From assembly GCA_028716965.1 (NCBI GenBank), contig JAQUOV010000008.1, positions 16,766 through 80,765 on the forward strand: a stretch of DNA of 64,000 nt, read 5' to 3'. Numbering within the stretch: position 1 is the first letter of the stretch; the number at the start of each line of letters is the position of its first letter. The stretch comes from Candidatus Omnitrophota bacterium. Its GTDB lineage: Bacteria; Omnitrophota; Gorgyraeia; Gygaellales; Profunditerraquicolaceae. Below are positions 1-64,000 of the stretch, in pieces. The notes below the pieces were generated by a model, which searched no databases, was not told the DNA's origin, and worked only from the letters and a program-made list of their open reading frames with translations. A program made the translations under genes and the position numbers.

Positions 1-3000
1 GCTCATAGATATTTTCCGCCACAACCCCTCTTTCAGTAAAATAGGCGTTATACCAGGCCCCGTTATTCTTGGGCAGGCGTAATAACGCCCTGGTTAAATG
101 TTCGGCTGTTTCAATATCTCCCACAGACAGGGCCGCCTGGATAGCCTGAGCCTGGTTGTAAATCCAGGTCACTTTGAATGATGGGTCGCGTTCAGGGAGA
201 TTAGAAAAAGATTGTATAAGCCCGTTAGGACTAATTTGCGTTTTTAACCACAGATAAGCTTTATTTAGATTATCTTTACTCAGATGGGGGCGGGAACCAG
301 CTTTGGAAGGAAATAGCGTCTCTTGCAGCAATTTGCCCGGAGAAAAATATACCAAGACAAGAAACTGTAAGAATTCTCTTCGGTTTATTGGGCTGGAGGT
401 AAACAGCCTTGGAGCCGTCGACCCTTGCTTAACCAAGGTTATTTGCATCTCCGGCGGCGAGGCAGCGGGCGGATCTAAAATAAAACTGATTTCATAATAG
501 GCCTTCGGCTGAGCCAAAGAGCCGGTTATATCTTGAGGCGCATTGCCGCCCCATTGGAGTCTGATGGGCATCGAGAATTGCCTGCATAATTTGAAATAAA
601 GCCCGCAGCATGATTGGGGCGCGGCTGTATGGAGAATTATCTTTTTTGTGCCGGTAGGAGCGCTATGCGCGAAATCAAATAACTCCCTGAATAACTCAAC
701 CTCCAGGGCGGCCTTTTGTTCAGAGGAAGCCATAATCGCCATATCAAAAATGTAAAGGTTCCTGTCGAAAATCCGACCAAATATCAAATATCCCGCAACC
801 TCTTCCCCGTTAAGCCGTCCGGATCCGACAATGGTATGGTTGTTTTTATCCGCCAAAACCCTTCCGTCCCCCTGAAAAGCAGTGTAATAAAATATATTCG
901 CGCTATTTTGATTAATGCCCCTTATGATCCCGAACGCTCCCCCATCACCATCTCCAGGCCTTAATATCACAACATTGAAACCGTCCCCATCTTTTTGCAT
1001 TAATTTATCCCTGCTCAAAGGCGACGCGCCAGCTCTAAAGCTTAGCTCAAAATGATCAAACAACTCACCCATTCTTTCAGGTATATTTGACCATTTTACA
1101 AATGCTAACCTGATACCGGATCTCTCTTCCAGTTCGGCCTTATTTATCCTAATGCCATAAATATGCTGCCAAAAATCCTCTATAGACCCGCCCTTGAAGC
1201 CTCTCGGCAAGCTGATTTTTCTGTCAAATCGCAAGTATGCATTTATTATCCTTCTTTCAAATCTCAGGAAATCCCTCCTGCCTCCCTCAAAGAAATACTT
1301 TTTGACATCCGCCACGTCATATACAATCAGGCCGGCAAGCGGAACTGCGATATAAGCAAATCCCCTGCAAGCGGCTTCATCTATATCCTTTGAGCTTGGC
1401 AAGAGTATACCCGGATGCGTATGAAGCATAACCTCACCCTTCATATCATATCTGCCTACCGTATGAATAATCCTGCCTTTCTTATGTGTCTTTTCCCCCA
1501 CACCGCAAATCCAGGGGCTCCCGCTCTTATATACTAAAATTATTTCTCTCAGAGCGCCGCCAAATAAAATAAGGCTGCTTTTTGTGATGCGCTCATCCAA
1601 AAGAATGAATTCCCTTCCCTCGTGCAATTTTGCCGTGTTTTCTTCTCTTAAATACGGCGCTAATGAGCAAAGTAATATACTACGCATATTCTCATAAGTT
1701 TCATCTCCCCCTGCTAAAGACAAACTGCTGCTAGCCGATATTTTCCCGTAGATTTTAGGAGCGAATATCCGCACTCCTCTAAGATCCACCCCCCCATATG
1801 TATTACCTTTAATTATTACAGAGGATTCAGGCTCAACTTTAAATCCCTGGGCCCGCATTCTGGCCGCCATTCTTAACAAATCAGCGCTTATGGAATCCTC
1901 CCAAAGCGTTCCTCCTACTCCTATGTAAACAATCCCGCATCTCTCCAATAACAACCTTACTAATTCCTGGCCATAACCCCTCCCTCGCTCTCCCAGCACA
2001 GAAATATACGGCAACCCTACTCCCTCTTTATAATTCTTGATAATGCTTGCCCGCGCAGCCTCTTCCAGGGGCCCCATTAATGAAACCTGGCCGTCCGGGA
2101 ACACTTTTAACTTAAGCTCCCCTGTATTCTTATACTCCTTTGCCCCTTTTTCTATTTGCCTCCTGATGCTATTGGCTTGCTGAACAATAAATTGCCTCCA
2201 AAATTTTTCAGCAATGCTTGTTTTTCTCTGCGCAAGCGGGGAAGCACAGGGTCCGCGTTTATCTATCTGCCCGATTAATTTTGACAACTCCCTTCCGACA
2301 GCCCCTCCTTTTGGACGGCTGAAATCATAAGGTTTGCCCGCTGATAGTAATACAATATTCCAAATCATTTCATCTCGTAAGCCCTGCACCCCTCCGGTTA
2401 GTTTATAAATAAAATGATGCACTATATCAACAGCGGCCCACAACGAAAGACCCCACTGGACACTGCTGTTTAATCGCAGAGCTTCAGGCAGTTTAACTTC
2501 AGCAATATTTAAACCCATAAGCAACAATAAAGCAGCACCTAAGAATATATTAAAAATGCGCAGATGAATGAATGCCCTGATAAAGTTTTCTTTGGCCTGC
2601 GGGGATAAATCCCGGTAACGGAATATTCTAATGAGCCAGAATGAGGATGCGGTTACCCCATAACTGATAATGGCCGCAACCGCGGGAATAAGAGCTGATT
2701 GCCTGATAAAAGAATATGGCAGAAGGACCAACCCAAACAATGCCCAGGCACAGGGGCTTATAAGGGCAAATACAGCTCTATAAGATAATATATTCGGCAT
2801 AATTGCTTTACCTGCGGTCTTAAGGCCGCTTTTGTCTAAATTTATGGCGGATGAGGAGTTCTGATTTAAGCCTCTGATATTAAACTTCTTTCTTGTTGCC
2901 TCTGCCGCTTCCGGATCCAACTGTTTCGCTTTCTTGAAATCATCTTGCGCCTTGTTCTTATCTTTTGATAAATAATGGGCAACCGCCCTTAAACCGTATA

Positions 3001-6000
3001 GTTCGCTTAATATTACGGTAAATTGCTTTTCCGCCAGCCGTTTTGTTTGCGGAGTGTTTCCCGACACTCGCCCTACTATTTTTGTAATCAGATCCGCAGC
3101 CTGAGAAAAATCATTTAACTTTATTAAGCAATAGGCAATGTGGTAATTTATCAACAGGGTCTCTTTCATCTCGGGCTCATATTTTAACGCTAAGCGTAAA
3201 TCTTCAGCTGCGTCATGATAATACGCTACTTTATTCTCAAGTTCAGCTAACTCCAATAGTATGCCGGCTTTTTGCAAATAAAGAACGGGGTCCCTGAAAT
3301 TATTTTCATGGGATTTATTAAAATATTTTACCGCCAAATGATAATAGGGTATCCTGCCGGAGATATCCCGCGTTTTTCTTAATAGATTGCGGAACAAAGT
3401 GCATTGTTGAGCCGTTATATAATTAATCCAGCCCAGCAGGAAATATCCTCCTCCATATGCGGGGTCAATTTCTATGGCCTTGCGCGCTAAAATTTCAGCT
3501 TTTTCAAGGTATTTATCCCCCTGGCTATATAATCCGGCAATACCCGTATAAGAGCAAAGAGGGGCCAAATATACCTCTTCCCCTGCCCCTAAGATATTAT
3601 TGATTATTGATTGCGCTCTTTCCCATGCCAGCAGCGCTTGTGTAAAATTTCCTTTAGAATATAAAACATGCCCACTCCAATAATCGGCCCTGACAGCCCT
3701 CCATGTGATAAAAGCCTTTTCCGGAGTCATCGCGGGCAGCAGGCTGATTGCCCTGGCAATCTCCGCAGGTGCCTTCATTTTTATCAGCAGCAATTCAGAA
3801 CAGGCATTATTCGTTTCTATCCTTGATGATCCGGGGATGTTATTCCTAGGTGACGCTAAATTATTCTTACTTGGAAAATATGCATAAGCGGGATGAACAT
3901 AAGATAATACGGAAATTATTAGGCAGGCAACCAAAGCCCATAACGGCGGAGCGCGTATGGCTTGGGTACGGTCAGATATCCCGCCGGCAGCAAAATCATT
4001 TGTTTGCAGATCTAGCTTTTCATTGCTATCCGCCTTATTGAACGCTTCCTTCCTTGAAAAATATACCTTACGGAAAGGTTTCTTGTGAGGCCTGTCATAT
4101 TGATAGATAGGGCTGGCACTCGCTTTATTTTTACCCCACCGGATCAAATTATACCCATGGTCAAAGAACTTAAGACAGCCTGCCTCCGTTCTACTGTCAA
4201 AATAATTAACAGGGTCCTCTAATTTAAATCCGTGGTCTGCCCACCACTCCAGCAGGAATACAGGAAAACGAATTTTTATTATGTCAGGATATTCATCGCA
4301 TGGATCGGTCATCATGGGGAGTCCAAACTTTATCCTTATAAATTCAGAGAATGACTTTTTAAACTCCAGGAGTCTTCCGTCTATCATTATCTTGCTAAAC
4401 AGAAAACCGAGGCGCCGCTCTATTCCCGTAAGGTTAAGCCAACCCTGACGTTCAGAAAATTCCGGGCGTAAATCCAGCTCAACCTCTGAACCAGAATGAT
4501 CCATGGAAATAATTTGTTTTTCTTCTGTTCCGCTGGGGCTTCTAACGCTTCGGAGCAAATACTTTGATTCTTTAAGGCGCTCGAGCATGGATTTTATGCC
4601 AAGGGAATACTCCTCCCTGATCCTTGCCTCCACCGCCTCAAGATCAACTTCATCGGTTTGAACTGTAAAAATTATTTTGTGGCGCATGCAATACAGAAAG
4701 ATGAAACGCAAGGCAGTTATTCCATTGCCCATTCTCTTGTAATCCGGAAAAATGCGGAATGACTGCACGCGGATTAGGGGATTTTCCACCCAATTATCCC
4801 CCGGTGTCCAATAACCATAGGAAAATATTAATCCGCAATAGCCTACTTTATATTCCGCGCCGGATTTACCCATATAAATATCATGGTCGCAGCTATTCCC
4901 GCCGCTTTTCTTAAGCACTAATATCGTAGGCAGGCCGTTCTTTTCATTCCTGAGCGCTATGTTTCTGCTGAAGGCGCCTAGAAAATCTTTTTCTGAATAC
5001 TTTGCCTCCAGCGCGGAGCTGCTGGTATCCTCAACGCAGAATTTTATTAAAATTACAGGCACCAGCATCATTGTATAGATCGCGTCAGATGTAACGGGAA
5101 GATCAACGACGATATTAGGGATGCCGTTTTGGCTGGCAGAATTCACCATTGCCTCTTGAGATCCCGTGAGAGTTCCGTTGCCGACAAAAATAATCAATTT
5201 ATCGGGAGAGCCCGCTTCCAGGCGAAACAACGAACGCAATTTATCTTGCATGGCGGAAGGTATTCTGCTGATTTCCTCGGATAGCGATGTTATATAATCA
5301 TTATAAAATTCAACATACCAGTCCGTAAAACCGGTTACGGATTCATCAAGAGGGGCAATTTCAATAAAATTGATTCCTGCTTTTTTCAGCATAAGATAAA
5401 TCTTAATGCTGAGTTCATAAGCATAATCCCTGCTTGAATCCCCGGGAACCCCTACTCCCTCATAACGGGGAGTAAACCCGTTAATCCTCTTTAGCAATTC
5501 TTCCAGCTCTTGGAGCAAAGCAGGCCTTTTGGATTCCGGATCAAAACCATTATAATTCTCAAGCAGCTCTTCTATCTTATTTACTATCTCTGTTGTATCA
5601 AACACCCGATTCGGGTTTTTGTATTTATTAAGCAGTTCTCCTAATTTATTTACCGCCGTTATTCTTTTGTAGGCCAGCGATAATCCTTGCAGAAGATCAT
5701 CTATATCCCATCCGCTTATGCCTGCGCAAAATAATGCCGCGGGGGTGAATATTGCCTGCCTGCCTTTAATGCCCTGGACCGCCGGCAAGGCGCCCAGGAA
5801 AAAGGATGCTCTCCTGCGCAGATTATCAAACCAGAGTCTCTGATGTTCGCGATGAAGCTCATGGCTTGCGCCTACATTGCTTATTATCACAATCCTGGAA
5901 GCATACATATCGCTTCCAACTTCTTTAATGAACCTGTCTCTTAAAATGGGGTAATTTGAGGGTAGCCTGTCGGAATCGGTAATTACGGTCAATATTGTTT

Positions 6001-9000
6001 TATCTAAGTTCGGGGTATTCACGGAAAGAAAACCTGTTAATTCTTTGCAAGATAGGTTATCTTCGATAAAATGGATCCGGGGGCCTGCTCTACTGTCTGC
6101 CGAGTTATAATCACGGCCGTTTAATATCCGGTGCAGCGATCTCATCCCCAATCCAGAACCATCCCTTCCCAATATCAAAACGTCTGTTATCTTGTCCTGC
6201 CCCCAAAGGCGGATTATCTTACCTGCCAGTTTCTTGGCTTCATCAACATCGTAACCGCCGTCATACCGGCATTGGGAAGCGTAGTTGAAACATCCCGATT
6301 TCTTGCTGTAGCAGCCCAAAGATGTTGCAATAAATTTCTTATAGATATTCATGAGGGCTATCCCCGCCGCATCCAGATCTTCGGCGGTCAACCTGTTTCC
6401 TCCGGGGAGGGAAAAATGAATATTGCTCATGGAAATTGTGATTGAAGATCTACGGGGCTGATTTTTACGGACAAGTGACGAGGCGGCAGGGCCTTCACTG
6501 AGATTAAATATTTTCCCGTTTTTTATTACGGTTGAGAATGATTTCAATCGTTTTGGATCATTCTCTTCCGCAAGCAGTAAAACCAAGGTTTCAATATCAT
6601 CGGCAGAATAGTTATTTTTAACCGCGCTTATCGCTATTTTCGCCTTTTTATCGCTATCTAAGATCAGTTCCGCAGCAGAAATTATTTTGACTGCTTCTGT
6701 TTCTGAGTAATTGTTTCTTCCGACAAGATCCAGGATATTGCTTAAAATCTCCCTTTGCGCGGGCGCTGCTTCTGTCTTAAGTATTATTCCCATAACTTCG
6801 GCATTGGCAAATCCGAGTTTTTCTATGGACAGCCTCATATTTTTTGCCTCAGCAATGTTGGATATGTTTTCTTGCTTTGCCAATAAGTATGCTTGCTCAA
6901 TGCCGGGCCACGATAGTTCTCGGAGATGGCAGGCAATGGCTATCAGGCTCCTTACCCCCCGGGGAATACCGTTTAACCCGGGTAGATACTCAGGTAAATC
7001 CCTTAACAATTCCCTTACGGTCTTAGGCTTACTGCTTGCTTTATGATAAAATTGTCCTAACAATTCATCCTGGGTCCACCCGACATGATCTTTTAACTCT
7101 AAGTATTTTTCCGCCACCATACGGTAAAATGAACCCTGTAAATGCGGAAAGTGCCGCAACAGATTATCTAACCCCTGCTCTCCCCTGTTGACCGCAGGGG
7201 ACTCTTCAGCCGCTCCTTTTATTTCGCTTGCCTCCGGCCGCTCTTCATCAGCTTCTCTTTGCCGAAATAGCTTGGTTTTTCTTGCAGGCGGAAATGATGG
7301 CTCAAAAGGCTGCTTATCCAATGCCACCTTTAACCCCAGTATTGCACAGTTTATCTCTTCCTGCTGCGGGACAATATAATCCTGTAATATATGCCAAATA
7401 GCGATTCCCAACGGTATTTCTTTGTTGCGATTCTCAAAATACTCGGCTTCTTTCCCGGATAAAGACTTTATTGACTTTGGCAGATTTTTAATATTTCTCA
7501 GAGAGACTGAGTTTGTCTTTAAAATTGTTTCTATCGCGCCGTCTTCGAAGTTTTCCTTACCTTTCATAACACTCTTAAGGCGGAACAATTCCGATACAAT
7601 TATCTTTTCTTCCTGCGTCTGGGCTGATTTTGTGGGAAGATGCAAGGCCTTTCCGTTCGCTCTTTGAGGATCATCTTGCGCGGACAGATTCTGCGGCTTA
7701 CGCGGCCGGCCGGCTCCACGCTTTGCCGAAAATAGCTTGTTTTCTTTTTTTAACCTGTCATGTTTTACCGCAAAGGGAGCTTCTTCCGTTTGCCTGACCC
7801 TTTGCCTTACCCTGATTTTAATTTCCGGATATCCTTCTTTTAACAAAATCTCGCTGCTTAAAGGTAAAAACTTCTTTAAAGTGGCATATGCTAAGCCCAA
7901 CTCTTCAGATAACGCGTTCATATTCCATATTTTATTTATTTCATCGGCTTTCCTTTTCAAGGCCCATCCTAAAATCCAGGCTAAACTTCCTTTTGCTTCT
8001 CTAATAGTAACGTCTGTTTCATTTTTGCCGTCCAGAGAGGAACCGCTCCGGTGAGTATCGGGGCCATCCGCTCTTTCTTCGGTTCCCGTTTTACAAATTA
8101 TCGCCAATCCACCTCCTTTTTCCCCTTTTTCTACAATAAGCGAATAGCTTAAAGGTGCAGCATGATGTATAAAGCAATCAGCTAATTTCTTAAGCTTCTT
8201 TTTGTCAAAACAGCGTTCGTGCCCCCAGCGCCTATCAGGAGAATCTTCAAAGGGGACATGAACAAGATGAAGCCATATGCCGCAACGTGCAATATTGCGT
8301 ATAATATCCGCCAAGATATAATCTTCCGCGATATGTTCGTAGATATCGTTAGCGATTACAATACCGCCTTCTTTAAATTCAATTTCTTGGGCAAAACCGT
8401 CTTCAAGCTCTAATTTTTCATCCTTAATCCTGGGAACTACATAGTTAAAGATTAAGCCGGTTCTTCCCCCCCTGTATTGTGCAACGCACCGCTCATATTC
8501 AAAAAGGCCTAATCTGTTGAACGCTTCCACATCGGGGTCAACAAGGTAAAACGTGGCAGAGATAATTATTCCTTTGCTCCTGGCCCATTTATCTAATCTG
8601 GGGGCGGCCACCGCTCCGAATAACCCTCCAGCTGCCCCAACATCGTAAATACTCACGCTGGCTTCAGAAAAAGGCGATTGTTTAATCCGGATATTTAAGT
8701 ATTTTATAATTATCTCTATCTCCTTATCGTATAGCCTGCTTCCTTTCCTGATGAAATTCCTAAAGATCCGATCATAAATAGCGGGGGAAAAGATTGACTT
8801 ATATTCCAATGTTGTCCAGAATACCGCCAGATGCGACTGCAATAAATTCATCTTTTTGTCATGAGATATCATCCTTAAACTTTCTTCCCGCTCAGCTATC
8901 CTCTTGAATAACTTAGCCAAATCTCTGATATAGTTAGTATTACATATCTTCCAGTGGTGGATTAATTTGCAGCTTTCTTGCGGTGCGGGATCGTCGTTTA

Positions 9001-12000
9001 TTATAAATAGGACCATGAAATTATCCTTACCGGCATAAAGCCTTATGTCTTTCACTATGCCGCTATATAAATTCTTAAAATGAATTACTGCCCGGCTAAC
9101 TTCTTTGCACCAGGCAATCATAGATAAAGCTGAAATACTATCTTGCGTTTTTTTACCGGAGCTTATTCTTACATGCTCACAGCTTATCCTCCCATAGCCG
9201 AAAGCATCCGGAACATACGGGATGATAAGATCGGAAGAATATTTTACTTGCGATCCGCTGCTTTTAAGCGCTGATGAGGATTCTAGGATGCGCTCAATTG
9301 AATCACCGGAACGTACCAAATTATTCAAGTCGATCCTGTGGCCGTTTGCCAGATAATAAGCGGTCAGCCACCTTTGGCCGCTTTTAAGCCTCTTTTCCGT
9401 ATCAACCAGGGCTGCGATCGATCCACCAAGAATAACAATGTCTCCCTTTCTCAATACAGGTTCGGCCGAATCAAAGTTGCCGAGCTTTTCTCTGCGCAAT
9501 TGATTATTCACAATGGCATTGTTTACGGTTGCCATTATTTCTCCGTTGACTCTGAGAAAATGCTTTCTTCTGAACTCTCGAAACCCCGTGCATAAATCAA
9601 GCGACAAAAGAAATTTCCCTAAACCATCGGCGTCGCCCTTACGTAAGTACATTTTCATTAACCTGGGACCGACGAATTTGTTTAAAAACAGCGAGGAATA
9701 TATTGTTTTAAGTAATGTATCGGTGCACACTCCCTCATCTTCCGGTCTAGGGGAACCATTGGCGTATAAGAAATTAATTACTGTTCTTTTTTCTTCTAGT
9801 GTGTAACCGCTTGGCTCCTCCAGCCCCAAGACCTCTTTTATGCATTCTTCGCTGCTAAGCCACTTCATATTCGCCTTGATCTCCTGCAGGCCCATAAAGT
9901 TAACCTTTATTTTCTCCCGCTCCACGGGCTTCCTGTATTCTCCGTGGAATAAAAACGTCATCTTGGGCATTTCTTTTTTCTGCCATAAAAGCGCGAGCGC
10001 ATAAATAAATTTGATGAACCCGGCTGCGCCAAAATCTACTTTTCCCGCAGTATACCTTAATCTTATTGTCTTATTGCCCATCCAGGAAATCAAAAGCCCC
10101 AAATCTCCTAATTGCCTGATGGCTTCAAGCGTTTCATACGCCTCACTATATCCATTTATTTGTTTGGCAAGGGCCTTTGCCTGCTCTATAAGCAGGGCTT
10201 CTAAATCATCCCCCTTACCCTTAAAACAATGTATGATTTTCTGCAGATCAAAGGATTTCTCCTTTTTGATCACGGCGCCCAAGAAACCGTGCAATAATCT
10301 GGCTATGGGCCAGTATTTTTCCAACAGCATCAATTCCTTGATATTGGCTAAATGCAGCATATATAAAAAGTTATTTAATTGCCGGTTGGTAAGAGTGCCC
10401 CTGCCTCTTGCCGCGTAGTAGGCAAAATCCAGAATAGCGGCAGCCTTAAAATACCGATTCACATTGATCAGGTAACGATTATCGATCATCATGGTATTGC
10501 CCGCCAGGTACACGATCAGCCCCCTTCTCCCTAGGGTTTCCATAAGCTGCGCCAAAGAGCGGCCCTGTATTTTATTTAGAGGCAGGCCCTGGAGCATTTC
10601 GTGGATAAACTGCCGGCTTAAATTAGCGGACCTGCGTGAGGCTGTAAAATCAAAACTGGTAATTTCACCGCCTGATGCCTCATGGATTATGTAGAATAAG
10701 GTAAGCAGCTGCATGATCTCTTTTTCGGAGAGGTGCATAAACACTTCCATGCAGTGGTCCAGTTGGATTACGCGGATAAAATCGGTTATTTTCCGGAAAT
10801 ACCCCTCATTTTCCTCTTCTAATCCGCTTAACTCCATCTGCAGGCTCTTATACTTGGCGGAATCTAAAACATCCCTGTTATCGCAGGAGAATTTCTTTAA
10901 ACGGTGCTCCAGTACATCAAAGTTTTCAAGCACCGTAAGATCCAGCATGCCGACCATAAATTCCGCTTTTGATTGATTAAAGAACCTTCCGTCCCTGACG
11001 CCCAGTATATCGGCGCAATTTAACACGATAAGCAGTTTAACAAGCATATTTTTTTCGGGACTATTATCAAAATCCCTCAATGCTTTTATTATTTGACCGG
11101 TTGACCTTTCACCGATAAATATCCCGCCGAATTCCGGGTGGAATTTTATGACAAACTCCACCCAGCGGGCAATCCTCTCGTCGCTTATGCCAAGAAGGCC
11201 GAGAACTTTGCCGATAATTTGAGCCCCCCGCAGCGCGTGATCGCCGTAATCTAAAATGTCTCCGATATCATGCATCATCGCTATTATGTTAATAACAAAC
11301 AGGGGGTCTCTAACCCCCTGGCCGGCCATGAATTCAGCAGCCGAGAGCAAGGCATCGGAAAGCCTGTTAAATGCATCTTCTTCCACAAATGCCAAACCCT
11401 TCCTTAAAGCCATAAAATCCCGGTAATCTCTTTTCAGGAAAATGTTGATATACCTGTTGACAGCAAGACAATGCTCCAATATGGTGACTCCCGGGAACTT
11501 AATCCTATCCAGCATCTTCAGATATGACAATGCGTTGATCAATCCTTTATTCTTATATAACTCGGCCAGCCGCTCATCGGGACTTTGGTCTTTTAGCGCG
11601 TCCTTAAGATCAGCCAAGGCAATTGCTTGATAATCTAACGGCGGCATGCTCTCTGCCTGATTATTGTTTCCGGAGTATTCCCGTGTTTTAAATTTTTTCG
11701 TGATAGATGAGGGATCCCCGTCTCCGGAGCTAAGCATGCGGTGGTCACGGTGTTCACTGGCAAGAGTAATTATCAGATCTATATCTTCTTCTTCAATAGA
11801 CAATCTCCGTAATAACGGCCTAAGCAACACTTTGACATCTGCTTCATTGTCTCCCAAAAGTATCCTTGAATAATCTTTAAGCAGGTTGCTTAAGAATATG
11901 ATTTTATAGATCATCGGGTCTTCATGATGCTGGTCAATGTTAATAAAATTCGCCGATAATTCCCCCAACAATTTTTTATCAAGCGGTTCGGCGCTCTGGA

Positions 12001-15000
12001 GCCTGCGGCTATTAAAATATTTAAACCAGTTTTCAGAGCTGTCCGGTGAAACGTTCCTGGAAGAAAGATAACTTAATGCCAGGCATGATTCTCTAATCAA
12101 GTCGAAACGGCTATATCCGCTCCAGAATTCATCTCCGCGGTCAACGATGTAGTCTAATTCCCGGATATTCGTATATTTCTCAACCCATTCCTGAAGCTGT
12201 TCGATCCTGGTGTCGGGTGAATTCCATAGAATGGAAAAATCATCCCTTGCCCTCCGGGGAAGCGCATCTACCGCTCCGGACAACGCGCTTAGCAGCAAAT
12301 ACCGGACTTCAAAATACTCATCCCCGGATTTCAGGTACTGAGTATATGATTTTATATTTTCATCAAAGCGGGCGCACCTTAAGGAGTGGAAATAGCAGAT
12401 CGCTGCTTCTTTAAAAAGCCCTTCCGCCCGGAAATTATCCCCTTCCCGGATAAGAAACCCCTGGAGATCCGTTAAGGTGATCGGCTTTACCTCATCCCCA
12501 AGAATTTTCAAATTAATATAATCTATCTCTTTCCTGATATTGCCTCTTATTTCATTTTCCAACCCTCTTTTCCCGAATTCCCGGTGAATTTCCGGATTCT
12601 CATGATCATTACGCCTTAAAATTATATCCATGAAAGCGCTGAAAATATCCGCGTTGCCGGTCAGCGCAGAAGCGCTAAAATTAATACTCTTCCTGCCTCC
12701 AGCAAGCATCTGCGCTTTTCTTTGCGCAAGCTTATTCTCCAAATAACCGCTTATTTCATCCGGCATGCCCCCTAAAGCAATATGCAAAGCTTTAATAATT
12801 TCATTGGCGGAGAAAACCGGGATACTGTACATAAAATTTATCCTGCCTTCCCAGTAACAGGTCCAATCCCAATAACCGAAAAGGCCATCCACTAACTCAT
12901 TTATATTTCCCAACCGCAAACTGCGCAAAGTATTAATTTTTAATAACTGCGGTTCAAATTCAATCAGCCTGCCGGGTTTAATTTCTTTTTTATGCTCCAT
13001 GATATAAAGACAAATTTGCTGATTTAATCTTAAGTCCCCGTCAAAGACGCGCATTTCGCCAAAAATCAACCCGGTTTCCTGCCATAGCCTGATAAGCCTC
13101 TTAATCACCGAAACCATGATAAACTCAAAGAGCCGTGTGTCTTCAGTAATACCAAACCCCTCATCATTCCAGCTTAACATGAGCCGCACCCCAGGAGCGT
13201 ATTCGCTTAAGAAAATCGGCCAAAATCCCTCTATATGTTCCCGTAAATACAAAGGATAGGTGCGCTCCTTGAGGTCATAGTGCGCCTTTGCCTGAGCATA
13301 TCCGAATACGCGCGGCCAGGTGTGCGGATCCGCTCCAAAAGCAAGCTGTAAATTATTGTATTCATCAGAAGCTATCGCCATTTTCCCATTTTCCAGATAA
13401 TGGTTATCAATAATCAAAGAGAATAATTTGTCTTGCGATAAACTTGAGCCAATTACTCTTATTTCGATTTCCGATGTCGAGCCTTCTTTTAATGGCTCAG
13501 CCCCTACTCCCGTTCCTAACGGCCTGGCAAAAATAAGCGTTTTAGACGAATTGGGCAGATACGGCAAAAGCAGGCCTTGGGCCAACAACCCGTTTTCCAT
13601 TAATTTCAAATACATGTGCCCGGATTCATTCTGAAGATGGCTGAATTCATTAAAAGGAAGGCCAAGCGGGTAAACTGCCGGATAATTGTCAGAGGCCAAT
13701 CTCCTCATAAATACATTATAATATTGCAAGGAGATATTTGATTCTGCCGCTTCTAAATGGATTTCTCTTACAAGCTCGTCATGTTTATATGGCTGATTGC
13801 ACTCATCGTATTTACCTGTGATAATCCGGTGCATTTGCGCAATTGAGGATAAATAGCCGTTCTTTAATTCTTGGGCGCTCATTTGCGGCTGCCTGTTTCC
13901 GGCAATAGTTCCCCAATCGCGGCTGGTCAATAAATACCAGGGAAATTCCCTTTCAGGAGAAACTATTCCTTCCCTTAAGCTGCCGGCAGTATTCCTGATG
14001 CTCAAGATAAATCTGATTGCCTCAACCAATAATTGAACTTCATCATCACCGATAAACTTCCTGCCTGTATCGCCAAACCTTCTTGAGGCCTCCTGCAATA
14101 TCCCGCACATATCATTTTCCTGGATATCAAATTTTACTTTAACCGCCCACATAAAAGAACGGATAACCCTGGCGGAGAGCTTTATGTCTATAGCGTATTT
14201 TCCGGAGAAATTATTAATTTGATCTTCTAATCTTGAAATGTGAGCCAGCGTCAATGCCGTAACCCCAAAATACCTCTTCCCGTTTTTATGGGATTCATAT
14301 ATATTATGACGCACCTGGACTTTAATCTTGTCTAAGACTTCTTTGTCTCCGAATAGCATTTCGTAATCAAGCAGAAAGATATAGGCATCTTCGCAATCAA
14401 GCTCTTTAGGAGTAGAATAACCTATGCTGTTTATAATTGCTGCCTCAACCTCAAAACCTGCTCTCGTTAATATATTCGTTATACGCCCATGTAAAATACG
14501 GCAGTATCCTTTCAACTCGCTTTTACCCGGAATAACCAACAATTCAATATCAGAATTAAGAGTATAGAGATTGCGCGCTAAGCTGCCGCACACGACTACC
14601 GCGAATTCATGCTGACGCGGTTTAGTTCCCTGTTTCTTGGTACCCATTCTAAGTTCGCATTCTGCAAAGTACGCTGCTTCCCTAACCATAGTTTTTACTT
14701 CCTGGCTTAAGAAGCGGCATATTTGCTCTTCGGGAATACCGCGCTGGCTCGCCCTGCGATATGCCAATACCAATCCTTCTCTTCTTGTTCTAAAGGAATC
14801 AATAATTTTACTGGTTTCTTCCGCGGCATCAAAAACAGGGGATCCGGATCTCGCTCCCCCCTGGCAGTAGTCCTCTAATTGCTGATAATATTTATTGAGA
14901 TTAGTTTCAGGGAGTCTGCTCGGATAAAAATATTCCCCCCTTATTCCCAGCATATCTTTAACCCAGGCCGAAGGGCTCCTCACAAAGATCATCCTTTCGC

Positions 15001-18000
15001 CGCCGCTATTACCGCATATCTGTCTTAGGGCAAAGACGAGCAAGCCCGCGCCTACGCCCTTATACTCCCTTTTTTCCTTTATCTCCTGCCTGCTACGGGG
15101 ATTGACTATCAAGCTATAAATCTCCCTTCTTCCGGGATTGAAAGTTACCAACCCCTGCAGAACTCCCGGCTCAGAAAATGCAAAATAGTAAAACTCACTT
15201 CCTATCTTGATATATTCTCTTACGACAGACAAAACTACATTATGATTGAGCAGCCCGGTCTCATTGGCCATTTCCATATCTTCCCATTCAAGTAATTGGG
15301 CCTGTATCCTCAGCCTATCGGCCTTCTCTATTCTATTTCCGTTAAGAATAATCAACTCTTCTCTCGCATTATTTTCACCAGGAGACAACTTTAAAACCGC
15401 CATCTTGTAATAATCGTTATGATCGATTACTAAAGCGCTGGAAACCGATCCCGGGGAAAGATTATTAATTCCAGGCACAATACCGAAAATATTCGCGTAG
15501 AACCAGATATCGGTTAATTTCTCTATTATAAGTTCATTTCCCTCTTTCCGTGAGTTGTTTAGAGCATCAATAATGCCTTTTCCGGTCATGTTATAAATCT
15601 TGGACTCTCCGTCTTTGTCAATTATTGGCGAATATTCTGTCAAAAGCGAAAATGACTTTTGGAATGAATCCGAGGCTTGTGAAACTATGTAAAACCCGGC
15701 GTACTCCGCCGGCCTGCCAAGCAGGGATCTAAGAAGGGCGCGGCCCCTCCCTTTTCTTTCTTTAGGGAAATTGGGATAAAAGTTCTCTATAAATATGGTT
15801 CTATGATCTTCAAAGACCAGAAAAGATACTTCGGCATTCTCAACTTCCTTTGTGCCCTTGTAAATTCTGATTTCTTTTCGCAAAACTTGTAATAATTTGT
15901 CTTTTTCTTCCGAGACAGCTACGCGGTAGCCTTCGGACGCTAAAGAAGAACCCGAAATCCCCAGCAATCTGGAGTGCTGGCGGAATTTATTCTTTAGCGC
16001 TTCAACTTCGGAAAATATGTAATTGATAAACATTTCCTGGAGCCCATGCTCGAAAATGTATTCCCGCATTTCCTGAACCATCCAACGGCAAACCTCTTGA
16101 GAAGAGCTTAAAATCTCTAAACCGTGGTACTCCAGCCCAAAAAGCAAGGTAAAGAGATATTCTAAGGATGTTGGCTCTGGAGTAGGTAGTTGAAAAGGAA
16201 CTATATGTATTTCCAGGTCAGTGATTGCCAGGCCATTCAAAAGGCCCACCTGCTTTAGGGGGAAATAAATATAAGGACCAAGCCTGCTTCCAGGGTGAGA
16301 TAAACCATGAAGCCTACCCGCAAGATATTCTGCAAAATCAGTTTCTGATCCCGCATTTAACGGCCCGGGAAGCCTGACCAGAAGCTGGACATCCGCGTCA
16401 CTATGACAGGTAACCCCTCCTCCGCGGACCCCCAGGTTACTTATGAGCGAGAATGAATAATCTTTAACCCCGTACTCTAACATTGCCTCGCATATGCCTG
16501 CTCTTAGCAGCCAATCCTTGATTTTATCCACAATTATCCTTTTTTCTCCTATGGTCATAAATCTGTGATTGGTTTCTTTCGCTAGCCCCAATTTAATTTG
16601 CTCTATTTCTTTGGGGCGTAATTGCGTCATCTCTTCATTCTTTACCGCAAAGCCAAAAGCATCCAGTAAACCGAACTCATCAGCAATCTGGCGGACATTT
16701 TCAAAGATAAAAACAAATTCCTCTTGCATGAATAATTCCGGCACCTCTAACCTTTTTGAAATCTTTCCGCTTTTTAACTCATTCACAACATGCCATTTCC
16801 TCTCTATGGTATAGATCTCCGATAGGGAAATGGGATATATTGAAGTATCTATCACAAAATCGGCATCCTGGCGGTTTAAATCAACGGTATAGCGGTAGAA
16901 TTTGTTTAAGCGTCCTATTGTGGCGATTTCATTAGAATAGTCTTTAATGCGCTCAAGCCGTTCAATTTCATCGCACTCTAGGAATATTCTTATATCTACA
17001 GCCAGGACAGGAGCTCCCTCGAAATAAACGCCATAATAACCATTTACGGAGTAAGGAGAATGGACTACGATGACTTCATAATCCTCACTCAGGCGTTCAA
17101 TAATTTTTTGCGTAGATATGACTTCGAATTTTGCTATTTCAGGAATGCCCAATTCTTCATGAAGCCCGTAAAATCTTCTGCTTTCGGGAGAATACCATAC
17201 TGTCTTTAGCCGGGATAGGGCATCTTTTAGGTCCTCTATAAACTCCGCGTTATCCGCCCCAGGCCTGCCGCTGACGCTTACAACCACTTTAGTCCCCTGT
17301 CTTAACTTTACCTTTATATCTTTTACAATTTCTGACAACGCTAATTCAGGCGCTAATTCCCGGCCATTAGTGCCTATCCTCTCCAAATAAACCGGGATAA
17401 CGTTATCCCGCAGGCTGTATAATATGCTGTAAATACCAAGCCAATTATTGTTAATCGGTCCAATATAGCGTTTCTCCTGCCCTATTCCGTCTGCCTGCTC
17501 GTGAAAACTAAACTCCCTTAGATTTATCTCCCTCTCCATTAATTTAAGAAGCAATCTGCGGTATTTAAGCCTTAAACGTTCATTTATAATTTCGGAGCGG
17601 CGGCCTTCGGGAACCGGATAAAAAACGGCATTAGTGTCGGGAACAGGCGCATTATCCCGACGGTTTCCCTGCGCAGCATAAATGATCGCGTAATCCAGCG
17701 CATTATATACTTCATCTTTCCTGCGTTTCATCCCCTCCGACCACCAATCAGGGGATATGGCGGCAAAATAAAAAGAGGCATCGTGATTAAATGCCGCTTT
17801 AATAATACGCAAGAATGCGCTGAAGGAAGGCAAAACATGACAAAGGGCATCGCTACATAGGGAAATTATTCTTTCTTCCGGCCTGACCTGCTTAATTTCT
17901 TTTCTGAGCATGCTGAGCGGAAAAACTTCTACCGGCAATGCGTATATATCATCCTGGTTCTGTATTTTATCCCCATTTAAAACTGATAAAATCCTGTATC

Positions 18001-21000
18001 TCCCTTCCTGCGTTTCCCCTATATGTTCCACTTTTTGAGATATATTATTCGCGTCTTCCGGTATAACGGGGCGGATCAGCCTGGCAATTTTATCCCTATA
18101 GCGCAGCCATAAAATAAAATTTGCTTCATCTATCACGAATATTCTGTTGTTAAACAGGAATTCATCCCCGGTATAAGCCCTGTCAAGAGAAAGGGGAAAT
18201 TTCCCGGCCGTGTAATCATGGACAGCGATCTGCCCGCAATCAGTATGGTCTATCCTGTCAACGTTTACCAAAACCTTATCCTTAACCGGTTCTTTCGTTA
18301 AGCGTTCTTCGATCTCGCATGCATAAACCAATTGATGGTGGCTCTGGCTGAAATATATCCTTTTCCCTGTCGGCATATATTCAACTACGGCTAAGGCGAA
18401 AGGATTTTCAATCACACTCCTCCATTGAATACCGTCCTGCCATCTGCCCATTTCTTCGCATTGTCCATATCTGCAATTGATTATTCGGGTACGATAATCC
18501 GGGCAGTCCGAAGCTGCGGCTTCTTTCAATGGCGAATTAGATAGGGCAAAAGGCTTCTTCCTGAAAACGGCTACTTTGTATGTTTCAAGCACGGGGGAAT
18601 AAAATCTTCTGAATATTTCTTTCATGCCATAGAGCCCAATAATTTCCTCCGCTGTCCGATCCGCTGTAAACTGATAAAGGATAAGTAAGCTCCCGGGCCT
18701 GGCATGCTCATATAACTGTTCGAATAACCTCTGCTGATTGCTTGCTGATTTCTCCTCTCTAAAATATCCGGCTTTTTCAGAAGGATGCGGCTTTGTCCCC
18801 CCAAGATAATAATAAAAAGCGTCGTAAGTTTCAAATCTAAGGAGCGGGTCTCCAATATCCCCTAAACTCCAATGAAGAAAGTTATCATTATAAAACTTAA
18901 CATTATCTATTTTCAACCGGGAGGCAAAGTACTTTTGGCCTTCTTTGCACCGGAGCCATAAGTGGTCTTCATTTTCTATCCCCGTGACTAAGGCTTTCCT
19001 GAATAATGAAGCGAGGAAGAATACAACATCCCCCCTGCCGCAGCCTAGGTCCGCGATACGCGCCGTTTCCATGTCCAACTCTTTCCGCAAGCCTGAGAGG
19101 ATCGTCAAATCCTCGATTTCCGAAGCGACAAATATGCCTTGCTTTCCATATTCTAAGGGGAGAAATTGATTTTCAGGGCAGGAGTTATAGTATTGTTTTA
19201 TGGTAAAGATGTTTTCCCATATTCCCGGATAGAGGAACAGCGCTTCCTTTGAGCCGTTATTATTTCCAATAGGACACCAGCCTAATCTTTTAAATAAATA
19301 TTCTTGAGAAGACTCGCCGGCAATCGCATAACAATACGAAGGGTAATTATTAAATAAAGGATTGAAGCTATCAGGATCAATATAACTCAAAGCAGGATCG
19401 CTGCTTAATACCATTACCCGGTGGCCAAGGGTTTTAAGACAGATATCATTAAAATTCATTAATTCTCTGATTATTATTACGGCAAGAAGGCCTTTTTCTT
19501 CTAAACGGGCAAGGTATATTTCCGAAAATGGGAGGTTTTGTTTTAAGGTTTGTCTTCCTTTGGCAGGGATAAACAGCCCTTCAAGATATTTTGATTGGAA
19601 CTCCCCGGCAGATACACGGGTAAATTCAGATCCTGGAGGGGATCGGGCAGACAAGGAAGAAGAACATTGTTCATTTTTAGCTCCAGCATAATTACTGCTC
19701 ATCCTGGCTTCTGTCCGGTTAAAGCTTCTTAAGACCAGGTATTCTTTTATAAACAATAAACCGCGCCTTAACAGCTCATCTCCTACCTGTTCTTTATCGT
19801 TAGCAATCGCCCCTGAACGGAGCCTTTTCCAGGCAGACTCTAGCCCGAATAAATAGGCATAATAACCTAATATGCGCCCTCTCAAGTTGGCCCTGCGCGC
19901 CTGAAGATTAACGATTTTTTCTGACTTCTCTATCTCTTCAATAACCCTTTCAATAAATTTATTGGCAAGCGCTTCAAAATCCGGTCTTATCCTCGCCGCC
20001 TTTACAAATTCAAATACCATGGTTGCTGGATGGTAATTAGCATTCCCTAACCGGGCATTGCGATTCAAGCAGATTTCATCAAAAAGCCTGTCAATAGCCA
20101 GGTCTTTTCTGCGGACATATTCATAAAACAGGTCAAATAGCGCCTGGCCGAAGATATACCTTGTTGTTAATCCGGATTTCCGGATATGCTCCGATATCTC
20201 CAAAGCAAACTGGTTCACAATAAATGGGAGGACGCTGTCCAGGTTCTCGTTAGGATTAATCCATAACCGCAAACTACCATCATCCGTAAAAAGCATAGCA
20301 AATCTTTCATAATAAAGACGGAGTAAAATACCATGAAAATTCATACGGCCTTTGAATAAACGGCTATTAAATAAACCGCTGACGTAAAGGGCCTGGACTA
20401 TCTCCGTAAGCGGAGCATTGAAGTGCTGTTTATTAACAGCCTTCTTTAGCCTGATGGCCTCATTTGAAAATGGGTCGCCTAAAACCGGGCTTAATATATT
20501 AATGTAGCGGATAAAATATTTGCCTGCCCCTTCTCTCTCCCGCCCGTTTTGCTGAGGCCGTAAAAAATTAATTAATCTTGCTTCATTAGGAGTACAACTT
20601 TGCAATATTCCCAGCGCCTTCTCTTGGAGCCTGCTTATGAGCAATTCCGCGCTATTCATAAAATCGCTCTTTGTTAATTCCTGGCTCTGGTAATTCCGGA
20701 ATAAAAGCTCTATTAATATATCCGTCGTACGCAGCAGATCCTCCAATTCTTTTAATATTAAGGGAGAGCCGGAAAGCCTATTGGTGCCGGGACCGCGGAG
20801 AATTTCTTTTGGCTTTGGATCCGGGACCGCGTAGCGCACGATAGTTCCATTTTTCGATCCTAAATCGGTTATAAAAAGCGTTGTCTTTTTGTAAATAGCG
20901 TCAAAACATAGCAGCAACCTTACGTGTTCCTCTGACACCTTGCTATCAATTATGTTCAGAATGCGTTCTCCCTCTCGGTTAGGCATTTGATAACTTACCA

Positions 21001-24000
21001 TAACCCTGTTCTTTGCGCCATTACGCATATTAATCCTGCCAAATTTAATAAGCAGGAGGCCCAAACTTAACGATGAACCAAAAGAAAAATCTTCCCGGTA
21101 CCTGTCTATGCTGCCTGTTAACCTAAAGCTTCCTGACTTTTCTCTGTATCTAGCGTCCATGTCAGTGCTAATCTTATATATGAAACCCTCTTTTCCCCTA
21201 TAGAACCTTAAGTAAGTATTGCCGAATTGAATAATAAGCCTGTCCTGGCTATCCAAAGAATATTCATCTACCGGGATAGAAATGCCGGTCATGTCTTTTA
21301 ATACCACGCTAAGAATTCCATCTTTAGCTTCGGGAAATACGCTCATCTGCCAATCAGTATTCCACTTATTAATTAATGCTACGATACCCTTATTGTAATA
21401 GGCCCTGAGCTCTTCGGCAGGATCAAAAGCGTTAAACCAAGAAATAGTTTTTTTCATAAATTCAAAAATCATCTTCATATGGTCCTGCAGTCTTTTAAGA
21501 ATGCAGAAATGTTCTTTTGGCCCGGCGTTAATTATATTTATAAACCTCTCTACGTCATTCCGTTGAATCCTTTTTATTGATTCATTATCTATCGCCATTG
21601 AGCCGATAACCAGCATTGACTCCGCCTCCCTCGGGCTGATTTTAAGCGGTATACCGAATGCCTCCAAAGATACTTCTCTGTCTTCGGTTATGTCAAACTC
21701 GACAAATATTGAGGGTTTGGTAATCACAGTTAAAGACGAGGACACAAAGAGCCTTTGCCTAAGTTGCGTTATCGCTCCATATGGAGGATTTTTAGATATA
21801 TACTGCCGTATAATCTCTGTGCTTAAGCTCTTTGGAGCATTCCGCTTCCCTCTTTGTATTTTATCCCGCAAGTTAATCAAAGCGGTAAATAGCTGCATCT
21901 GTTCGCTGGAAACAGGCGGAGTGAATACGATTCCGGAATTTCTTAATAAATTATCCACGTTGGCAACCGCTTCTCTCCCTTCTGTCCGATCCTCAGTAAC
22001 AAGAAAACCCCCAATCTCAATACTTGATGCTATTTCGCGCAAAAACCTACTATAATAAGCAGCGATATTTTCACCAGCTCTCTGGTAATATGCGGATATT
22101 CCGTTCTTAAGATGTTTCAGCATTACGCCAGGGTAGGTTGATGGATCAGTAATATCCGCATTAACAAATAATATTTTATAAAGCTCTATTTCCGAACCAT
22201 GGTAAGCCCAGAAGAAATTAATATGCGTTGCGTCTTTACTCTGATAGATTTCAATATTATATTGGGGGGTATTCAAAACGCCCATACATTTAAGCTCGGC
22301 GATAATATTATCTTCTGGAAAATCAGTATTCGGCAGAGCAAATCCGTGGTGACGCTTTATATCAAGGTAATGCTGTATACGTTTATAACGCAATAAGTCC
22401 TGCCAGTTATTGCGGGCCCACAGCAATCTCTCTAATGATAAATTCATATTTTTATTTACGAGGATGGCCTTCTTGGGATTCAAAGAAAGCCAAAGCCTTG
22501 ATGCATCCGCGCCACATCCTCCATAAAGGCATGGGGCATCACTATTCTTGAAACCCGTTAGATTCTTCACCCCCATATCAAATCCGACGTGGACAATGTT
22601 AAGCATCCCTGTATCTACGATGCGGTGATCTAAACCAAGCTTATTGAAATGTTCTGATCGGCCTTTGCAGTTTCCCGCTATTGCGCACTTTAACAAGAAA
22701 TCTAATTCTAGGCTGGATATCCCTAATCCCAACGAGGAATCAGATTTGCTTGACAGAGATGAGGCACTCAATCGGTATGCTTTTTTCACAGCCATAAACG
22801 CCTCCCAGCCGGAAAGCTCCGAAGCAGGATCAAATAAAGTATTAATATGATAATATATTTCCCCGATATTATAGATGCTTCCTTTCGCTATGCCGTTTTG
22901 TATAAATTTAGCTACCTGAAGAAATATCAGGTCCTTGTAAGGGTATTTTTTATTCGAGATACTCAATAAATGAGCGGCTAATTCCGACAGGTCAAGCAAG
23001 CAATCTAAGCGCGAACGCGTCTCCTTCGTTATTATCGGCATCCATCCCAGCAGAGTCAGAAAAAGCGCCGGCTGGAAAATCCCCGCCTCGCTTGTAACCG
23101 TGAGCAACTGCTCGCTAATAGAGGGCTGCCAGTCGCAAGCAATTTGAATAAAATCATTGGCATCTATATCTTTCAATAGCCGTTCTTTTCTTAACTTAAA
23201 TATTACGCTGCTTTTTTCTTCCGTCTTTAGCAAGGCTTCCTCAAAAATACCTAAGCGGGTATAAATGGACAACGCAACGGATAATTTCCGCTGATAATAC
23301 CTATGCCCCCTGAATACCTCTAATCCATCAATATAAATCGCCCTGTCCAACGGCAATAGCTTTACAAAATCAACATAAGACTGTCTGATGTGGTTCATAT
23401 TTTCCGGCTCCCCGTCAAGAGCATCTTCCACCAAGATCACATTTATCGGGACGCCTTTTTCAAAGATTGCATGGAATACAAACCAGCTAAATGCTTTAAA
23501 AATACAGTCTTCATAAAATCCTCCTGTTAACATGAGGTTTAACTGCCCCGGATGTTCATACAACGGTCTCAAGAAATCCAGGATCAGCGGTTGCTCTTCC
23601 TCCCTCACGTTTTTCGGCTGGCTTGTCCTGTCAATGACCCTATGTATTCTTAGCCCGGCGTCAGTAAGGGTAAGAACAATTTGTTTTTCCGAATCCTGAT
23701 GACGCTGTTCATAATCATTCACGGTAAAAATGCCTATTTGAGAGTTTTTAGTTAAGCCAGGAATTCCTTCAGCTAATGAAGAGCTGCTCAGCTTATCCCA
23801 GGAATCTTTGCCAACCTCAAACGCAAAAGCGATAGCCTCATCCTTATTTTCAGCATCATCATGCCACAATATCTTAAAACCGCGTTCACTTTTGTCATAT
23901 AAACTATCCAAAGAATCCCTCTCTCCTGCTTGCAAATCAGAATACCTTTCCCCCGACAAGATCAAAGTTAACTTGCCCTCTCTGGGAGTAAAAAGGGAAG

Positions 24001-27000
24001 AAATATTCGGATATGCATAAATCCCGAAGCCGCCTAAATTGGCTAAAAGTATATCGGTAGGGATTTTTGTTTTAGGGGCAAAATAACGTAAATCCTTACC
24101 CATATGCTCATAATCAAAGGCTTCAATGCCGGTTAAATTATTCAATCCAAGCGTTTCGCGGAATAGCTCTTCAAGCATCCCTTCAATTTCCAGCAAGTGG
24201 ATATTTTCTGCTCCGAGTATTGAAGAGAATATGGCATCCACTCCATTGCCAAGACCGGCCACCGCTACTGTTTTCCCTTTAAATTCATTCCTGCCGAGTA
24301 TGTCCATTGCCAAAAGCAAAGCAGAAGTCCATACTTGATAATTACGGTCATTTCCTAATCCGGGCAAATATAGCCTTTTTGCTTCTAGGGGCACACTTAT
24401 GGCTTGTGAACGGATATCTGGAGTAATAAGCTCCTTTATCCACGGGTATTGGGAATTGAGCACAACTATTCCGCCTGGTCTAAAATAATAATTATTTTTG
24501 TCATGCACCGGGCCCCTGCAGGCCATAAAATCATCTGAATAAGTCCCAAGCAGGGAGCTGCAATCACAGGTAAACCTGCCAATAACCCTTCCTCCGGTCT
24601 CTATTGTTAATTCTTGCAAATATCTTCTGCAATCAGCAAGGTCATGGCCCAGGGCCGCGATCTTATCCAACAAGCTCTTTACATATCGCTCTGCTTTTTC
24701 CTGGCTATTATTTACTCTTTCTATTTGTTCCAAAAGATAAACTGAAATAGCCCTGTTATCTGCTAATGACGAGGCGCAATAATTTTTGTTGAATTTATGC
24801 GTATTCGCATGCGCCGGGAATGAAGAGCAGGAAGAGCTACCGTTTCGTAACTTATGGTAAATACTATGAGAGCTGATGCCATCCTCACAGCCCAAGCTTG
24901 CATGGATCCTTCTTAAATCTTGGGAGATAAACCCCGGGACAAAATAATCCGGGTAATTAGGGTCATCGCATCCGGTAAAGTAAAAATACCCTCCTTCACC
25001 CAGGAAACTTAACAATTGCCGGAAAACCCTCTCTCTTATCCTTTCATCAACATACATCAATACATGTGAACTTATCGCAAAATCAACGCTGCCTATCAAT
25101 TCTTTCAACCTGTTTATCTCTTTAAAATTGTGATAATCAAACTGGACAAATTGAAAATGGCGTTTATACTCAGCTATAAGAGAACCGTTGTCAAAATAAC
25201 GGCCAAAATCGATAAGCAGGCCTTTTCTGGATAACGACATGATTCCTTCGGCAATATTCCAGAAATCATAGGAAGCGCTTTTTGCGGCAAGAAGCAGCCT
25301 TAAGTCATGGCTTACTCCCCAAATTGTTACATTCCAATCTTCTATGTCCTGATTCCTGTCCCGCAGCAGCGTATCTATAAGAAGCAGCAAGCTGTAAGGT
25401 TCCTTCCCTTTTGAGCAGCCGACTGAGAAAACATTAATCTTTTTATCCGCAACTTTTTCATCAATGATTTTAGAAAGCAATTCTTCTATTCTTAACCAGG
25501 AAAGTTCTCTCCTAAAAAAGAAAGTCGCATCCCTTCCCAGCGGGATCTTCTTAAAGCGTTCAGTAATCAACCGCGCAAGGGAGGAAAAGTTAATATCAGA
25601 GGCGCCGATATCCTCTGTCATCACATCTTCAAATCTCCCATGCCGCAGGTCTTGGATAGGAGGAGAAACCAGCGCAATCTTATTTCCGGCAAATCTTGAA
25701 ATTATATGAATTCCGTTTTCTTCCATGACGTCAATTATAGCTTTTAATATTTGATATTTATGATCGGAATTCTCGACTGCCGCTAAAGAAGAGAGGGATC
25801 CCAGGGGACTGGCGGATTTTTTATAAGGGTATATCCTGGCAGTTAACTCGCTTACCCTTCCAATTAATCCTTCGGCTTTCTTGAAAGAAACCTTTTTACG
25901 CTTATCTCCTTCTTTATCTATTACTAACGCCTCTCTATGATTTTCGCTGAAACGCCGGGCAAGCAAAGAGTAAAATCCCGGGTCAGTGAGATTTGGGACA
26001 ACTAAACGGCTGTTTTCCCTTGCGCATATTTCCAGCAAGTGGTTGATTATGTTCGTGGCTATATCCAGCTTCCTTTTGATGCGCATCACGTAAATATAGT
26101 GCACATAAATTTCGCTCATTACCTTTCCGTTCATCTTGCTGCCGGAAAAACTTATTCTTATTGCGCCGGCATACTCGCTGTTCCTGTAGATCGCATACCA
26201 AGCGGATCTGTACGCCCTTTCCAGGGTAATAACGTAGTTTGCCGCGCCCTTGATATCAATCAAACCGCGGTTATCCAGCCTTGAAGGCGCTTCGGGGATC
26301 TTCCGGTATTCGATTATTATCCCTATTTCTCCCGCGTCCGCGTCCCCTTCCCTGCCGCCTGCAACAATCCAGATCGGCCTGGCATAATTTTTGATATGCA
26401 AGTTCACTGCCCCGCACCTAAGCGCCCTGTTCGTCCATTTAATATAGTCTTCAATTGGCAAGCCGTTTGCCCTCTCGTTTTCCATTTCTATAAAATCCAT
26501 ATAATGCTCCCAGGTTACCCGCTCTATTTCAACTCCCTTATTTTCCAGGTACTGCCTTAAAGATATCCTTCCCGGAAGCGCGAAATCAAAATAATCCTCG
26601 CTGTCGTTTTTAAGTATCTGCCTATATTCTTCCTGTGAATACCTGGTTGGATAGATCAACGCATTATACTCATCGAGACTGTAACCTTCTTTGGTATCAT
26701 GGTTTATAAACGGCTTGCTGTTCTTTAGCAATAGCAGGTAAAATAACGGGGTTGTTCCCCTGCCGCATTCTACCTTATACCTTTCTTTAAATTCTGCATA
26801 TCCGCTTAAAGGCGTGAATGTATAACGCCCCATGCCTTGGGTTATCTGCTCTGTGGCGTACAGTAATTCCGAAGCGATTGCCGGACCGAGGCCTTTTTGG
26901 CGGAATTTTTCCCCTACCGCCACCGCGTAATGGATCCAGCAATTATCTGTTTGCGCGTTTCCTTTAATAGCCATAATTTGCCGAAGAGACCCGGTTATAT

Positions 27001-30000
27001 GATTTCGACCATTCGCATATAAAGATGCGCACCAGACAACCCCCGCGATTTCGCCTTCAATTGTAGCCATAAGATGGCCGCCCGGATTATTCTTAAGTAT
27101 TGCTTCGGATTCTTCTTTGGACAATTCAAACCTGCCCAGCCATTCTTTATTATGAAAACCAACCGCGGCTTTCAGGCTGCCGGCATCAATTTCTTTTATT
27201 GTAATTGTTTCGCCTTTTTTATTTACTGTCTTATGTATGGCTGAAGCAGCTGAACCAGGCCATATCAAGCCCTCATATTGCGTACCCTTAAGGATACCCC
27301 TGACGATAGCCCCGTGATCTCCGCTAAATACTCCCTGCTTCACCATAAACGCGATGGTCCTTAACGCCATTTCGGAGAAGTTGGGGTTTTTTGCGCCGTC
27401 AGCTAACAGCTTAAACAGCCTCTCTTGCTCGATCCTGTCCGCCTCTACATATTGCCTGCTGACCGCCTTAGAAAAATCTTCATAGATTAATATGGAATAG
27501 GGATAACCTGAAACTCTGCCGTTATACCTGCCGGTCCAGGAAAGGGTATTCATTTCCTCTGCTTCGTGGACCACTAAATGAAGATCGGCACCTGCCTGAT
27601 TCGCTACTTTTAATATGCCGCCTGCCAGGCCCGGCTGCGGCCTGACAGAATATATCAAATCCGCCCCTTGATATATGCTCCATTCGGGGCGGGTGATATC
27701 ATCCTGCGCGGTTATCAATCCGGGATAGATCTCTTTTGCCTGCTTTAACGGCGGCTCAACTATATCGGTTACTATCACTTCCGCGGCCTCACCGAATGCT
27801 TCCTTCAGACCGCCCGCTGCCTGCGGATGCAGGCTGATCCCGACCTCTACTATCTTCCTTGCTTGGGGATAGTTTTCAGTTACATGCTCAACCAGCAATT
27901 CCCAGGGGTCATTCCCTTCTTTAGATGATAGAATGGATGGCTCTTGCGCGAGAGATGAAGCGGATATTACTCCTGCCTCTTTGAGTAATTCCCTGCGCAT
28001 TTCTTCAGATATATAAGGAGACAGCTCTTTTTTTAGAAGCTCGCTTAGCTGGTAAAGGTTATTTATCTTATGTTTGATATTAATCTCTTGCAGAACTCTA
28101 AAGTAAGCGGGGATTAGGTCTAATAAAGCTAACTCCCTGCTGGTCAATTCCCTTTTATTATGCATTAACCGGTATCCCAGCCAATCCAACGGCCTTGCTA
28201 CCAGCGGATCAAAAGGCCCGGCCAAATAGCTCTCTAACTCAAGGCCTTCCCCATGCATACCTTCATGCATACGGTGATGCAGGCTTCCGCGCACCACAAT
28301 AATTAACGAACCGGGATGTATATCAACCAGCTCCTCAATTTGGCGAAGCACATTTTCATCTCTCAAGGAATAAGATTCTGCGGCCTTCTTTGCGCATTTA
28401 ATCAGCGTATTACGCAGCTTCTCAGTTATACATCCGCCATATTCCTGCCATACCTGCTTTGACAAAATCTGTTTTTCCAGATCAATTATCCAGGACTCAT
28501 AAGACAACCTTTCCACAACAAGATAAATCTTTGGGTGGCGGTCTATAAACACCTGGTACGCTTTGAGGTATTCAGAAAGGTCCCTGGAACCAAGTTCATT
28601 TATCTCGTCATAATAGACTTTTCTTATGGAAGCGTAATATTCCAGCCTTTTTAGCGTATCCGAGAATCCGCGGCGGCGGAGGACCTTCTGTTTAGAAACC
28701 GACTTTTCTTTCTTTAAAAAATATTCCGCTTCTTCCAGGTCCATAGAGAATGTGGCTTCCTTAAGCAGTATTACTTCCCTTCCCTCCGAATAAGCCTGTT
28801 GAACGGATTTTTCCAATATTGGTTCCATCTCTTTAAAATCTCCGCCGTATTGATGAGGGCCGTAGGCAAAAACAATTCTTGTCATGGTTTCCCGGCCCGT
28901 GCCCGAAGATAGTTCATTTTCAAGCTCCTTGAGCAGGAGATCCGCGAATTTGCCTGCCTTAGGCATATTCTCCATTCCAAGAACCGCAATGAGCGCTTTC
29001 TTTTTCTGATTATTTGATTTGTTCCCCCTCAAAACATTTTCTGCTATTTCTGCTATTATGGCATCATTAACAAGTGCGGAAACTTCCGGATGGCTCATCA
29101 AGACCTTTAAAATTACTTTCTCTGCTAAAGAAGAACTGCCATTATACAGTTTTTTGATATTCGTAAGGCAGGACCGCTCGATAAGACCCTTATCTAATAA
29201 GCCGGACTTATCCTGATAATCTTCACATAACGCATTTATTAATTCTCCCCTTTCCTGGAAATTCAGCGCGTTGAATTCATTTTTGCCGCCGGCAATGAAT
29301 TTGGTTATAACGGCGATTTTAGCGCGGTTTCTGGAGGCGATCCCTAAAATAGAGAATACACCTCTATCCTGCATTAATAAATAATCCGAAACTATTTTAA
29401 ATGTCGGGTTAATGATCTTTCCGGCGGGGTTGAGGGGGTCTTTTATTCTGGGGGAAATAAATACTGCCTGATAACTCTTCGTCCAGCGGGCCTGGGCATT
29501 AGCTAATTTCCCTGGCGGAGGGCTGCGGGTAAGGCCCCTTCTCTTAAGATAACTGACAAATTCATTTTTGAACACCTGCCTTGCGGAAAGAGTAGGTTTC
29601 GGCTTCTCGATATCTATCCTGTCGAACCTGGATTCGTAATACGCGAATATGAATTCAGAAATGAACTTGGCATCAAAACTTAAAGCTAAGCATTCATTAA
29701 ATGCCTTACGCGCCTCATTATGCTTATTCTGGCTAATCAGCCTGTAAATATAGCCTATTTTCTTCCTCAAGCCGATAAATTCCGGCTCACTAAGGAAATG
29801 GCGCACCTGTTTTTCTACCGTTTGCTCTTTTTCGCCTTTCTTTTCTTTAAGCATAATGCTGATTCTCGCTGCTGCCTCGCTAAAATTACCCTTCTCCAGA
29901 TATTTCCCTATAAAGAATAACCGGTTGCTTATAAATTGATTCCTTACGTCCAATAGATGCTTGAGGTCGCCAAGTAAATTACTTTTTGCGTAATTCAGCA

Positions 30001-33000
30001 TATTGGCGATGGTTTTTTTCCTCGCCTCCAGTAGCCTTTGCGCCATATAAACAGCCGGGCGGAGGCGTCCAGCATTTTTTAGCCCCAGCTGCGTTAAAAC
30101 TATCTTTAACCCAAACCTAATGGCCCTATTTTCTAATACTATCGGCCTGCACTGTTCTGATACTAAACAGGTTATCTGTTTTGCGGTAAAATCTGTCTCC
30201 AGCACCTTAAGCGCTTTATCTATCCAAGCCAATTCTTTTACCTGGCTGTCTATCCTATGGCCAAGGCTGCGGAAAACATCTAAAAGGAACGAATAACTTC
30301 TGGGCCTGGATCGCCTGACTACCGCGATTTTTCCTTTTTCAAGCTCTTGACGTACCTGCTGGCCCTGCGGCACTTCATATTTTAGGACACCGGAATTAAA
30401 TCCTGCTGATTGAATACAAGGATAGGATCGCTTATCGCAATCAGCTAATTGTTTTGATAGTTCCATTAGGGATTCTAAGAGGGCGGCAAAGGCTGCCTGT
30501 TCGTTATTTCTTAAAGCAATCTCAAGGTTCTCATATAATTTAGCGCTTAAGCCGGCCGGCAGATAACCTTCCTTGGCAAGCTTTTGTAGCTGCTCGGTGA
30601 GTGCCTGAGCTTTATCATGAGAATCAAACAAGGGCGCCTGTCTGGGGTTGTTTAACCTCTCATACAATAACTCCATTAACCCCAAATATGCACTGCCTAC
30701 CATAGCTTGCCGCGCCGCGTAGGTGAGGCTGCTTATGGATGAACCGGCCCTATTGAGAATGCCCCTGTCCGCAAGGCTGCTGTTTGATTTCTCCTCAATG
30801 ATAGACATTTTCTCCCTAGAGATAAGAATCCGCACTAAAGTACCTGCATTATGCTTGCTTCTGTCTAATATCACAAAACTGTCAGGAGGAATATAAACTT
30901 TTGTTCTTCCCGAGAGCATTTTTATTTTTCTTGTTTCTATAACAATCAGGTTAGCCCACAGTTTATCAATCCATCCCCTAACCTTAAAAAGCCCTTCCCC
31001 CTTCCCCCCCAATACGTGTTTCTTTCCTTTCTTAGCGCTATCTAACTTTGCCTGCAGTACTTTTTCTAATGTATCGTCATCCAAGCCACAACCGTTATCT
31101 TCCACCTCCAATACAATATCACCACTGTCTTCCAGCACTCTTATTTTGAGCCTTCCCTGCCCTTCCACCAACTCTCCGTTCATCTGGGCTTCCGAAATAG
31201 CGTCAATGGCATTGTGAATAAGATGGCAGAATATCTCCTTTATTCCTGATATTCTTTCATGATCCAGGAATATATTCCCTGAAATTAGTGCTTTATTTAT
31301 CATTGCTTCGTCAATGACATTATCAAAAATAAATATCCACTGCCGATCCAAATTCCGTTCTAACGACAAGGTACTTTCTGGCCGGATAGAAATAACTGCT
31401 GAATATTCAAGCAACACTCTTGCACTTAGAGACCCGGTCCCGGTTTTTCTAGGTAAAAGAGGGGTGGAGGATAATAGCCTTTTAGAAACCTGACTGAAGA
31501 TTGGCGAAACATCCGGGTTGTTATTTAATTGGTTTAAATGGCTTAAAATCTCTTCTCTATCGGGCCTTAAACATAGGCTCTCCAGGAATTCAAAGATAAA
31601 CCCTGCCAGCCGCACCGGCTCCAAGATCCCGCTATGCTCCATAAAAGCGCAGGCGGCAATAAATTTCTTTATTTTCTCGGGATTATCCGCCGTCCGGGCA
31701 ATCTCAAGAAAAGCATCCATATAGCATAAATTCCTCATAAACCAACCGTTGATCACATCCGCAATCAGCACGGGCAGGTATTTCTGCCTGAACCGAAGAA
31801 ACCGGATCATTTCTTCACCCATCCTTGTCATCTGCCGTATGCCTTCCATTACCTTATCATCAACGATGATCCCTATTTCCCTGGTATAATCGCTTAAACT
31901 GCCGGGAATACGCTCAACAGCAAGGATTTTACCGGTAAGATAATTGTGCGCGCGGGGTGAAATTTCCGAGTCTATCCAATCGGAAGCCGCAAATGCCTGC
32001 ATAATAATGCCCATCCCTTCCCCTGCCTTATAGGGTACATGATGATAAGCAACAATTTTCTCACTGAAAGCGGTAAGCGGGTATCCGATCTCGGCGCATA
32101 TCTCAAGGGAATATTGGGGGTGGGCCTTCTTGGCATAGTTCAATTTTCTTTTTCCCAGCCTCTGCGGGTGATTAACCCTGCACAGCAAATCTTCCGCGGT
32201 CTTTCCTAGATCATGCACCAATGCCGCTGATCTTAAATCAGCAATAATTCTTTTGGAAAACCCTAAATACCTTCCTAACCAATCAACGATTCTGGCTACC
32301 GCCCTGCCGTGCGCTAAGATATGCGCACTTCCCGGAGGAAACGCCGAAAGCATCTCTTTCAATCTAGCAGACAGGGAATTACCGCTTAGAGGGCTGGATG
32401 ATAAAGAAAGGTTCTCTATGAACCTGCCGGCCGTGATGTACATGTTTTCCAGACCGCGGATTCTATCTTCGGAGGAAAAATTGCCCTGGTCCAGAAAATA
32501 TCCTATAAGCCGGCTTGCCTGATGCTTTTCGCTGCTCCTTAAAGGATGCTCCTTGGCCAGGCGAAGGTGCCAGTGCGGATTAAAGGGCTGCTGCCGTATT
32601 GCCTTGGCAAGTACATCCCTGGCGCAGCTATAATCATTCAAAATATAATTATAGAGCGAGGCCATTAGCTCATAAACCGGCATGAAGCTTTCTTCTGCCT
32701 CAATCAGTTTTTCTCCTGCGATCACCGCGAACTCAATACTGCCTAATCTCGCAAGCGACTGGATATCCTCCCACCGTCTTATAATACCGTCCTGCTTATC
32801 AAACAGCCGTATCTTAAAAGAAAGGTAATCGCGGAAAGAAACAAAACCGTAATTAAACATCTCCTGGCGGATAATTTCTATCGCGGAAATAACATCCTTG
32901 CCTGTTAATTTGATAACTTCGGCTAAACTTTTAAACTCTTGGCCATAGTTTTCTGAATCACTCCATCTGCTCATCAATTCAACCGCGTAAGGTTCAAAGA

Positions 33001-36000
33001 TATCTTTCTTCTCTTTCAACACTCGTAAAATATCTTCCCTTGAGAAATTATGAGGTATACATGAAATAATCCTGCTGACCATCGGGTCTGCTATGGGCAG
33101 CCTGAAAGAGCCGTCAACCTGAAACGCGTAATCCACATATTCAGGGTTGAATATATAGCTGCCCAGGGATTTAATGCCCATGCTCCCGATAGATAGCCCA
33201 TTCTCCGGGCCGGCTCTGTCGTAAAGATGGGGGTTATTTAACAGGCTTAAGTTCGTAAATTTGCTGCCGGCGGCATAGATAATGGCGGGATTTCTGTTCA
33301 CTGAATAACCTATCGGGAGGACATAGAAAAGCAGGAGCGACTCGGTAAGCTTTGGCATGAGGGAATCGGGGGTAGAAAGGATGATATTGTAAGTGGGATA
33401 AACCCCTTCCTCCAGGAATATTTTGTGGCGCTTAAGCATCCAATCAATGCCCTTATAGCCCTTACCCATGAGGAATGGCTGCGATATTTCATCCAAGCCG
33501 AAGTTGATATGATAGAAACCGGCTCTCTTTAATTCTCCGAGGAACTGGCGCAATACGAACTCATCCTCGGGAAGAGTATTCACATGCGCCTGCAGCACCG
33601 CGAAACGGAAAAACTTATCCAGGCCGTATTCTCTGATAAGTGAAATTAACTCTTCGGCCCTTTTTCGGTTGACAAAGAAATTGTCGTCATAAAAATTAAT
33701 GTTGATCTTATCTCTTAGGGGCATATTCAGTTCCAATATATCGATAAGCCATTCCTTTATGCCGGCAGCCCTGGCAAAACGGTGGCTTTTGCCGCCTACC
33801 ATATAAAAATTGCAGAAATTACAACTATTAACGCAGCCCCGGGAAGTTACCAGGTTATATTCATTTCCGATATGCTTAATTCTTGGGAGGGTTATCTCCT
33901 CCGTTAAATTAATTTGTTCTAAATGATGCGAAATAATTATGTCGCCCCATCGGATAAATAGCCCTTTGGGCAGCTTATTGCCTTTCCCGCTGAGAAAATC
34001 GATCAATTCCGGGGCGCAATATTCTCCGTCTCCCCGTAAGATAGCAAAATTGGCTCCATCCGGAAGCAAAGGCAAGATCTGATTAGGCATCCTGGTGAAG
34101 GGACCTCCCAGAATATAGAAAATCCCGTCATTCTCATCCGCCTTAATCAGTTCAATGAGCTCTAAAACAGATCTATCATAAGCTGAGATCCCGATAATAT
34201 TGGGATTGAAAATTTTTCTTTGGTTATATACCAGCGTATTTTTAGCTTGAAAGCCGCCAAAATCATCCTCTAACGCAACCGGGTAAACAGCGCTGTTGAT
34301 CCCGGCCTTTTCCAACCAGCGCTGCAGCAGGTCAAGCGGATATAAATTTTCATTTGCCATCGCCAGCAAAAGAACGTTTGGATCCCTTATTTTGCCCTTA
34401 AGCTGCGGAAGGATATCATGACTATCCGCGTAAATCTCCAAATCTTCTCCAAGCTTAAGTCCGCGCTCCCGCAATTTTAACAAAAGTTCATTTTGGCTTT
34501 TTGCGGCCGAATCCAATAATTCTACGATAGTCCCGTTTTCTAAACCCAGGCCATTTCTTAGCAGCTTGATCGCCCATGAACCCGGGATTGCCGTATTTTG
34601 CAGGGATACCGCCTTACCATTCCAAGCCGGAGCAACAACCTTTATAGCACCTTTCCTTCTTCCTTCAAGAGTTTCGCTAAACAACGATATTTTTTCTTTC
34701 AAGCGAAACATATTTTCTTGAATTTCTCTATCCTGCGAATATTGATATGCCTGTTCTGATAATTCCAGCGCCTCTATGAATTCAAATAAACCTTCCTTGA
34801 TCCGCGCTCTTAAAACCAGTGATCCGGGATATTCTCTGCTCTCCTCCGGCACCTGCTCTAAAGAACTTAATATCCTGTCCCAATTCCCCTCTCCCAGCTT
34901 AATTTCATATTTTTCTGCGAGCGAAGAAGCGCAGGCATTATTGCCAAAATAACCATAATCGCACTCAAACTCTTTCATAACTATTTTAATCGCCTGCTCA
35001 ACTGATTCCCGGTATTCCTGGCTCCTAAAATCTTTGACATATAGATAAGGGCCGATTTTTGGCTCAAATTTTTCATAAAGAAAACCGAATTTATGAAACA
35101 GTTTCTCAACCCGGGGGAAATATACGCGGAAATCCACGGCTTGCCTGCTTTGGGCATCTTTCAGCATGCAATACAACATAAATGAAGCGAAATCAACGCC
35201 AACGCAGCCACGGTCCTCTCTCGTAAATATATGATCGCTGCTTCTGCCTGCCTCGGCCCTCGGAGCTGCCTTCTCATTATCATAAATTATATTAAATGCC
35301 CCCTTAACAATTATTTCTTCTGCGGCCTTACTGATGCCATCTTCGGGCCTTACAATGGCATAATAGATAGCTTCTTCTTGGAAACGCTCAAAAACCTGCC
35401 TTCTCATCAAAAACAAACCTTTATTATTTCCGATATAGCCTATAAGCTTACCGTGGCAGTTTTCTTCCGGGACGGCTATGCCTTTTAGTTTTATGATCGG
35501 GCTGCCGCATCTTGCAAAGCTGCCAAAATGATTTCTTGCTGATCCCCGCACTCGTCCTTCGGCTTCAATCGGAGGAAGCAACAAGAATGGCTCGCCCTTT
35601 GTGCTGCGAAGAGGCAAAACATCCTGTTTTTGCCTGATAGAAGAAGATGCCTGTATATACCCCAACTCGCACAATTTGCGGAAGTTTTCTTCTCCTTCCT
35701 TCCCAATGATGAGATTCTTGTTTTGGATAATCAGCATCAAGTCATCAAACCACCCGGGCCGCTTCTTTTTCAGGTGATCAAGGAAATTTGTCCCGCTTGA
35801 AACATCGTATTTAATGTTATTCCCATTGACATCCGGGATGTTTTGAGAAAATATGTGCTTTAAAAATGAGGAAACGGAGATATTCATATTTACCTTAAGC
35901 GCCATATCAAACATCCTGCGGGCGTAAATACGCGCATCTTCGTTCTTTGCCAGGAACAGCCCCAGAACAAAAGGAATTATTTTCTCCCAGGTCCGTGTGT

Positions 36001-39000
36001 TCACTACCTCACTGATATATTCAGGTTCATCGAGTAAATCATTCATAACTAACTTGAATACTCCCCGGTCAAATCCTTGGGGCGTAAATAACCTCTCCAA
36101 AAATGCACGGTTAGCAGCATACTCTTCGGGCTTTGGATCCCCCTCGTGCATTTGCCGCCTTTCGGAAACAGGAACCTTTGGCGAAGACTTAGGATTATTT
36201 CCCGGCACCTTTTGCCTGGATGATTCCATGGCGGGAATAATATAAAGGCTGTCCAGAAAGTCTTCTTCGGTCAGACGCGGGTTAAGGATATCCCTTAATG
36301 CTGATTTTATACCTGCGTATCTATTGCCAAATTGGGCATTAAATAAATCCATAATAATACCGCCTGCGCCAAACCTCAGGATAAACTCCTTTTCCGAACG
36401 CACAAGACCAAGGTTATCTCTAAGAATTATGTCAATCACGTCAGCATGCGCGTCTATCTTGCTTATCAATGAATTCCTTAGGCAAATCAGCAGTTTTGTT
36501 ACCGCTATTTCAAGCCCTCTTCTTTTTAGGGAGAAGAGCTTTCTAAATACTTCATTAATCTCAGGCAAGTTTCTTTTAAAATAACTACCTCTTCCTTTAA
36601 GCTGCTTATAGACAGAATAGAGGCCCAAAGAATTAGCGATAAAAAGCGCTGTCCTGTATTCATCATCCTTCATATCCGGATAGCAGAGCCAGAGCGATTC
36701 CTTTATTCTGCCGAGTATTTCGATGGCCCTTTTCGGTTTATGCCTGTGATGATATAGCCTAATAAGTCTGTCATTTATCATTAAATCGGGATTCCCGGCT
36801 CTTACCGGCAAGACCACCAGCTTATCATCTTGATCTAATATTATTTTACCGTATCTATCCTTAACAAAACGGATGTATCTCGGTTTACAATCTATATACT
36901 TAATATATGTTTCTGCACCTAATAGCCCCTCTTTTTTGAATTTACCCAAATACCCGCCCTTAAAGAAATAGCCTTCTTTTTCGTCAACTTTCACCCCCGC
37001 AACAATAAATGTTTTCATCTTGTCAATCTTTGGCTGCGTAAGATAATCAATCACATCTATTATTCTGCCTTTTTCAAAGCTGTCCTCAGCGGCACCTTTC
37101 CTTACCTCATAAACAATGTACAATTTCTTAATTTGCACCACTTCCCCGTTCTTTTTTGCTTGGAATTCAACGGGATAAGCCAGCTTTTCATCCGGGTTAG
37201 GGTTAATTATGCGGGTTATATCCACATAATCCGCCTTTAATTCCGGGTCAAAACGTGACCAGCACCTTCCTGCTATACTGACGTAGGTCTTACTGATGGC
37301 ATAGTCGATTATTTGATAGGCATCATGATCAATCTGATTAAACTCTAAGGAATTCATATTTATAAAAGCAGTGGTATATTTCTGGTCAGAAATTCTGCGC
37401 ACTTTAGCTAACTCCCTCACCCTGGTTTCATTTTCAAAAGAAGCCTCCAGGAATTCAACTCTGACGATAAGTCCGTTCTGGATCCAAAGTTTTATTTTCT
37501 GGTGAGGACGAGTCGTAATCCTGAACCAGAGTTTTAAATTCTTAGGCATCTTTCCGTTATATAAAGGTCTTCCGCCCCCTAAAGTAACACCCCCTTCTGC
37601 ATCCGTATAGATATAAGTGAACACATCTTTAAGTTTTTTGAATCTTTCTTTAAGCACATGCCCACGATGCACTTTGAATTTGCGGCTTAATTTTTGAGTT
37701 TTGTTGTCAAATACCGGGAAATATTCAAACCCATATCCGTTATCAATAAAAAATATGCGCAGGGGAATCCCTTTTTCATTAAATTCTGCCTCATAATTCA
37801 TGCCTCCAAATTCAGGAAAATTTATGACAACTTCCTTCTTTATCAGCCTGTTATATATCTGTCCGCATTCAGGCATTGTCCCTTTTAAAACAAAATGGCC
37901 GCATTGCGTTAGATCTGAATATGCTTGTAATCCGCTTATATCTTTATATTTGATTTCTTTCCCTTTAAAAGAATAATGTGTTATTCTCCTCCAAATATAT
38001 TCCCTTAATTCTTTCTCATTTTCGGATATCCCTCCTTTTTTCTCCGGCCACAGCATTTTATTAAGAGTAATAAATACCCTGTTCTCCCATAATTGCTCTT
38101 CCTGTTCCAATAAATAGCTAACCTGGGGACTGGAAAACATGCTCATAAATAGCGCTCTATCCTGCTTGTTGAAAACTTTATTTTTGCGCAGACTTTCCAG
38201 AAAATGGTACAAATAATTTAGCCCTTCCTCATACATTCCCCTGCCGATAAGGGTGATTGAACTGTTGTATAAATAAGCGGCGCCGGAAGAAGAGACCCCA
38301 CCAGCCACGGTTGAGGAAGACTCTTGCTTTTTAGACCGGCGCCGCCTAATCCTTACAAAACCATCTATTTTTGGCGCGGCAATTCTGCTATTTTTAGAAA
38401 ACCCTCCTTCAGAAGAAAGGGTCTTTGATCCAACGAGAATATTGGCTTCCGGCTTTACCTTAATAATAACCTCCGGCAGGATAGCTTCTAAGTCTTCTTT
38501 ATTGTAAACTTCTAACTCACTCAATTCATTTATGACGGCGGTTATTTCTCTCCAGAAAAGTCCGGTATTAAATAATCTCTTCAATGTTTGTTCCATGATC
38601 TTATTATCTACCAGCTTATTTAACCCATCCAGCAGGCTGATAACCTCAAGCCACTGCGCATCCCTCTTGGTAGCCTCTATCGCCACACGTCCCAGGACTG
38701 ACAATTGGTGCATCTTTGGATAAAGCTCTCGAAAGAATAATACAAGCGGCATTCTAATGCCTCCGCCTTGGCTCAAAATGTCACCTACCTTATCGAGCCC
38801 CCATTCCCCGATTTCCGCGTATTCCAGGAGCTCTAAAATGAAATTATTAGTGAGCCGGCATCCTGCTAATTCCGGATACCGGGACAAATACGGTTGCACT
38901 ATTCTGTGTTCTTCCTCAGCTAAAACACCCTGCCTGCGTTTTTCTCTTTCCAATTCTTCCCGCTCTTTCTCATACTCTTTGATTTCGCATTCCATAACGA

Positions 39001-42000
39001 GATTATCGGCCAAATGGAAAAATCTTTCCGCTTGTCTACGCGCTGATTCAATCCTCGTGAATATTCTTTCTTTTTGTTGCATCGCACCTCCAGGGCTGAT
39101 AACCCAGCCGAATGCCTCTTCCATATCCAAGTTATATTGCCTGGCTGCGTCAGCCTGTTCAACTCTTATTTTTTCATCTAACTCATCTACCAGCGGAAGT
39201 ATAATGCTTCTGGTTTTCCCTTTTCTCAAATAATCGCTTTTCTTTAGCTCCTTAAGAAAGCTTCCTGCTTCGCTTAACAGAGCGAGGCTTAATTTATCAA
39301 TATTATCCCTAAGGAACTCCAGGCAGGAATGGAACCGTTCATAATCTTCCTTCCTGGTTCTTTTTGAGCTTACCAAATTCAATTCACCGCGAAGGAACTT
39401 AACAAGTTTCCCGCTTTCCAAGCCTGCCTCAAGATATGCGGGAATTAACTCCTGATCATAAGGAGTCACCTCCAATGCCTTCCCCAGGATATATCTTACC
39501 CAGCTATAGTATGAGGGCGACGCCCGCGGAGCTTGCTCTTCTCCTAGAATAAATAATGACTTGCCGATCATTTCATAAATCAGGCGTTTTTGGAGCATAC
39601 CGCTTAGATAAGGCAGTAAAAGGTTTGAAATTTTTAGGGCTTTTGCATAATCTTGCGCTTCGATGTATTCTCCTGCCATAAATAAAAGAATGCGTTCAAG
39701 GGCTGCCTTTATATCCGGGGCGATATCAATAAACTCTAATGCACCCAGGAAATCCAATAAATTGCTCTCCATTATTTCAGGATGTATTACAGATGCCTGT
39801 TCTTCTTTCTGGAAAATATCCCTGCTAATTTCATTTAAGCTTTTCAAGTAATATTCCTTACATCTCTGGTGCTCCTGCTTGAGATAATATACCTTGGCTG
39901 TTTCCAGATAAATGTTAGCCAGCCATTTTCCGGGGAGAGAATCATATAGTTCAATGGCCAGGGCTTCGGCTTCCTCTAATAACGCAATTGCCTTACCAGG
40001 ATCTTCCTCGGAATAGCTGTATGTTTCACTTAGCCCCAGCAAGGCCTTTATTTTGTAAGCCCCATGGACATGCGGCAACGCCCTTTCTAAATATCTCCTC
40101 CCCTGGGCGTAGTTACCCAGTTTTAAGCAGCAAATCCCTGTTTCATATATTGCCCCAAAATGGAAAGGCTCAATTTCTAAAACCCTGAGAAAATTAGCAT
40201 ATGCTTCCCTGTACTTTTCTTCATATTCATAAATATGGCCTTTTAAAAGATACATATTTACTTCCTGAGATTCAATCCTCTGGAGGTTTTCCAGCCTGGC
40301 GCGCGCGTCTTTCATTTTCCCGGATTCTTTCTTTAGCTTCCTGAAATCCGACGCTGCGCTATTCAGGTACTCCCATACTGCTTGAGGAGTTCCTCTTAAT
40401 TCATATTGCGCCCTAAGATAAATAATGTTGGCTAAAGTCAGGTAGCACTGGCCTTCCACCATAAGATTTCCTTTTGCCGATTCTAAAGCCTTTTCCACAT
40501 AACCGGCTCCCTTTGCGTAATTATCCAAACAAGCCAAACAGGTGCCTCCTACCACGTAGCAATTCCTCAATAAGATGAGCCCATCTTCTTCTAAGGGCTC
40601 CCCTCTCTTCAATATATTTATTATTATGTTGTAATATTGTAATGCTTCCGGGTATTTCTTCTCGTTCTTCAGGTCCGTTGCGGTTTTATAGAGATCATCC
40701 AACATTGCTTTATTAATGCCCAGGGGAGAATTAGCTTTATTATTATTGTTATTTATCCTTGAAAGGACGCGGAACTTGCCGTTTCCTTGAGGATTATCCC
40801 CCTTTTCCCTTGTTTCTCTCTCCCCGGGAGAAAGATGCTCCGGAGGAAGATCGGCATACCTGGCCTGACCGATAAAATGATACAGGCCTGTTTTTAAAGG
40901 TTTTACGCTTCCGGTAAAGACAAAGTTATTTTTATATTCTCCTCCTTCAATACAAACGAGCCTAAGGTCAACGACTTTTGGCTCAAGCCATTGGCCTTCT
41001 TCGCCAACCAGGCTATATCTGATCTGGGCAGTTATTTTTTCGGCAACGACAACCCTGCCCGCATAATCCTCCTCTTCCATAAACGGCATATATACCTGTA
41101 TCTCAAAATTGATTGTCTCGCCTAGAACGATCTCCTCCAAATGGTTAGACCTGGGGACCATTCCTATCCATTCAATATGCGTACGCAATATGCCCCAGGC
41201 ATTCTCCAGCTTATCGAACCCTATTTTTAAATCATTTTTCAGATCACCAAGGACTTCAGCCTTTAATCCGAGGGCCTCAAATAACCCTACATCATCGCAT
41301 AAAGCAAGTATCCTCTCTCTGTTTTGCAGTAATTTCCCGCTTTCAGAAACCATTTTCTTTATTTTAGGGTATATCTTGTCTAATCTTTTTTCATCAAGCC
41401 ATCCGGCGATTTCTTTTCGGGCCCCATCTAAAGAAATAATCTTTTCCAGGGCTTCTTTAAATTCATTAATTTGCTCTGAATCTTCGGCCAGTTTAGCGCT
41501 ATAATCAATATTTAATTTCTTAGCCCCTCTCCTTAACCAGGAGCCCACAATTCTTCCGAAGTTATTAAAATTATGTTCTACTTCAAAAAACTTCAGCATA
41601 TTCAGCCCCAGGTGGATTTCTTTCCTTCTTTCTTCGTCGGTTTCATGGTTAAACAAAATATGCAGCAATTCCCTCACAAAATTATTATCATAATAATGCC
41701 TGAATTTCCCTGTCCAAAGCGTTTCCATGAATTCATTGCGTATATCAGCATCTTTATGCGTGGTAATCAGAATAAGCTCATTCCAGGCGGACTTTTTGAA
41801 TGCTCCCTCGTCAAAATACTTAAATAGCCGCAACAAGGCCATTCTCCTGAGGTAAAGCATATATGCCTTACTCCTGAACATCCTTCCCAGGCCGTTGATT
41901 TTGTTATTAATTAACCTCGGAAGCTGATCATCGCGGATTGCGTAAACATCGTCTAAAATCCACTCCGCTATCAATATCAAAATTAATTCATTTATTTTCC

Positions 42001-45000
42001 CCGAATTTTGAGAGTAAGAAAGTATCCTGTATCTGGGATGAGCATCTTTTAACTGCTTCATAAATATCTCTGCCAAGGGTTCATCCAAAATCTTTAATTC
42101 CTCCAAGGTAACTCCCAACCCCGCGGCCCTTTGCTCTCTAGGGGCTTCAAAATAAAAAACCAGGCCTTCTTTCAAGGCAAAAGGAACTTCTTTGATCTTA
42201 ATAACTACTCCGTTGTATTTATAATTCTTTATGATTTCTGTCCTCAGCTCTAAGAGATAGCACGCCAGGCGCTCCCTTACTCCCTCGTAAGATGAAAATA
42301 TCCCAAAAATACGCGCGTTATCTCTTTTCGTCTTAATTATTTCGTCCCGGAAAATCAGGCTTAGCTTTTCCTGATCAAGCTTAGCGTTATATTTCATTGT
42401 GGTGTCTTCATTATCTATTATGATCCTGCCGTCCTCTTTAAACCTTAAACGCCCCGCCAGCAAGAAATCCTCCACGTAATTAACGCATTCATCTTCGCTG
42501 ATTACTTTATTCGGATTATCGCTGATTACCTCTGCCCAGAACTTGTCAAAAATCGCATCCATTATAAAATCGGCATTTATATAATATAGGCCCAGTTCGC
42601 CGGCCAGCAGGCGGCAATGTACTCTTACCTTTGAACCATCCAGCCCGCTTATGGTAACACTTAATGGCCGGGGGAATACCTTGGGCCTTTTAATAATGTC
42701 AGGAGAGGCATTAACGGGAAGTCCGAATTTTATAACCAATCCCCCTTCTGACGGGCAATGCGCCCGGGCATAACCTCCGACTTCAGATGTGTTTCTTTCC
42801 ACTGAAGATAAACCTATGCCATACCCGGGCACAGCCTCTTCACCGAGTCTTTCTCGATGATGGAATATATTACAGAGATCTTTTTCTCCCACGCCTTTAC
42901 CGTTATCCATGACGGAAAATTCAACAAAACCATTCTGCCTGTTTACCGATAACTCCACATGTATCTCTAAATCCGCCTTGCCCATATTATGTTTAAAGGC
43001 ATTATTAAATATTTCCCACAGGTTTCTTTCAATAACATCAAAATAGGTAAATAGTTTTAGGCTTGTATCCAAGCCATCTCTAAATTCAAGGAAGACCTTT
43101 ACATTCTTATGCAAACCCGTAAATCTTTCTCCCACGTTCTCTACCGCCAGCTTCAGGTTAAAGAAATTTGCGGAACGTCCGAAGAAATAACCGGCGAAAC
43201 GCAGCATTGTTTCGTTCTCTTTTATAATATAATCAACGGCCAGTCCAATCTTCTCCGAGATTATTGTTTCCGGGTATGCCTGCTCAATCTTTCTTAAGGC
43301 AGGGATCATATTTTCCAATTGCTTAAACCCGTCATAAATATCCTTTACCAGCACCTTTGCGTCCTCCTCCGTAACCAGGGGAATTATTTCCTTGCTCAAG
43401 GCCAGGTGCATATACTCTTCAATGAGGGCAAGGATTCCCTCGGCCAGATTATGGGATTGAGCTAAAACATTCTGGAATTCTTTGCTTCCGGGTATAATCT
43501 CGCCGCTAAAATGCCCCTGCCAGGTTTCAGGATTAAGGCAGTGCGCGATTGACTGCATGACGCTTCTTTGATGATGGATTATATCCTGAGTTTCCAGGCT
43601 TGAAAATTTAAGAGAAGAAGAACTTCTTCCTTTGTATTTTATCTTCATATAGGCGGCCAGATTATTAGCAACACTCCAGGCCTGCGCATCGCATCCGCGT
43701 GGTGAATGCGGAAAATTACCGTCCGTAATTTCTGAAACACTGCCTACTCCCGCATAGGAAAGGTGCTCTTCCAGGGGGGCAAAATAAGACAACACGTAAT
43801 CAACATGCGCTTGAGCCTCCCCGAAAGCCTCTATATAAGCCAACGCCCAATCTCCGAACAAATGAGGCCAGGATGTGCCGTTATGGTAAGCTGGTTTTCT
43901 CTGCGTATCCTCATCTCCCCAGTAATGCCCCTGATACTGATAATATTCTCCGGGAAGATAATCTTCAGAAAGCGTCCTTAAACCGCAAGGCACAAGAAGC
44001 TTCCTTTCAACGATCCTGACCACTGCTTTTTTCTTCTCTTCGCTTAGCAAGTCTCCCGCCAATACCGCGATAACCTGATTCGGCCGTATTGAGAAATCCT
44101 TCTTTCCTTCGCAGGCGACCTGCGCCCATTCCGCTTCAATACAATCAACTAAATAACCGCCCTCCTGCCCTGTCCAGAACAAACGATTGAAATTATCCCT
44201 CGTTTCCTCGGCAATCAAGTCTAAACTTAATGCTTTCTGTAAACTATTTTCTCTCTCAAATACCCAAGCCGCAAATCTTAACGCCTTATACCAGCGGGCG
44301 TTATTTTCAACGGTGAATCCTTCCCGGGGAGTGCAGGCGGGGTAATTCGTATCCATCCAGGTAAAATGCGATGGAGACCAGATCAGCTTAGAATGATTGT
44401 CCATATGAATACCGTTGCGCGTGCCTCTTATATAGCCGTCAATAATAGATTCGATCACGCCGGCGACGGTCCTTAAACCTACTCTTTCTTCAAGGACTGA
44501 GGCGTCCCCTGTCGCATCGATAAAGCTTTTAACGGATAGGATATAGAGCAAAGGGGCGTCTACGGTATCCCAATTACCCGCGGTCTTGCCCATAATAATA
44601 TTGGGCAGCATCCCTTTATCCTCAAACCTTCCGAAAGCAAGTAATAATTTCTTAGCGATATCATTCATTCCCGCTTCCAGTATGCCGTCAAAACAAATAA
44701 ATGTGTCCCTTCCCCAATCAGAAAACCACGGATAGCCCGCGATAACAGTGGAAAACTCGTAACGCTTGGCGATAAATTGCCAAAGACCCAATACCATTTT
44801 TTGCGTAAAAGAGTCATTTTTTGCCGCATCATAAGGGATCTGAGCAAGCCTTTCTTCCTGCAGGCCGATAAGCTCATTAATCATATTGCCGACTTCTGCT
44901 TCGCCGTATTGAAGATCGGCCGTGATGGCGTCATAGCTCATAAATACCAGGCTAAAACGTTCTCCATTCTTAAGGGCCGTATCAAAAAAACCGGGACTGT

Positions 45001-48000
45001 AACTGTCGCTTACGGAATCCTGCCCTCTCTCTGCCTCAATCGGATGATAACTGTAATGCCATTCCGGGGCAAAGGTATAGCTGCCTTTCGTGGCATGCAT
45101 CCCGATGCCGTTAAAACCGGGGTACCACTGCCCCCACTGCTCATTTACAGCTGCTACCTTAAACCCTGAACCATCATGCAATATGCTATGTTTGCCATTC
45201 CACCAGTTAACAGCGCCGTCCCAGCTCTTTGTTACTTCGTGATGCAGACGCATATCCAGCTCAGGCCTGACAAAAATCCTGACACGATCAATCCCTTCGG
45301 TTGCCGCAAAGACTTCGTAGGCAAAGACCAGCCGATTTGTGCCTTGCTCAAGCGCAGCGGTTTTAACAATTATCGCTTCTTCTTCCCCTGCTTTAACCGC
45401 AAATACCCACTTTGGCAGCGGGTAACGCTGAAAATGATGAAGTTGTTCAAAATCCAGCCGGAAAGAAAACTCTCCTGTTTCGGTCAATAAAACCACATCC
45501 TCCACTGTTCCCCTGAACACGATTCTGCGCGCCTCATCAGGCGCGTCAGGAAGAAGATTAACCTGAAATCCGTCATATTTACTCGCGTAACCTGCTGTTT
45601 CAATCGCTCCGCCATGCTGATAACGCGATAATGGCCGCACAGGCAGACGGAGAATGCTGCCTTTGCCGTTTGCGATGGTTACGGTGCTGTGCGGATAATC
45701 CTCAAACTTATCTTTATTGATTACCAAAGATAAATCCTCGGTATTCCCGCGCATGCCGATTCTTCCTGCCTCAGGCAGAAGGCGCAAGTGATATTCCTGG
45801 CGTCCATAATCACCTTCCCATCCGCAGTTATGGAATTTCTGCGGCCAGAAAAAGCTCACTGCGTAGCGGCCTTTTTCTAAGGGCGGGATGAGCACATAAT
45901 ATTCGCGCGTATTCCCTTTAATTACCGCAGGTATGATCTGTTCATTAGCGGTATTTTTATCTTTCAAATACAGCATGAAGGGGTACTTATTCTTAAAAAG
46001 AAGCTTGAAGCCGCCATGGAACATTGTTTCCTTAAATTTAGCGGCCTCCCAATCCCATTCTAAATATGTGCCTCTTTGGGAGTCCAAAACCATTCCCGGA
46101 ATAACGATCTGCTTTTTAGTAACGCACTCAACCGACTCAAGGCGGTATACCGCTATCTGGCCCGGGCCAAGCGTTACATTAAAAAATGGAGCCTCCATAT
46201 TCAACTCCTCATCGGTCCTCAGCTCCAGGAAGCGTACCCGTGAAGCTGCCTTCACTTTTAATGCCATCAGCGGGAGGAGGAAGGAAACCGTTTTTTCCCG
46301 GTTGCTGAAATTAGCCGCGACTATCAATCTATTGTCCGCGTGTACCTTAAGGAATGTAACGATATGTTCTTCGTCATTATTCGGGATAATACTCAAATCT
46401 GAATAAGCGATTGCCGGATTATCTCTCCTTACCTGCGCCAACCACTTAAGCCATTCCGATAAGTCAAGCGGCCCGGCTGCCTTTGTCCCCCACGGCCGGC
46501 CGATAAGCTCTCCATCACTGCCCCTTAACTCTTCTTTTATGGAACCTTGTGCCCCTGTTTCGCCTAAACTTAACAACCCGGTAGCAATCCTTGGGCCAAG
46601 GGACAAAACTCCCATAAATGCCGGACCGACTATGCGCAAATTATCCGGACTCTGCATTCCGGTAAGATGCTCGAACATTCTGGCGTATTCTGTGGCCCAG
46701 CGAAAGCTATCATGGGTATCAACAACGGTGAAAGAATGGCCCCGCGATATAACGGCCATATCTCTAATGAAATCGCGCAATATCTTCGCTTTCAAATCAA
46801 GGATAATCGAGTACTGCAGGAATCCTAACTTATGCAAATGTTCGTACGCATGGCCGTCCCCTCCTAACTGCTCGACTATCGGCAAAAGCTGGCGCTTCAT
46901 AAAATATGCGGCTATTTTCTCCCAAAGCGCGGTATCACAATGGACCCTGCAAGAGTTTTCTTTATAAGATCCCCGGCCATACATATGGAATGCGTCCAGC
47001 CGCCAGCCGGAAATCTTCACAGCCGGATCATTTTCTTCAAATACCCTGGAGAACACTTCCTCCCAATACTTAAATTGCTGGAGGCGGGGGTCAACCTGGC
47101 CTTCTTTCACCATTTGGGCGATGGCATTTTCATTCCAGGCGGCGCTGCATCCTAAAATCTGCTCGTAGCCTAAAGTGAATCCCGGGCAAAGGAACTCACG
47201 GCCATGCTTCATAAAATACTGTTTATTATACCTGGTATCTACGCTTTCAATCGCCCGGTAATAAGGCATATCCCCTAAAACATACGTTCCCAGTGAATGC
47301 GCCGATCTTAATAAGGCATGGAATTGTTCAAGGGCCACAAACTGTTCGTAAAGAATGAACTCCCTGATCCGGGTCTTTTTAATGGAATGTCTTTCAAATT
47401 CTTTTACGTCGTAATGCCAATCATCGACTCCATAGCCTTCATATTTGAATATCCTCCAGTAAACGAATTTTGCGTAATTCTGGATCTCTTTTGATTCTAA
47501 AAAGCGGTTAAACGCTTCTTTCCGTTTTGGATCACCCAATGACATAAAATACTTGAACTTGGCTATTTGGGTATCCCCTTCATCCAAAACAGCCGGCCAG
47601 TTTATTAAGCGCGGGTGTATCGTTTGCACTGATATCGGGGTAAAGGGACTGGGGAGCGAAGTGGGAAAAAATGGAGAAAATATGAAAACGTTAGTTCCTG
47701 CCTGTTCACGCATTACCCGCATATAATCGGCTATGCCGCTAAAATCTTCCTGATAACCGGCTGCCTTCACGTCCTTAAGATAAAGATACATCGGAATGGA
47801 ATCATCCGGGCTAAACCAGCCCGGAAGAAGATCAACCTGAATGGTTACATTTTTACCGCATACCCCAATAGGCTCTTGCCCCGGGAGTTTCGCGTAGGCA
47901 GTCAATTCATACGGCCCTACTTTTAAGGCTTCCACCCATACTGTCGCGACAAAAGTCTTATCCCCATTTTCATAGCGGTTCTCAACAACAGATCCTTTAC

Positions 48001-51000
48001 CGATCAAGATGTTTCTCCAGGCGCCTGAATTTATGTTTGTATAAATGCCTACAGTTAGATCTCCCTTATTAATTTTACCCTTTGTTTCCACGGTTATGCG
48101 CACCGGGAAACGTTTGTTTATCCCGATGGGAATGTGGCTTCCGGGGGCAGGCTCCAGTATAACCGACTCGATCCTATCTACAGCGATCACGGCTGAAGAT
48201 GAGCCAGCCTCCTTTACAGTCATGTATTTTGCGTTAACGCTGCGCTTAAGAAAGCCGGCAAACTTTAATTCCAGGAATAATAAATATTTGCTGCCGATGA
48301 CCCCAGTTTTATCCGTGGTTTTTATCCTGGTAGAAAGATTAAAATATTCCACGGCATTCCCGGGATCAAGCACAAACGGCGGAACTCCTTCATGCAATAA
48401 AAGAAACCCGATATATATTGCCCCGGAGCGATGATTGCCTTCTTTAAAGAGCTGCGGATAACTGAGTATGTTGGCGTAAATGCTCGCCGCCCTCATATAA
48501 GGAGAAAATAACCGCAGCTTTTGCCTGAATTTATCAATGTAATGCTTATTCTTGATGAACTTCTCTCTTGTTTCTCTTATAAACTGGTCAAAATAGAGGA
48601 AGTCCGCGCAATCTTCTCCGTATAAACAAATAACGTCCAGATCAATAATATTTATCCCGAGGCCGCGTGATATATTACTATTTACATATCCGTAGGCATA
48701 GACTAAATTTTCAATGATTTTATCCGATATCTCCTCTCTTCTCATGATCAGGCGATCGTTTATCACCGGGAAATCCAACTGGACTTCTTTTAGCGACTTG
48801 CGTATTTCTTCTAAATTAAAGGAGGAAGTGCTTTCCTTCGCTCCAAAAATAAAATTCTTCCGTAAGCCGGATAAATCCGGCCCCGCCTGCAAAGTCGAGG
48901 ATGAAATAAACAGTGAATCCGGATCCAATAATTCAATATCGGGGAATGCCTCCCGGAAAATCCTTTTTGCCGTTGAATTAATTAGATTAAGATCATAAGA
49001 ATTCGCGGACATAACATTTTCAAATAAAATGGCGGCGCCTATCTTTCCATGGTCTCCAAGCAATTCATCAACTTCATCAATACTTCCCATGCCGGATAAT
49101 TCGTAAGTAATATACCTGCTTGAGAAATACCTGGGATTATCCGGTTCAAAACCATCCTGCAAACCGGAGAAAATATAAGTTAAGGTGAGGTCGGGATATT
49201 TTACTTGGGATAACTCTGCTAAATAAGAAGGGACTTCCTCCCTGATTTCGCTTTGTTCCATTTTATTCTTGCTCTCCCAATACATGGCTGGAATGTGGAA
49301 ATTATGCTTGAGGGCGGTATCCGGGTACCCTTTATATTCCCTTGCCTTGTGCATTAATTCATGGACTTTTACCCCATATATTAAGGAAGCTAATATCTCC
49401 TGCACACCCACCGCGGCAAAAGAATCTCTTATCCAATCACGCATTGATGGGGGAGGAAGCCTTAAGTATGCATATGGATCTATCCCCAATAAGTACCTGA
49501 ACAAATTCATCATCTTATCTAAACCATCCAGGCAAACGCATACTATCGGGAACCCTTTTAAGGATAAACCAACATCATTTGCCCTTGAATCAACTTCTTG
49601 TAACCCTCTTAGATAAAGCATCTGCGTTTCCCTGCCGTCTAACGAATAGAGTTCTTTCTGCTGAATTTCAAAGATTTTAATATCGTATGCCAGGGACCCA
49701 TCCTTGCAAGATCTGACTATATTGAAATCAGCAAATATATTACACGGCACAAGATAGCCGATGTTAAATTCATCAACTTTGCTCTGAATCTTTAAAGCTC
49801 TTTCCAGGCTAATCAGGTTATACCGGCCATCAACTAAAAACTGAACTATTTCTCCCAATTCCGAAGAGATTTCCGCGGCCTTGACAAGAAGTTCATTTTC
49901 CAGGGAGATTCTATCTTTGCTCATGCCCCTGAGGTTAATATACTGGCGGAATTCTACATCCATGAAATTAATTAAGATGGCGTGAGTTTTATCGGATTTA
50001 TTCGTGGATTTGCTTAAAGATGAACCGGAGGATATTTTACTCGTTTTTTCAAGAAATCCCGGAGGCGAGCGGGGAGAGGAATTTGCGCAATCTTGCTGTT
50101 TCTGCAGGACAACCGCTTCCCAGCCGTAATATTTATAGGGAGCATTTGGCTGAAGTGACTTAATTATTTCAATTATCCTTCGCCGGCTATTCAGATATTC
50201 GTTAGTTTTAAGAACCCAATTATCATCCAATATCGCTTTAGGGTCATAATATTTATCGTCCGCATTATACGGATTTAATACCATAAAACCACCCGGCCTT
50301 AACCAATTTTCTACATAATCAAGATGGCCGTTGTATACATTGGAAATCTTTTGCGATGCTTTCTGATAATAGATATCTAACTTGCCGTTTAATTCAAGAT
50401 CTAATTCTTGAGCTTCATTAATAAAATTATGGTTGATGAATATTATTTCACGTTCCTTATAATCTCCCGGGAGCACAAACCTTAATATTGTTCTCCCCCC
50501 ATCTTCAGGTATCTTAATATTTTTCTTTTCTACTCCCATCGCCTTTAACTCTTGAATAATATAGTATTCAATATTGAATTCAAGGCTGGAATAATAACCA
50601 AAACTATGTTCAAATTTACCTTCAAAATATGCAGAACGATGGTCCACCGGCTTCCATTCATCACGGTGTTTCCTTAAATTATTACTGCTTATTTCTAACT
50701 GATCAATAAAATATGCCTTCCCAAAACCGGTAGATAACCACAGAGTAGAAACGTCCGCACCGGAACAGCCATATCCAACAACTACGTCTTTTGATCCAGG
50801 GTTAACTACGGCTCGGATTGCCTTATAATAATTCACAAAATTCCTACCTAGTAAGCGGTTATTAATTAAGTTGCTTTCCACAATACCGAGCGAGGATCCG
50901 GATTTTTTAACTAAGCTGCATACTTCCGCGCAAAGCCCTTTCTCAAATTCCTCTAAAAGCATGCGCTCATTGGGAGTATAACCCGAATAATCATATTCCA

Positions 51001-54000
51001 TGCCCAGAATATTCATATAGATAATGGCGAATTTCAAGGCTGCCAGACGGCAGTCAAAAGCAGGAAGCATCCTTCCGGCGTTATGCATTATGCTGATGAT
51101 CCCATCCGGGGTCTCGGTCATGTATTTAATAACTCTTTCTGCCCATATTTTGTTAGGATACTGCTGGACCTCCTTAGGCGTGCGGCATTCTGAAGCAAAC
51201 TTATACGCGTAATAACGCGCCGATAAGTCCTCCAGGGCCTCCTGCAAACCTTCGGGAGTATAAGGTTCAAACAAATAGCCGTTTCCCTTCTCCCCGTGAT
51301 GAATGACGTTTAAAACCTGCTGTACCGGTCCGCCGGTATAGCTGGAAATAAGTATGGCATAAGTAAGCATATATTTCTTATCCGCCATCCCCGCTGCCTC
51401 CAGCGGAGGTATGGTGGTCTGCACCCCGGCGGTAACACCCTTGAGGACATATTCGGATACTTCGGTATTCCAGATAATATAAACAAACCTTCCGGCAAGC
51501 TCCGGGTCCTGCGCCAACTGCTTAAATTGCAATGCCCACTCCTGGCAAAGGCTGTCTTTTTCATGCGCCTTGCCGGCAAAAGCCATATCAAATGCCAACC
51601 CCCCCTCCTCCAGCGTACCGGTAACATAATATATGCCTTTCAGGCTTCCTCTTCCGGGAATAGAAAGAATAAATGTGTTATTTTTAAAATCGGCGATACG
51701 CCTGGCTTCCAACAATACCGGGTAACCCTTTCTTAATTTTACTCCCGTCAATTTTTCCAACTCGGCCTTCATGAAAGCTTCTGCCTTGCGCTTTAATCCC
51801 CAGATGATTTCTTTTTCCAGCACTGCTCCCGACTTTTGCAGCTGCTCATTCAACATCCAGTATAATGTCCATATGGAATCTTCGATGGCAAAGAATTTCT
51901 CTTTATGCGCGGGATATTCCTTTTGCATTACCCCTAAATGCTCTTTTCCTACGGTGCCTACGGCCTTAGCCTTGATGATTAAGGCTAAGAAAGGATCGTA
52001 CATCATTGAAGGAGTTCCATTGCAGTCACGCTCTTCAATGATAAATTCACCGCACTCATCCCTGTTTAAACCAAGTATTGCTTCCAGCAAATATGGGTAA
52101 TACCTGGGGAATGATTGAGGAACTGCGGTATGGGCAAATCCGATAAGGTGATTTCTCGCATTATCAAAATACGGGTCATCGCGATACTCCGGATTCTTAA
52201 ATAAATCCGGGAGCAGGGCTATTGCCGGGTACGCTTCATGCACCTGGGGCATATCTATAGACACGTTAAATTCCCTGGAGAATGCCAAAACTGCCCTGGT
52301 AAAATAGGCGGCCTGTTTAAACCGGTCCGGGTCGCGCGGCTCCGAAGGATACAAGCGGTCTGCTACTTCTTCGGTAATTTCAATTAACGGGACAAAGGCC
52401 GCTTTAGTACCGGCGCCGTCGATCTTTAAAGTAGATTTCATCAAATAGACCGTGGTGGTGATATCTTTGCCTGATAGATTAAAGGTAATTTGCCTTTCCT
52501 CAATCTTCTCCCATTTTTCAAATTCGTCTTCATAGCCGTTAATTAGAACGGAGTAGTCAAGCGGATCATTTAAATCCATGTGCGGGACCATTTGCCTGAA
52601 CTCTTTGCCTTCAACAACCTTCGCTTCCAAAGATTTGTCTATGGCCATATACTGGCCTACCCCTCTTTTATAGATGAGAAGCGGGAAATAAACATTGGCC
52701 CCGGAATAACGCAGGCCGCGTAAAAATCCCTGGATCAATACACCCAGGCCTCCGCCTAAGGCTCCCAGCAGTTTCTTCATAAGCAGGCCTGATTCAATGC
52801 TTAAAGCAAATACATTGGTTTGTTCAAGCTGGCTGAACGGTTTATAAGCCGACTTTTCCAACGATAGCTTATCCGGAAGGATCTTCTCTACCTCGTGGTA
52901 TTCCCTGCTGTCTATTACTACCCTGTGTTTACCGGCCGAATCGCAGATCACTAAATTCACTTTTATAAACCCCGGCATATTTGCCGCGCCGGCATCCCAG
53001 ATGTATCTGGTCTCCCTGTCTTTTCTATAAGCTTGTTCAGCAAGCGGAACGTCGCAATACCGGCATTCTTTTGCGGTTAAAGAATTTTCAATTCGCGATG
53101 CCCCATTACCGTTTCCGATTTCCAGCTCTACCGGCGGACGGAAATCTTCAAAATGGCGCGTATCCAGGACAATTTCGAACGGATCATACTTTGTGTAAGC
53201 GACCTTCCCCTCGCTTTCTCCCGGGTTGAATCTTCTGTCCCTTAAAGCGTGGGCAAGGACCTTATGGTTAACGATGTTGTAAGGAAGCAGCTTAAGGATG
53301 AATATTTCATTCAGGGAATTTACCGCATAGTCATATTGGCGGCTTCCTTTGGGATATGCCTGAAGCACTGTCACTATCTGGTCTATTACCCAGTTCCTTT
53401 TTTCATCCGAATCAAGCCTCAAAAACAGGTTATAAATAGTGTGGGCTACGCGCGGGTATTGATGCTCTACCAGTAATTTATAAACCGGGACTTCAGTATT
53501 GCCCAGGAACTCCGGCTGGGTGATAACCCAGGAGGCTCCCATCCGCGTTTCATCGTTGTCGCTAAACAATAACTGCTTTAAAGAATTATTGAATTGGTTT
53601 CTCGCGGATTGCGAATCCTCAAAAGCCTTATACAGTGAATATAATGCCGTCGCCCATTTGTAACCTGCCGGAGGTCTAATCGCAGAAGTGATCCGGCAGA
53701 TATTTTCTTCGTTTAAAGCCGGCAGCTGCTCTTGAGGAGCCTTGTAATCCATCCTTAAGCGATATGAATTATCGGTCAACATCCCTGTTAAGTGATAAAC
53801 AATAAATCCATTACCTCTCTCCGAAAGTGTTTGCTGCCTCTGTATTTCCGTTAAAATTGTTCGCGACTTTTTATAACTTAGCGAGTTGACCGGCTCCTTT
53901 TTCAGCGCGCTTCCCAATTGAGCAAGTACCCAAAGCTTCTTATCAGTGGACTTCAACTCAGCGTAGATATCGGAAATGATCTTGGCCGCTTTCCTGACCG

Positions 54001-57000
54001 CTAATCCGGAATAAAGAATGCTTAATATGGATCCGTCCTCTTCCTTTTGCCGGACCAGTTCCTTGTGCTGGATAGCCCCTAAAAACTCCGGCTGAGAAAT
54101 TATCCAGGCAGCCCCTATCCTTAAATCCCTGTCGTCGTCAAATAAAAGCATTTCCAAAGCATGCTCAAATTCTCTCTTAAATCTTCTTGATGAAGAAAAT
54201 TCCCCGTATAGGCCTTCATAAACTATACTTGCCCATTGGTGGCCAACGGGCTCTTTAATACCCTTTGTAAACCTGACAATGCTCTCGGCATTCAGAAAAA
54301 CAGGCTCTTCTACCGCGGAGGATGCCTTAGCCCTGAAATAATCAAGCATCCTTTCATGGATACGATAATTATCCCTGGATTTAGGCTGGGTCCAGATAAA
54401 CCAATGCACCGGGGCAGCCGGAATATCCCGGCCTGCTTGATAATCCACAATAAGCTCATACTTAATATTTAATTCGGCAAAATCCTGCCGATAGTCATTC
54501 CCTGCTTTATCTTCACGAATAATATCTGAAAGGGAGAGGCGCTTATATGTATGCGGGTACAAACCATCAAGGGTAAAATGGATCTCGTGCGGGATCTTAC
54601 CGAAAGACCCCCTGCCCATAATTTCCATTAATACCCTGCGGAAAAGATTCCTGTGGCAAACCCCTGCGGCTCCACCCATTATCACGATTAAATTGCTCTC
54701 TATACCGCTTAAATCGTGGTCTGTTGGAGTAGTATGGACCCGTTCTTCAACATGCCTGCAATTCCCTAATTCAGAAAAGTGGGATTGATGCACAAAATGA
54801 ATAATACGGCTGAAAACATTTCTTCTTTCTTCTGAAGCAATTATCTCGGGGATCGCGGTAGCCGAATCAATAAGATATTCATCATATTGGCAGCAATGCG
54901 ATATCAAAAGAACCGGCTTTCGGCTTAAGGGGCTGCTTGAGTTGAATAATCTTATTTTAAGGAAGACGTCCTCTTTTTTTGCGGTATTTACGATTCCATT
55001 TTGCTCAAGCGCTATTATTATATCCGCCATGCGGAAAATCCCGGCATAAGCGGGTTTCTCCTGCTTTGAAAGGACGGCTAAGAAAAATTGCTGATACACC
55101 CCGTTCTTGATAAAGTTAATAATACTGGTTCTTGCTTCTCCGGATATCCCTCCCATATAGTCCGATAATTGAGATATGAAATCAGCCCATTCATTGTCAC
55201 CGTTCCTGTTAAGCCAGAATCCATATAAGGCCAACCAAAGCATCAATGAGTCATATTCATTTAAATTACGCTCCTGGCGCAGATGCTTATAAAGAGAATA
55301 AAGCAGATAATATAATTCCCCGTCCTTGATGATCCTCTTTAAATGCTGCAACTGCGCGCCGATAATTTTCTCAGAAAAGGGGTCGCTCGTTTTATTAAGC
55401 AGGCCTTTATTAACCCCGAATTCTTTTTTTCTGAATAACTCCGGGTTATTCAGGCATTCCTCATAGATCGCCCTTAAACGCGGGCAATCTATTAACCTGT
55501 GCCATTGCACGGAGCGCGCCACATTTTCCCAGGCATAATTCCCGCGGTTAAAACTGCGGCGGCTGTCAAAAGCGAACTTGCCGTCAACCTCATTAAGGAA
55601 CAACCGGCGAACCCCTCTCTCATTAATGCGTAAAGCGTATGCGTATTTGCGGAATGCCGGCTCTAAATGCACAATACCGCTCTTATAGTCTTCATTGTGT
55701 AAATTCAAGAACTCTTCAAAAGAACGTTTACATTCTGCCAGCTTTGCCTCTTTTTCTTGCGGCCTTCCCTCCTTCTCCGCAAGCATAGCCTCTTCATACA
55801 CCCTGCGTAATTTTGTCGGCAGGGATTCCTTGACGCTGCTTTTCACTATCACTTTCTTTAATTTTAAGATCTTCTTATCGGGGTCCGGATGATAGCCGCT
55901 GATTGGAACGGATATGTTCGCTTTACTGACATCTACGACAACACACCTGACCAGGCGCAAGCCCATCCGCTCTTTCAGCCTCTTAACGGTAAGTTCGGTT
56001 TCATTCTCCTCAAAATAGTCGTCTTCAAAGGCCACAACCAGCACCAGGCCGAAATCTTCCCTCTCCTCGCGCGTAAAAAGTTTAAAGAAACGCTTCTGGA
56101 TCCCTATGGCTTCTTCATCATCCAGCCATTCAAAGTTGTTCCCGGGAAAACCGTTGGCAGAAGTTTCTTTAATGATTTCAATGATCTTTTTCTCAGCCAC
56201 ATCATCAAGTTCTTCCGGTAAAGAATCTATGTTTACTCCCAGCTTCTCGGCTAATAGGTCCACCAATAAAGCTTTCTTTGCCCGCTGCTCTCTTATGCCT
56301 CTTAATTTACGGGCAAGTGCCCTTATCTTCTCCGCCAACCAGCTAAATACGGTAATCCTGCCTTCTCTTACCCGCTCTCCTCTCCATTTTGGGTCATTGA
56401 TCCTCTTGAACTTATAGGCGACCCACAGTGCCTCTTCAAGACTGTGGCTGCAGCATTCTATTGCGTTCTCTAGTGCGAGAATGTAAGGAATAATGAACTT
56501 CGCCTCTTCAGTATCTTCCAGAATAATCCGCTGGCGGATAAAACCTATGAGCGATTTTTTCAATTCTATTGCCCGGTTAATCATGCGCATATTGCGTACA
56601 TCCGCGTCCGCGTTAATAACCAGGGGAATGCCGATTTTATTAAGCGTTCTATCTGAAGCAGCTCCAATGCCCTCTATGGCGAAGACTTCGCTGCCCGGCA
56701 ATATTCTTTCTAACAACTCAAACCTGTTATGCGGCTTTAGATATGCGCGGTTAGCCGCTTTCTTACTATAGCCTGTTTCTGATATTGATATTTTCTGCCT
56801 CCTCACAATCAAAACGTGCTTACCCCACTCTTCTTTTGAATAGGTATAAGGGGTGGCTTTCGCTCTGGGCTCTAATTTAGCTTTGCCGTTGCCGTCTGTT
56901 ATTTCCTCATATGTTTGAGTATGTATATAAAGCGCGAGCTTTCCTGCTTCTTCTGCCGCAGTGAACTTCAGCGTCCTTATCGCCAGGTCATTTGTTGCCC

Positions 57001-60000
57001 CGCCGTCATATTCCAGCAGTTTTCCATCTCCGTTATCAGAAAAATTGATTATTTCCGTATCCGGCAGGCCGGCATACTTTGATAATTCTTCGCGCGGGCA
57101 GACTATCGGCCAGTCTAATTCAAGGATAACCTGTTCCGATATCTTACCTTCGGCCCTTTCCGCATTATGCGTTCTGATTATGTACTCGGTGTCCCGCAAC
57201 CCTATTGTGTAAATTCTTTCTCTTGCCTCCGGCTTTGACAGATCACGGGTATAAAGAACGGTCTTGTTCACTTTAAGTACCGGCATCGGGCCTTCCTTTG
57301 AGCCTGTCTGCCGCAGCAGCGGATTCCACTCTCCCTCCATCCATTGCACTTGTTCTTTACCGATATGGATGATTATCTTTCCGCTGGGAGTGTGTTCGAT
57401 CATAACGGTCCCCCCGCTTCCTGAATTATCATATACGGGCTCCATTGTAGGAATTCGCCTGCCCTCCCCGAAGCTGATAAAAAACTTTTTCCAGATTTTC
57501 GCGAACCTGGCCACGTTAAATTTCTGGTCAAAAACTTCTGTAGCTTTGCCTGTTCTCTCGTCAACAGGACGATAATCCTTTTGTTTTAAGACCATATCAA
57601 ACTCATGCGCCGCCTCCTTTAACCCGAGTTCTTTACAGAGATCCCTGAAAAGCTCCAGCAAAGTTGTCTTCCCGCATCCCCCTAACCCTGTGATTAAGTC
57701 AAGCGCGAAATCTTTTTGTTTCATCATATTTAGATCTTTGCCTAAAAGTTCATATATTGCCTGTTCAACCGTAGTACTTCCGATGGCCAGGGCCTTGATG
57801 TAATGCATCCAGGAATTAAACTGGGACTCAATATGCTCAACCGCGTCAAGCTCAACCGTATACGGCTCTTGCTTTCCATCACGATAGGTATCCTTAATGG
57901 TAAGCGAAGAAGAGCTGCCTGCTATATCGGATCTATAAATCATTTCCATTATTTCCAGAGGCAGGCAAGAAACACTTATATCAAAACTCTTATTATTAAA
58001 ATCGTCATCCTTGAATAACCCTGCCACAAATTCAGCGAATGCCTTATCGGAAATATACTTGAATTCCGCACCCGGTATCTCAAGTACCATAATAAGATTG
58101 CGCACCCACTCGCGGAGACTCTGATTAACGAACGGATTACCGGACAATAAAGAAATCTCCGAGAAATCATTTAAATCCGTGACTTTTCCGAAAATATCCG
58201 AATTAATAAGCGAGCCATGTTCAGGCTGAAGTAAACCAGCCCTAAGGAGAGCCCTGAGATTTCTGCCATAATTACAGGACAGTTCCGATAAGTATGATCC
58301 CAAGGCAGCTTTTTTGCTTAAGCCCGGATACAGCTCATTTAATATTTCAAAGAATAATTTCCTGTCTGGATTAAAACTTCCCTTAAAAAATACCGATAGT
58401 CTGCGGTAATCGCTGACAGGGCTCCTGATCACAGCCCCATATTCAGTTCCCTCGTGCTTAAATAAGGGTAAGATGGAGCAAGTATGCCTGGTAAGAGTCC
58501 CGTCTTTTGCCGATAGTATAGCCTCTCTATGGATAGCATCTTCTTCGTGCCGGCCCAAACCCACCGCAAGCCTGCTGCTTACCTGATGCCACCAACCCAG
58601 AAATACCCCGCGCTTACCCAGGTGCCTTTCATATACCGTAGGCGGAAAATCAGAAGAAAGATTGTGGTGCCTGTACATGGGTGTGCCGGTTTTCTTGAAT
58701 TCCAAACCAAACATCTGCCATTCAACGTCACCGTAAACTGCCATTCTGTACGGAATAGGCAATAAGATTGACCTGCCCCCGATTCCTAAAACCGGAATTG
58801 TGAAAGGCTCGCCGCTGCTGTCAATGACCCTCCTTAAACCAAATTGCTCATAAACCTCGGCGTCGGTAAGCGACCTGATGAATTCAGCAGTAGGGGCGAC
58901 TTCCTTCTTAACATAGAACGGGCCGGCAAAAAAGACAAGGGCGCCTTCCGGAGTATTTAAGAAGTCAAAAGGCAGTTTCAATCCCGCGGGCAAATCCCAC
59001 TTCTCCCCCTCTTTTATGTAAACTCCGGCTTTAAGCGGGATAAACGGCTTACCGATATGATCAAATTTCTTTTTCCCGGTCTGCCTATCAACGTTAATGC
59101 TGGCGACCGGCATTTGAGGCACAATCTCAATCATGTTCATAGTTGCCTCTAATTTAACTTCTTTTAAAACAAATAAATCCAGAGATGAGGAGGCCTTATC
59201 ATTCTTGCTGTCTCGGGAAAGCGGGCTTAACCAGAGTGAAATCCGGTTCTGTTTAAGAAGGATAAATAAAAGCGTCTTTAAGTAAGCCTGGCGAGGGCTA
59301 ATACTTTCTGTAGATATATGGAAATCAATATTGGGATAAAGGTGAGGGCCGTAATCCTCTTTCCTGTTTTCCTTATCCAGTTCTTTCAGCTCTTCTACGC
59401 TCCAGCCAAGCATCTTGGCGCGAACAACCACGGAAGCGGTAAACATAATATTGATGGCATCCTGCGACCAACCATATGGCTCTGTGGTATATAAGATAAC
59501 ACCGGTATATCTGGGGTCCTTGAGAGCGGCTTCTTTTGTTCTCCCGATGAATTCTTCCAAAACCTCTCTCACTTCAAGGTAGCTCGCTATTCTATGGAAC
59601 TCCTTCCTTGTTTTATCATTTTGGTCGAATTTATACCTGATATCTTCCCGCAAGGTACGGCCCGATTTATTCAAGAATACCGTTGTAGGCAAGCCAAAAA
59701 TCTCCGCCGGCTCCACGGTGCAATTTATAAACGGCAAGATTATTTGCAATTGCCTTCTAAGCTCATCCGGATTATTTATATATATTTGGGGGTCGATTCC
59801 ATTTAACTCCCACATCCAATATAGTAAATAAATCGCGGTGCGCACTATCCAGCCCGGATTCATCGGGCGTAGCCCTAAGAAACAGGCTATGGCAAGGTAA
59901 ACTGATTTACGATAAGAACCGCGCAGCCCGCTTATATTCACAATGGGCTTGCCGAATAAGGCTTTCACCAGCATCCTCTTTATAATGCCCGGGTCCTTCC

Positions 60001-63000
60001 ATAAAGGCATAGAGATATTGAAGGTTGTCCCTTTGCCTAATTCGCTTTCAACTCCGATCTTTCCGCAAATAAGCCTTAGGGTAGCCATTACTGAAGCAAG
60101 CCCGCCGCCAAAACTTCCCTTTTTTCCCTGTGCCGTGCTATATCCGCGGACAAATATCCTGCGAACATTCTCAGCCGAGATCCCTTTTCCATAATCCCTG
60201 ACTTGAATGGTCAACTGTCCCCGGCGATAGAATGCTTTAATAGCTATTCTTTCTGTCCGGCTATGTTCGGCTGCATTTAGCAGCAATTCTTCCAGCGATA
60301 AATTGATAACATCTTTATAGGCAAGGACATTTCTGCCCCTTAAAGAACGGGGGATTATTATGCTTATTTTAATATCCGGATAACGGGAGAGAAAAGATTC
60401 AACCTTTTTACCAATAATATCTTCAATTTTATTTTCCCAGAGAGAATACCCTGACCAGAGGATAATCTGATCTATAAGAGGGAGCATCTCTTCGGCATCC
60501 TCGGAGAAAGCCACAAAGGTATTGCGCAATAATTCCGGCAAAGCGGCAAAGGCTTCTTTATTCTGCATCAATTGCTTAATATTGACCATGGCTTCTGAAA
60601 AAAGCGGCCTTACTTTCTTCAAGATCTCGCCGACCTCTGTTTTAGATAATTTTTCCTTTTTTTTGCGAAGTTGAGTGTCGCGGACCTGCATTTCGTGCAA
60701 AGGCATGCAGGCATTAACATATGACTGGATTACCAGGACAATTTCCCGGCATTCAGGAACATCCTTCTTCAGATATCTCGTTTCCACCAAGGGAGCTAGG
60801 CCCATGCCAACGAGTTTATTTTTCAAATCATGCCAGAAGTCGCTATAAGTTTTTGCCTCCTCCTCTAATACTGAATGGAGGCTATCTCTTGTAAATCTTT
60901 CTATTACTCTACTTATCAGGGAGTTAAATCTACCGGCGAGGACACTGGCGGAAGGGCTGGTTAGAACCTTGCCTGGAGGCCCTCTGAAGGTATTAGGATC
61001 AAGGATGGACAGTGAAATATTATTTTTCAAAGGACTGCCGGCTACTATATGCAGGTTATTCTGGCGTGCCACTGCGAGGCGCCCCCTTCTGTCATAAATT
61101 ATTGCCGTTTCATAAGTAAGAGGCTGAGACAAGGATGCTGTTTCTGGCTTTTTCCCGGTTGCGGGATGAGGCCTTGATTCGGTTGAGCTATCCGGCTCAA
61201 CCCCTCTTGACCGCATGATAGTATCATACGCGTCATTTACGAGCTTCATTTGTTCATCATCGCCTGTAAACCTGTCCGGATGGTACCTCCGGGAAAGGCT
61301 TCTTTTTACTTTCTTTACCTCATCCAGGGGAGCGCCACAGGCAAGCCCTAATCTAGCGTAGGCATTCCGCTGCACTTCATTACCGGCTGCTTCTATTTTA
61401 GTTAATAAAAGTTTTAACACGTACATTCCGAAGATGGCGGCAAAAGTCCATGGGATCAAATTCAGCGCGCTGCCGGCGGGAGTATCAGATTTTAATTTAA
61501 AAGAGGCTCCTGCATACCTGGTTTTACGCCATTCGCTATAACCTCCATCAGGCAACAGATCGCGCCATAAAGATAGATGTTCACCTGAGTGAAGATATTC
61601 TTTATGAAGCGTAATCCTATCGGGCTGCAACATTATATACTCTCCATAAGACGGATATGGATAAGCCACAGACCATTCCCTGCGAAGCTTCAGGGTCCTT
61701 CCGCTGCGCCAGGCAATACGGCAAAAGACATCTACATTTCCTTCATCGATCTTAATCCCGGATATTTTTTCAATTAGGTCTTTATCTGCCAATTCCATCA
61801 ATTCCTTATTATCCCGATTAAGCACTATATGCACAAATTCAACCCTGCTCTCTCCAAATAATTTCCTGGCTAAATTATAGGCAGAGCTCATATGCCTTAT
61901 ATATCCCTGCCTCCTCGCTTCCTCATTTTTACCCAAACTCCTGTACCAGCGGCTTTCTTTATTTATATTAAATTTAACCTCAATCCCGAATTTATTATTT
62001 CTCTCTAGCTCACCGATCTTCTTTATCGCTCTTTCCCCTTGAGAACCGATTTCCCAGCCGGAAGTAAATATTATAAATTTAGAGAAATGATCCCCCTCAT
62101 TCAAAACCAGTTGCTCTATGATATCCCCGTAATTCTTTTTATAGAGCGGGTCATAATAATCTTTTAACGGGTCATTGTCAAAGAAACTAAACGGGGTAAC
62201 TGACACGATTTCCGGGTTGGCTTTGTGCCATCCGATCAATTCAATAATGTGCGGCCAGGGCATATATTTGATATCTATACCGGAGGGCTTGGCGCAAAAA
62301 GAACAATGGGTTGAGCAATTTTCAGTGGCAAGAATCTGCAGCATACGGTCATTCCTCATGGCTTCCACCAATACCCTTCTTTCTGAAAGCTTAGCCGTAA
62401 AGTATGACCCAAACCATTCAAGCGGAGGCTCTTTTAGCGCCTGTTCAAGCTCTTGCAATTCATTTAGATAAAGATCCGGGTTATCCAGATAACCCTTAAT
62501 TCTTGCGGCAACCTCCGGCAGGAGTTTCGCGCCGTAGTTATTATTAATCCAGTCGAATCTTTCCCGCGCCGTCTCCGGCACAAGGCTGGATGAGGCGGGC
62601 TGGTTAAATTTAGCTATTTCGGTATCGATATACGACACCTCAGCTTCTATATCAATAACCCGTTCGCCGATATCAATGCCTCTAATTATGTTGAGCGCGA
62701 AAAGTTTATCTTTTTGCCCTCCCAGGAACTCTTTTCTTGAAACAAGCCTCTGATGTAATTTCCAGCCTATTTCTCCAATTTGCCTGTCAAGTTCCTTGCA
62801 TTTATCATAAAGCCCAGTCTCGCCATTTTTGACGCGAATATCGCGCTTATAAAACATCTTTTTTCTTTTTGCTTCCAAAGAATCCAGCATTTCTATATAT
62901 TCCTGATAAGTTTTTACCCCAAGAAATCTGCGCAAGGCGCCAATAACAGCGACCAGCGCTCCGGATAACTTCGTCAATGCGGCAGTTAGTGAACTGTTTA

Positions 63001-64000
63001 AGCCGAAGAGAAAAATAATAGAAGAACTTGTTGAATGAGTTTCTATGGAATCAGACGCAGGAGTGCGCAATGCATATTGTATTCTCCTCCACTGCCTTTT
63101 ATCAGTCAGATCTTCCTTTAAGAACCCGGCACTGATTATGTTAGGGAGCTTATGCAGCAATTTGAAATAAAATTCAGTAGCGGGATTATTATTATTTACA
63201 TACAAAGTTATCGTAGGAATATTTCTCGGAAGTGCGTAATTAAGCAGCTCTCCGAATAGCTCTGTCCCTACCCCATATCCTTGATACTCGCGATTGACTG
63301 CCATATAATGAACATAGAGAGGGTATTCATTACGGCTGCCCAGTATCAGATAAGCGATAATTTCTTTTCTTAAGCGCCCAAATATAGCCCTATTGCCATA
63401 TTTCAACGCTTCTCTTAGGATGAGGCCGTCAACTGCCGCGCAAGGAGCATAATCGCTGTGCGGCAGGCTGTGGTTAACGCGCGATACGCCCTCAACAAGA
63501 GACTTATTTATCTTTCTTGCTTTAACTATAAATAATTCCAACTCGCTCTTAAGCGGACTGTTAGAGTAAATATTAAACCCACGGCGCTTTAGCTCTAATT
63601 TTATTGCCTCCTCGGGGATATAATACCTGTCATAAATATGGATGGGGCAGCCTATCCAATCCATTAATTGCGGCTGCATTCTTTCAAAGAAGGTCAATGT
63701 TTTATTATTCTTATAGTAGCCCCCGTGTCCCGGCTTAAAATCAAACACATCGTAAATACTTAAGTAAGGGCCTTCGCTATCTTTCCCGAAAGACAACCTG
63801 TAATTACCTAAATCTATTCCCGTGTAGAAAATCCTGGATACCGGATTAGTTTTAAAGTTATCATGCAGCCGGACAAATTGAGAATCAACAATCTCTCCTG
63901 TTTTCATGGATAACAATTTTTGCAATAATTGCGTTGGCCAATAATAGGATATTTCTTTACTCTTATATACAAATTCAAAAGCTTCGCTTAATTCAGCTAC
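1..64000 (-). CDS. Internal fragment of a giant multidomain protein. No start or stop lies in the window; at least 21,300 codons are visible, continuing beyond both window edges.
   Basis: About 20 sites from nt 1 to nt 64000 were reverse-complement translated by hand. They give stop-free, protein-like sequence in one minus-strand phase (+ triplets starting at positions ≡2 mod 3), including 540 consecutive codons over nt 1-1620. The ORF track contains no minus-strand ORF in this phase, and all listed minus ORFs are in the other two phases; this fits a frame with no stop in the window. Peptide at the high-coordinate end: SKEISYYWPTQLLQKLLSMK. Peptide at the low-coordinate end: ...DIETAEHLTRALLRLPKNNGAWYNAYFTERGVVAENIYE, continuing past nt 1. 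Confidence 0.8.
1300..1620 (-). other. JAB/MPN (JAMM)-like metalloprotease-like segment within the giant ORF
   Basis: Hand translation gives ...GRIIHTVGRYDMKGEVMLHTHPGILLPSSKDIDEAACRGF.... The HTHP...SS.D pattern resembles the JAMM HxHx7Sx2D zinc site, but the spacing is imperfect. Confidence 0.3.
1800..2260 (-). other. GNAT N-acetyltransferase domain (copy 1)
   Basis: The peptide VLGERGRGYGQEL is encoded at nt 1961-1999. It matches GNAT motif A (R/Q-x-x-G-x-G/A), the acetyl-CoA pyrophosphate-binding loop. Confidence 0.5.
2460..2830 (-). other. Hydrophobic segment, putative transmembrane helices
   Basis: Reverse-complement reading is dominated by L, I, A, F, V and W. Only nt 2798-2830 were translated carefully (...SGLKTAGKAIMPN...); the hydrophobic reading at lower coordinates is from a less careful read. 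Confidence 0.3.
2900..3700 (-). other. TPR-like repeat array (array 1)
   Basis: The peptide IAGLYSQGDKYLEKAEILAR is encoded at nt 3482-3541. The + strand shows a repeated A/Y/G/L-rich helical-repeat pattern typical of tetratricopeptide repeats across this span. Confidence 0.45.
7240..7760 (-). other. Basic low-complexity linker with an AT-hook-like GRP motif and a repeated K-x-K-L-F motif
   Basis: nt 7682-7759 encode DRLKKENKLFSAKRGAGRPRKPQNLS, with a GRPRK AT-hook-like core. nt 7241-7300 encode PSFPPARKTKLFRQREADEE. The KLF(R/S) motif recurs about 155 aa apart. Confidence 0.3.
8200..8800 (-). other. Rossmann-fold methyltransferase-like module (FkbM/class-I-like glycine-rich motif)
   Basis: nt 8582-8662 encode ASVSIYDVGAAGGLFGAVAAPRLDKWA. 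The hydrophobic-D-V-G-A-x-G-G pattern resembles SAM-binding motif I. Confidence 0.35.
18850..19500 (-). other. Class I SAM-dependent methyltransferase domain
   Basis: nt 19022-19081 encode ELDMETARIADLGCGRGDVV. This is the canonical motif I (hh-D-h-G-C-G-x-G) of class I SAM methyltransferases. Confidence 0.5.
24000..24500 (-). other. Second methyltransferase-like Rossmann motif (PrmA-like)
   Basis: nt 24243-24299 encode ILGRNEFKGKTVAVAGLGN, followed in a looser read by GVDAIFSS. Only the single motif was checked. Confidence 0.25.
26600..27150 (-). other. GNAT N-acetyltransferase domain (copy 2)
   Basis: nt 26861-26941 encode CWIHYAVAVGEKFRQKGLGPAIASELL. RQKGLGPA matches GNAT motif A. Confidence 0.5.
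30950..31300 (-). other. GHKL/HATPase_c ATP-binding domain (copy 1); no HisKA dimerisation motif recognised upstream
   Basis: Three peptides match the boxes of histidine-kinase-like ATPases. N box: HERISGIKEIFCHLIHNAIDAISEAQMNGELVEGQGRLKI (nt 31141-31260). G1 box: RVLEDSGDIVLEVEDNGCGL (nt 31082-31141). G2 box: HVLGGKGEGLFKVRGWIDK (nt 30961-31018). Confidence 0.5.
31900..32345 (-). other. HD-domain metal-dependent phosphohydrolase
   Basis: nt 32282-32341 encode FPPGSAHILAHGRAVARIVD, which is the H...H...VA start of an HD domain. A looser read downstream gives ...AALVHDLGK..., the HD dyad. I cannot tell whether this is an HD-GYP subtype. Confidence 0.45.
33200..34450 (-). other. Radical SAM domain (copy 1) with an adjacent cobalamin(B12)-binding-like segment, i.e. 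a class B radical-SAM-like module
   Basis: nt 33782-33862 encode EYNLVTSRGCVNSCNFCNFYMVGGKSH. The CxxxCxxC 4Fe-4S motif lies at nt 33812-33835. nt 34142-34201 encode NIIGISAYDRSVLELIELIK, which resembles the hh-G-I-S pattern of B12-binding domains fused to radical SAM enzymes. Confidence 0.55.
39600..40700 (-). other. TPR-like repeat array (array 2)
   Basis: nt 40082-40140 encode GICCLKLGNYAQGRRYLER. The surrounding reverse-complement reading shows repeated ...Y..A...Y...AL... helical-repeat periodicity. Confidence 0.35.
46600..47500 (-). other. Possible glycoside-hydrolase-like (TIM-barrel glycosidase) module
   Basis: nt 46981-47040 encode FEENDPAVKISGWRLDAFHM. nt 46921-46980 encode GRGSYKENSCRVHCDTALW. 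G-W-R-L-D-A loosely resembles the nucleophile region of clan GH-H glycosidases, but the His spacing does not match GH13, so the family is unassigned. Confidence 0.2.
49200..49600 (-). other. Zincin-like metallopeptidase motif (HExxH)
   Basis: nt 49322-49381 encode IYGVKVHELMHKAREYKGYP. HELMH lies at nt 49349-49363 and is similar to the HELxH of SprT/WLM-type and other zincins. Confidence 0.4.
57000..57800 (-). other. P-loop NTPase (Walker A) module, STAND/AAA-like
   Basis: nt 57602-57802 encode YIKALAIGSTTVEQAIYELLGKDLNMMKQKDFALDLITGLGGCGKTTLLELFRDLCKELGLKEAAHE. The Walker A motif GLGGCGKTT lies at nt 57662-57691. Confidence 0.5.
60000..60420 (-). other. GHKL/HATPase_c ATP-binding domain (copy 2)
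   Basis: nt 60181-60240 encode IKAFYRRGQLTIQVRDYGKG, a G1 box (D-x-G-x-G). A looser read on either side gives ...LNAAEHS... (N box) and ...GSFGGGLASV...GKIGVESELGKGTTF (G2 box). Confidence 0.45.
61240..61480 (-). other. Internal J-domain (DnaJ-like, HPD motif) preceded by a hydrophobic helix
   Basis: nt 61261-61320 encode VKKVKRSLSRRYHPDRFTG, with the HPD tripeptide flanked by basic residues as in J-domain helix II/III. nt 61437-61511 encode ...FKLKSDTPAGSALNLIPWTFAAIFGMYVLK, which is hydrophobic. Confidence 0.45.
61900..62700 (-). other. Radical SAM domain (copy 2)
   Basis: nt 62283-62339 encode QILATENCSTHCSFCAKPS. The CxxxCxxC motif lies at nt 62294-62317. Confidence 0.45.
63000..63500 (-). 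other. GNAT N-acetyltransferase domain (copy 3)
   Basis: nt 63242-63298 encode VNREYQGYGVGTELFGELL. It is GNAT motif A (Q-x-x-G-x-G). Confidence 0.45.

Follow-up and report, generated by a model that had tools for sequence, protein, structure and literature searches.

Giant proteins of the Omnitrophota

Two groups of very long bacterial proteins, both described from the Omnitrophota, are closest to the locus analyzed here. The Archaeovorin type is the 39,678-aa protein of Velamenicoccus archaeovorus LiM, and 46 Archaeovorin sequences were recognized at a gene threshold of >90,000 bp; their domain set comprises glycosyl hydrolases, methyltransferases/SAM methylases, TPR, glycosyl transferases, peptidases, NUDIX, and HEAT, together with a divergent SecA_DEAD and an N-terminal C39/S8 peptidase, features found near the termini (West-Roberts et al. 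2023, bioRxiv 10.1101/2023.11.21.568195). The second group, the Class 1 'multi-enzyme metabolic cluster' long proteins of the class Gorgyraeia, reaches 147,155 aa and was catalogued by domains, topology, and repeats, with no linker or cleavage motif described (Nielsen & Lui 2026, bioRxiv 10.64898/2026.06.07.730766). Published Omnitrophota long-protein modules are defined by HATPase_c, GNAT, HD, methyltransferase, radical SAM, glycoside-active domains, and TPR, and transmembrane (TM) helices account for ~2% of residues, or ~1 helix per 370-1,000 aa, in Archaeovorin and Gorgyraeia long proteins.

An Omnitrophota ORF is considered giant above 20 kb (Seymour et al. 2023), and 80% of the giant proteins in this phylum are singletons. 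In one 2026 survey, 3,650 proteins reached or exceeded 10,000 aa and 348 reached or exceeded 30,000 aa. For V. archaeovorus, detected peptides are reported to show that a giant ORF of this class is expressed as protein. The literature leaves open whether and where giant proteins are cut, and the missing boundaries block their subdivision for structure prediction.

We analyzed a window of 64,000 nt, meaning the whole stretch of DNA whose first lines are given above, and read it, with a probability of roughly 0.8, as the internal part of a genuine Omnitrophota-type giant gene of the 'Archaeovorin / multi-enzyme metabolic cluster' class, organized as a mosaic with a linker motif. The giant gene is a further, very divergent example of a class that is well documented in the Omnitrophota, and in this respect an unsurprising confirmation.

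A 64-kb frame open at both edges

The whole window (1..64000, minus strand) is an internal piece of a single protein-coding gene of more than 64 kb and more than 21,333 codons. In minus frame 0, which is the reverse complement read from nt 64000 and whose plus-strand triplets start at 63998 (≡2 mod 3), there is not one TAA, TAG, or TGA in 21,333 codons, against ~1,353 stops expected from the minus-strand base composition (P(0) ~1e-588). The remaining five frames contain 1265, 1004, and 775 stops on the plus strand and 1480 and 1830 on the minus strand, and their longest open stretch is 561 nt. The codon-position signature, with a G-rich position 1 and a GC-poor position 2, keeps a single phase across the entire window. 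The frame passes both window edges, so the size of 21,333 aa is a lower bound; at no less than 64,000 nt free of stops, the ORF exceeds the >20 kb giant-ORF criterion of Seymour et al. (2023). The gene may give rise to one transcript and one mature product.

These results bear out a first-pass annotation of the same DNA, which had proposed a stop-free minus-strand frame running beyond both edges. It had also remarked that no ORF above 158 aa was listed and none in the open phase. The longest conventional ORF is indeed one of 158 aa (38757..39233, plus strand), and the open frame is missing from the ORF listing because it runs off both ends of the window. The statement that the gene is 'among the largest bacterial genes known' needs updating: a product of at least 21,333 aa is giant, but the ranking is dated, as it lies below proteins of 39,678, 85,804, and 147,155 aa.

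A frame of this length could also represent several ordinary genes that seem fused through a deviant code, stop read-through, or stops lost to sequencing error, a reading in keeping with the gene-like size of the modules and with the existence of one of them as a separate gene in relatives. We regard it as extremely improbable. All three stop codons are at zero in the frame, which leaves no room for a reassignment, and a change of genetic code was rejected on that basis. Shine-Dalgarno-like motifs precede 2.8% of the in-frame ATGs and 3.1-3.3% of those in two non-coding frames; since ribosome-binding-site (RBS)-preceded ATGs are not in excess, nothing points to internal gene starts, whether at module starts or elsewhere, and internal translation starts were likewise rejected. 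Terminator-like sites (30/26/28 vs 22 expected, z < 2) lie mostly on the non-coding strand, promoter-like sites number 49/37/31 vs 42/43/39 expected, and no 150-nt window across the 64 kb falls below 28% GC, so that the absence of RBS-plus-start signals, terminators, and AT-rich intergenic gaps, claimed earlier by eye, holds under counting. Neither tRNA genes nor Rfam matches occur within the window. The linkers between modules, finally, are short in-frame peptides that share an amino-acid motif spelled with varied codons.

The possibility that a chimeric join or collapsed or expanded repeats created the frame during assembly deserves mention because genes of this size pose assembly difficulties, and one survey found that some contigs bearing them had a multiplicity above 1. 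The window sequence itself speaks against it. TRF found 0 tandem-repeat arrays in the window, and a self-BLASTP of the 21,333-aa product gave only 2 weak pairs; with repeats lacking at both the protein and the DNA level, a collapsed-repeat assembly is therefore unlikely. The 8-kb blocks are alike in codon usage (r 0.90-0.97) and in tetranucleotide usage (r 0.90-0.95), and the coding phase is unbroken. A random join would fall in frame one time in three, but the joined pieces must still be stop-free for tens of kb. On these composition and repeat tests of the window sequence alone we rejected repeat collapse and chimera, and an assembly artefact of any kind appears very improbable.

A mosaic of gene-sized modules

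Dozens of unrelated enzyme and signalling modules, each the size of a gene, follow one another in the product, which is not a repetitive adhesin. About 90% of the 21,333 aa has no Pfam match, and the rest comprises ~15 distinct Pfam families, the commonest of which, HATPase_c, is present in only 3 copies at separate loci. Giant adhesins of the RTX, Ig-like, TSP3, or dockerin type consist of a single domain or repeat arrayed in tandem; the window has no such arrays, and dockerin, TSP3, Ig, and cadherin gave no Pfam matches within it.

One gene-sized module is a GH77 (4-alpha-glucanotransferase) plus glycogen-debranching-enzyme (GDE) block (43625..48325, minus strand, as are all product features below; aa 5226-6792), with GH77 at 47207-47548 (Pfam E=5.5e-10), GDE_N at 44957-45451 (E=4e-18), and GDE_C at 43664-44779 (E=8e-80); TIGR01561 also matches the block (E=3.9e-62). 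Upstream in the chain is an alpha-glucan phosphorylase-like segment (51344..51706, aa 4099-4219), a partial match to TIGR02094 (E=1.2e-6). By these matches, the GH77 and debranching enzyme, with the phosphorylase-like piece, would be modules of alpha-glucan processing. A B12-binding/radical-SAM module (32471..34678, aa 9775-10510) includes a radical-SAM core at 33380-33850 (Radical_SAM E=2.3e-6) and is followed by an HD phosphohydrolase domain (32027..32314, aa 10563-10658; HD E=2e-4).

Signalling-type and other domains are scattered along the chain. HATPase_c occurs at 60002..60295 (aa 1236-1333), 42695-43039 (aa 6988-7102), and 30938-31246 (aa 10919-11021), with E from 6.6e-15 to 5.7e-9, and these three are ATPase domains of the histidine-kinase type. 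Pfam identifies a GNAT acetyltransferase at 63161..63391 (aa 204-280) and a second at 26861-27115 (aa 12296-12380). Methyltransferases are represented by a CheR-type SAM methyltransferase (25007..25525, aa 12826-12998; CheR E=1.7e-15) and a UPF0146 methyltransferase-like domain (27569-27883, aa 12040-12144; E=3.6e-17), TPR repeats by those at 40010..40309 (aa 7898-7997) and a further one at 2909-3004 (aa 20333-20364). A DUF294 putative nucleotidyltransferase (14450..14755, aa 16416-16517) has E=1.3e-4, and a J-domain (DnaJ; 61214..61363, aa 880-929; E=4.3e-6) scores 27.2 bits, slightly below the Pfam cut-off of 27.8.

A Kyte-Doolittle scan (19-residue window, threshold 1.6), which is a crude predictor, yielded 9 TM-like candidates that amount to ~0.8% of residues and group toward both ends of the window: aa 338 (62933-62989), 848 (61403-61459), 13639 (23030-23086), 19634 (5045-5101), 20014 (3905-3961), 20881 (1304-1360), and a cluster of three at 2525..2776 (aa 20409, 20436, and 20474). 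The same scan found none between aa 848 and 13,639, a stretch in which GH77-GDE, whose free-standing relatives have signal peptides, occurs alongside chemistry usually found in the cytoplasm (radical SAM, J-domain).

The earlier comparison to Omnitrophota giant genes is supported by this domain content, which agrees with that of the published multi-enzyme giant proteins. Like Archaeovorins, the window is a non-repetitive single ORF of tens of kb that is mostly unannotated and divergent, with part of the Archaeovorin domain set (glycoside hydrolases, methyltransferases, and TPR) and interspersed hydrophobic segments. Unlike them, it has no Pfam match at E<=1e-3 within the 21,333 aa to SecA_DEAD, C39/S8 peptidase, HEAT, glycosyltransferase, or NUDIX, and no significant match to any peptidase; SecA_DEAD and C39/S8 are reported near the termini, which lie beyond this internal fragment, and their absence is therefore compatible with Archaeovorin membership of the full gene. 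It also differs in that TM-like segments are sparser, as judged by the crude hydropathy scan, and in that nothing close in sequence to the entire window protein was found. As in the Class 1 clusters, many Pfam families tile a chain of at least 21,333 aa and none dominates. The window contains both the Class 1 'module 1' set (methyltransferase, HATPase_c, GNAT, HD) and 'module 2' content (sugar metabolism and radical SAM), while starch synthase, GT1, phosphoglucomutase, and receiver domains, common in Class 1, were not found in it.

The sequence is highly divergent, as reported for Omnitrophota giant proteins. The GH77-GDE block is the sole part of the window (7%) with close relatives. It aligns with separate Candidatus Omnitrophota proteins of 1,673-2,073 aa at 43-55% identity and 94-99% coverage, and six proteins in a set of 5.8 billion match the whole block, among them entries to which NCBI gives the name Candidatus Omnitrophota/Omnitrophica. 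An exhaustive HMMER search with a 1,200-aa segment returned only 2 representatives among 1.84 billion at E<=1e-30. Of the multi-module relatives, P0001 (B12-binding + Radical_SAM) is the closest, being 31% identical over 735 aa (E=1.5e-65) to the radical-SAM module; its gene encodes 6,905 aa, lies on a complete chromosome of 1.5 Mb, and adjoins a 7,587-aa HEAT/TPR gene. A word-indexed protein search with aa 10001-11000 retrieved nothing at E<=1e-5, because the best relative, seen by exhaustive HMMER, is only 31% identical. Scanning metagenomes with A1, the alignment of the radical-SAM module, gave generic 22-31% matches only, and the loci fetched had no ORF of at least 2,500 aa. Neither an exact 60-mer from the window in GTDB representative genomes nor a wobble-tolerant 68-nt GDE-core pattern in JGI metagenome contigs found any match (0 in each).

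An origin in a phylum other than Omnitrophota is worth weighing, since the taxonomic signal comes from only one block of a window that contains no marker genes, long proteins occur in other PVC phyla, and proteins above 30,000 aa are reported too in Verrucomicrobiota, Firmicutes, Actinobacteria, and Chlorobi. The two best genome matches to the GDE block, however, are Candidatus Omnitrophota MAGs at 54-55% identity, whereas all others, the next-best being from Desulfobacterales, Kiritimatiellia, Lentisphaerae, and Verrucomicrobiota, reach at most 41%. The linker motif is shared with P0034, a protein of the Omnitrophota family Profunditerraquicolaceae, and the non-repetitive multi-enzyme architecture is of the Omnitrophota type. 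We thus consider an origin outside the phylum quite improbable.

The same block illustrates how an Omnitrophota giant gene may grow. Free-standing Omnitrophota GH77-GDE proteins (P0151-P0155, L001, and L002) have the same order of GH77, GDE_N, and GDE_C over ~1,600 aa, but they possess their own stops and signal-peptide-like N-termini, whereas the window block is in frame with no start, stop, or signal peptide. Homology thus indicates that aa 5226-6792 is a whole gene elsewhere, namely a free-standing protein of ~2,000 aa with a signal peptide in other Omnitrophota, and for that block it therefore seems that gene-sized units were fused in frame in the giant gene; for the rest of the gene we infer the same. 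The 1,600-aa block, a separate secreted-type gene in relatives, offers what appears to be a direct example of growth by in-frame fusion. In such an arrangement, one transcription and translation event would yield many activities at fixed stoichiometry on a membrane-tethered single chain.

A tetrapeptide in the linkers between modules

Short polar linkers connect the modules, and within them lies a conserved tetrapeptide, [A/G/S]-S-[S/P]-[L/I/V], found 43 times in the product vs 8.9 expected (z=11.3). We found no earlier description of it in the literature. Listed under the wider pattern [A/G/S/C/N]-S-[S/P]-[L/I/V], the 43 motifs start at aa 147, 325, 335, 470, 988, 1604, 2030, 3022, 4368, 4659, 6794, 7757, 8579, 9452, 9499, 9691, 10535, 11073, 11086, 11622, 12014, 12730, 13076, 13147, 13406, 13746, 13991, 14087, 14308, 14411, 14780, 15155, 16017, 16386, 16851, 18653, 19173, 19962, 20511, 20586, 20757, 20992, and 21202, where a motif with its first residue at aa a spans window nt 64000-3(a+3)+1 to 64000-3(a-1). 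None of the 43 sites falls within a Pfam envelope; the motif recurs every 100-2,000 aa, with polar, unconserved flanks. It is enriched to an equal degree in related long proteins and is at background level in ordinary ones, an enrichment of 5-9 fold that is specific to long multi-module proteins.

Two sites illustrate its placement. SSSL at aa 6794 (43610..43621) lies 6-10 residues past the last GDE helix, in a coil with pLDDT below 50 in an AF2 model of the GH77-GDE block. This motif at the block edge aligns with SSP[LIV] of relatives, and three free-standing GH77-GDE proteins bear the tetrapeptide at matching edges. SSSPL (32387-32398) stands ahead of the HD domain, and its position upstream of the HD core is conserved in five proteins. 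The position of the motif is kept at module edges among proteins that are only ~30% identical in the modules themselves.

The tetrapeptide may mark hinges or processing sites. As a hinge, it would serve as a delimiter of domains; as a recognition site, it would direct cutting or modification. Carried further, the latter option describes a bacterial analogue of viral polyproteins, in which the chain is cut at these linkers into dozens of enzymes by a protease encoded in the gene or elsewhere. This reading refines the giant-gene explanation and does not exclude it. In its favor is a short linear motif with unconserved flanks and a conserved position at module edges, particular to long multi-module proteins; one motif-bounded block is a separate gene elsewhere, and published work proposes cleavage, with no cleavage points known. 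Nevertheless, the motif is missing at the corresponding linker of P0151, P0155, and L001, where it is dispensable, and a role as hinge, helix cap, or glycosylation site also fits these observations. Proline at the third position, moreover, stops many proteases.

A candidate protease is likewise doubtful. The window contains a possible JAB/JAMM-like metalloprotease signature, HTHPGILLPSSKD (1340..1432, aa 20857-20887), but the Prok-JAB match in the aa 20860 region is not significant (E=0.1, 12.9 bits vs a cut-off of 25); a single-sequence AlphaFold (AF2) model of the region has a pLDDT of 33.5, and a PDB sequence search with it gave chance-level TssG matches only. The relative P0014 has a weak Trypsin_2 match. 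On balance, we judge cleavage into separate enzymes unlikely. We are just as tentative about the related idea of an 'operon in one frame', whereby whole genes would have been fused in frame and the tetrapeptide would be a recognition site for cleavage or modification.

Viral and eukaryotic polyproteins, and PKS/NRPS megasynthases, similarly place many catalytic units on one translation product with short linkers between them. The resemblance is one of principle: the window shows no carrier-protein or assembly-line logic, PKS (KS/AT/ACP) and NRPS (C/A/PCP) domains have no Pfam matches within it, and a processing protease is only a candidate.

Within the mosaic giant-gene reading, the linker motif supplies a concrete rule for dividing giant proteins into units, and it gives sites to look for in V. 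archaeovorus proteomics. If the polyprotein reading were true, the motif would show, for the first time at the sequence level, where the modules of Omnitrophota giants are bounded and where these proteins are processed.

An element acting at the nucleotide level, for instance an RNA signal or the scar of a recombination, was rejected as a general explanation of the motif; its codons vary in the window and in L163. A separate observation concerns L162, where the motif sites mostly read GCC-TCG-CCG-CTG, with a GC3 of 0.80 vs 0.49 (z 4.8).

The open coding frame

One minus-strand frame of the window, read as the reverse complement from nt 64000 (plus-strand triplets starting at positions ≡2 mod 3), contains 0 TAA, TAG or TGA in 21,333 codons, as the first-pass annotation had claimed. 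From strand base composition, ~1,353 stops would be expected in this frame (chance probability ~1e-588); the remaining five frames carry 775 to 1,830 stops each, with a longest open stretch of 561 nt. The annotation's observation that no listed ORF exceeds 158 aa is reproduced by the ORF lister, which returns the same maximum because it omits ORFs running off both ends. The coding signature is constant from end to end in a single phase, characterized by a G-rich position 1 and a GC-poor position 2. The further claims, that the window lacks internal ribosome-binding sites with starts, terminators and AT-rich intergenic gaps, also hold: a Shine-Dalgarno-like motif precedes 2.8% of in-frame ATGs versus 3.1-3.3% in other frames, promoter-like and terminator-like matches in the window are at or near shuffle expectation, and every 150-nt window has at least 28% GC. 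No tRNA genes or Rfam matches were found in the window. A deviant genetic code was considered and ruled out, being irrelevant to a frame from which stop codons of every type are absent.

An assembly artefact could in principle generate such a frame, but there is no indication of one. Comparing the translation with itself by BLASTP gives only two weak pairs, and TRF finds no tandem repeats in the window; therefore, no repeat is available for collapse. Likewise, usage is uniform between 8-kb blocks, for codons (r = 0.90-0.97) as well as for tetranucleotides (r = 0.90-0.95).

GC skew on the plus strand lies between -0.07 and -0.23 in all 2-kb bins of the whole window, which makes the coding (minus) strand G-rich over its full length; this fits a single long gene, which is probably co-oriented with replication.

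Module content and class membership

The single uninterrupted frame encodes a mosaic of unrelated modules without repetition. Pfam and NCBIfam profile searches of the 21,333-aa translation identified, all on the minus strand, GNAT (aa 204-280), a J-domain (aa 880-929), HATPase_c (aa 1236-1333), a PRK-like kinase segment (aa 2103-2191), an alpha-glucan-phosphorylase-like piece (aa 4099-4219), GH77 (aa 5485-5598), the N and C domains of a glycogen debranching enzyme (GDE; aa 6184-6779, E = 8e-80), a second HATPase_c (aa 6988-7102), a first TPR region (aa 7898-7997), radical SAM (aa 10051-10207), HD (aa 10563-10658), a third HATPase_c (aa 10919-11021), UPF0146 (aa 12040-12144), a second GNAT (aa 12296-12380), a CheR methyltransferase (aa 12826-12998), DUF294 (aa 16416-16517) and a second TPR region (aa 20333-20364). 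These domains make up ~10% of the chain, and the remaining sequence has no family match in Pfam or NCBIfam.

A crude hydropathy scan places nine TM-like segments toward both window ends and no strong hydrophobic segment in the ~12,800 aa between residues 867 and 13638 (window 23087-61402, minus). The topology is puzzling: this stretch holds both GH77-GDE, whose free-standing relatives have signal-peptide-like N-termini, and the typically cytoplasmic radical SAM, J-domain and HATPase_c modules.

The protein is very divergent. At E<=1e-30, residues 9601-10800 have only two matches among 1.84 billion representative proteins. The better of them is P0001, the closest multi-module relative (6,905 aa, 31% identity). 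Its gene is complete, lies on a complete chromosome of 1.52 Mb (CP070797.1; L161:10001-30718, plus) and is adjoined divergently by the gene for a 7,587-aa HEAT/TPR/polysaccharide-deacetylase protein (L161:1-9750, minus). P0034, a further long relative, comes from an Omnitrophota MAG of the family Profunditerraquicolaceae.

Giant ORFs are documented in this phylum. Seymour et al. 2023 reported ORFs >20 kb, poorly conserved and with few annotated domains, in 77/116 Velamenicoccia genomes, and cite peptides for a 39,678-aa ORF in V. archaeovorus. The 'Archaeovorins' described by West-Roberts et al. 2023 (bioRxiv 10.1101/2023.11.21.568195) reach 85,804 aa and carry, among other domains, glycosyl hydrolases, methyltransferases and TPR. 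The proteins reported by Nielsen & Lui 2026 (bioRxiv 10.64898/2026.06.07.730766) extend to 147,155 aa, and their corpus holds 3,650 of 10,000 aa or more; these authors define 'multi-enzyme metabolic clusters' as one class, and among its most frequent Pfams are methyltransferase, HATPase_c, GNAT, HD and radical SAM. The window matches this picture and thus fits a known class. The first-pass reading of a giant Omnitrophota-like gene is supported, since open frame, domain mosaic and block relatives agree with the published class; its ranking among the largest bacterial genes stands as to large size but not as to exceptional size, because the lower bound no longer stands out against published records. 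We regard the window protein as a highly divergent new example of the Omnitrophota multi-enzyme giant proteins.

By analogy with what has been proposed for the class and with the V. archaeovorus peptides, the gene may act as one transcription and translation unit. Its product would be a membrane-tethered chain presenting many enzymatic and signalling activities at fixed stoichiometry, in which the alpha-glucan modules might process storage or prey-derived glucans, in agreement with published hypotheses.

The GH77-GDE block as a gene within a gene

The single well-conserved part of the protein is the GH77-GDE block (aa 5226-6792; window 43625-48325, minus). The best two genome matches to its GDE part are Candidatus Omnitrophota MAGs (54-55% identity), and those from other phyla are all <=41%. 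In a 5.8-billion-protein set the block matches only six proteins, all free-standing, of 1,140-2,073 aa and 40-48% identity, two of which NCBI names Candidatus Omnitrophota/Omnitrophica; coverage of the block is 94-99% for the five that are full-length. Two homologues are ordinary ORFs with their own stops, of 1,772 codons (L001:6746-12061) and 2,057 codons (L002:5972-12142). Several of the free-standing proteins have signal-peptide-like N-termini. Hence, one and the same ~1,600-aa block lies in-frame in the giant gene, without start, stop or signal peptide, and is a separate gene of 1,700-2,070 codons in other Candidatus Omnitrophota (L001, L002 and P0151-P0155). This is direct evidence that such genes grow by adding whole-gene units or, in the opposite direction, lose them by fission.

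A conserved tetrapeptide in the linkers

Short polar linkers of the protein carry a conserved tetrapeptide, [A/G/S/C/N]-S-[S/P]-[L/I/V]. The top tripeptides by enrichment are SSS and SSL (SSL 34 vs 9.8 expected, z = 7.7), and the full motif occurs 43 times vs 8.9 expected (z = 11.3), for example at window 43610-43621, 32387-32398, 34919-34930 and 27950-27961 (minus). It is enriched 5-9 times in the window protein and related long multi-module proteins (loci L161:10001-30718; L162:76-10209 and 10551-16943; L163:132-12851): 19 vs 3.0 expected in P0001; 14 vs 1.8 in P0034, nearly all SSP[ILV]; 15 vs 1.7 in the long relative P0014 (ASPL ×9, SSPL ×3, ASPV ×1); 7 vs 0.9 in P0014's 2,130-aa neighbour; and 5 vs 0.9 in P0036, another long relative. 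In an unbiased tripeptide ranking, its sub-words come first or near first in each of the four largest motif-rich proteins; control long proteins do not rank them so. Ordinary proteins show background counts, with 34 vs 30.4 expected in 136 radical-SAM matches and 216 vs 202.9 in 1,214 ORFs of non-Omnitrophota loci. P0001's 7,587-aa neighbour is not enriched either (3 vs 1.5); the motif is thus a mark of the multi-enzyme type and not of huge proteins in general. The Omnitrophota giant-protein preprints searched contain no description of it, and a full-text literature search returned no paper joining 'Omnitrophota' and 'polyprotein'. One of these preprints explicitly names the lack of cleavage-point information as an obstacle.

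Several observations locate the sites in linkers. Pfam envelopes contain 0 of the 43 (4.3 expected). Compared with random positions, motif flanks have higher polarity and lower hydrophobicity in the window protein, P0034 and P0014 (|z| 3-5); P0001 does not show this difference. AlphaFold modelling of aa 6150-6900 puts the site SSSSL in a 13-residue low-confidence coil directly after the last GDE-barrel helix. The sites also keep their positions at module edges. In all five proteins sharing the HD module, the motif precedes the HD core by 20-45 residues, in otherwise unconserved sequence. At the GH77-GDE block, the giant's AGSSSAV (N edge) aligns with [VA]SSPIV, and its RSSSSL (C edge) with ISSPV, ASSPL and ASSPI, in the free-standing homologues P0152-P0154. 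The motif is missing from the corresponding linkers of P0151, P0155 and L001 and therefore does not belong to the fold. The longest motif-free interval in the window, aa 4659-6794, holds the very block that is one gene elsewhere.

We favor a structural hinge or delimiter, at a probability of about 0.5. A processing site is a distinctly less probable reading. Modification of the motif, for instance Ser glycosylation or phosphorylation, seems if anything slightly more doubtful still. Sites in the window use varied codons, so selection on the motif acts on the peptide. Together, motif and gene-in-gene block make the boundary/processing question testable using existing data.

A segment with weak JAB/JAMM metalloprotease resemblance, EVMLHTHPGILLPSSKDIDEA (aa 20857-20887; window 1340-1432, minus), belongs to a unit bounded exactly by two motif sites, at aa 20757 and 20992. 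Prok-JAB is the unit's sole Pfam match (E=0.1, not significant), and a single-sequence AlphaFold model was uninformative.

Motif-site codons are slightly rarer than expected in 5/5 genes tested (z -1.2 to -2.3 each). At L162:76-10209 and 10551-16943, ASPL is mostly written with the same rare codons, GCC-TCG-CCG-CTG (GC3 0.80 vs 0.49 expected, z 4.8), a uniformity that may reflect some contribution at the nucleotide level, for instance recent spread, gene conversion or a translational pause.

Follow-up and report, generated by a model that had tools for sequence, protein, structure and literature searches.

A stop-free 64-kb window inside one giant gene, probably of the multi-enzyme, Archaeovorin-like class of Omnitrophota

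Few predicted polypeptides are longer than the giant proteins of Omnitrophota, and it is debated whether these serve extracellular prey attack or act as cytoplasm-facing enzyme scaffolds. The window analysed here, a whole stretch of 64,000 nucleotides, raises this question in a clean form. For some 20,000 residues in a row, the only modules are cofactor-dependent and of cytoplasm type, and membrane segments are nearly lacking; after this stretch come an internal twin-arginine-like anchor and an exported-looking glycosidase-like barrel. An earlier note, based on short motifs, had described the product as a patchwork in which catalytic and signalling modules of unrelated kinds are combined, and had proposed a modifying or degradative machine, possibly surface-associated. 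The window offers testable handles on topology and on how giant genes are built.

One frame of the minus strand (reverse-complement frame 0) runs without a stop through all 21,333 codons of the window (1..64000) and leaves it at both ends. The remaining five frames hold 775–1,830 stops each. If 3/64 of codons were stops, such a run would arise by chance with a probability of about 10^-445. Composition by codon position stays even in all 1,500-codon bins (GC1 ~0.49, GC2 ~0.36, GC3 ~0.46), and the purine fraction at position 1 (~0.62) is equally uniform. With one stop-free frame and uniform coding composition, all motifs sit in a single gene in the present assembly. Every string that the earlier note listed is found where it had been placed, in one chain and not in separate genes. 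The complete gene exceeds 21,333 codons, both ORF ends lying beyond the window, and the uninterrupted run alone passes the threshold of at least 10,000 codons for giant or very long Omnitrophota proteins (at least 10 kaa). Residue i of the chain corresponds to window bases 64000-3i+1 to 64000-3(i-1), and all features below are on the minus strand. The domain map is derived from Pfam, NCBIfam and PDB searches of the translated chain; several domain calls score under curated cut-offs.

The chain is a mosaic, as had been claimed: about 15 distinct families (Pfam, NCBIfam) share the frame, and the highest copy number is three, for HATPase_c. About 84% of its length is without annotation. Internal repetition is near nil, with three weak self-similarities in self-BLAST and no tandem repeats found across the 21,333 aa. 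A recurring unannotated domain has copies at 50063..50914 (aa 4363–4646) and 21998–22540 (aa 13821–14001), which are 30% identical (2e-10); the first is also matched in the Omnitrophota protein P0014 (29% identity, 3e-30). Dockerin matches, TSP3 matches and a dominant single repeat are all absent from the window, which places it outside the dockerin-type or tandem-repeat scaffold class.

Two published descriptions fit the chain better. Class 1 'multi-enzyme metabolic cluster' long proteins are marked by co-occurrence Modules 1 (methyltransferase, HATPase_c, GNAT and HD) and 2 (sugar metabolism plus radical SAM) (Nielsen and Lui 2026, bioRxiv 10.64898/2026.06.07.730766). As in that class, many Pfam families tile the present chain with none dominant by copy number, and the content of both modules is present; most Class 1 proteins are also sequence-unique. 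The sugar block differs in being catabolic (GH77, GDE, phosphorylase-like), instead of starch synthase, GT1 and phosphoglucomutase. The statement that such modules are not normally found together is outdated, since the same combinations are published as co-occurrence modules of Omnitrophota giant proteins. The type sequence of the Archaeovorins is a 39,678-aa protein of Velamenicoccus archaeovorus LiM, and HATPase_c and Radical_SAM are among their frequent domains (West-Roberts et al. 2023, bioRxiv 10.1101/2023.11.21.568195). Shared features are a giant single ORF, here probably also of Omnitrophota; methyltransferases, glycoside hydrolases, TPR, HATPase_c and Radical_SAM; sugar-phosphate enzymes such as glucose-phosphate isomerase; and large unannotated stretches with divergent domains. 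The differences are that hydrophobic segments are much sparser here, and that glycosyltransferase, NUDIX, HEAT, SecA_DEAD and C39/S8 peptidase domains are not detected within this window. Archaeovorins are also marked by a divergent SecA DEAD/preprotein-binding domain and by numerous TM helices; SecA gives no match at E <= 0.01 within the window and hydrophobic segments are few, but such features may lie in the rest of the ORF, beyond the window ends. The gene probably belongs to an already described multi-enzyme (Archaeovorin-like) class; it is real, but no new kind of object. A debranching enzyme, twin-arginine motifs and gene fusion figure in neither of the two studies.

Alpha-glucan (glycogen-type) metabolism is the dominant and best-conserved content of the window. 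Its strongest signal is an alpha-glucan processing module at 43634..48202 (aa 5267–6789), composed of a GH77 4-alpha-glucanotransferase-like domain (aa 5485–5598; Pfam 5.5e-10), GDE_N (aa 6184–6348; Pfam 4e-18) and the amylo-alpha-1,6-glucosidase domain GDE_C (aa 6408–6779; Pfam 8e-80). This module is 66–70% identical to the protein P0001, with pN/pS 0.126/0.631. An alpha-glucan phosphorylase-like segment (51344..51706, aa 4099–4219; partial NCBIfam TIGR02094 match, 1.9e-7) falls within a block that shares 65% identity with L001, a related MAG contig (tblastn). A glucose-6-phosphate-isomerase-like (PGI-like) segment lies at 5636..6211 (aa 19264–19455; partial NCBIfam PRK14097 match, 2.8e-6). 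Free-standing Omnitrophota GH77-GDE proteins (P0002–P0009, 1.7–2.1 kaa) have the identical domain order, GH77, GDE_N, GDE_C, and 44–48% identity over ~1,550 aa. Their genes are of ordinary size, each having a start and a stop codon of its own, and lie among unrelated, ordinary neighbours on contigs of 134–217 kb, whereas the present module is embedded in a chain exceeding 21,333 aa.

The best 11 matches to aa 5400–7200 are from Omnitrophota/Omnitrophica wherever the source is named. P0001 is 70% identical over 1,800 aa at 100% coverage, and Victivallaceae follow next at ~30%. The best homologues of three blocks carry Omnitrophota labels (P0001 at 70%, P0014 at 59%, and P0002–P0011), and the window holds no flanking marker genes. 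The assignment to Omnitrophota, probable on this basis, is drawn from homologues of these few blocks. For aa 1–2500 no homologue is found at E <= 1e-3, and for aa 9801–14800 none at E <= 1e-10. The related contig L001 has colinear blocks at 65–66% identity. Between two of these lie ~900 non-homologous aa, where L001 has Ribul_P_3_epim and Response_reg. In P0014, the homologue of aa 4363–4646 is ~600 aa from that of aa 20016–20374, as against ~15,000 aa here. Module order, as read from these alignments, differs between relatives. An unannotated spacer, 57% identical to its orthologue, shows pN 0.26 versus pS 0.72 and by this comparison is under purifying selection.

The remaining modules are chiefly regulatory or modifying. 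Three histidine-kinase-type ATPases are present, of which the earlier note had seen two, the first and the last. (i) The first (60002..60295, aa 1236–1333; Pfam HATPase_c 6e-15) has N, G1 and G2 boxes and also matches BceS in PDB (5e-11) and NCBIfam sensor kinases (1e-15). (ii) The second (42713..43030, aa 6991–7096; Pfam 1e-11), with ~200 aa downstream, is a paralogue of the first (1225–1543 versus 6983–7307, self-BLAST 2e-16). (iii) The third is a GHKL ATPase of HK/Hsp90-like type (30938..31246, aa 10919–11021; Pfam 6e-9, PDB HtpG 4e-3, also NCBIfam). No HisKA family match at E <= 0.01 occurs in any chunk, no H-box is seen on inspection of the sequence, and the NCBIfam kinase alignments begin downstream of the H-box position. 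An identity of the three as two-component sensor histidine kinases was rejected for want of a HisKA/DHp domain, with its phospho-acceptor His, directly upstream of HATPase_c.

Two of three proposed GNAT acetyltransferases are upheld by profiles, namely 63167..63391 (aa 204–278; motif A REYQGYGVG; Pfam Acetyltransf_1 5e-10, PDB streptothricin acetyltransferase 7e-5, NCBIfam RimI 4e-7) and 26861..27115 (aa 12296–12380; motif A RQKGLGPA; Pfam 8e-8). The third motif, at 1961–1999, has no Pfam match even at E <= 5. It lies in a candidate GNAT-like region (1751..2245, aa 20586–20750) that is 34% identical to P0014, where RGxGxGQxL is conserved. A degenerate GNAT-like paralogue of the first copy (437..868, aa 21045–21188; self-BLAST 27%, 5e-5) has lost the G-x-G of motif A and has no Pfam match. 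Both radical-SAM cores are retained, at unequal strength. One, with CVNSCNFC and a B12-binding part, spans 33380..34324 (aa 9893–10207; Pfam Radical_SAM 2.6e-6 over 33380–33850, B12-binding 1.6e-3; NCBIfam B12-binding/radical-SAM families 1.4e-11). The other is probable (61973..62329, aa 558–676; CSTHCSFC; Pfam 2e-3, below cut-off). Among the methyltransferases, the best supported is of CheR type (24980..25525, aa 12826–13007; Pfam CheR 1.8e-17, PDB CheR 1e-5). Of the three motifs reported for this group, VAVAGLGNG has no match at E <= 5, and two are weakly backed as probable enzymes. DLGCGRG belongs to a class-I SAM methyltransferase (18866..19063, aa 14980–15045; Methyltransf_31 1.4e-5, below cut-off; PDB BamL 9e-3), and DVGAAGG, in a region with no Pfam match, is followed by an MftM-like C-terminal part (8162..8644, aa 18453–18613; partial NCBIfam MftM match 7.6e-7, 100 aa downstream of the motif).

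Profiles also recover an HD phosphohydrolase (32027..32314, aa 10563–10658; Pfam HD 2e-4, at the cut-off), in which H...HD...HH residues are seen, and a J-domain with HPD (61214..61363, aa 880–929; Pfam DnaJ 4e-6, at 27.2 versus 27.8 bits, 0.6 bit under the cut-off; PDB J-domains 3e-4; NCBIfam DnaJ 3e-5). Both reported TPR arrays are found, one at 39956..40309 (aa 7898–8015; Pfam TPR families, NCBIfam) and one near the last-translated end. The Walker A motif GLGGCGKTT marks a weak P-loop NTPase/kinase-like segment (57425..57787, aa 2072–2192; Pfam Rad17 5e-4 and PRK 9e-4, both below cut-offs). A UPF0146 domain (27569..27883, aa 12040–12144; Pfam 4e-17, PDB 2k4m 3e-5) and a DUF294 nucleotidyltransferase-like domain (14450..14755, aa 16416–16517; Pfam 1.3e-4, 22.2 versus 21 bits) had been overlooked, as had the GH77/GDE block, the middle HATPase_c, CheR, the phosphorylase-like and PGI-like segments and the exported-looking (alpha/alpha)6 domain described below.

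The proposed protease component is not supported. In so long a chain, short motifs such as HExxH are expected by chance, and two are seen against 0.57 in shuffles; identification as a zincin metalloprotease was rejected, no protease profile matching even at E <= 5. The HTHP string read as JAB-like is part of a candidate JAB/JAMM-like motif, HTHPGILLPSSKD (1340..1432, around aa 20860), which reaches only E = 0.078 and 13 bits for Prok-JAB in Pfam and has a spacing one residue short of E...HxHx7Sx2D. An AlphaFold model over this and the candidate GNAT-like region is unusable (pLDDT 33). Both motifs are at chance level, with neither significant profile nor structure backing. Observed and expected counts are also close for HPD (2 versus 0.79), Walker A (1 versus 0.73), HxHP (1 versus 0.3) and GNAT-motif-A-like strings (19 versus 18.8); CxxxCxxC (2 versus 0.01) is the only tested motif beyond chance.

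Topology was read from crude Kyte-Doolittle hydropathy scans. Strongly hydrophobic segments number four at Kyte-Doolittle >= 1.8 in 21,333 aa, and hydrophobic segments of all strengths about 5–8. One hydrophobic segment (aa 848–866, within 61214..61459) precedes the J-domain, and is flanked on both sides by cofactor-dependent modules. Its placement means either that it is no true TM helix, or that a cytoplasmic reading fails on one side. A membrane block lies near the last-translated end (2501..3961), and consists of a TM helix (aa 20017–20035), TPR array 2 (2909–3673, aa 20110–20364; Pfam TPR_2 4e-9) and a 3-TM cluster (aa 20404–20500). Homologues of the block include P0014 (59%), P0015 (52%) and P0022/P0037/P0044. 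Those of the 3-TM cluster are free-standing membrane proteins of 186–253 aa, some of them 186–194-aa proteins beginning with Met. Further on, a twin-arginine-like signal-anchor, SSPINRREFLQFLVLVYFSPG (326..394, aa 21203–21225), combines the motif NRREFLQ, comparable to S/T-R-R-x-F-L-K, with ~12 hydrophobic residues. It is internal, not N-terminal. The motif occupies the same position in 3–4 homologues (named P0016, P0019, P0034), whereas P0035 and P0043, which are short homologues, have N-terminal signal peptides there instead; Pfam TAT_signal on P0016 scores 7.8e-4, below cut-off.

Behind the anchor begins an (alpha/alpha)6-barrel glycosidase-like domain (2..295, aa 21236–21333), truncated by the window end. 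It has no Pfam or PDB sequence-profile match and represents a family without a Pfam model. Known (alpha/alpha)6 enzymes (GH8, GH15, GH76, GH144, cellobiose 2-epimerase, dextran dextrinase) are only 9–15% identical to it, and the domain here stands behind an export-like signal that is internal instead of N-terminal. Elsewhere the domain follows N-terminal signal peptides in short proteins. By parity, one plus three TM helices ahead of the RR-anchor would leave RR in the cytoplasm and the barrel outside. The suggestion of surface association therefore divides: cofactor-dependent modules and few hydrophobic segments speak against it for most of the window, and the last module alone, from its sequence, looks exported.

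The outside of the cell offers none of what the recognised modules depend on: ATP, SAM, acetyl-CoA, a reduced Fe-S cluster with B12, or DnaK. Because the modules are cofactor-dependent and hydrophobic segments are sparse, a cytoplasm-facing reading is preferred. The window probably covers 64 kb from the interior of one giant Omnitrophota gene of the multi-enzyme (Archaeovorin-like) class whose product would be a membrane-tethered, cytoplasm-facing scaffold. Modules known elsewhere as individual proteins of ordinary kind are strung end to end in the chain, with hardly any repetition. Its set for alpha-glucan/glycogen processing (GH77 4-alpha-glucanotransferase, amylo-1,6-glucosidase, phosphorylase-like and PGI-like segments) is joined to a regulatory and modifying set (three H-box-less histidine-kinase-type ATPases, HD, two GNATs, a B12-binding radical-SAM enzyme, a J-domain, a nucleotidyltransferase, and CheR besides further SAM methyltransferases), with TPR scaffolds and very long, unannotated yet conserved spacers between modules. 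Some 19,000–20,000 residues would face the cytoplasm, with ATP, SAM, acetyl-CoA, Fe-S/B12 and DnaK at hand, and this part may hold sugar-polymer-processing enzymes together with their regulators. Near the last-translated end the chain would cross the membrane by one TM helix, expose its TPR array outside, return through three TM helices to a cytoplasmic GNAT-like block, and reach the twin-arginine-like signal-anchor, beyond which it would continue outside as the glycan-active barrel. One polypeptide would then couple exported glycan-attacking modules with cytoplasmic glucan processing and regulation.

In the reading published for this class, most of the chain would instead lie outside, as a coat or prey-wall-degrading effector attacking host or prey surface polymers. 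It has been put forward both for the giant protein of Velamenicoccus archaeovorus and for the Archaeovorins, many of whose domains are placed outside the cell (West-Roberts et al. 2023). The barrel behind the twin-arginine-like anchor, the probably external TPR array 2 and the action of GH77/GDE modules on glucans all agree with it. It is nevertheless improbable here: the needed cofactors are absent outside the cell, about 5–8 hydrophobic segments serve 21,333 aa, and other Omnitrophota GH77/GDE homologues are free-standing proteins, apparently of glycogen-catabolism type. Even West-Roberts et al. are sceptical of an extracellular placement for sugar-phosphate enzymes. A TM-only prediction, taken to mean a cytoplasm-facing chain, applies to 46% of Omnitrophota giant proteins; speaking against the cytoplasmic reading, one multi-enzyme protein of 147 kaa has an SP+TM prediction (Nielsen and Lui 2026). 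An artefact through misassembly, non-coding sequence or a wrong genetic code is already effectively refuted. The absence of TAA, TAG and TGA from all 21,333 codons, against the many stops of the other frames, means that no recoding is needed; the coding signature is uniform, in-frame domain matches extend from one window end to the other, and an independent MAG has the colinear blocks.

A polyprotein, in which former genes fused by stop loss would still give separate products through proteolysis or internal starts, appears slightly less probable even than the extracellular effector. Three modules do have free-standing homologues (GH77-GDE, the 3-TM cluster and the (alpha/alpha)6 domain), one of them retaining an apparent export signal of its own, and C39/S8 peptidase domains have been suggested to cleave giant proteins (West-Roberts et al. 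2023). An in-frame ATG stands 22 codons upstream of RR, but GGAG abuts it, a poor spacing. No peptidase domain is supported within the window, the apparent ORF break in L001 is merely a 10-N scaffold gap, and long spacers under apparent purifying selection would be needless for separate products. Shine-Dalgarno-like motifs precede 51 of 1,055 in-frame start codons, a count that is uninformative without a background expectation. Beside the preferred membrane-tethered scaffold, a bolder account of its origin is tentatively entertained, with the odds against it: an operon that has collapsed into a single frame, with ordinary genes that once lay side by side fused through stop-codon loss, internal export signals having become membrane-threading signal-anchors, and the (alpha/alpha)6 domain founding a new glycoside-hydrolase-like family. 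The genes so fused would have encoded kinases, acyl- and methyltransferases, an enzyme of glycogen catabolism, a small protein with three TM helices, and a secreted glycosidase of (alpha/alpha)6 type that brought along its twin-arginine signal. On another contig, L006, two genes, one of 2,477 aa and the other longer than 3,551 aa, abut by one base, a pair that favours the polyprotein; next to it are separate genes for phosphorylase, PilZ, HIT, a histidine kinase and a response regulator.

The window is stop-free from end to end in frame 0 of its reverse complement, where six-frame translation gives 21,333 codons (residue i corresponds to window bases 64000-3i+1 to 64000-3(i-1)). The remaining five frames contain 775-1,830 stops each, and their longest open stretch is at most 186 codons. 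With 3/64 stops per random codon, such a frame has a chance probability of ~10^-445. Codon-position composition is equal across all 1,500-codon bins (GC1 ~0.49, GC2 ~0.36, GC3 ~0.46, position-1 purine ~0.62). In-frame TAA, TAG and TGA are all absent, so recoding is unnecessary; an alternative genetic code and misassembly were both rejected for the lack of any stop in the frame. The giant ORF is a real feature of this DNA, and it is exceedingly improbable that its length is an artefact. It is open past both window ends, so the window holds only an inner part of an even larger gene on the minus strand. Tandem repeats, Rfam families and tRNAs were not found in the window. An origin of the motifs in separate genes, which the earlier note named as grounds for refuting its mosaic reading, fails: all of them lie within one ORF in this assembly.

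That reading described one chain combining signalling modules with acyl-, methyl- and radical-SAM-modifying, protease and ATPase functions, possibly as a surface-associated machine. The motif strings are all present where they were reported. Profile searches (Pfam and NCBIfam on 30 overlapping 1,000-aa chunks; PDB sequences on five chunks of 4,100-4,500 aa) recover two of the three GNAT domains, at aa 204-278 (E = 5e-10) and aa 12296-12380 (E = 8e-8), and both listed HATPase_c domains, at aa 1236-1333 (E = 6e-15; top PDB match BceS) and aa 10919-11021 (E = 6e-9). A B12-binding plus radical SAM unit lies at aa 9893-10207 (Pfam 2.6e-6; NCBIfam B12/radical-SAM families 1.4e-11), and TPR arrays are supported at aa 7898-8015 and aa 20110-20364. 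The HD domain (aa 10563-10658, 2e-4) falls exactly at the Pfam cut-off. The J-domain with its HPD motif (aa 880-929, 4e-6) is 0.6 bit below cut-off and has DnaJ matches in PDB and NCBIfam. Matches are weak for the other radical SAM motif (aa 558-676, 2e-3), for the P-loop around the Walker A motif (PRK/Rad17 at ~5e-4, under cut-offs), for DLGCGRG (Methyltransf_31, 1.4e-5) and for DVGAAGG, whose only match is to the MftM methyltransferase, 100 aa downstream (7.6e-7). The third GNAT motif (window 1961-1999), VAVAGLGNG and HExxH have no profile match even at E <= 5. The sole profile match of the JAB motif is Prok-JAB at E = 0.078, and an AlphaFold model of aa 20586-20960, covering the third GNAT and JAB region, is unusable (pLDDT 33). 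In a chain of such length, most of the short motifs are no commoner than chance would give. In protein shuffles, observed and expected counts were 2 and 0.57 for HExxH, 2 and 0.79 for HPD, 1 and 0.73 for Walker A, 1 and 0.3 for HxHP, and 19 and 18.8 for a GNAT-motif-A-like pattern; CxxxCxxC, with 2 observed against 0.01 expected, is the sole motif above chance. The mosaic itself is supported; its protease and surface-machine parts are not.

Judged by profile matches, putative carbohydrate enzymes absent from that motif list give the strongest signals in the window. A GH77 4-alpha-glucanotransferase-like domain (aa 5485-5598, 5.5e-10) is followed by GDE_N (aa 6184-6348, 4e-18) and a GDE_C amylo-alpha-1,6-glucosidase domain (aa 6408-6779, 8e-80), which together form an alpha-glucan module, GH77-GDE. 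Segments resembling alpha-glucan phosphorylase (aa 4099-4219, 1.9e-7) and glucose-6-phosphate isomerase (aa 19264-19455, 2.8e-6) lie elsewhere in the chain. Also previously unlisted are a third HATPase_c domain (HATPase #2, aa 6991-7096, 1e-11), UPF0146 (4e-17), a CheR methyltransferase (1.8e-17) and a DUF294 nucleotidyltransferase (1.3e-4). The three HATPase_c modules have intact N, G1 and G2 boxes; a HisKA domain or H-box is detectable in none of them. All annotated features together cover ~16% of residues, leaving 84% unannotated. The chain is non-repetitive, self-BLAST giving just three weak internal similarities: between the GNAT domain at aa 204-278 and a degenerate copy at aa 21045-21188, between HATPase #2 and the HATPase_c domain at aa 1236-1333, including ~200 aa downstream of each, and between aa 4405-4574 and aa 13821-14001. 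The last pair belongs to an unannotated domain of ~170-290 aa with two copies in the chain (window 50063-50914, aa 4363-4646; window 21998-22540, aa 13821-14001) and one in a 2,069-aa Omnitrophota protein, P0014 (contig L005, 710-1738), at 27-30% identity. Pfam, NCBIfam and PDB give no match for it, and it may be specific to giant proteins.

Relatives of the chain are found in Omnitrophota, and three of its modules have free-standing homologues. With aa 5400-7200 as query, the top match is P0001 (MHB8155328.1), a partial 3,058-aa protein of the Omnitrophota MAG GCA_054635775.1, 70% identical across the full query. Ten further Omnitrophota proteins (1.05-2.1 kaa) follow at 40-50%, and then Victivallaceae at ~30%. 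Seven full-size proteins (P0002-P0008) share the GH77-GDE_N-GDE_C unit over ~1,550 aa, and some of the free-standing genes lie on 134-217-kb contigs among ordinary neighbours. Counterparts of the giant chain's glucan module thus exist as separate proteins. Two blocks of the window have colinear counterparts on L001, the contig of P0001 (aa 3986-4372, 65%; aa 5267-7892, 66%). The ~900 residues between the blocks are unrelated, and L001 carries Ribul_P_3_epim and Response_reg there. Its annotation as partial proteins of 837 and 3,058 aa probably splits one larger ORF; a true split into two genes was rejected, the stop and restart coinciding with a scaffold gap of 10 Ns (L001 2515-2524). Against P0001, identity is 71-84% over GH77-GDE (aa 5267-6779; pN 0.126, pS 0.631), ~40% over the linker and HATPase #2 (aa 6780-7096; pN 0.40, pS 0.82) and 57% over unannotated aa 7097-7892 (pN 0.262, pS 0.718). 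These last values identify the 'dark' sequence as constrained protein.

Contigs of GTDB-representative genomes and of JGI metagenomes gave no match to a 1,400-aa query or a two-sequence alignment. In word-indexed searches, no homologue was found for aa 1-2500 at E <= 1e-3 or for aa 9801-14800 at E <= 1e-10, the second threshold being too strict in hindsight; both results agree with the published view that such proteins are mostly sequence-unique (Nielsen and Lui 2026, bioRxiv 10.64898/2026.06.07.730766). HMMER, run exhaustively on aa 20134-21333, recovered P0014, pieces of which match aa 4363-4646, aa 20016-20374 (59%) and aa 20586-20750 out of window order, which shows that modules are shuffled between relatives.

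Just four segments of the 21,333 aa reach a Kyte-Doolittle value of 1.8 or more: one at aa 848-866, one at aa 20014-20032 (in later scans its peak window was 20017-20035) and two more at aa 20409-20427 and aa 20482-20500. The first would be problematic as a membrane segment because cofactor-dependent modules lie on either side of it. A cluster of three predicted helices at aa 20404-20500 (window 2501-2791) is homologous to free-standing membrane proteins of 186-253 aa (P0022, P0037, P0044), the 186-194-aa members of which have three helices and a Met start. The matching region of P0014 has a weak Pfam match to CrtO, a membrane acyltransferase. Further on, an internal twin-arginine-like motif, SSPINRREFLQFLVLVYFSPG, occupies aa 21203-21225 and is kept at the equivalent place in three homologues (P0016, P0019, P0034); in two short ones, P0035 and P0043, an N-terminal signal peptide stands in its place. 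About 30 proteins share, at 45-56% identity, the domain that begins at aa 21236 and is cut by the window end; Pfam has no model for it. On an 11-sequence alignment, it is confidently modelled by AlphaFold as an (alpha/alpha)6 barrel (pLDDT 91.6, pTM 0.91). Foldseek matches the model to GH144 and GH8 (E = 6e-5). A family profile gave nothing significant against PDB sequences, and the family is recognised by fold comparison only.

A topology can be proposed from hydropathy, used here in place of a trained predictor. The parity of one plus three helices followed by the RR-anchor is self-consistent: the bulk of the chain would lie inside, the second TPR array outside and the GNAT-like block inside again, with the RR motif at the inside face and the (alpha/alpha)6 barrel outside. 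The recognised modules depend on ATP, SAM, acetyl-CoA, Fe-S/B12 or DnaK, and the cytoplasm is where glycogen-type catabolism takes place. Both considerations suggest that the ~19,000-20,000 residues ahead of the membrane block face the cytoplasm. A mostly extracellular effector is unlikely given these cofactor needs. A polyprotein, or an arrangement with an internal start, is also unlikely. An in-frame ATG (window 448, aa 21185) does precede the RR motif by 22 codons, a spacing that suits the n-region of a Tat signal. Translation from it is unsupported: the only Shine-Dalgarno-like element, GGAG, directly abuts the ATG, leaving no good spacing. Most likely, the chain is a membrane-tethered scaffold, which would keep glucan processing close to regulators and to modifying enzymes and may continue outside as glycan-active domains.

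The giant chain is a kind of protein already described in Omnitrophota. Giant ORFs are common there, the V. archaeovorus protein having 39,678 aa. West-Roberts et al. (bioRxiv 10.1101/2023.11.21.568195) reported ORFs of up to 85,804 aa and defined Archaeovorins, which contain methyltransferases, glycosyl hydrolases, TPR, HATPase_c, Radical_SAM and sugar-phosphate isomerases. The Archaeovorin-specific SecA-like, GT, NUDIX and peptidase domains were not found in the window, which is only part of the ORF. Nielsen and Lui (bioRxiv 10.64898/2026.06.07.730766) catalogued proteins of up to 147,155 aa; 46% of their long proteins are TM-only and were read as cytoplasm-facing. Their co-occurrence Module 1 comprises methyltransferase, HATPase_c, GNAT, HAD and HD, and Module 2 combines sugar metabolism with radical SAM. 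By its length and many distinct families, the window fits their 'multi-enzyme metabolic cluster' class; the dockerin/tandem-repeat class is excluded for it. Debranching enzyme, twin-arginine motifs and fusion are mentioned in neither paper, so the free-standing module counterparts, the internal Tat-like anchor and the Pfam-less (alpha/alpha)6 family are modest additions.

Two further sets of sequences deserve mention. P0015 (MHB8158289.1), a partial protein assigned to Desulfocucumaceae by its label, shares 52% identity with the TM-TPR block (window 3083-4117, aa 19962-20306). Its accession is in the same range as that of P0001, and it probably lies on a wrongly binned contig from the same Omnitrophota organism. 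It has an Aldose_epim domain, which the window lacks. In another Omnitrophota genome (GCA_015233405.1), the stretch 4001-27434 of contig L006 includes two abutting large genes, of 2,477 aa and >3,551 aa. Directly upstream of them, separate genes encode glycogen phosphorylase, PilZ, HIT, a response-regulator/histidine kinase and a response regulator. On contig L002 (9258-15046), a PilZ gene precedes a free-standing GH77-GDE gene. Such a set of genes is reminiscent of the modules in the giant chain.

What the first reader, a model, noticed from the sequence alone, without database searches (positions are those of the whole stretch)
30950..32345. Signalling-type modules inside the giant protein: a GHKL ATPase next to an HD phosphohydrolase
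Complete N, G1 and G2 boxes of a histidine-kinase-like ATPase lie at 30961-31260. About 600 nt upstream in coding direction there is an HD domain (HILAHGRAVARIV...ALVHDLGK). A second HATPase_c lies at 60000-60420. I did not recognise a HisKA H-box next to either one. They may therefore be GHKL ATPase modules (Hsp90/MutL/kinase-like) and not classical sensor kinases, or the phospho-acceptor region may be divergent.
Basis: partly seen in the sequence, partly recalled or inferred. Interest (0 to 1): 0.55.

Follow-up and report, generated by a model that had tools for sequence, protein, structure and literature searches.

The report
Two enzyme modules in giant protein
Inside one unbroken gene that fills the whole 64-kb window and most resembles the giant genes of Omnitrophota bacteria, there is a real metal-dependent phosphodiesterase module followed by a real ATP-binding module, but they look like independent 'beads' of kinds already catalogued in such proteins, not a classical sensor kinase.

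Summary
The whole window is one open reading frame on the minus strand (21,333 codons, no stop). At the stated place it encodes an HD domain (Pfam core 32027-32314; full module 31472-32389) and, after a roughly 40-residue linker, a GHKL ATP-binding domain (30782-31267). The HD module derives from the HD-GYP family. It keeps every metal ligand (H, HD, H, HH, D), but the GYP loop is deleted and the KPG motif is changed. The GHKL module belongs to a small clade centred on Omnitrophota. Its sequence profile matches histidine-kinase and CheA catalytic domains best, while its predicted fold matches Hsp90 N-domains best. It has N, G1, G2 and G3 boxes and His where GHL ATPases have the catalytic Glu. 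Three tests found no DHp/HisKA, and Pfam found no HPt or receiver domain anywhere in the 21,333 residues. No retrieved relative has the two modules side by side. The 'second' HATPase_c (60002-60295) and a third, missed one (42713-43030) are a different, orthodox kinase type and also lack a detectable H-box. HATPase_c and HD domains are already reported as a co-occurring set in Omnitrophota giant proteins, so this is a new member of a known kind with two divergent domain variants. Function is inferred, not shown.

The parts
2..64000 (-). Single giant open reading frame (21,333 codons in the window, open at both ends) that contains everything below.
   Evidence: 0 stops in minus-strand frame 0 against 775-1,830 in the other frames. 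Pfam finds a mosaic of unrelated enzyme domains: GNAT, DnaJ, 3x HATPase_c, GH77, GDE_N/GDE_C, TPR, HD, UPF0146 and CheR methyltransferase, plus below-cut-off hits to radical SAM, DUF294 and FHA. A hydrophobicity scan finds only 4 transmembrane candidates, and aa 867-20013 have none.
32471..33343 (-). Upstream block of unknown function (aa 10220-10510), just before the HD module.
   Evidence: Homologous to aa 4008-4282 of P0001 = UCD15759.1, a 6,905-aa Candidatus Omnitrophota protein (E 1.2e-22). Only a weak TPR_14 hit in Pfam. P0001 has no HD module after this block.
31472..32389 (-). HD module (aa 10538-10843): an HD-GYP-derived phosphohydrolase core (Pfam core 32027-32314) plus a helical tail of about 150 aa that is shared only with the HD modules of Omnitrophota long proteins.
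   Evidence: Pfam HD 24.5 bits against a cut-off of 22 as an isolated segment. The giant-type-only profile A4 scores 337 bits here (the window sequence is one of A4's 7 members, so this score is partly by construction), and its only PDB matches are HD-GYP enzymes: 5z7c 9.3e-15, 4mcw 1.2e-9, 9rbz 2e-4, 9rc0 6e-4. The tail (..VINGWF..EKIKKF..) aligns with P0002, P0003, P0004, P0006 and P0009.
31979..32311 (-). Span holding the complete metal-ligand set: H10564 (32309-32311), H10596-D10597 (32210-32215), H10627 (32120-32122), H10653-H10654 (32039-32044), D10674 (31979-31981). It also holds K10600 of HDLGK, 'NHP' (aa 10610-10612) in place of KPG, and the site of the 7-residue GYP-loop deletion right after H10654.
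   Evidence: These nine columns (H, HD, G, K, H, HH, D) are invariant in alignment A3, which joins 7 giant-type and 8 classical HD-GYP sequences. The giant-type rows have a 7-column gap where the classical rows read ERxDGxGY. Residues and coordinates verified. Roles of the motifs come from Galperin and Chou, bioRxiv 10.1101/2021.11.05.467447.
31355..31471 (-). Ser/Thr/Pro/Gly-rich linker and lead-in (aa 10844-10882) between the HD and GHKL modules.
   Evidence: Sequence SSTPLLPRKTGTGSLSARVLLEYSAVISIRPESTLSLER. No relative aligns across it.
30782..31267 (-). GHKL (Bergerat-fold) ATP-binding module #3 (aa 10912-11073): N box 31196-31225 (H10926, N10930, D10933), G1 31082-31102 (D10968, G10970, G10972), G2 30989-31009, an extra beta-hairpin, and G3 30827-30847 (G11053, T11054).
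   Evidence: HATPase_c 40.3 bits and HATPase_c_3 26.2 bits. Subfamily alignment A2 has these residues invariant or nearly so. The AlphaFold2 model built on A2 has mean pLDDT 75 and pTM 0.70, with the core at 80-93, and shows 6 strands including an extra hairpin at model residues 149-165. Foldseek top hits are Hsp90-family N-domains, E 2.8e-8. The profile against the PDB gives WalK-type kinase 4e-13, CheA P4 3.5e-11, Topo VI-B 5.5e-10, HtpG 7e-9.
59372..60658 (-). GHKL cassette #1 (aa 1115-1543): an orthodox histidine-kinase-type catalytic domain (Pfam hit 60002-60295) preceded by a helical region of DHp length without a supported H-box, and followed by an unidentified domain of about 210 aa.
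   Evidence: HATPase_c 55.9 bits. NCBIfam top hits are all sensor histidine kinases. The DHp+CA profile aligns aa 1115-1334 but puts the phospho-acceptor His on Lys1128, with low confidence. The DHp-only profile reports no alignment at all in this upstream region. The downstream domain has no Pfam or PDB match.
42080..43393 (-). GHKL cassette #2 (aa 6870-7307), a paralogue of cassette #1 (Pfam HATPase_c 42713-43030), lying about 210 aa after a glycogen-debranching-enzyme domain.
   Evidence: HATPase_c 45.7 bits. aa 1225-1543 align with aa 6983-7307 at 25.5% identity, E 1e-16.

Best explanation
The two domains are genuine but independent enzyme 'beads' on a giant multi-enzyme protein of the Omnitrophota type. 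They are not a two-component sensor kinase. (1) The HD module descends from HD-GYP phosphodiesterases. It keeps the full H/HD/H/HH/D metal-ligand set and the HDxGK lysine, so it most likely still binds a two-metal centre and hydrolyses a phosphoester bond. It has lost the GYP loop (including the substrate-contacting Tyr) and the KPG motif, and it reads RAHN where classical enzymes read RxY[K/R]. Its substrate is therefore probably not c-di-GMP bound in the classical way. (2) After a flexible linker comes a Bergerat-fold module from a small clade centred on Omnitrophota. It keeps the Mg-binding Asn, the adenine-binding Asp and the G1/G2 lid glycines, so it most likely binds Mg-ATP. It has His, as in CheA, where GHL ATPases have the catalytic Glu. 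It has no DHp, HPt, receiver or transducer domain. It therefore most likely acts as an ATP-dependent switch, or as a kinase that does not use a histidine acceptor, acting on nearby parts of the same giant protein. What is shown: domain identities, motif states, the absence of partner domains in the window, and the lack of adjacency in the retrieved relatives. What is inferred: catalytic competence, substrates and any regulatory role.
For: Giant ORF and its domain mosaic. Omnitrophota affinity: the best relatives of all three local blocks that carry an organism name are Candidatus Omnitrophota proteins, namely P0001, P0003, P0004, P0006, P0007, P0016, P0021, P0033 and P0054, plus one from Auribacterota. 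HD-GYP ancestry with intact ligands and a deleted GYP loop; motif roles from bioRxiv 10.1101/2021.11.05.467447. GHKL motifs, model and mixed affinity. No DHp/HisKA. No receiver, HPt, GGDEF or EAL domain in 21,333 aa at E<=0.01. His10821 lies in the HD tail. Independence of the modules: each hit in the exhaustive search covers only one block, and none of 107 fetched relatives has both module types. The stand-alone relative P0016 sits among housekeeping genes with no HD neighbour. Published catalogues already report HATPase_c, HD, methyltransferase and GNAT domains as a co-occurring set in Omnitrophota long proteins.
Confidence: 0.55

Rival explanations
1. GHKL#3 is an Hsp90/MutL-like ATPase clamp or chaperone module. 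ATP binding closes the lid and drives dimerisation or a conformational cycle that helps fold or rearrange the giant protein.
For: All of the top 50 Foldseek hits are Hsp90, TRAP1, GRP94 or HtpG N-domains. HtpG is the best single-sequence PDB hit (3.5e-4). The module passes HATPase_c_3. The N box is of the NAxDA type, the G2 box 'GGKGEGL' resembles the MutL type (my own knowledge of these motifs), and the GHL matches extend past profile position 142, where the kinase matches stop, to about 172-183 of 228. More distant clade members (P0021, P0036, P0054) have the textbook ExxxNAxDA with Glu. A J-domain with an HPD motif sits elsewhere in the protein at aa 880-929.
Against: The catalytic Glu is His in the window and in its nearest relatives. 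Pfam at E<=10 finds no middle or transducer domain in the 338 aa downstream. The sequence profile scores kinase and CheA domains higher. Foldseek TM scores are only about 0.47, with rmsd of 6-13 A.
Confidence: 0.15
2. It is a sensor histidine kinase whose DHp/phospho-acceptor region has diverged beyond recognition. In this reading His10821, about 108 aa before the N box, or a histidine supplied in trans, is the acceptor.
For: The subfamily profile matches WalK-type and CheA catalytic domains best. His10821 is at canonical spacing from the N box. The region between HD and GHKL is predicted to be helical, though the model is of low confidence. The N-4 histidine is CheA-like, and CheA phosphorylates a histidine on a separate domain (my own knowledge).
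Against: Pfam finds no HisKA-type family at E<=1. The DHp+CA profile aligns only the N-box-to-G2 core. The DHp-only profile scores -3.5 bits, inside the shuffle range. His10821 lies in the HD-module tail, which is shared with relatives that have no GHKL after it, and it is conserved in only one of them. No receiver or HPt domain occurs in 21,333 aa. In the stand-alone relatives that were scanned against Pfam (P0005, P0008, P0011), HATPase_c is the only hit, and P0005 has only about 140 aa before the domain. P0018 has about 14 aa before the domain and P0016 about 100 aa.
Confidence: 0.08
3. HD and GHKL form one functional signalling unit, for example a cyclic-dinucleotide phosphodiesterase whose activity is gated by ATP binding to the neighbouring GHKL domain.
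For: The two modules are directly adjacent, joined by a linker of about 40 residues. The HD descends from the HD-GYP family. HD and HATPase_c fall in the same Pfam co-occurrence module in Omnitrophota long proteins.
Against: No retrieved relative shows the adjacency; in P0002 both domain types occur, but more than 1,000 aa apart and in the opposite order. The GYP and KPG substrate-contact motifs are lost. The window has no GGDEF, EAL or PilZ domain.
Confidence: 0.1
4. One or both modules are catalytically dead remnants that serve only as structural or binding scaffolds in the giant protein.
For: Both are highly divergent, with 33% identity or less to anything in 1.84 billion representatives. 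The HD has lost its GYP and KPG motifs, and the GHKL has lost the GHL catalytic Glu and has no phospho-acceptor. Inactive HD-GYP domains that act through binding are known.
Against: Every HD metal ligand and every GHKL nucleotide-binding residue is kept and is invariant across the clade. That pattern is expected for ligand-binding sites under selection, not for decayed ones.
Confidence: 0.1
5. The pair is part of an anti-phage defence system of the GHKL/HD type.
For: GHKL ATPases and HD nucleases occur in several defence systems (my own knowledge). There are weak Cas3 HD matches (PADLOC Cas3g E 3e-5; NCBIfam cas3 E 1.3e-3).
Against: The Cas3 matches cover only the generic H..HD core. There is no PADLOC GHKL hit. 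The modules sit inside a metabolic multi-enzyme giant protein, and the best HD structures are HD-GYP phosphodiesterases, not nucleases.
Confidence: 0.02

Closest known systems
Omnitrophota giant proteins: 'Archaeovorins' (West-Roberts et al. 2023, bioRxiv 10.1101/2023.11.21.568195) and the 'multi-enzyme metabolic cluster' class with Pfam co-occurrence Module 1 (bioRxiv 10.64898/2026.06.07.730766)
   Same: One ORF of more than 21,000 codons carries many unrelated enzyme domains with none dominating. HATPase_c, radical SAM, TPR, GNAT, methyltransferases and sugar-polymer enzymes are present. HATPase_c and HD belong to the published co-occurrence module. Every relative that carries an organism name is from Omnitrophota, apart from one Auribacterota protein and one labelled only '[bacterium]'. 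There is no close sequence relative, which matches the reported 80% of singleton clusters.
   Different: The window is an internal fragment, so the N-terminal C39/S8 peptidase, the SecA_DEAD domain and the many transmembrane helices described for full-length proteins were not seen; only 4 transmembrane candidates were found. The cited papers, as far as I read them, list Pfam families but do not describe the GYP-less HD or this GHKL clade.
HD-GYP cyclic-dinucleotide phosphodiesterases (PDB 4MCW, named PmGH in the review read; V-cGAP3, PDB 5Z7C)
   Same: The fold family is the same by profile (9.3e-15 and 1.2e-9 with a profile that contains no classical HD-GYP sequence). The H, HD, H, HH, D metal ligands and the HDxGK lysine are all present.
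   Different: The 7-residue ERxDGxGY loop, which holds the GYP motif and its substrate-contacting Tyr, is deleted. KPG is replaced by NHP. RxY[K/R] reads RAHN. A helical tail of about 150 aa is added. The module sits inside a giant protein instead of following a REC, GAF or PAS sensor domain.
Histidine-kinase catalytic (CA) domains and the CheA P4 domain
   Same: These are the best sequence-profile matches (4e-13 and 3.5e-11). N, G1, G2 and G3 boxes are present, the ATP lid is short, and the His at N-4 (HLIHNAID) resembles the CheA N box as I recall it.
   Different: There is no DHp/HisKA, P1/HPt, P3 or P5 domain and no receiver. There is no F box. An extra beta-hairpin lies between G2 and G3. 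The N box reads NAxDA, not NAxK(Y/F).
Hsp90/HtpG, MutL and Topo VI-B N-terminal ATPase domains (GHL branch of the GHKL superfamily)
   Same: These are the best structural matches (Foldseek E 2.8e-8). The N box is NAxDA, the module passes HATPase_c_3, the beta-sheet is larger, and the matches reach further along the subfamily profile than the kinase matches do.
   Different: The catalytic Glu of motif I is His here. No middle or transducer domain is detectable. The ATP lid is much shorter.

Membership tests
Two-component sensor histidine kinase | HATPase_c catalytic domain with N, G1, (F), G2 boxes | tested here: met
   HATPase_c scores 36.8-40.3 bits against a cut-off of 26.4. N, G1, G2 and G3 boxes are present; no F box is evident.
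Two-component sensor histidine kinase | DHp/HisKA dimerisation domain with a phospho-acceptor His about 110 aa before the N box | tested here: not met
   Pfam finds no HisKA-type family at E<=1. The DHp+CA profile aligns only the CA core for GHKL#3. The DHp-only profile does not exceed shuffled sequence upstream of any of the three modules: best -0.1 and -3.5 bits, nothing reported for GHKL#1, shuffle maxima 3.4-5.8. His10821 belongs to the HD tail.
Two-component sensor histidine kinase | Cognate receiver (REC) or HPt partner | tested here: not met
   Pfam finds no Response_reg or Hpt domain in any of the 21,333 residues at E<=0.01. The parts of the gene outside the window and its neighbours could not be examined.
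GHL ATPases (Hsp90 / MutL / GyrB / Topo VI-B) | Bergerat fold with motif I ExxxNAxDA, including the catalytic Glu | tested here: not met
   The fold and NAxDA are present, but position N-4 is His10926, not Glu. Some distant clade members do have Glu.
GHL ATPases (Hsp90 / MutL / GyrB / Topo VI-B) | Adjacent middle/transducer domain that completes the active site | tested here: inconclusive
   Pfam finds nothing in the 338 aa downstream at E<=10. The model shows only helices after the domain.
CheA-type kinase | P1 (HPt), P3 dimerisation and P5 (CheW-like) domains around the P4 catalytic domain | tested here: not met
   Only the P4-like core matches. Pfam finds no Hpt, H-kinase_dim or CheW family in the window.
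HD-GYP phosphodiesterase | Metal ligands H...HD...H...HH...D | tested here: met
   H10564, H10596-D10597, H10627, H10653-H10654 and D10674 are all present and fall in columns that are invariant with classical HD-GYP sequences.
HD-GYP phosphodiesterase | GYP motif (HHExxDGxGYP), whose Tyr contacts the substrate | tested here: not met
   All giant-type modules have a 7-column gap right after HH; the window reads HH-VPYK.
HD-GYP phosphodiesterase | KPG motif and RxY[K/R] motif, which give c-di-GMP specificity | tested here: not met
   KPG is NHP (aa 10610-10612). RxY[K/R] is R10683-A-H-N10686, an RxxN form. The review reports that RxxN and RxxQ variants shift specificity towards cGAMP, but without the GYP motif that inference is weak here.
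Omnitrophota giant multi-enzyme protein | Single polypeptide of 10,000 aa or more carrying many distinct Pfam families with none dominating | tested here: met
   At least 21,333 aa. More than 15 distinct families were detected, and the most repeated one (HATPase_c) occurs 3 times.
Omnitrophota giant multi-enzyme protein | Encoded in an Omnitrophota genome | tested here: inconclusive
   The source contig was not found. The assignment rests on the best relatives being Omnitrophota proteins, at only 22-36% identity.
Omnitrophota giant multi-enzyme protein | N-terminal C39/S8 peptidase, SecA_DEAD domain and many transmembrane helices (West-Roberts et al.) | not testable with these tools
   The window is an internal fragment. 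None of these were seen in it, and only 4 transmembrane candidates were found.

The most novel reading that the evidence does not exclude
The GHKL#3-type domain would be a previously undescribed, Omnitrophota-centred branch of the GHKL superfamily that links the kinase/CheA and Hsp90/MutL branches. Its N-terminal half is kinase-like. It has a GHL-like enlarged sheet through a beta-hairpin insertion, and position N-4 switches between Glu and His within the clade. In giant proteins it would work as a cis-acting, non-histidine protein kinase or ATP switch that sets the activity of neighbouring enzyme beads. The GYP-less HD module would be its antagonist phosphoesterase. Together they would form a self-contained regulatory pair inside one polypeptide.
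Probability: 0.1. Interest if true: 0.6.

Novelty: new member of a known kind. Interest (0 to 1): 0.3.

Why it matters
Giant Omnitrophota proteins are among the largest proteins predicted in any organism, and their function is almost entirely unknown. Showing that their 'signalling-looking' domains lack every partner needed for a phosphorelay, yet keep intact ligand-binding sites, narrows what these beads can do. The remaining options are local ATP-dependent switching and phosphoester hydrolysis, not classical two-component signalling. The work also defines two compact, expressible constructs (aa 10538-10843 and aa 10883-11075) for direct biochemistry. The two domain variants, a GYP-less HD-GYP and a GHKL with an inserted hairpin, are modest additions to two well-studied superfamilies. 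On its own the finding is not surprising, because published catalogues of these proteins already list both Pfam families.

Tried and rejected
1. A word-indexed homology search with the HD-to-GHKL segment found nothing at E<=0.001.
2. An exact 60-mer from the finding was absent from genome contigs and metagenome contigs, so the source organism was not identified directly.
3. Single-sequence AlphaFold2 of the 541-aa segment gave pLDDT 35 and was unusable.
With A5 it returned only generic HD-GYP genes from many phyla.
5. The search for related loci with the GHKL alignment A6 in metagenomes returned 80 loci. A six-frame HMM screen showed that only L031 (the contig of P0018) is a true clade member, and no locus pairs the two module types.
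7. H-box look-alikes were considered and rejected because a DHp-only profile does not beat shuffled sequence and the DHp+CA alignment places no His at the acceptor position. They are FWHDLKNKL (aa 1055), IAHCLNPE (aa 6818), KKVRPL (aa 1128), KEIIPL (aa 6870) and LSHLNQL (aa 10821).
8. My impression that the domain downstream of GHKL#1 and #2 is a degenerate cytidylate kinase got no support from Pfam or the PDB.
9. The 'SLSAR' motif that brackets the HD module is not a DNA-level repeat, since the codons differ, and it is not conserved in relatives. I treat it as a curiosity, not as an insertion footprint.
10. The anti-phage defence reading is rejected: PADLOC gives only weak, generic Cas3 HD hits.
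11. The genomic context of the stand-alone relative P0016 is housekeeping genes and gives no functional clue.
Full report
**1. What the window is**

Minus-strand frame 0 has no stop codon in 21,333 codons and runs off both ends of the window. The other five frames have 775-1,830 stops. Everything in the finding therefore lies inside one giant protein. I number residues from the window's right end, so residue i occupies window positions 64000-3i+1 to 64000-3(i-1).

Pfam scans of overlapping 5,000-aa chunks show a mosaic of unrelated enzyme domains:
- GNAT (aa 205-280)
- a J-domain with an HPD motif (aa 880-929)
- HATPase_c #1 (aa 1236-1333)
- GH77 (aa 5485-5598)
- glycogen debranching enzyme GDE_N/GDE_C (aa 6184-6779; 265 bits)
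- HATPase_c #2 (aa 6991-7096)
- TPR repeats
- a weak radical-SAM match (aa 10051-10207)
- HD (aa 10563-10658)
- HATPase_c #3 (aa 10919-11021)
- UPF0146, GNAT and a CheR-type methyltransferase (aa 12826-13007)
- a weak DUF294 nucleotidyltransferase match, and more TPR repeats

A hydrophobicity scan finds only four transmembrane candidates, and none between aa 867 and 20013. The finding therefore sits in a stretch of about 19,000 aa on one side of the membrane. Because so many domains in that stretch need ATP, SAM or acetyl-CoA, I infer that this side is the cytoplasm.

**2. Checking the observation**

HATPase_c covers window 30938-31246 and scores 34-40 bits against a cut-off of 26.4. The N, G1 and G2 boxes lie at 31196-31225, 31082-31102 and 30989-31009.

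The HD hit (32027-32314) falls just under Pfam's cut-off inside long chunks (19.7-21.9 bits against 22). It passes as an isolated segment (24.5 bits). The exhaustive phmmer search of 1.84 billion cluster representatives supports both domains independently, with HD-block hits down to 1.2e-19 and GHKL-block hits down to 1.1e-11, using E-values for the whole library.

The 'second HATPase_c' is confirmed at 60002-60295. A third copy at 42713-43030 was missed.

**3. Where it comes from**

An exact 60-mer from the finding occurs in neither the GTDB species genomes nor the JGI metagenome contigs. The exhaustive search found only 54 proteins at E<=0.001 and none below 1e-30. The hits that drive the analysis are 22-36% identical to the window. 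Many hits are themselves 2,000-7,000 aa long.

Apart from P0009 (labelled only '[bacterium]') and P0023, every looked-up relative whose source name gives an organism is from Candidatus Omnitrophota:
- P0001 = UCD15759.1
- P0003 = MCM8801563.1
- P0004 = MFH1768154.1
- P0006 = MCG8431477.1
- P0007 = MFH1768410.1
- P0016
- P0021 = MEW6171275.1
- P0033 = MFA5276489.1
- P0054 = MEW5759008.1

P0023 is from Candidatus Auribacterota.

This matches the published picture of Omnitrophota giant proteins. West-Roberts et al. list HATPase_c and Radical_SAM among the 20 most frequent domains of 'Archaeovorins'. A 2026 preprint describes a 'multi-enzyme metabolic cluster' class. It also reports a Pfam co-occurrence module made of methyltransferase, HATPase_c (136 proteins), GNAT, HAD and 'HD-domain regulators', and finds that 80% of long-protein sequence clusters are singletons.

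**4. The HD module**

The hits inside long proteins (P0002, P0003, P0004, P0006, P0007, P0009) and the short protein P0038 share a module of about 280-305 aa with the window. P0038 covers only its core. In the long-protein hits the module is an HD core plus a helical tail of about 150 aa (..VI.SWF.. ..LK.F..), and this tail is missing from the short classical proteins.

Alignment A3 joins 7 giant-type and 8 classical HD-GYP sequences. In it H10564, H10596-D10597, G10599, K10600, H10627, H10653-H10654 and D10674 are invariant. Every giant-type row has a 7-column gap exactly where classical proteins read ERxDGxGY.

A profile built only from the seven giant-type sequences (A4) avoids circularity. 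Its only PDB matches are still HD-GYP enzymes: V-cGAP3 5z7c at 9.3e-15, 4mcw (PmGH) at 1.2e-9, and 9rbz/9rc0 at 2e-4 and 6e-4.

According to Galperin and Chou, the GYP tyrosine hydrogen-bonds to the substrate's ribose-phosphate ring, the KPG motif binds the second guanine, and RxY[K/R] gives c-di-GMP specificity. In the window KPG reads NHP, RxY[K/R] reads RAHN, and the GYP loop is gone.

My reading is that the metal centre is intact but classical c-di-GMP recognition is not. This is most likely a live phosphoesterase with a different or relaxed substrate. That conclusion is an inference.

**5. The GHKL module in the finding (#3)**

Its nearest relatives (P0005, P0008, P0011, P0016, P0018, P0023, P0024, P0033 and others) form a small clade. 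They share the signature HL.NAIDAI(A/S)E ... LEVEDNG.G(I/L) ... GG.GEG ... IEIDTR ... K.Y ... GT..RI.

On Pfam these proteins hit only HATPase_c, and 7 of 13 also hit HATPase_c_3. None hits HisKA. In P0018 the domain starts about 14 residues from the N-terminus, and in P0005 after about 140 residues.

The clade profile scores WalK-type kinases best (4e-13), followed by CheA P4 (3.5e-11), Topo VI-B (5.5e-10), HtpG (7e-9), BCK kinase (2e-7) and MutL (3e-6). The kinase alignments stop at about profile position 142. The Topo VI-B and HtpG alignments run on to about position 172-183 of 228.

An AlphaFold2 model built on the clade alignment has pLDDT 75 and pTM 0.70, with the core at 80-93. It shows the alpha/beta sandwich plus an extra beta-hairpin between G2 and G3. 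All of the top 50 Foldseek hits in the PDB are Hsp90-family N-domains (E from 2.8e-8). TM scores are only about 0.47 and rmsd is high.

The N box reads H-L-I-H-N-A-I-D-A. That is the NAxDA form seen in GHL ATPases and CheA, but His10926 occupies the place of the catalytic Glu. More distant clade members such as P0054 do have the Glu.

So the nucleotide-binding residues are intact, while the module's class lies between the kinase/CheA and Hsp90/MutL branches.

**6. Is there a phospho-acceptor?**

Three tests say no:
- Pfam finds no HisKA-type family at E<=1 upstream of any of the three GHKL modules.
- A DHp+CA profile built from 16 classical kinases aligns only the N-box-to-G2 core of #3. For #1 it spans a region of DHp length, but it places the acceptor His on Lys1128 with low confidence.
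- A DHp-only profile scores no better than shuffled sequence in all three upstream regions. The best scores were -0.1 and -3.5 bits, nothing was reported for #1, and the shuffle maxima were 3.4-5.8.

His10821 is the only histidine at canonical spacing from N box #3. It lies in the HD tail, which is shared with relatives that have no GHKL after it. Pfam finds no receiver, HPt, GGDEF or EAL domain anywhere in the 21,333 residues.

**7. Are the two modules a unit?**

Each hit in the exhaustive search covers only one block: the upstream block, the HD block or the GHKL block. HMMs of the two module types were run over all 107 fetched relatives and over the giant protein itself. No relative has both types, and the giant protein has exactly one copy of each. 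In P0002 a generic HATPase_c lies more than 1,000 aa before the HD.

Scans of genomes and metagenomes added no informative loci. The stand-alone relative P0016 sits among housekeeping genes. The two modules are joined by a Ser/Thr/Pro/Gly-rich linker.

I conclude that they are independent beads. The caveat is that no close orthologue exists to test this properly.

**8. The other two GHKL modules**

Modules #1 and #2 are orthodox kinase-type catalytic domains, and their NCBIfam top hits are all sensor kinases. They are paralogous cassettes: aa 1225-1543 align with aa 6983-7307 at 25.5% identity, E 1e-16. Each is followed by a domain of about 210 aa with no Pfam or PDB match. Module #3 is not their paralogue.

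**9. Rivals and verdict**

A defence-system reading is rejected, because PADLOC gives only generic Cas3 HD hits. Four readings remain possible but are less supported: an Hsp90-like ATPase, a hidden histidine kinase, a coupled HD-GHKL switch, and dead scaffolds. They are set out under the rival explanations.

Its cautious interpretation is partly supported and is now sharper. The finding is a new, very divergent member of a known kind: an Omnitrophota-type giant multi-enzyme protein carrying HATPase_c and HD beads. Its two domain variants could be followed up with simple biochemistry.

Noticed in passing
window 2-64000 (- strand): The entire 64-kb window is one ORF of 21,333 codons with no stop, open at both ends, so the true protein is larger still. 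GC skew is negative in every 2-kb window, consistent with a single coding strand.
   Followed up: partly
It lies about 210 aa after a strong glycogen-debranching-enzyme domain (GDE_C, 265 bits, window 43664-44779), with GH77 further upstream (47207-47548).
   Followed up: partly
window 59372-60325 and 42080-43051 (aa 1225-1543 and 6983-7307): GHKL#1 and #2 are duplicated two-domain cassettes (25.5% identity, E 1e-16). Each is a kinase-type catalytic domain followed by a domain of about 210 aa that starts 'P(G/D)IIKR...ISGL(R/D)GS' and has no Pfam or PDB match.
   Followed up: partly
window 32363-32377 and 31418-31432 (aa 10542-10546 and 10857-10861); also 19640-19654: The pentapeptide SLSAR occurs 3 times against 0.03 expected from shuffles. 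Two copies bracket the HD module exactly. The codons differ, so it is not a recent DNA repeat, and relatives lack it. It may be chance or a linker motif.
   Followed up: yes
window 61403-61459 (aa 848-866) and 2501-3961 (aa 20014-20500): There are only four hydrophobic transmembrane candidates in 21,333 aa. About 19,000 aa between them have none. This contrasts with the 'numerous transmembrane regions' reported for full-length Omnitrophota giants.
   Followed up: no
window 61214-61363 (aa 880-929): A J-domain (DnaJ, 27.0 bits against a cut-off of 27.8) with an intact HPD motif lies right after the first transmembrane candidate. It could recruit Hsp70 to the giant protein.
   Followed up: no
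Relatives P0005, P0008, P0011, P0023 (stand-alone GHKL#3-type proteins): These proteins begin with N-termini that look like signal peptides or lipoprotein signals. That is odd for an ATP-binding domain. It echoes the doubtful 'extracellular' predictions noted by West-Roberts et al.
   Followed up: no
Relative P0054 (MEW5759008.1, Omnitrophota, 1,656 aa): It carries three copies of the GHKL#3-type domain, and two of them were seen to have the textbook GHL motif I with Glu (RELVTNAYDAI, RELIANAYDAS). The window and its nearest relatives have His at that position. So a Glu/His switch occurs within one clade.
   Followed up: partly
window 32471-33343 (aa 10220-10510): A block of about 290 aa just upstream of the HD is homologous (E 1.2e-22) to aa 4008-4282 of a 6,905-aa Omnitrophota protein. 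It has no Pfam assignment apart from a weak TPR hit.
   Followed up: no
Relatives P0008 and P0033: By eye, SAM-methyltransferase-like GxGxG motifs lie upstream of the GHKL#3-type domain, and P0033 is annotated as methyltransferase domain-containing. This echoes the published methyltransferase and HATPase_c co-occurrence and the UPF0146 and CheR methyltransferase domains downstream in the window.
   Followed up: no
window 38757-39233 and 45933-46406 (+ strand): These are the only two complete ORFs of 150 aa or more in the window. Both are antisense to the giant ORF and are probably spurious.
   Followed up: no
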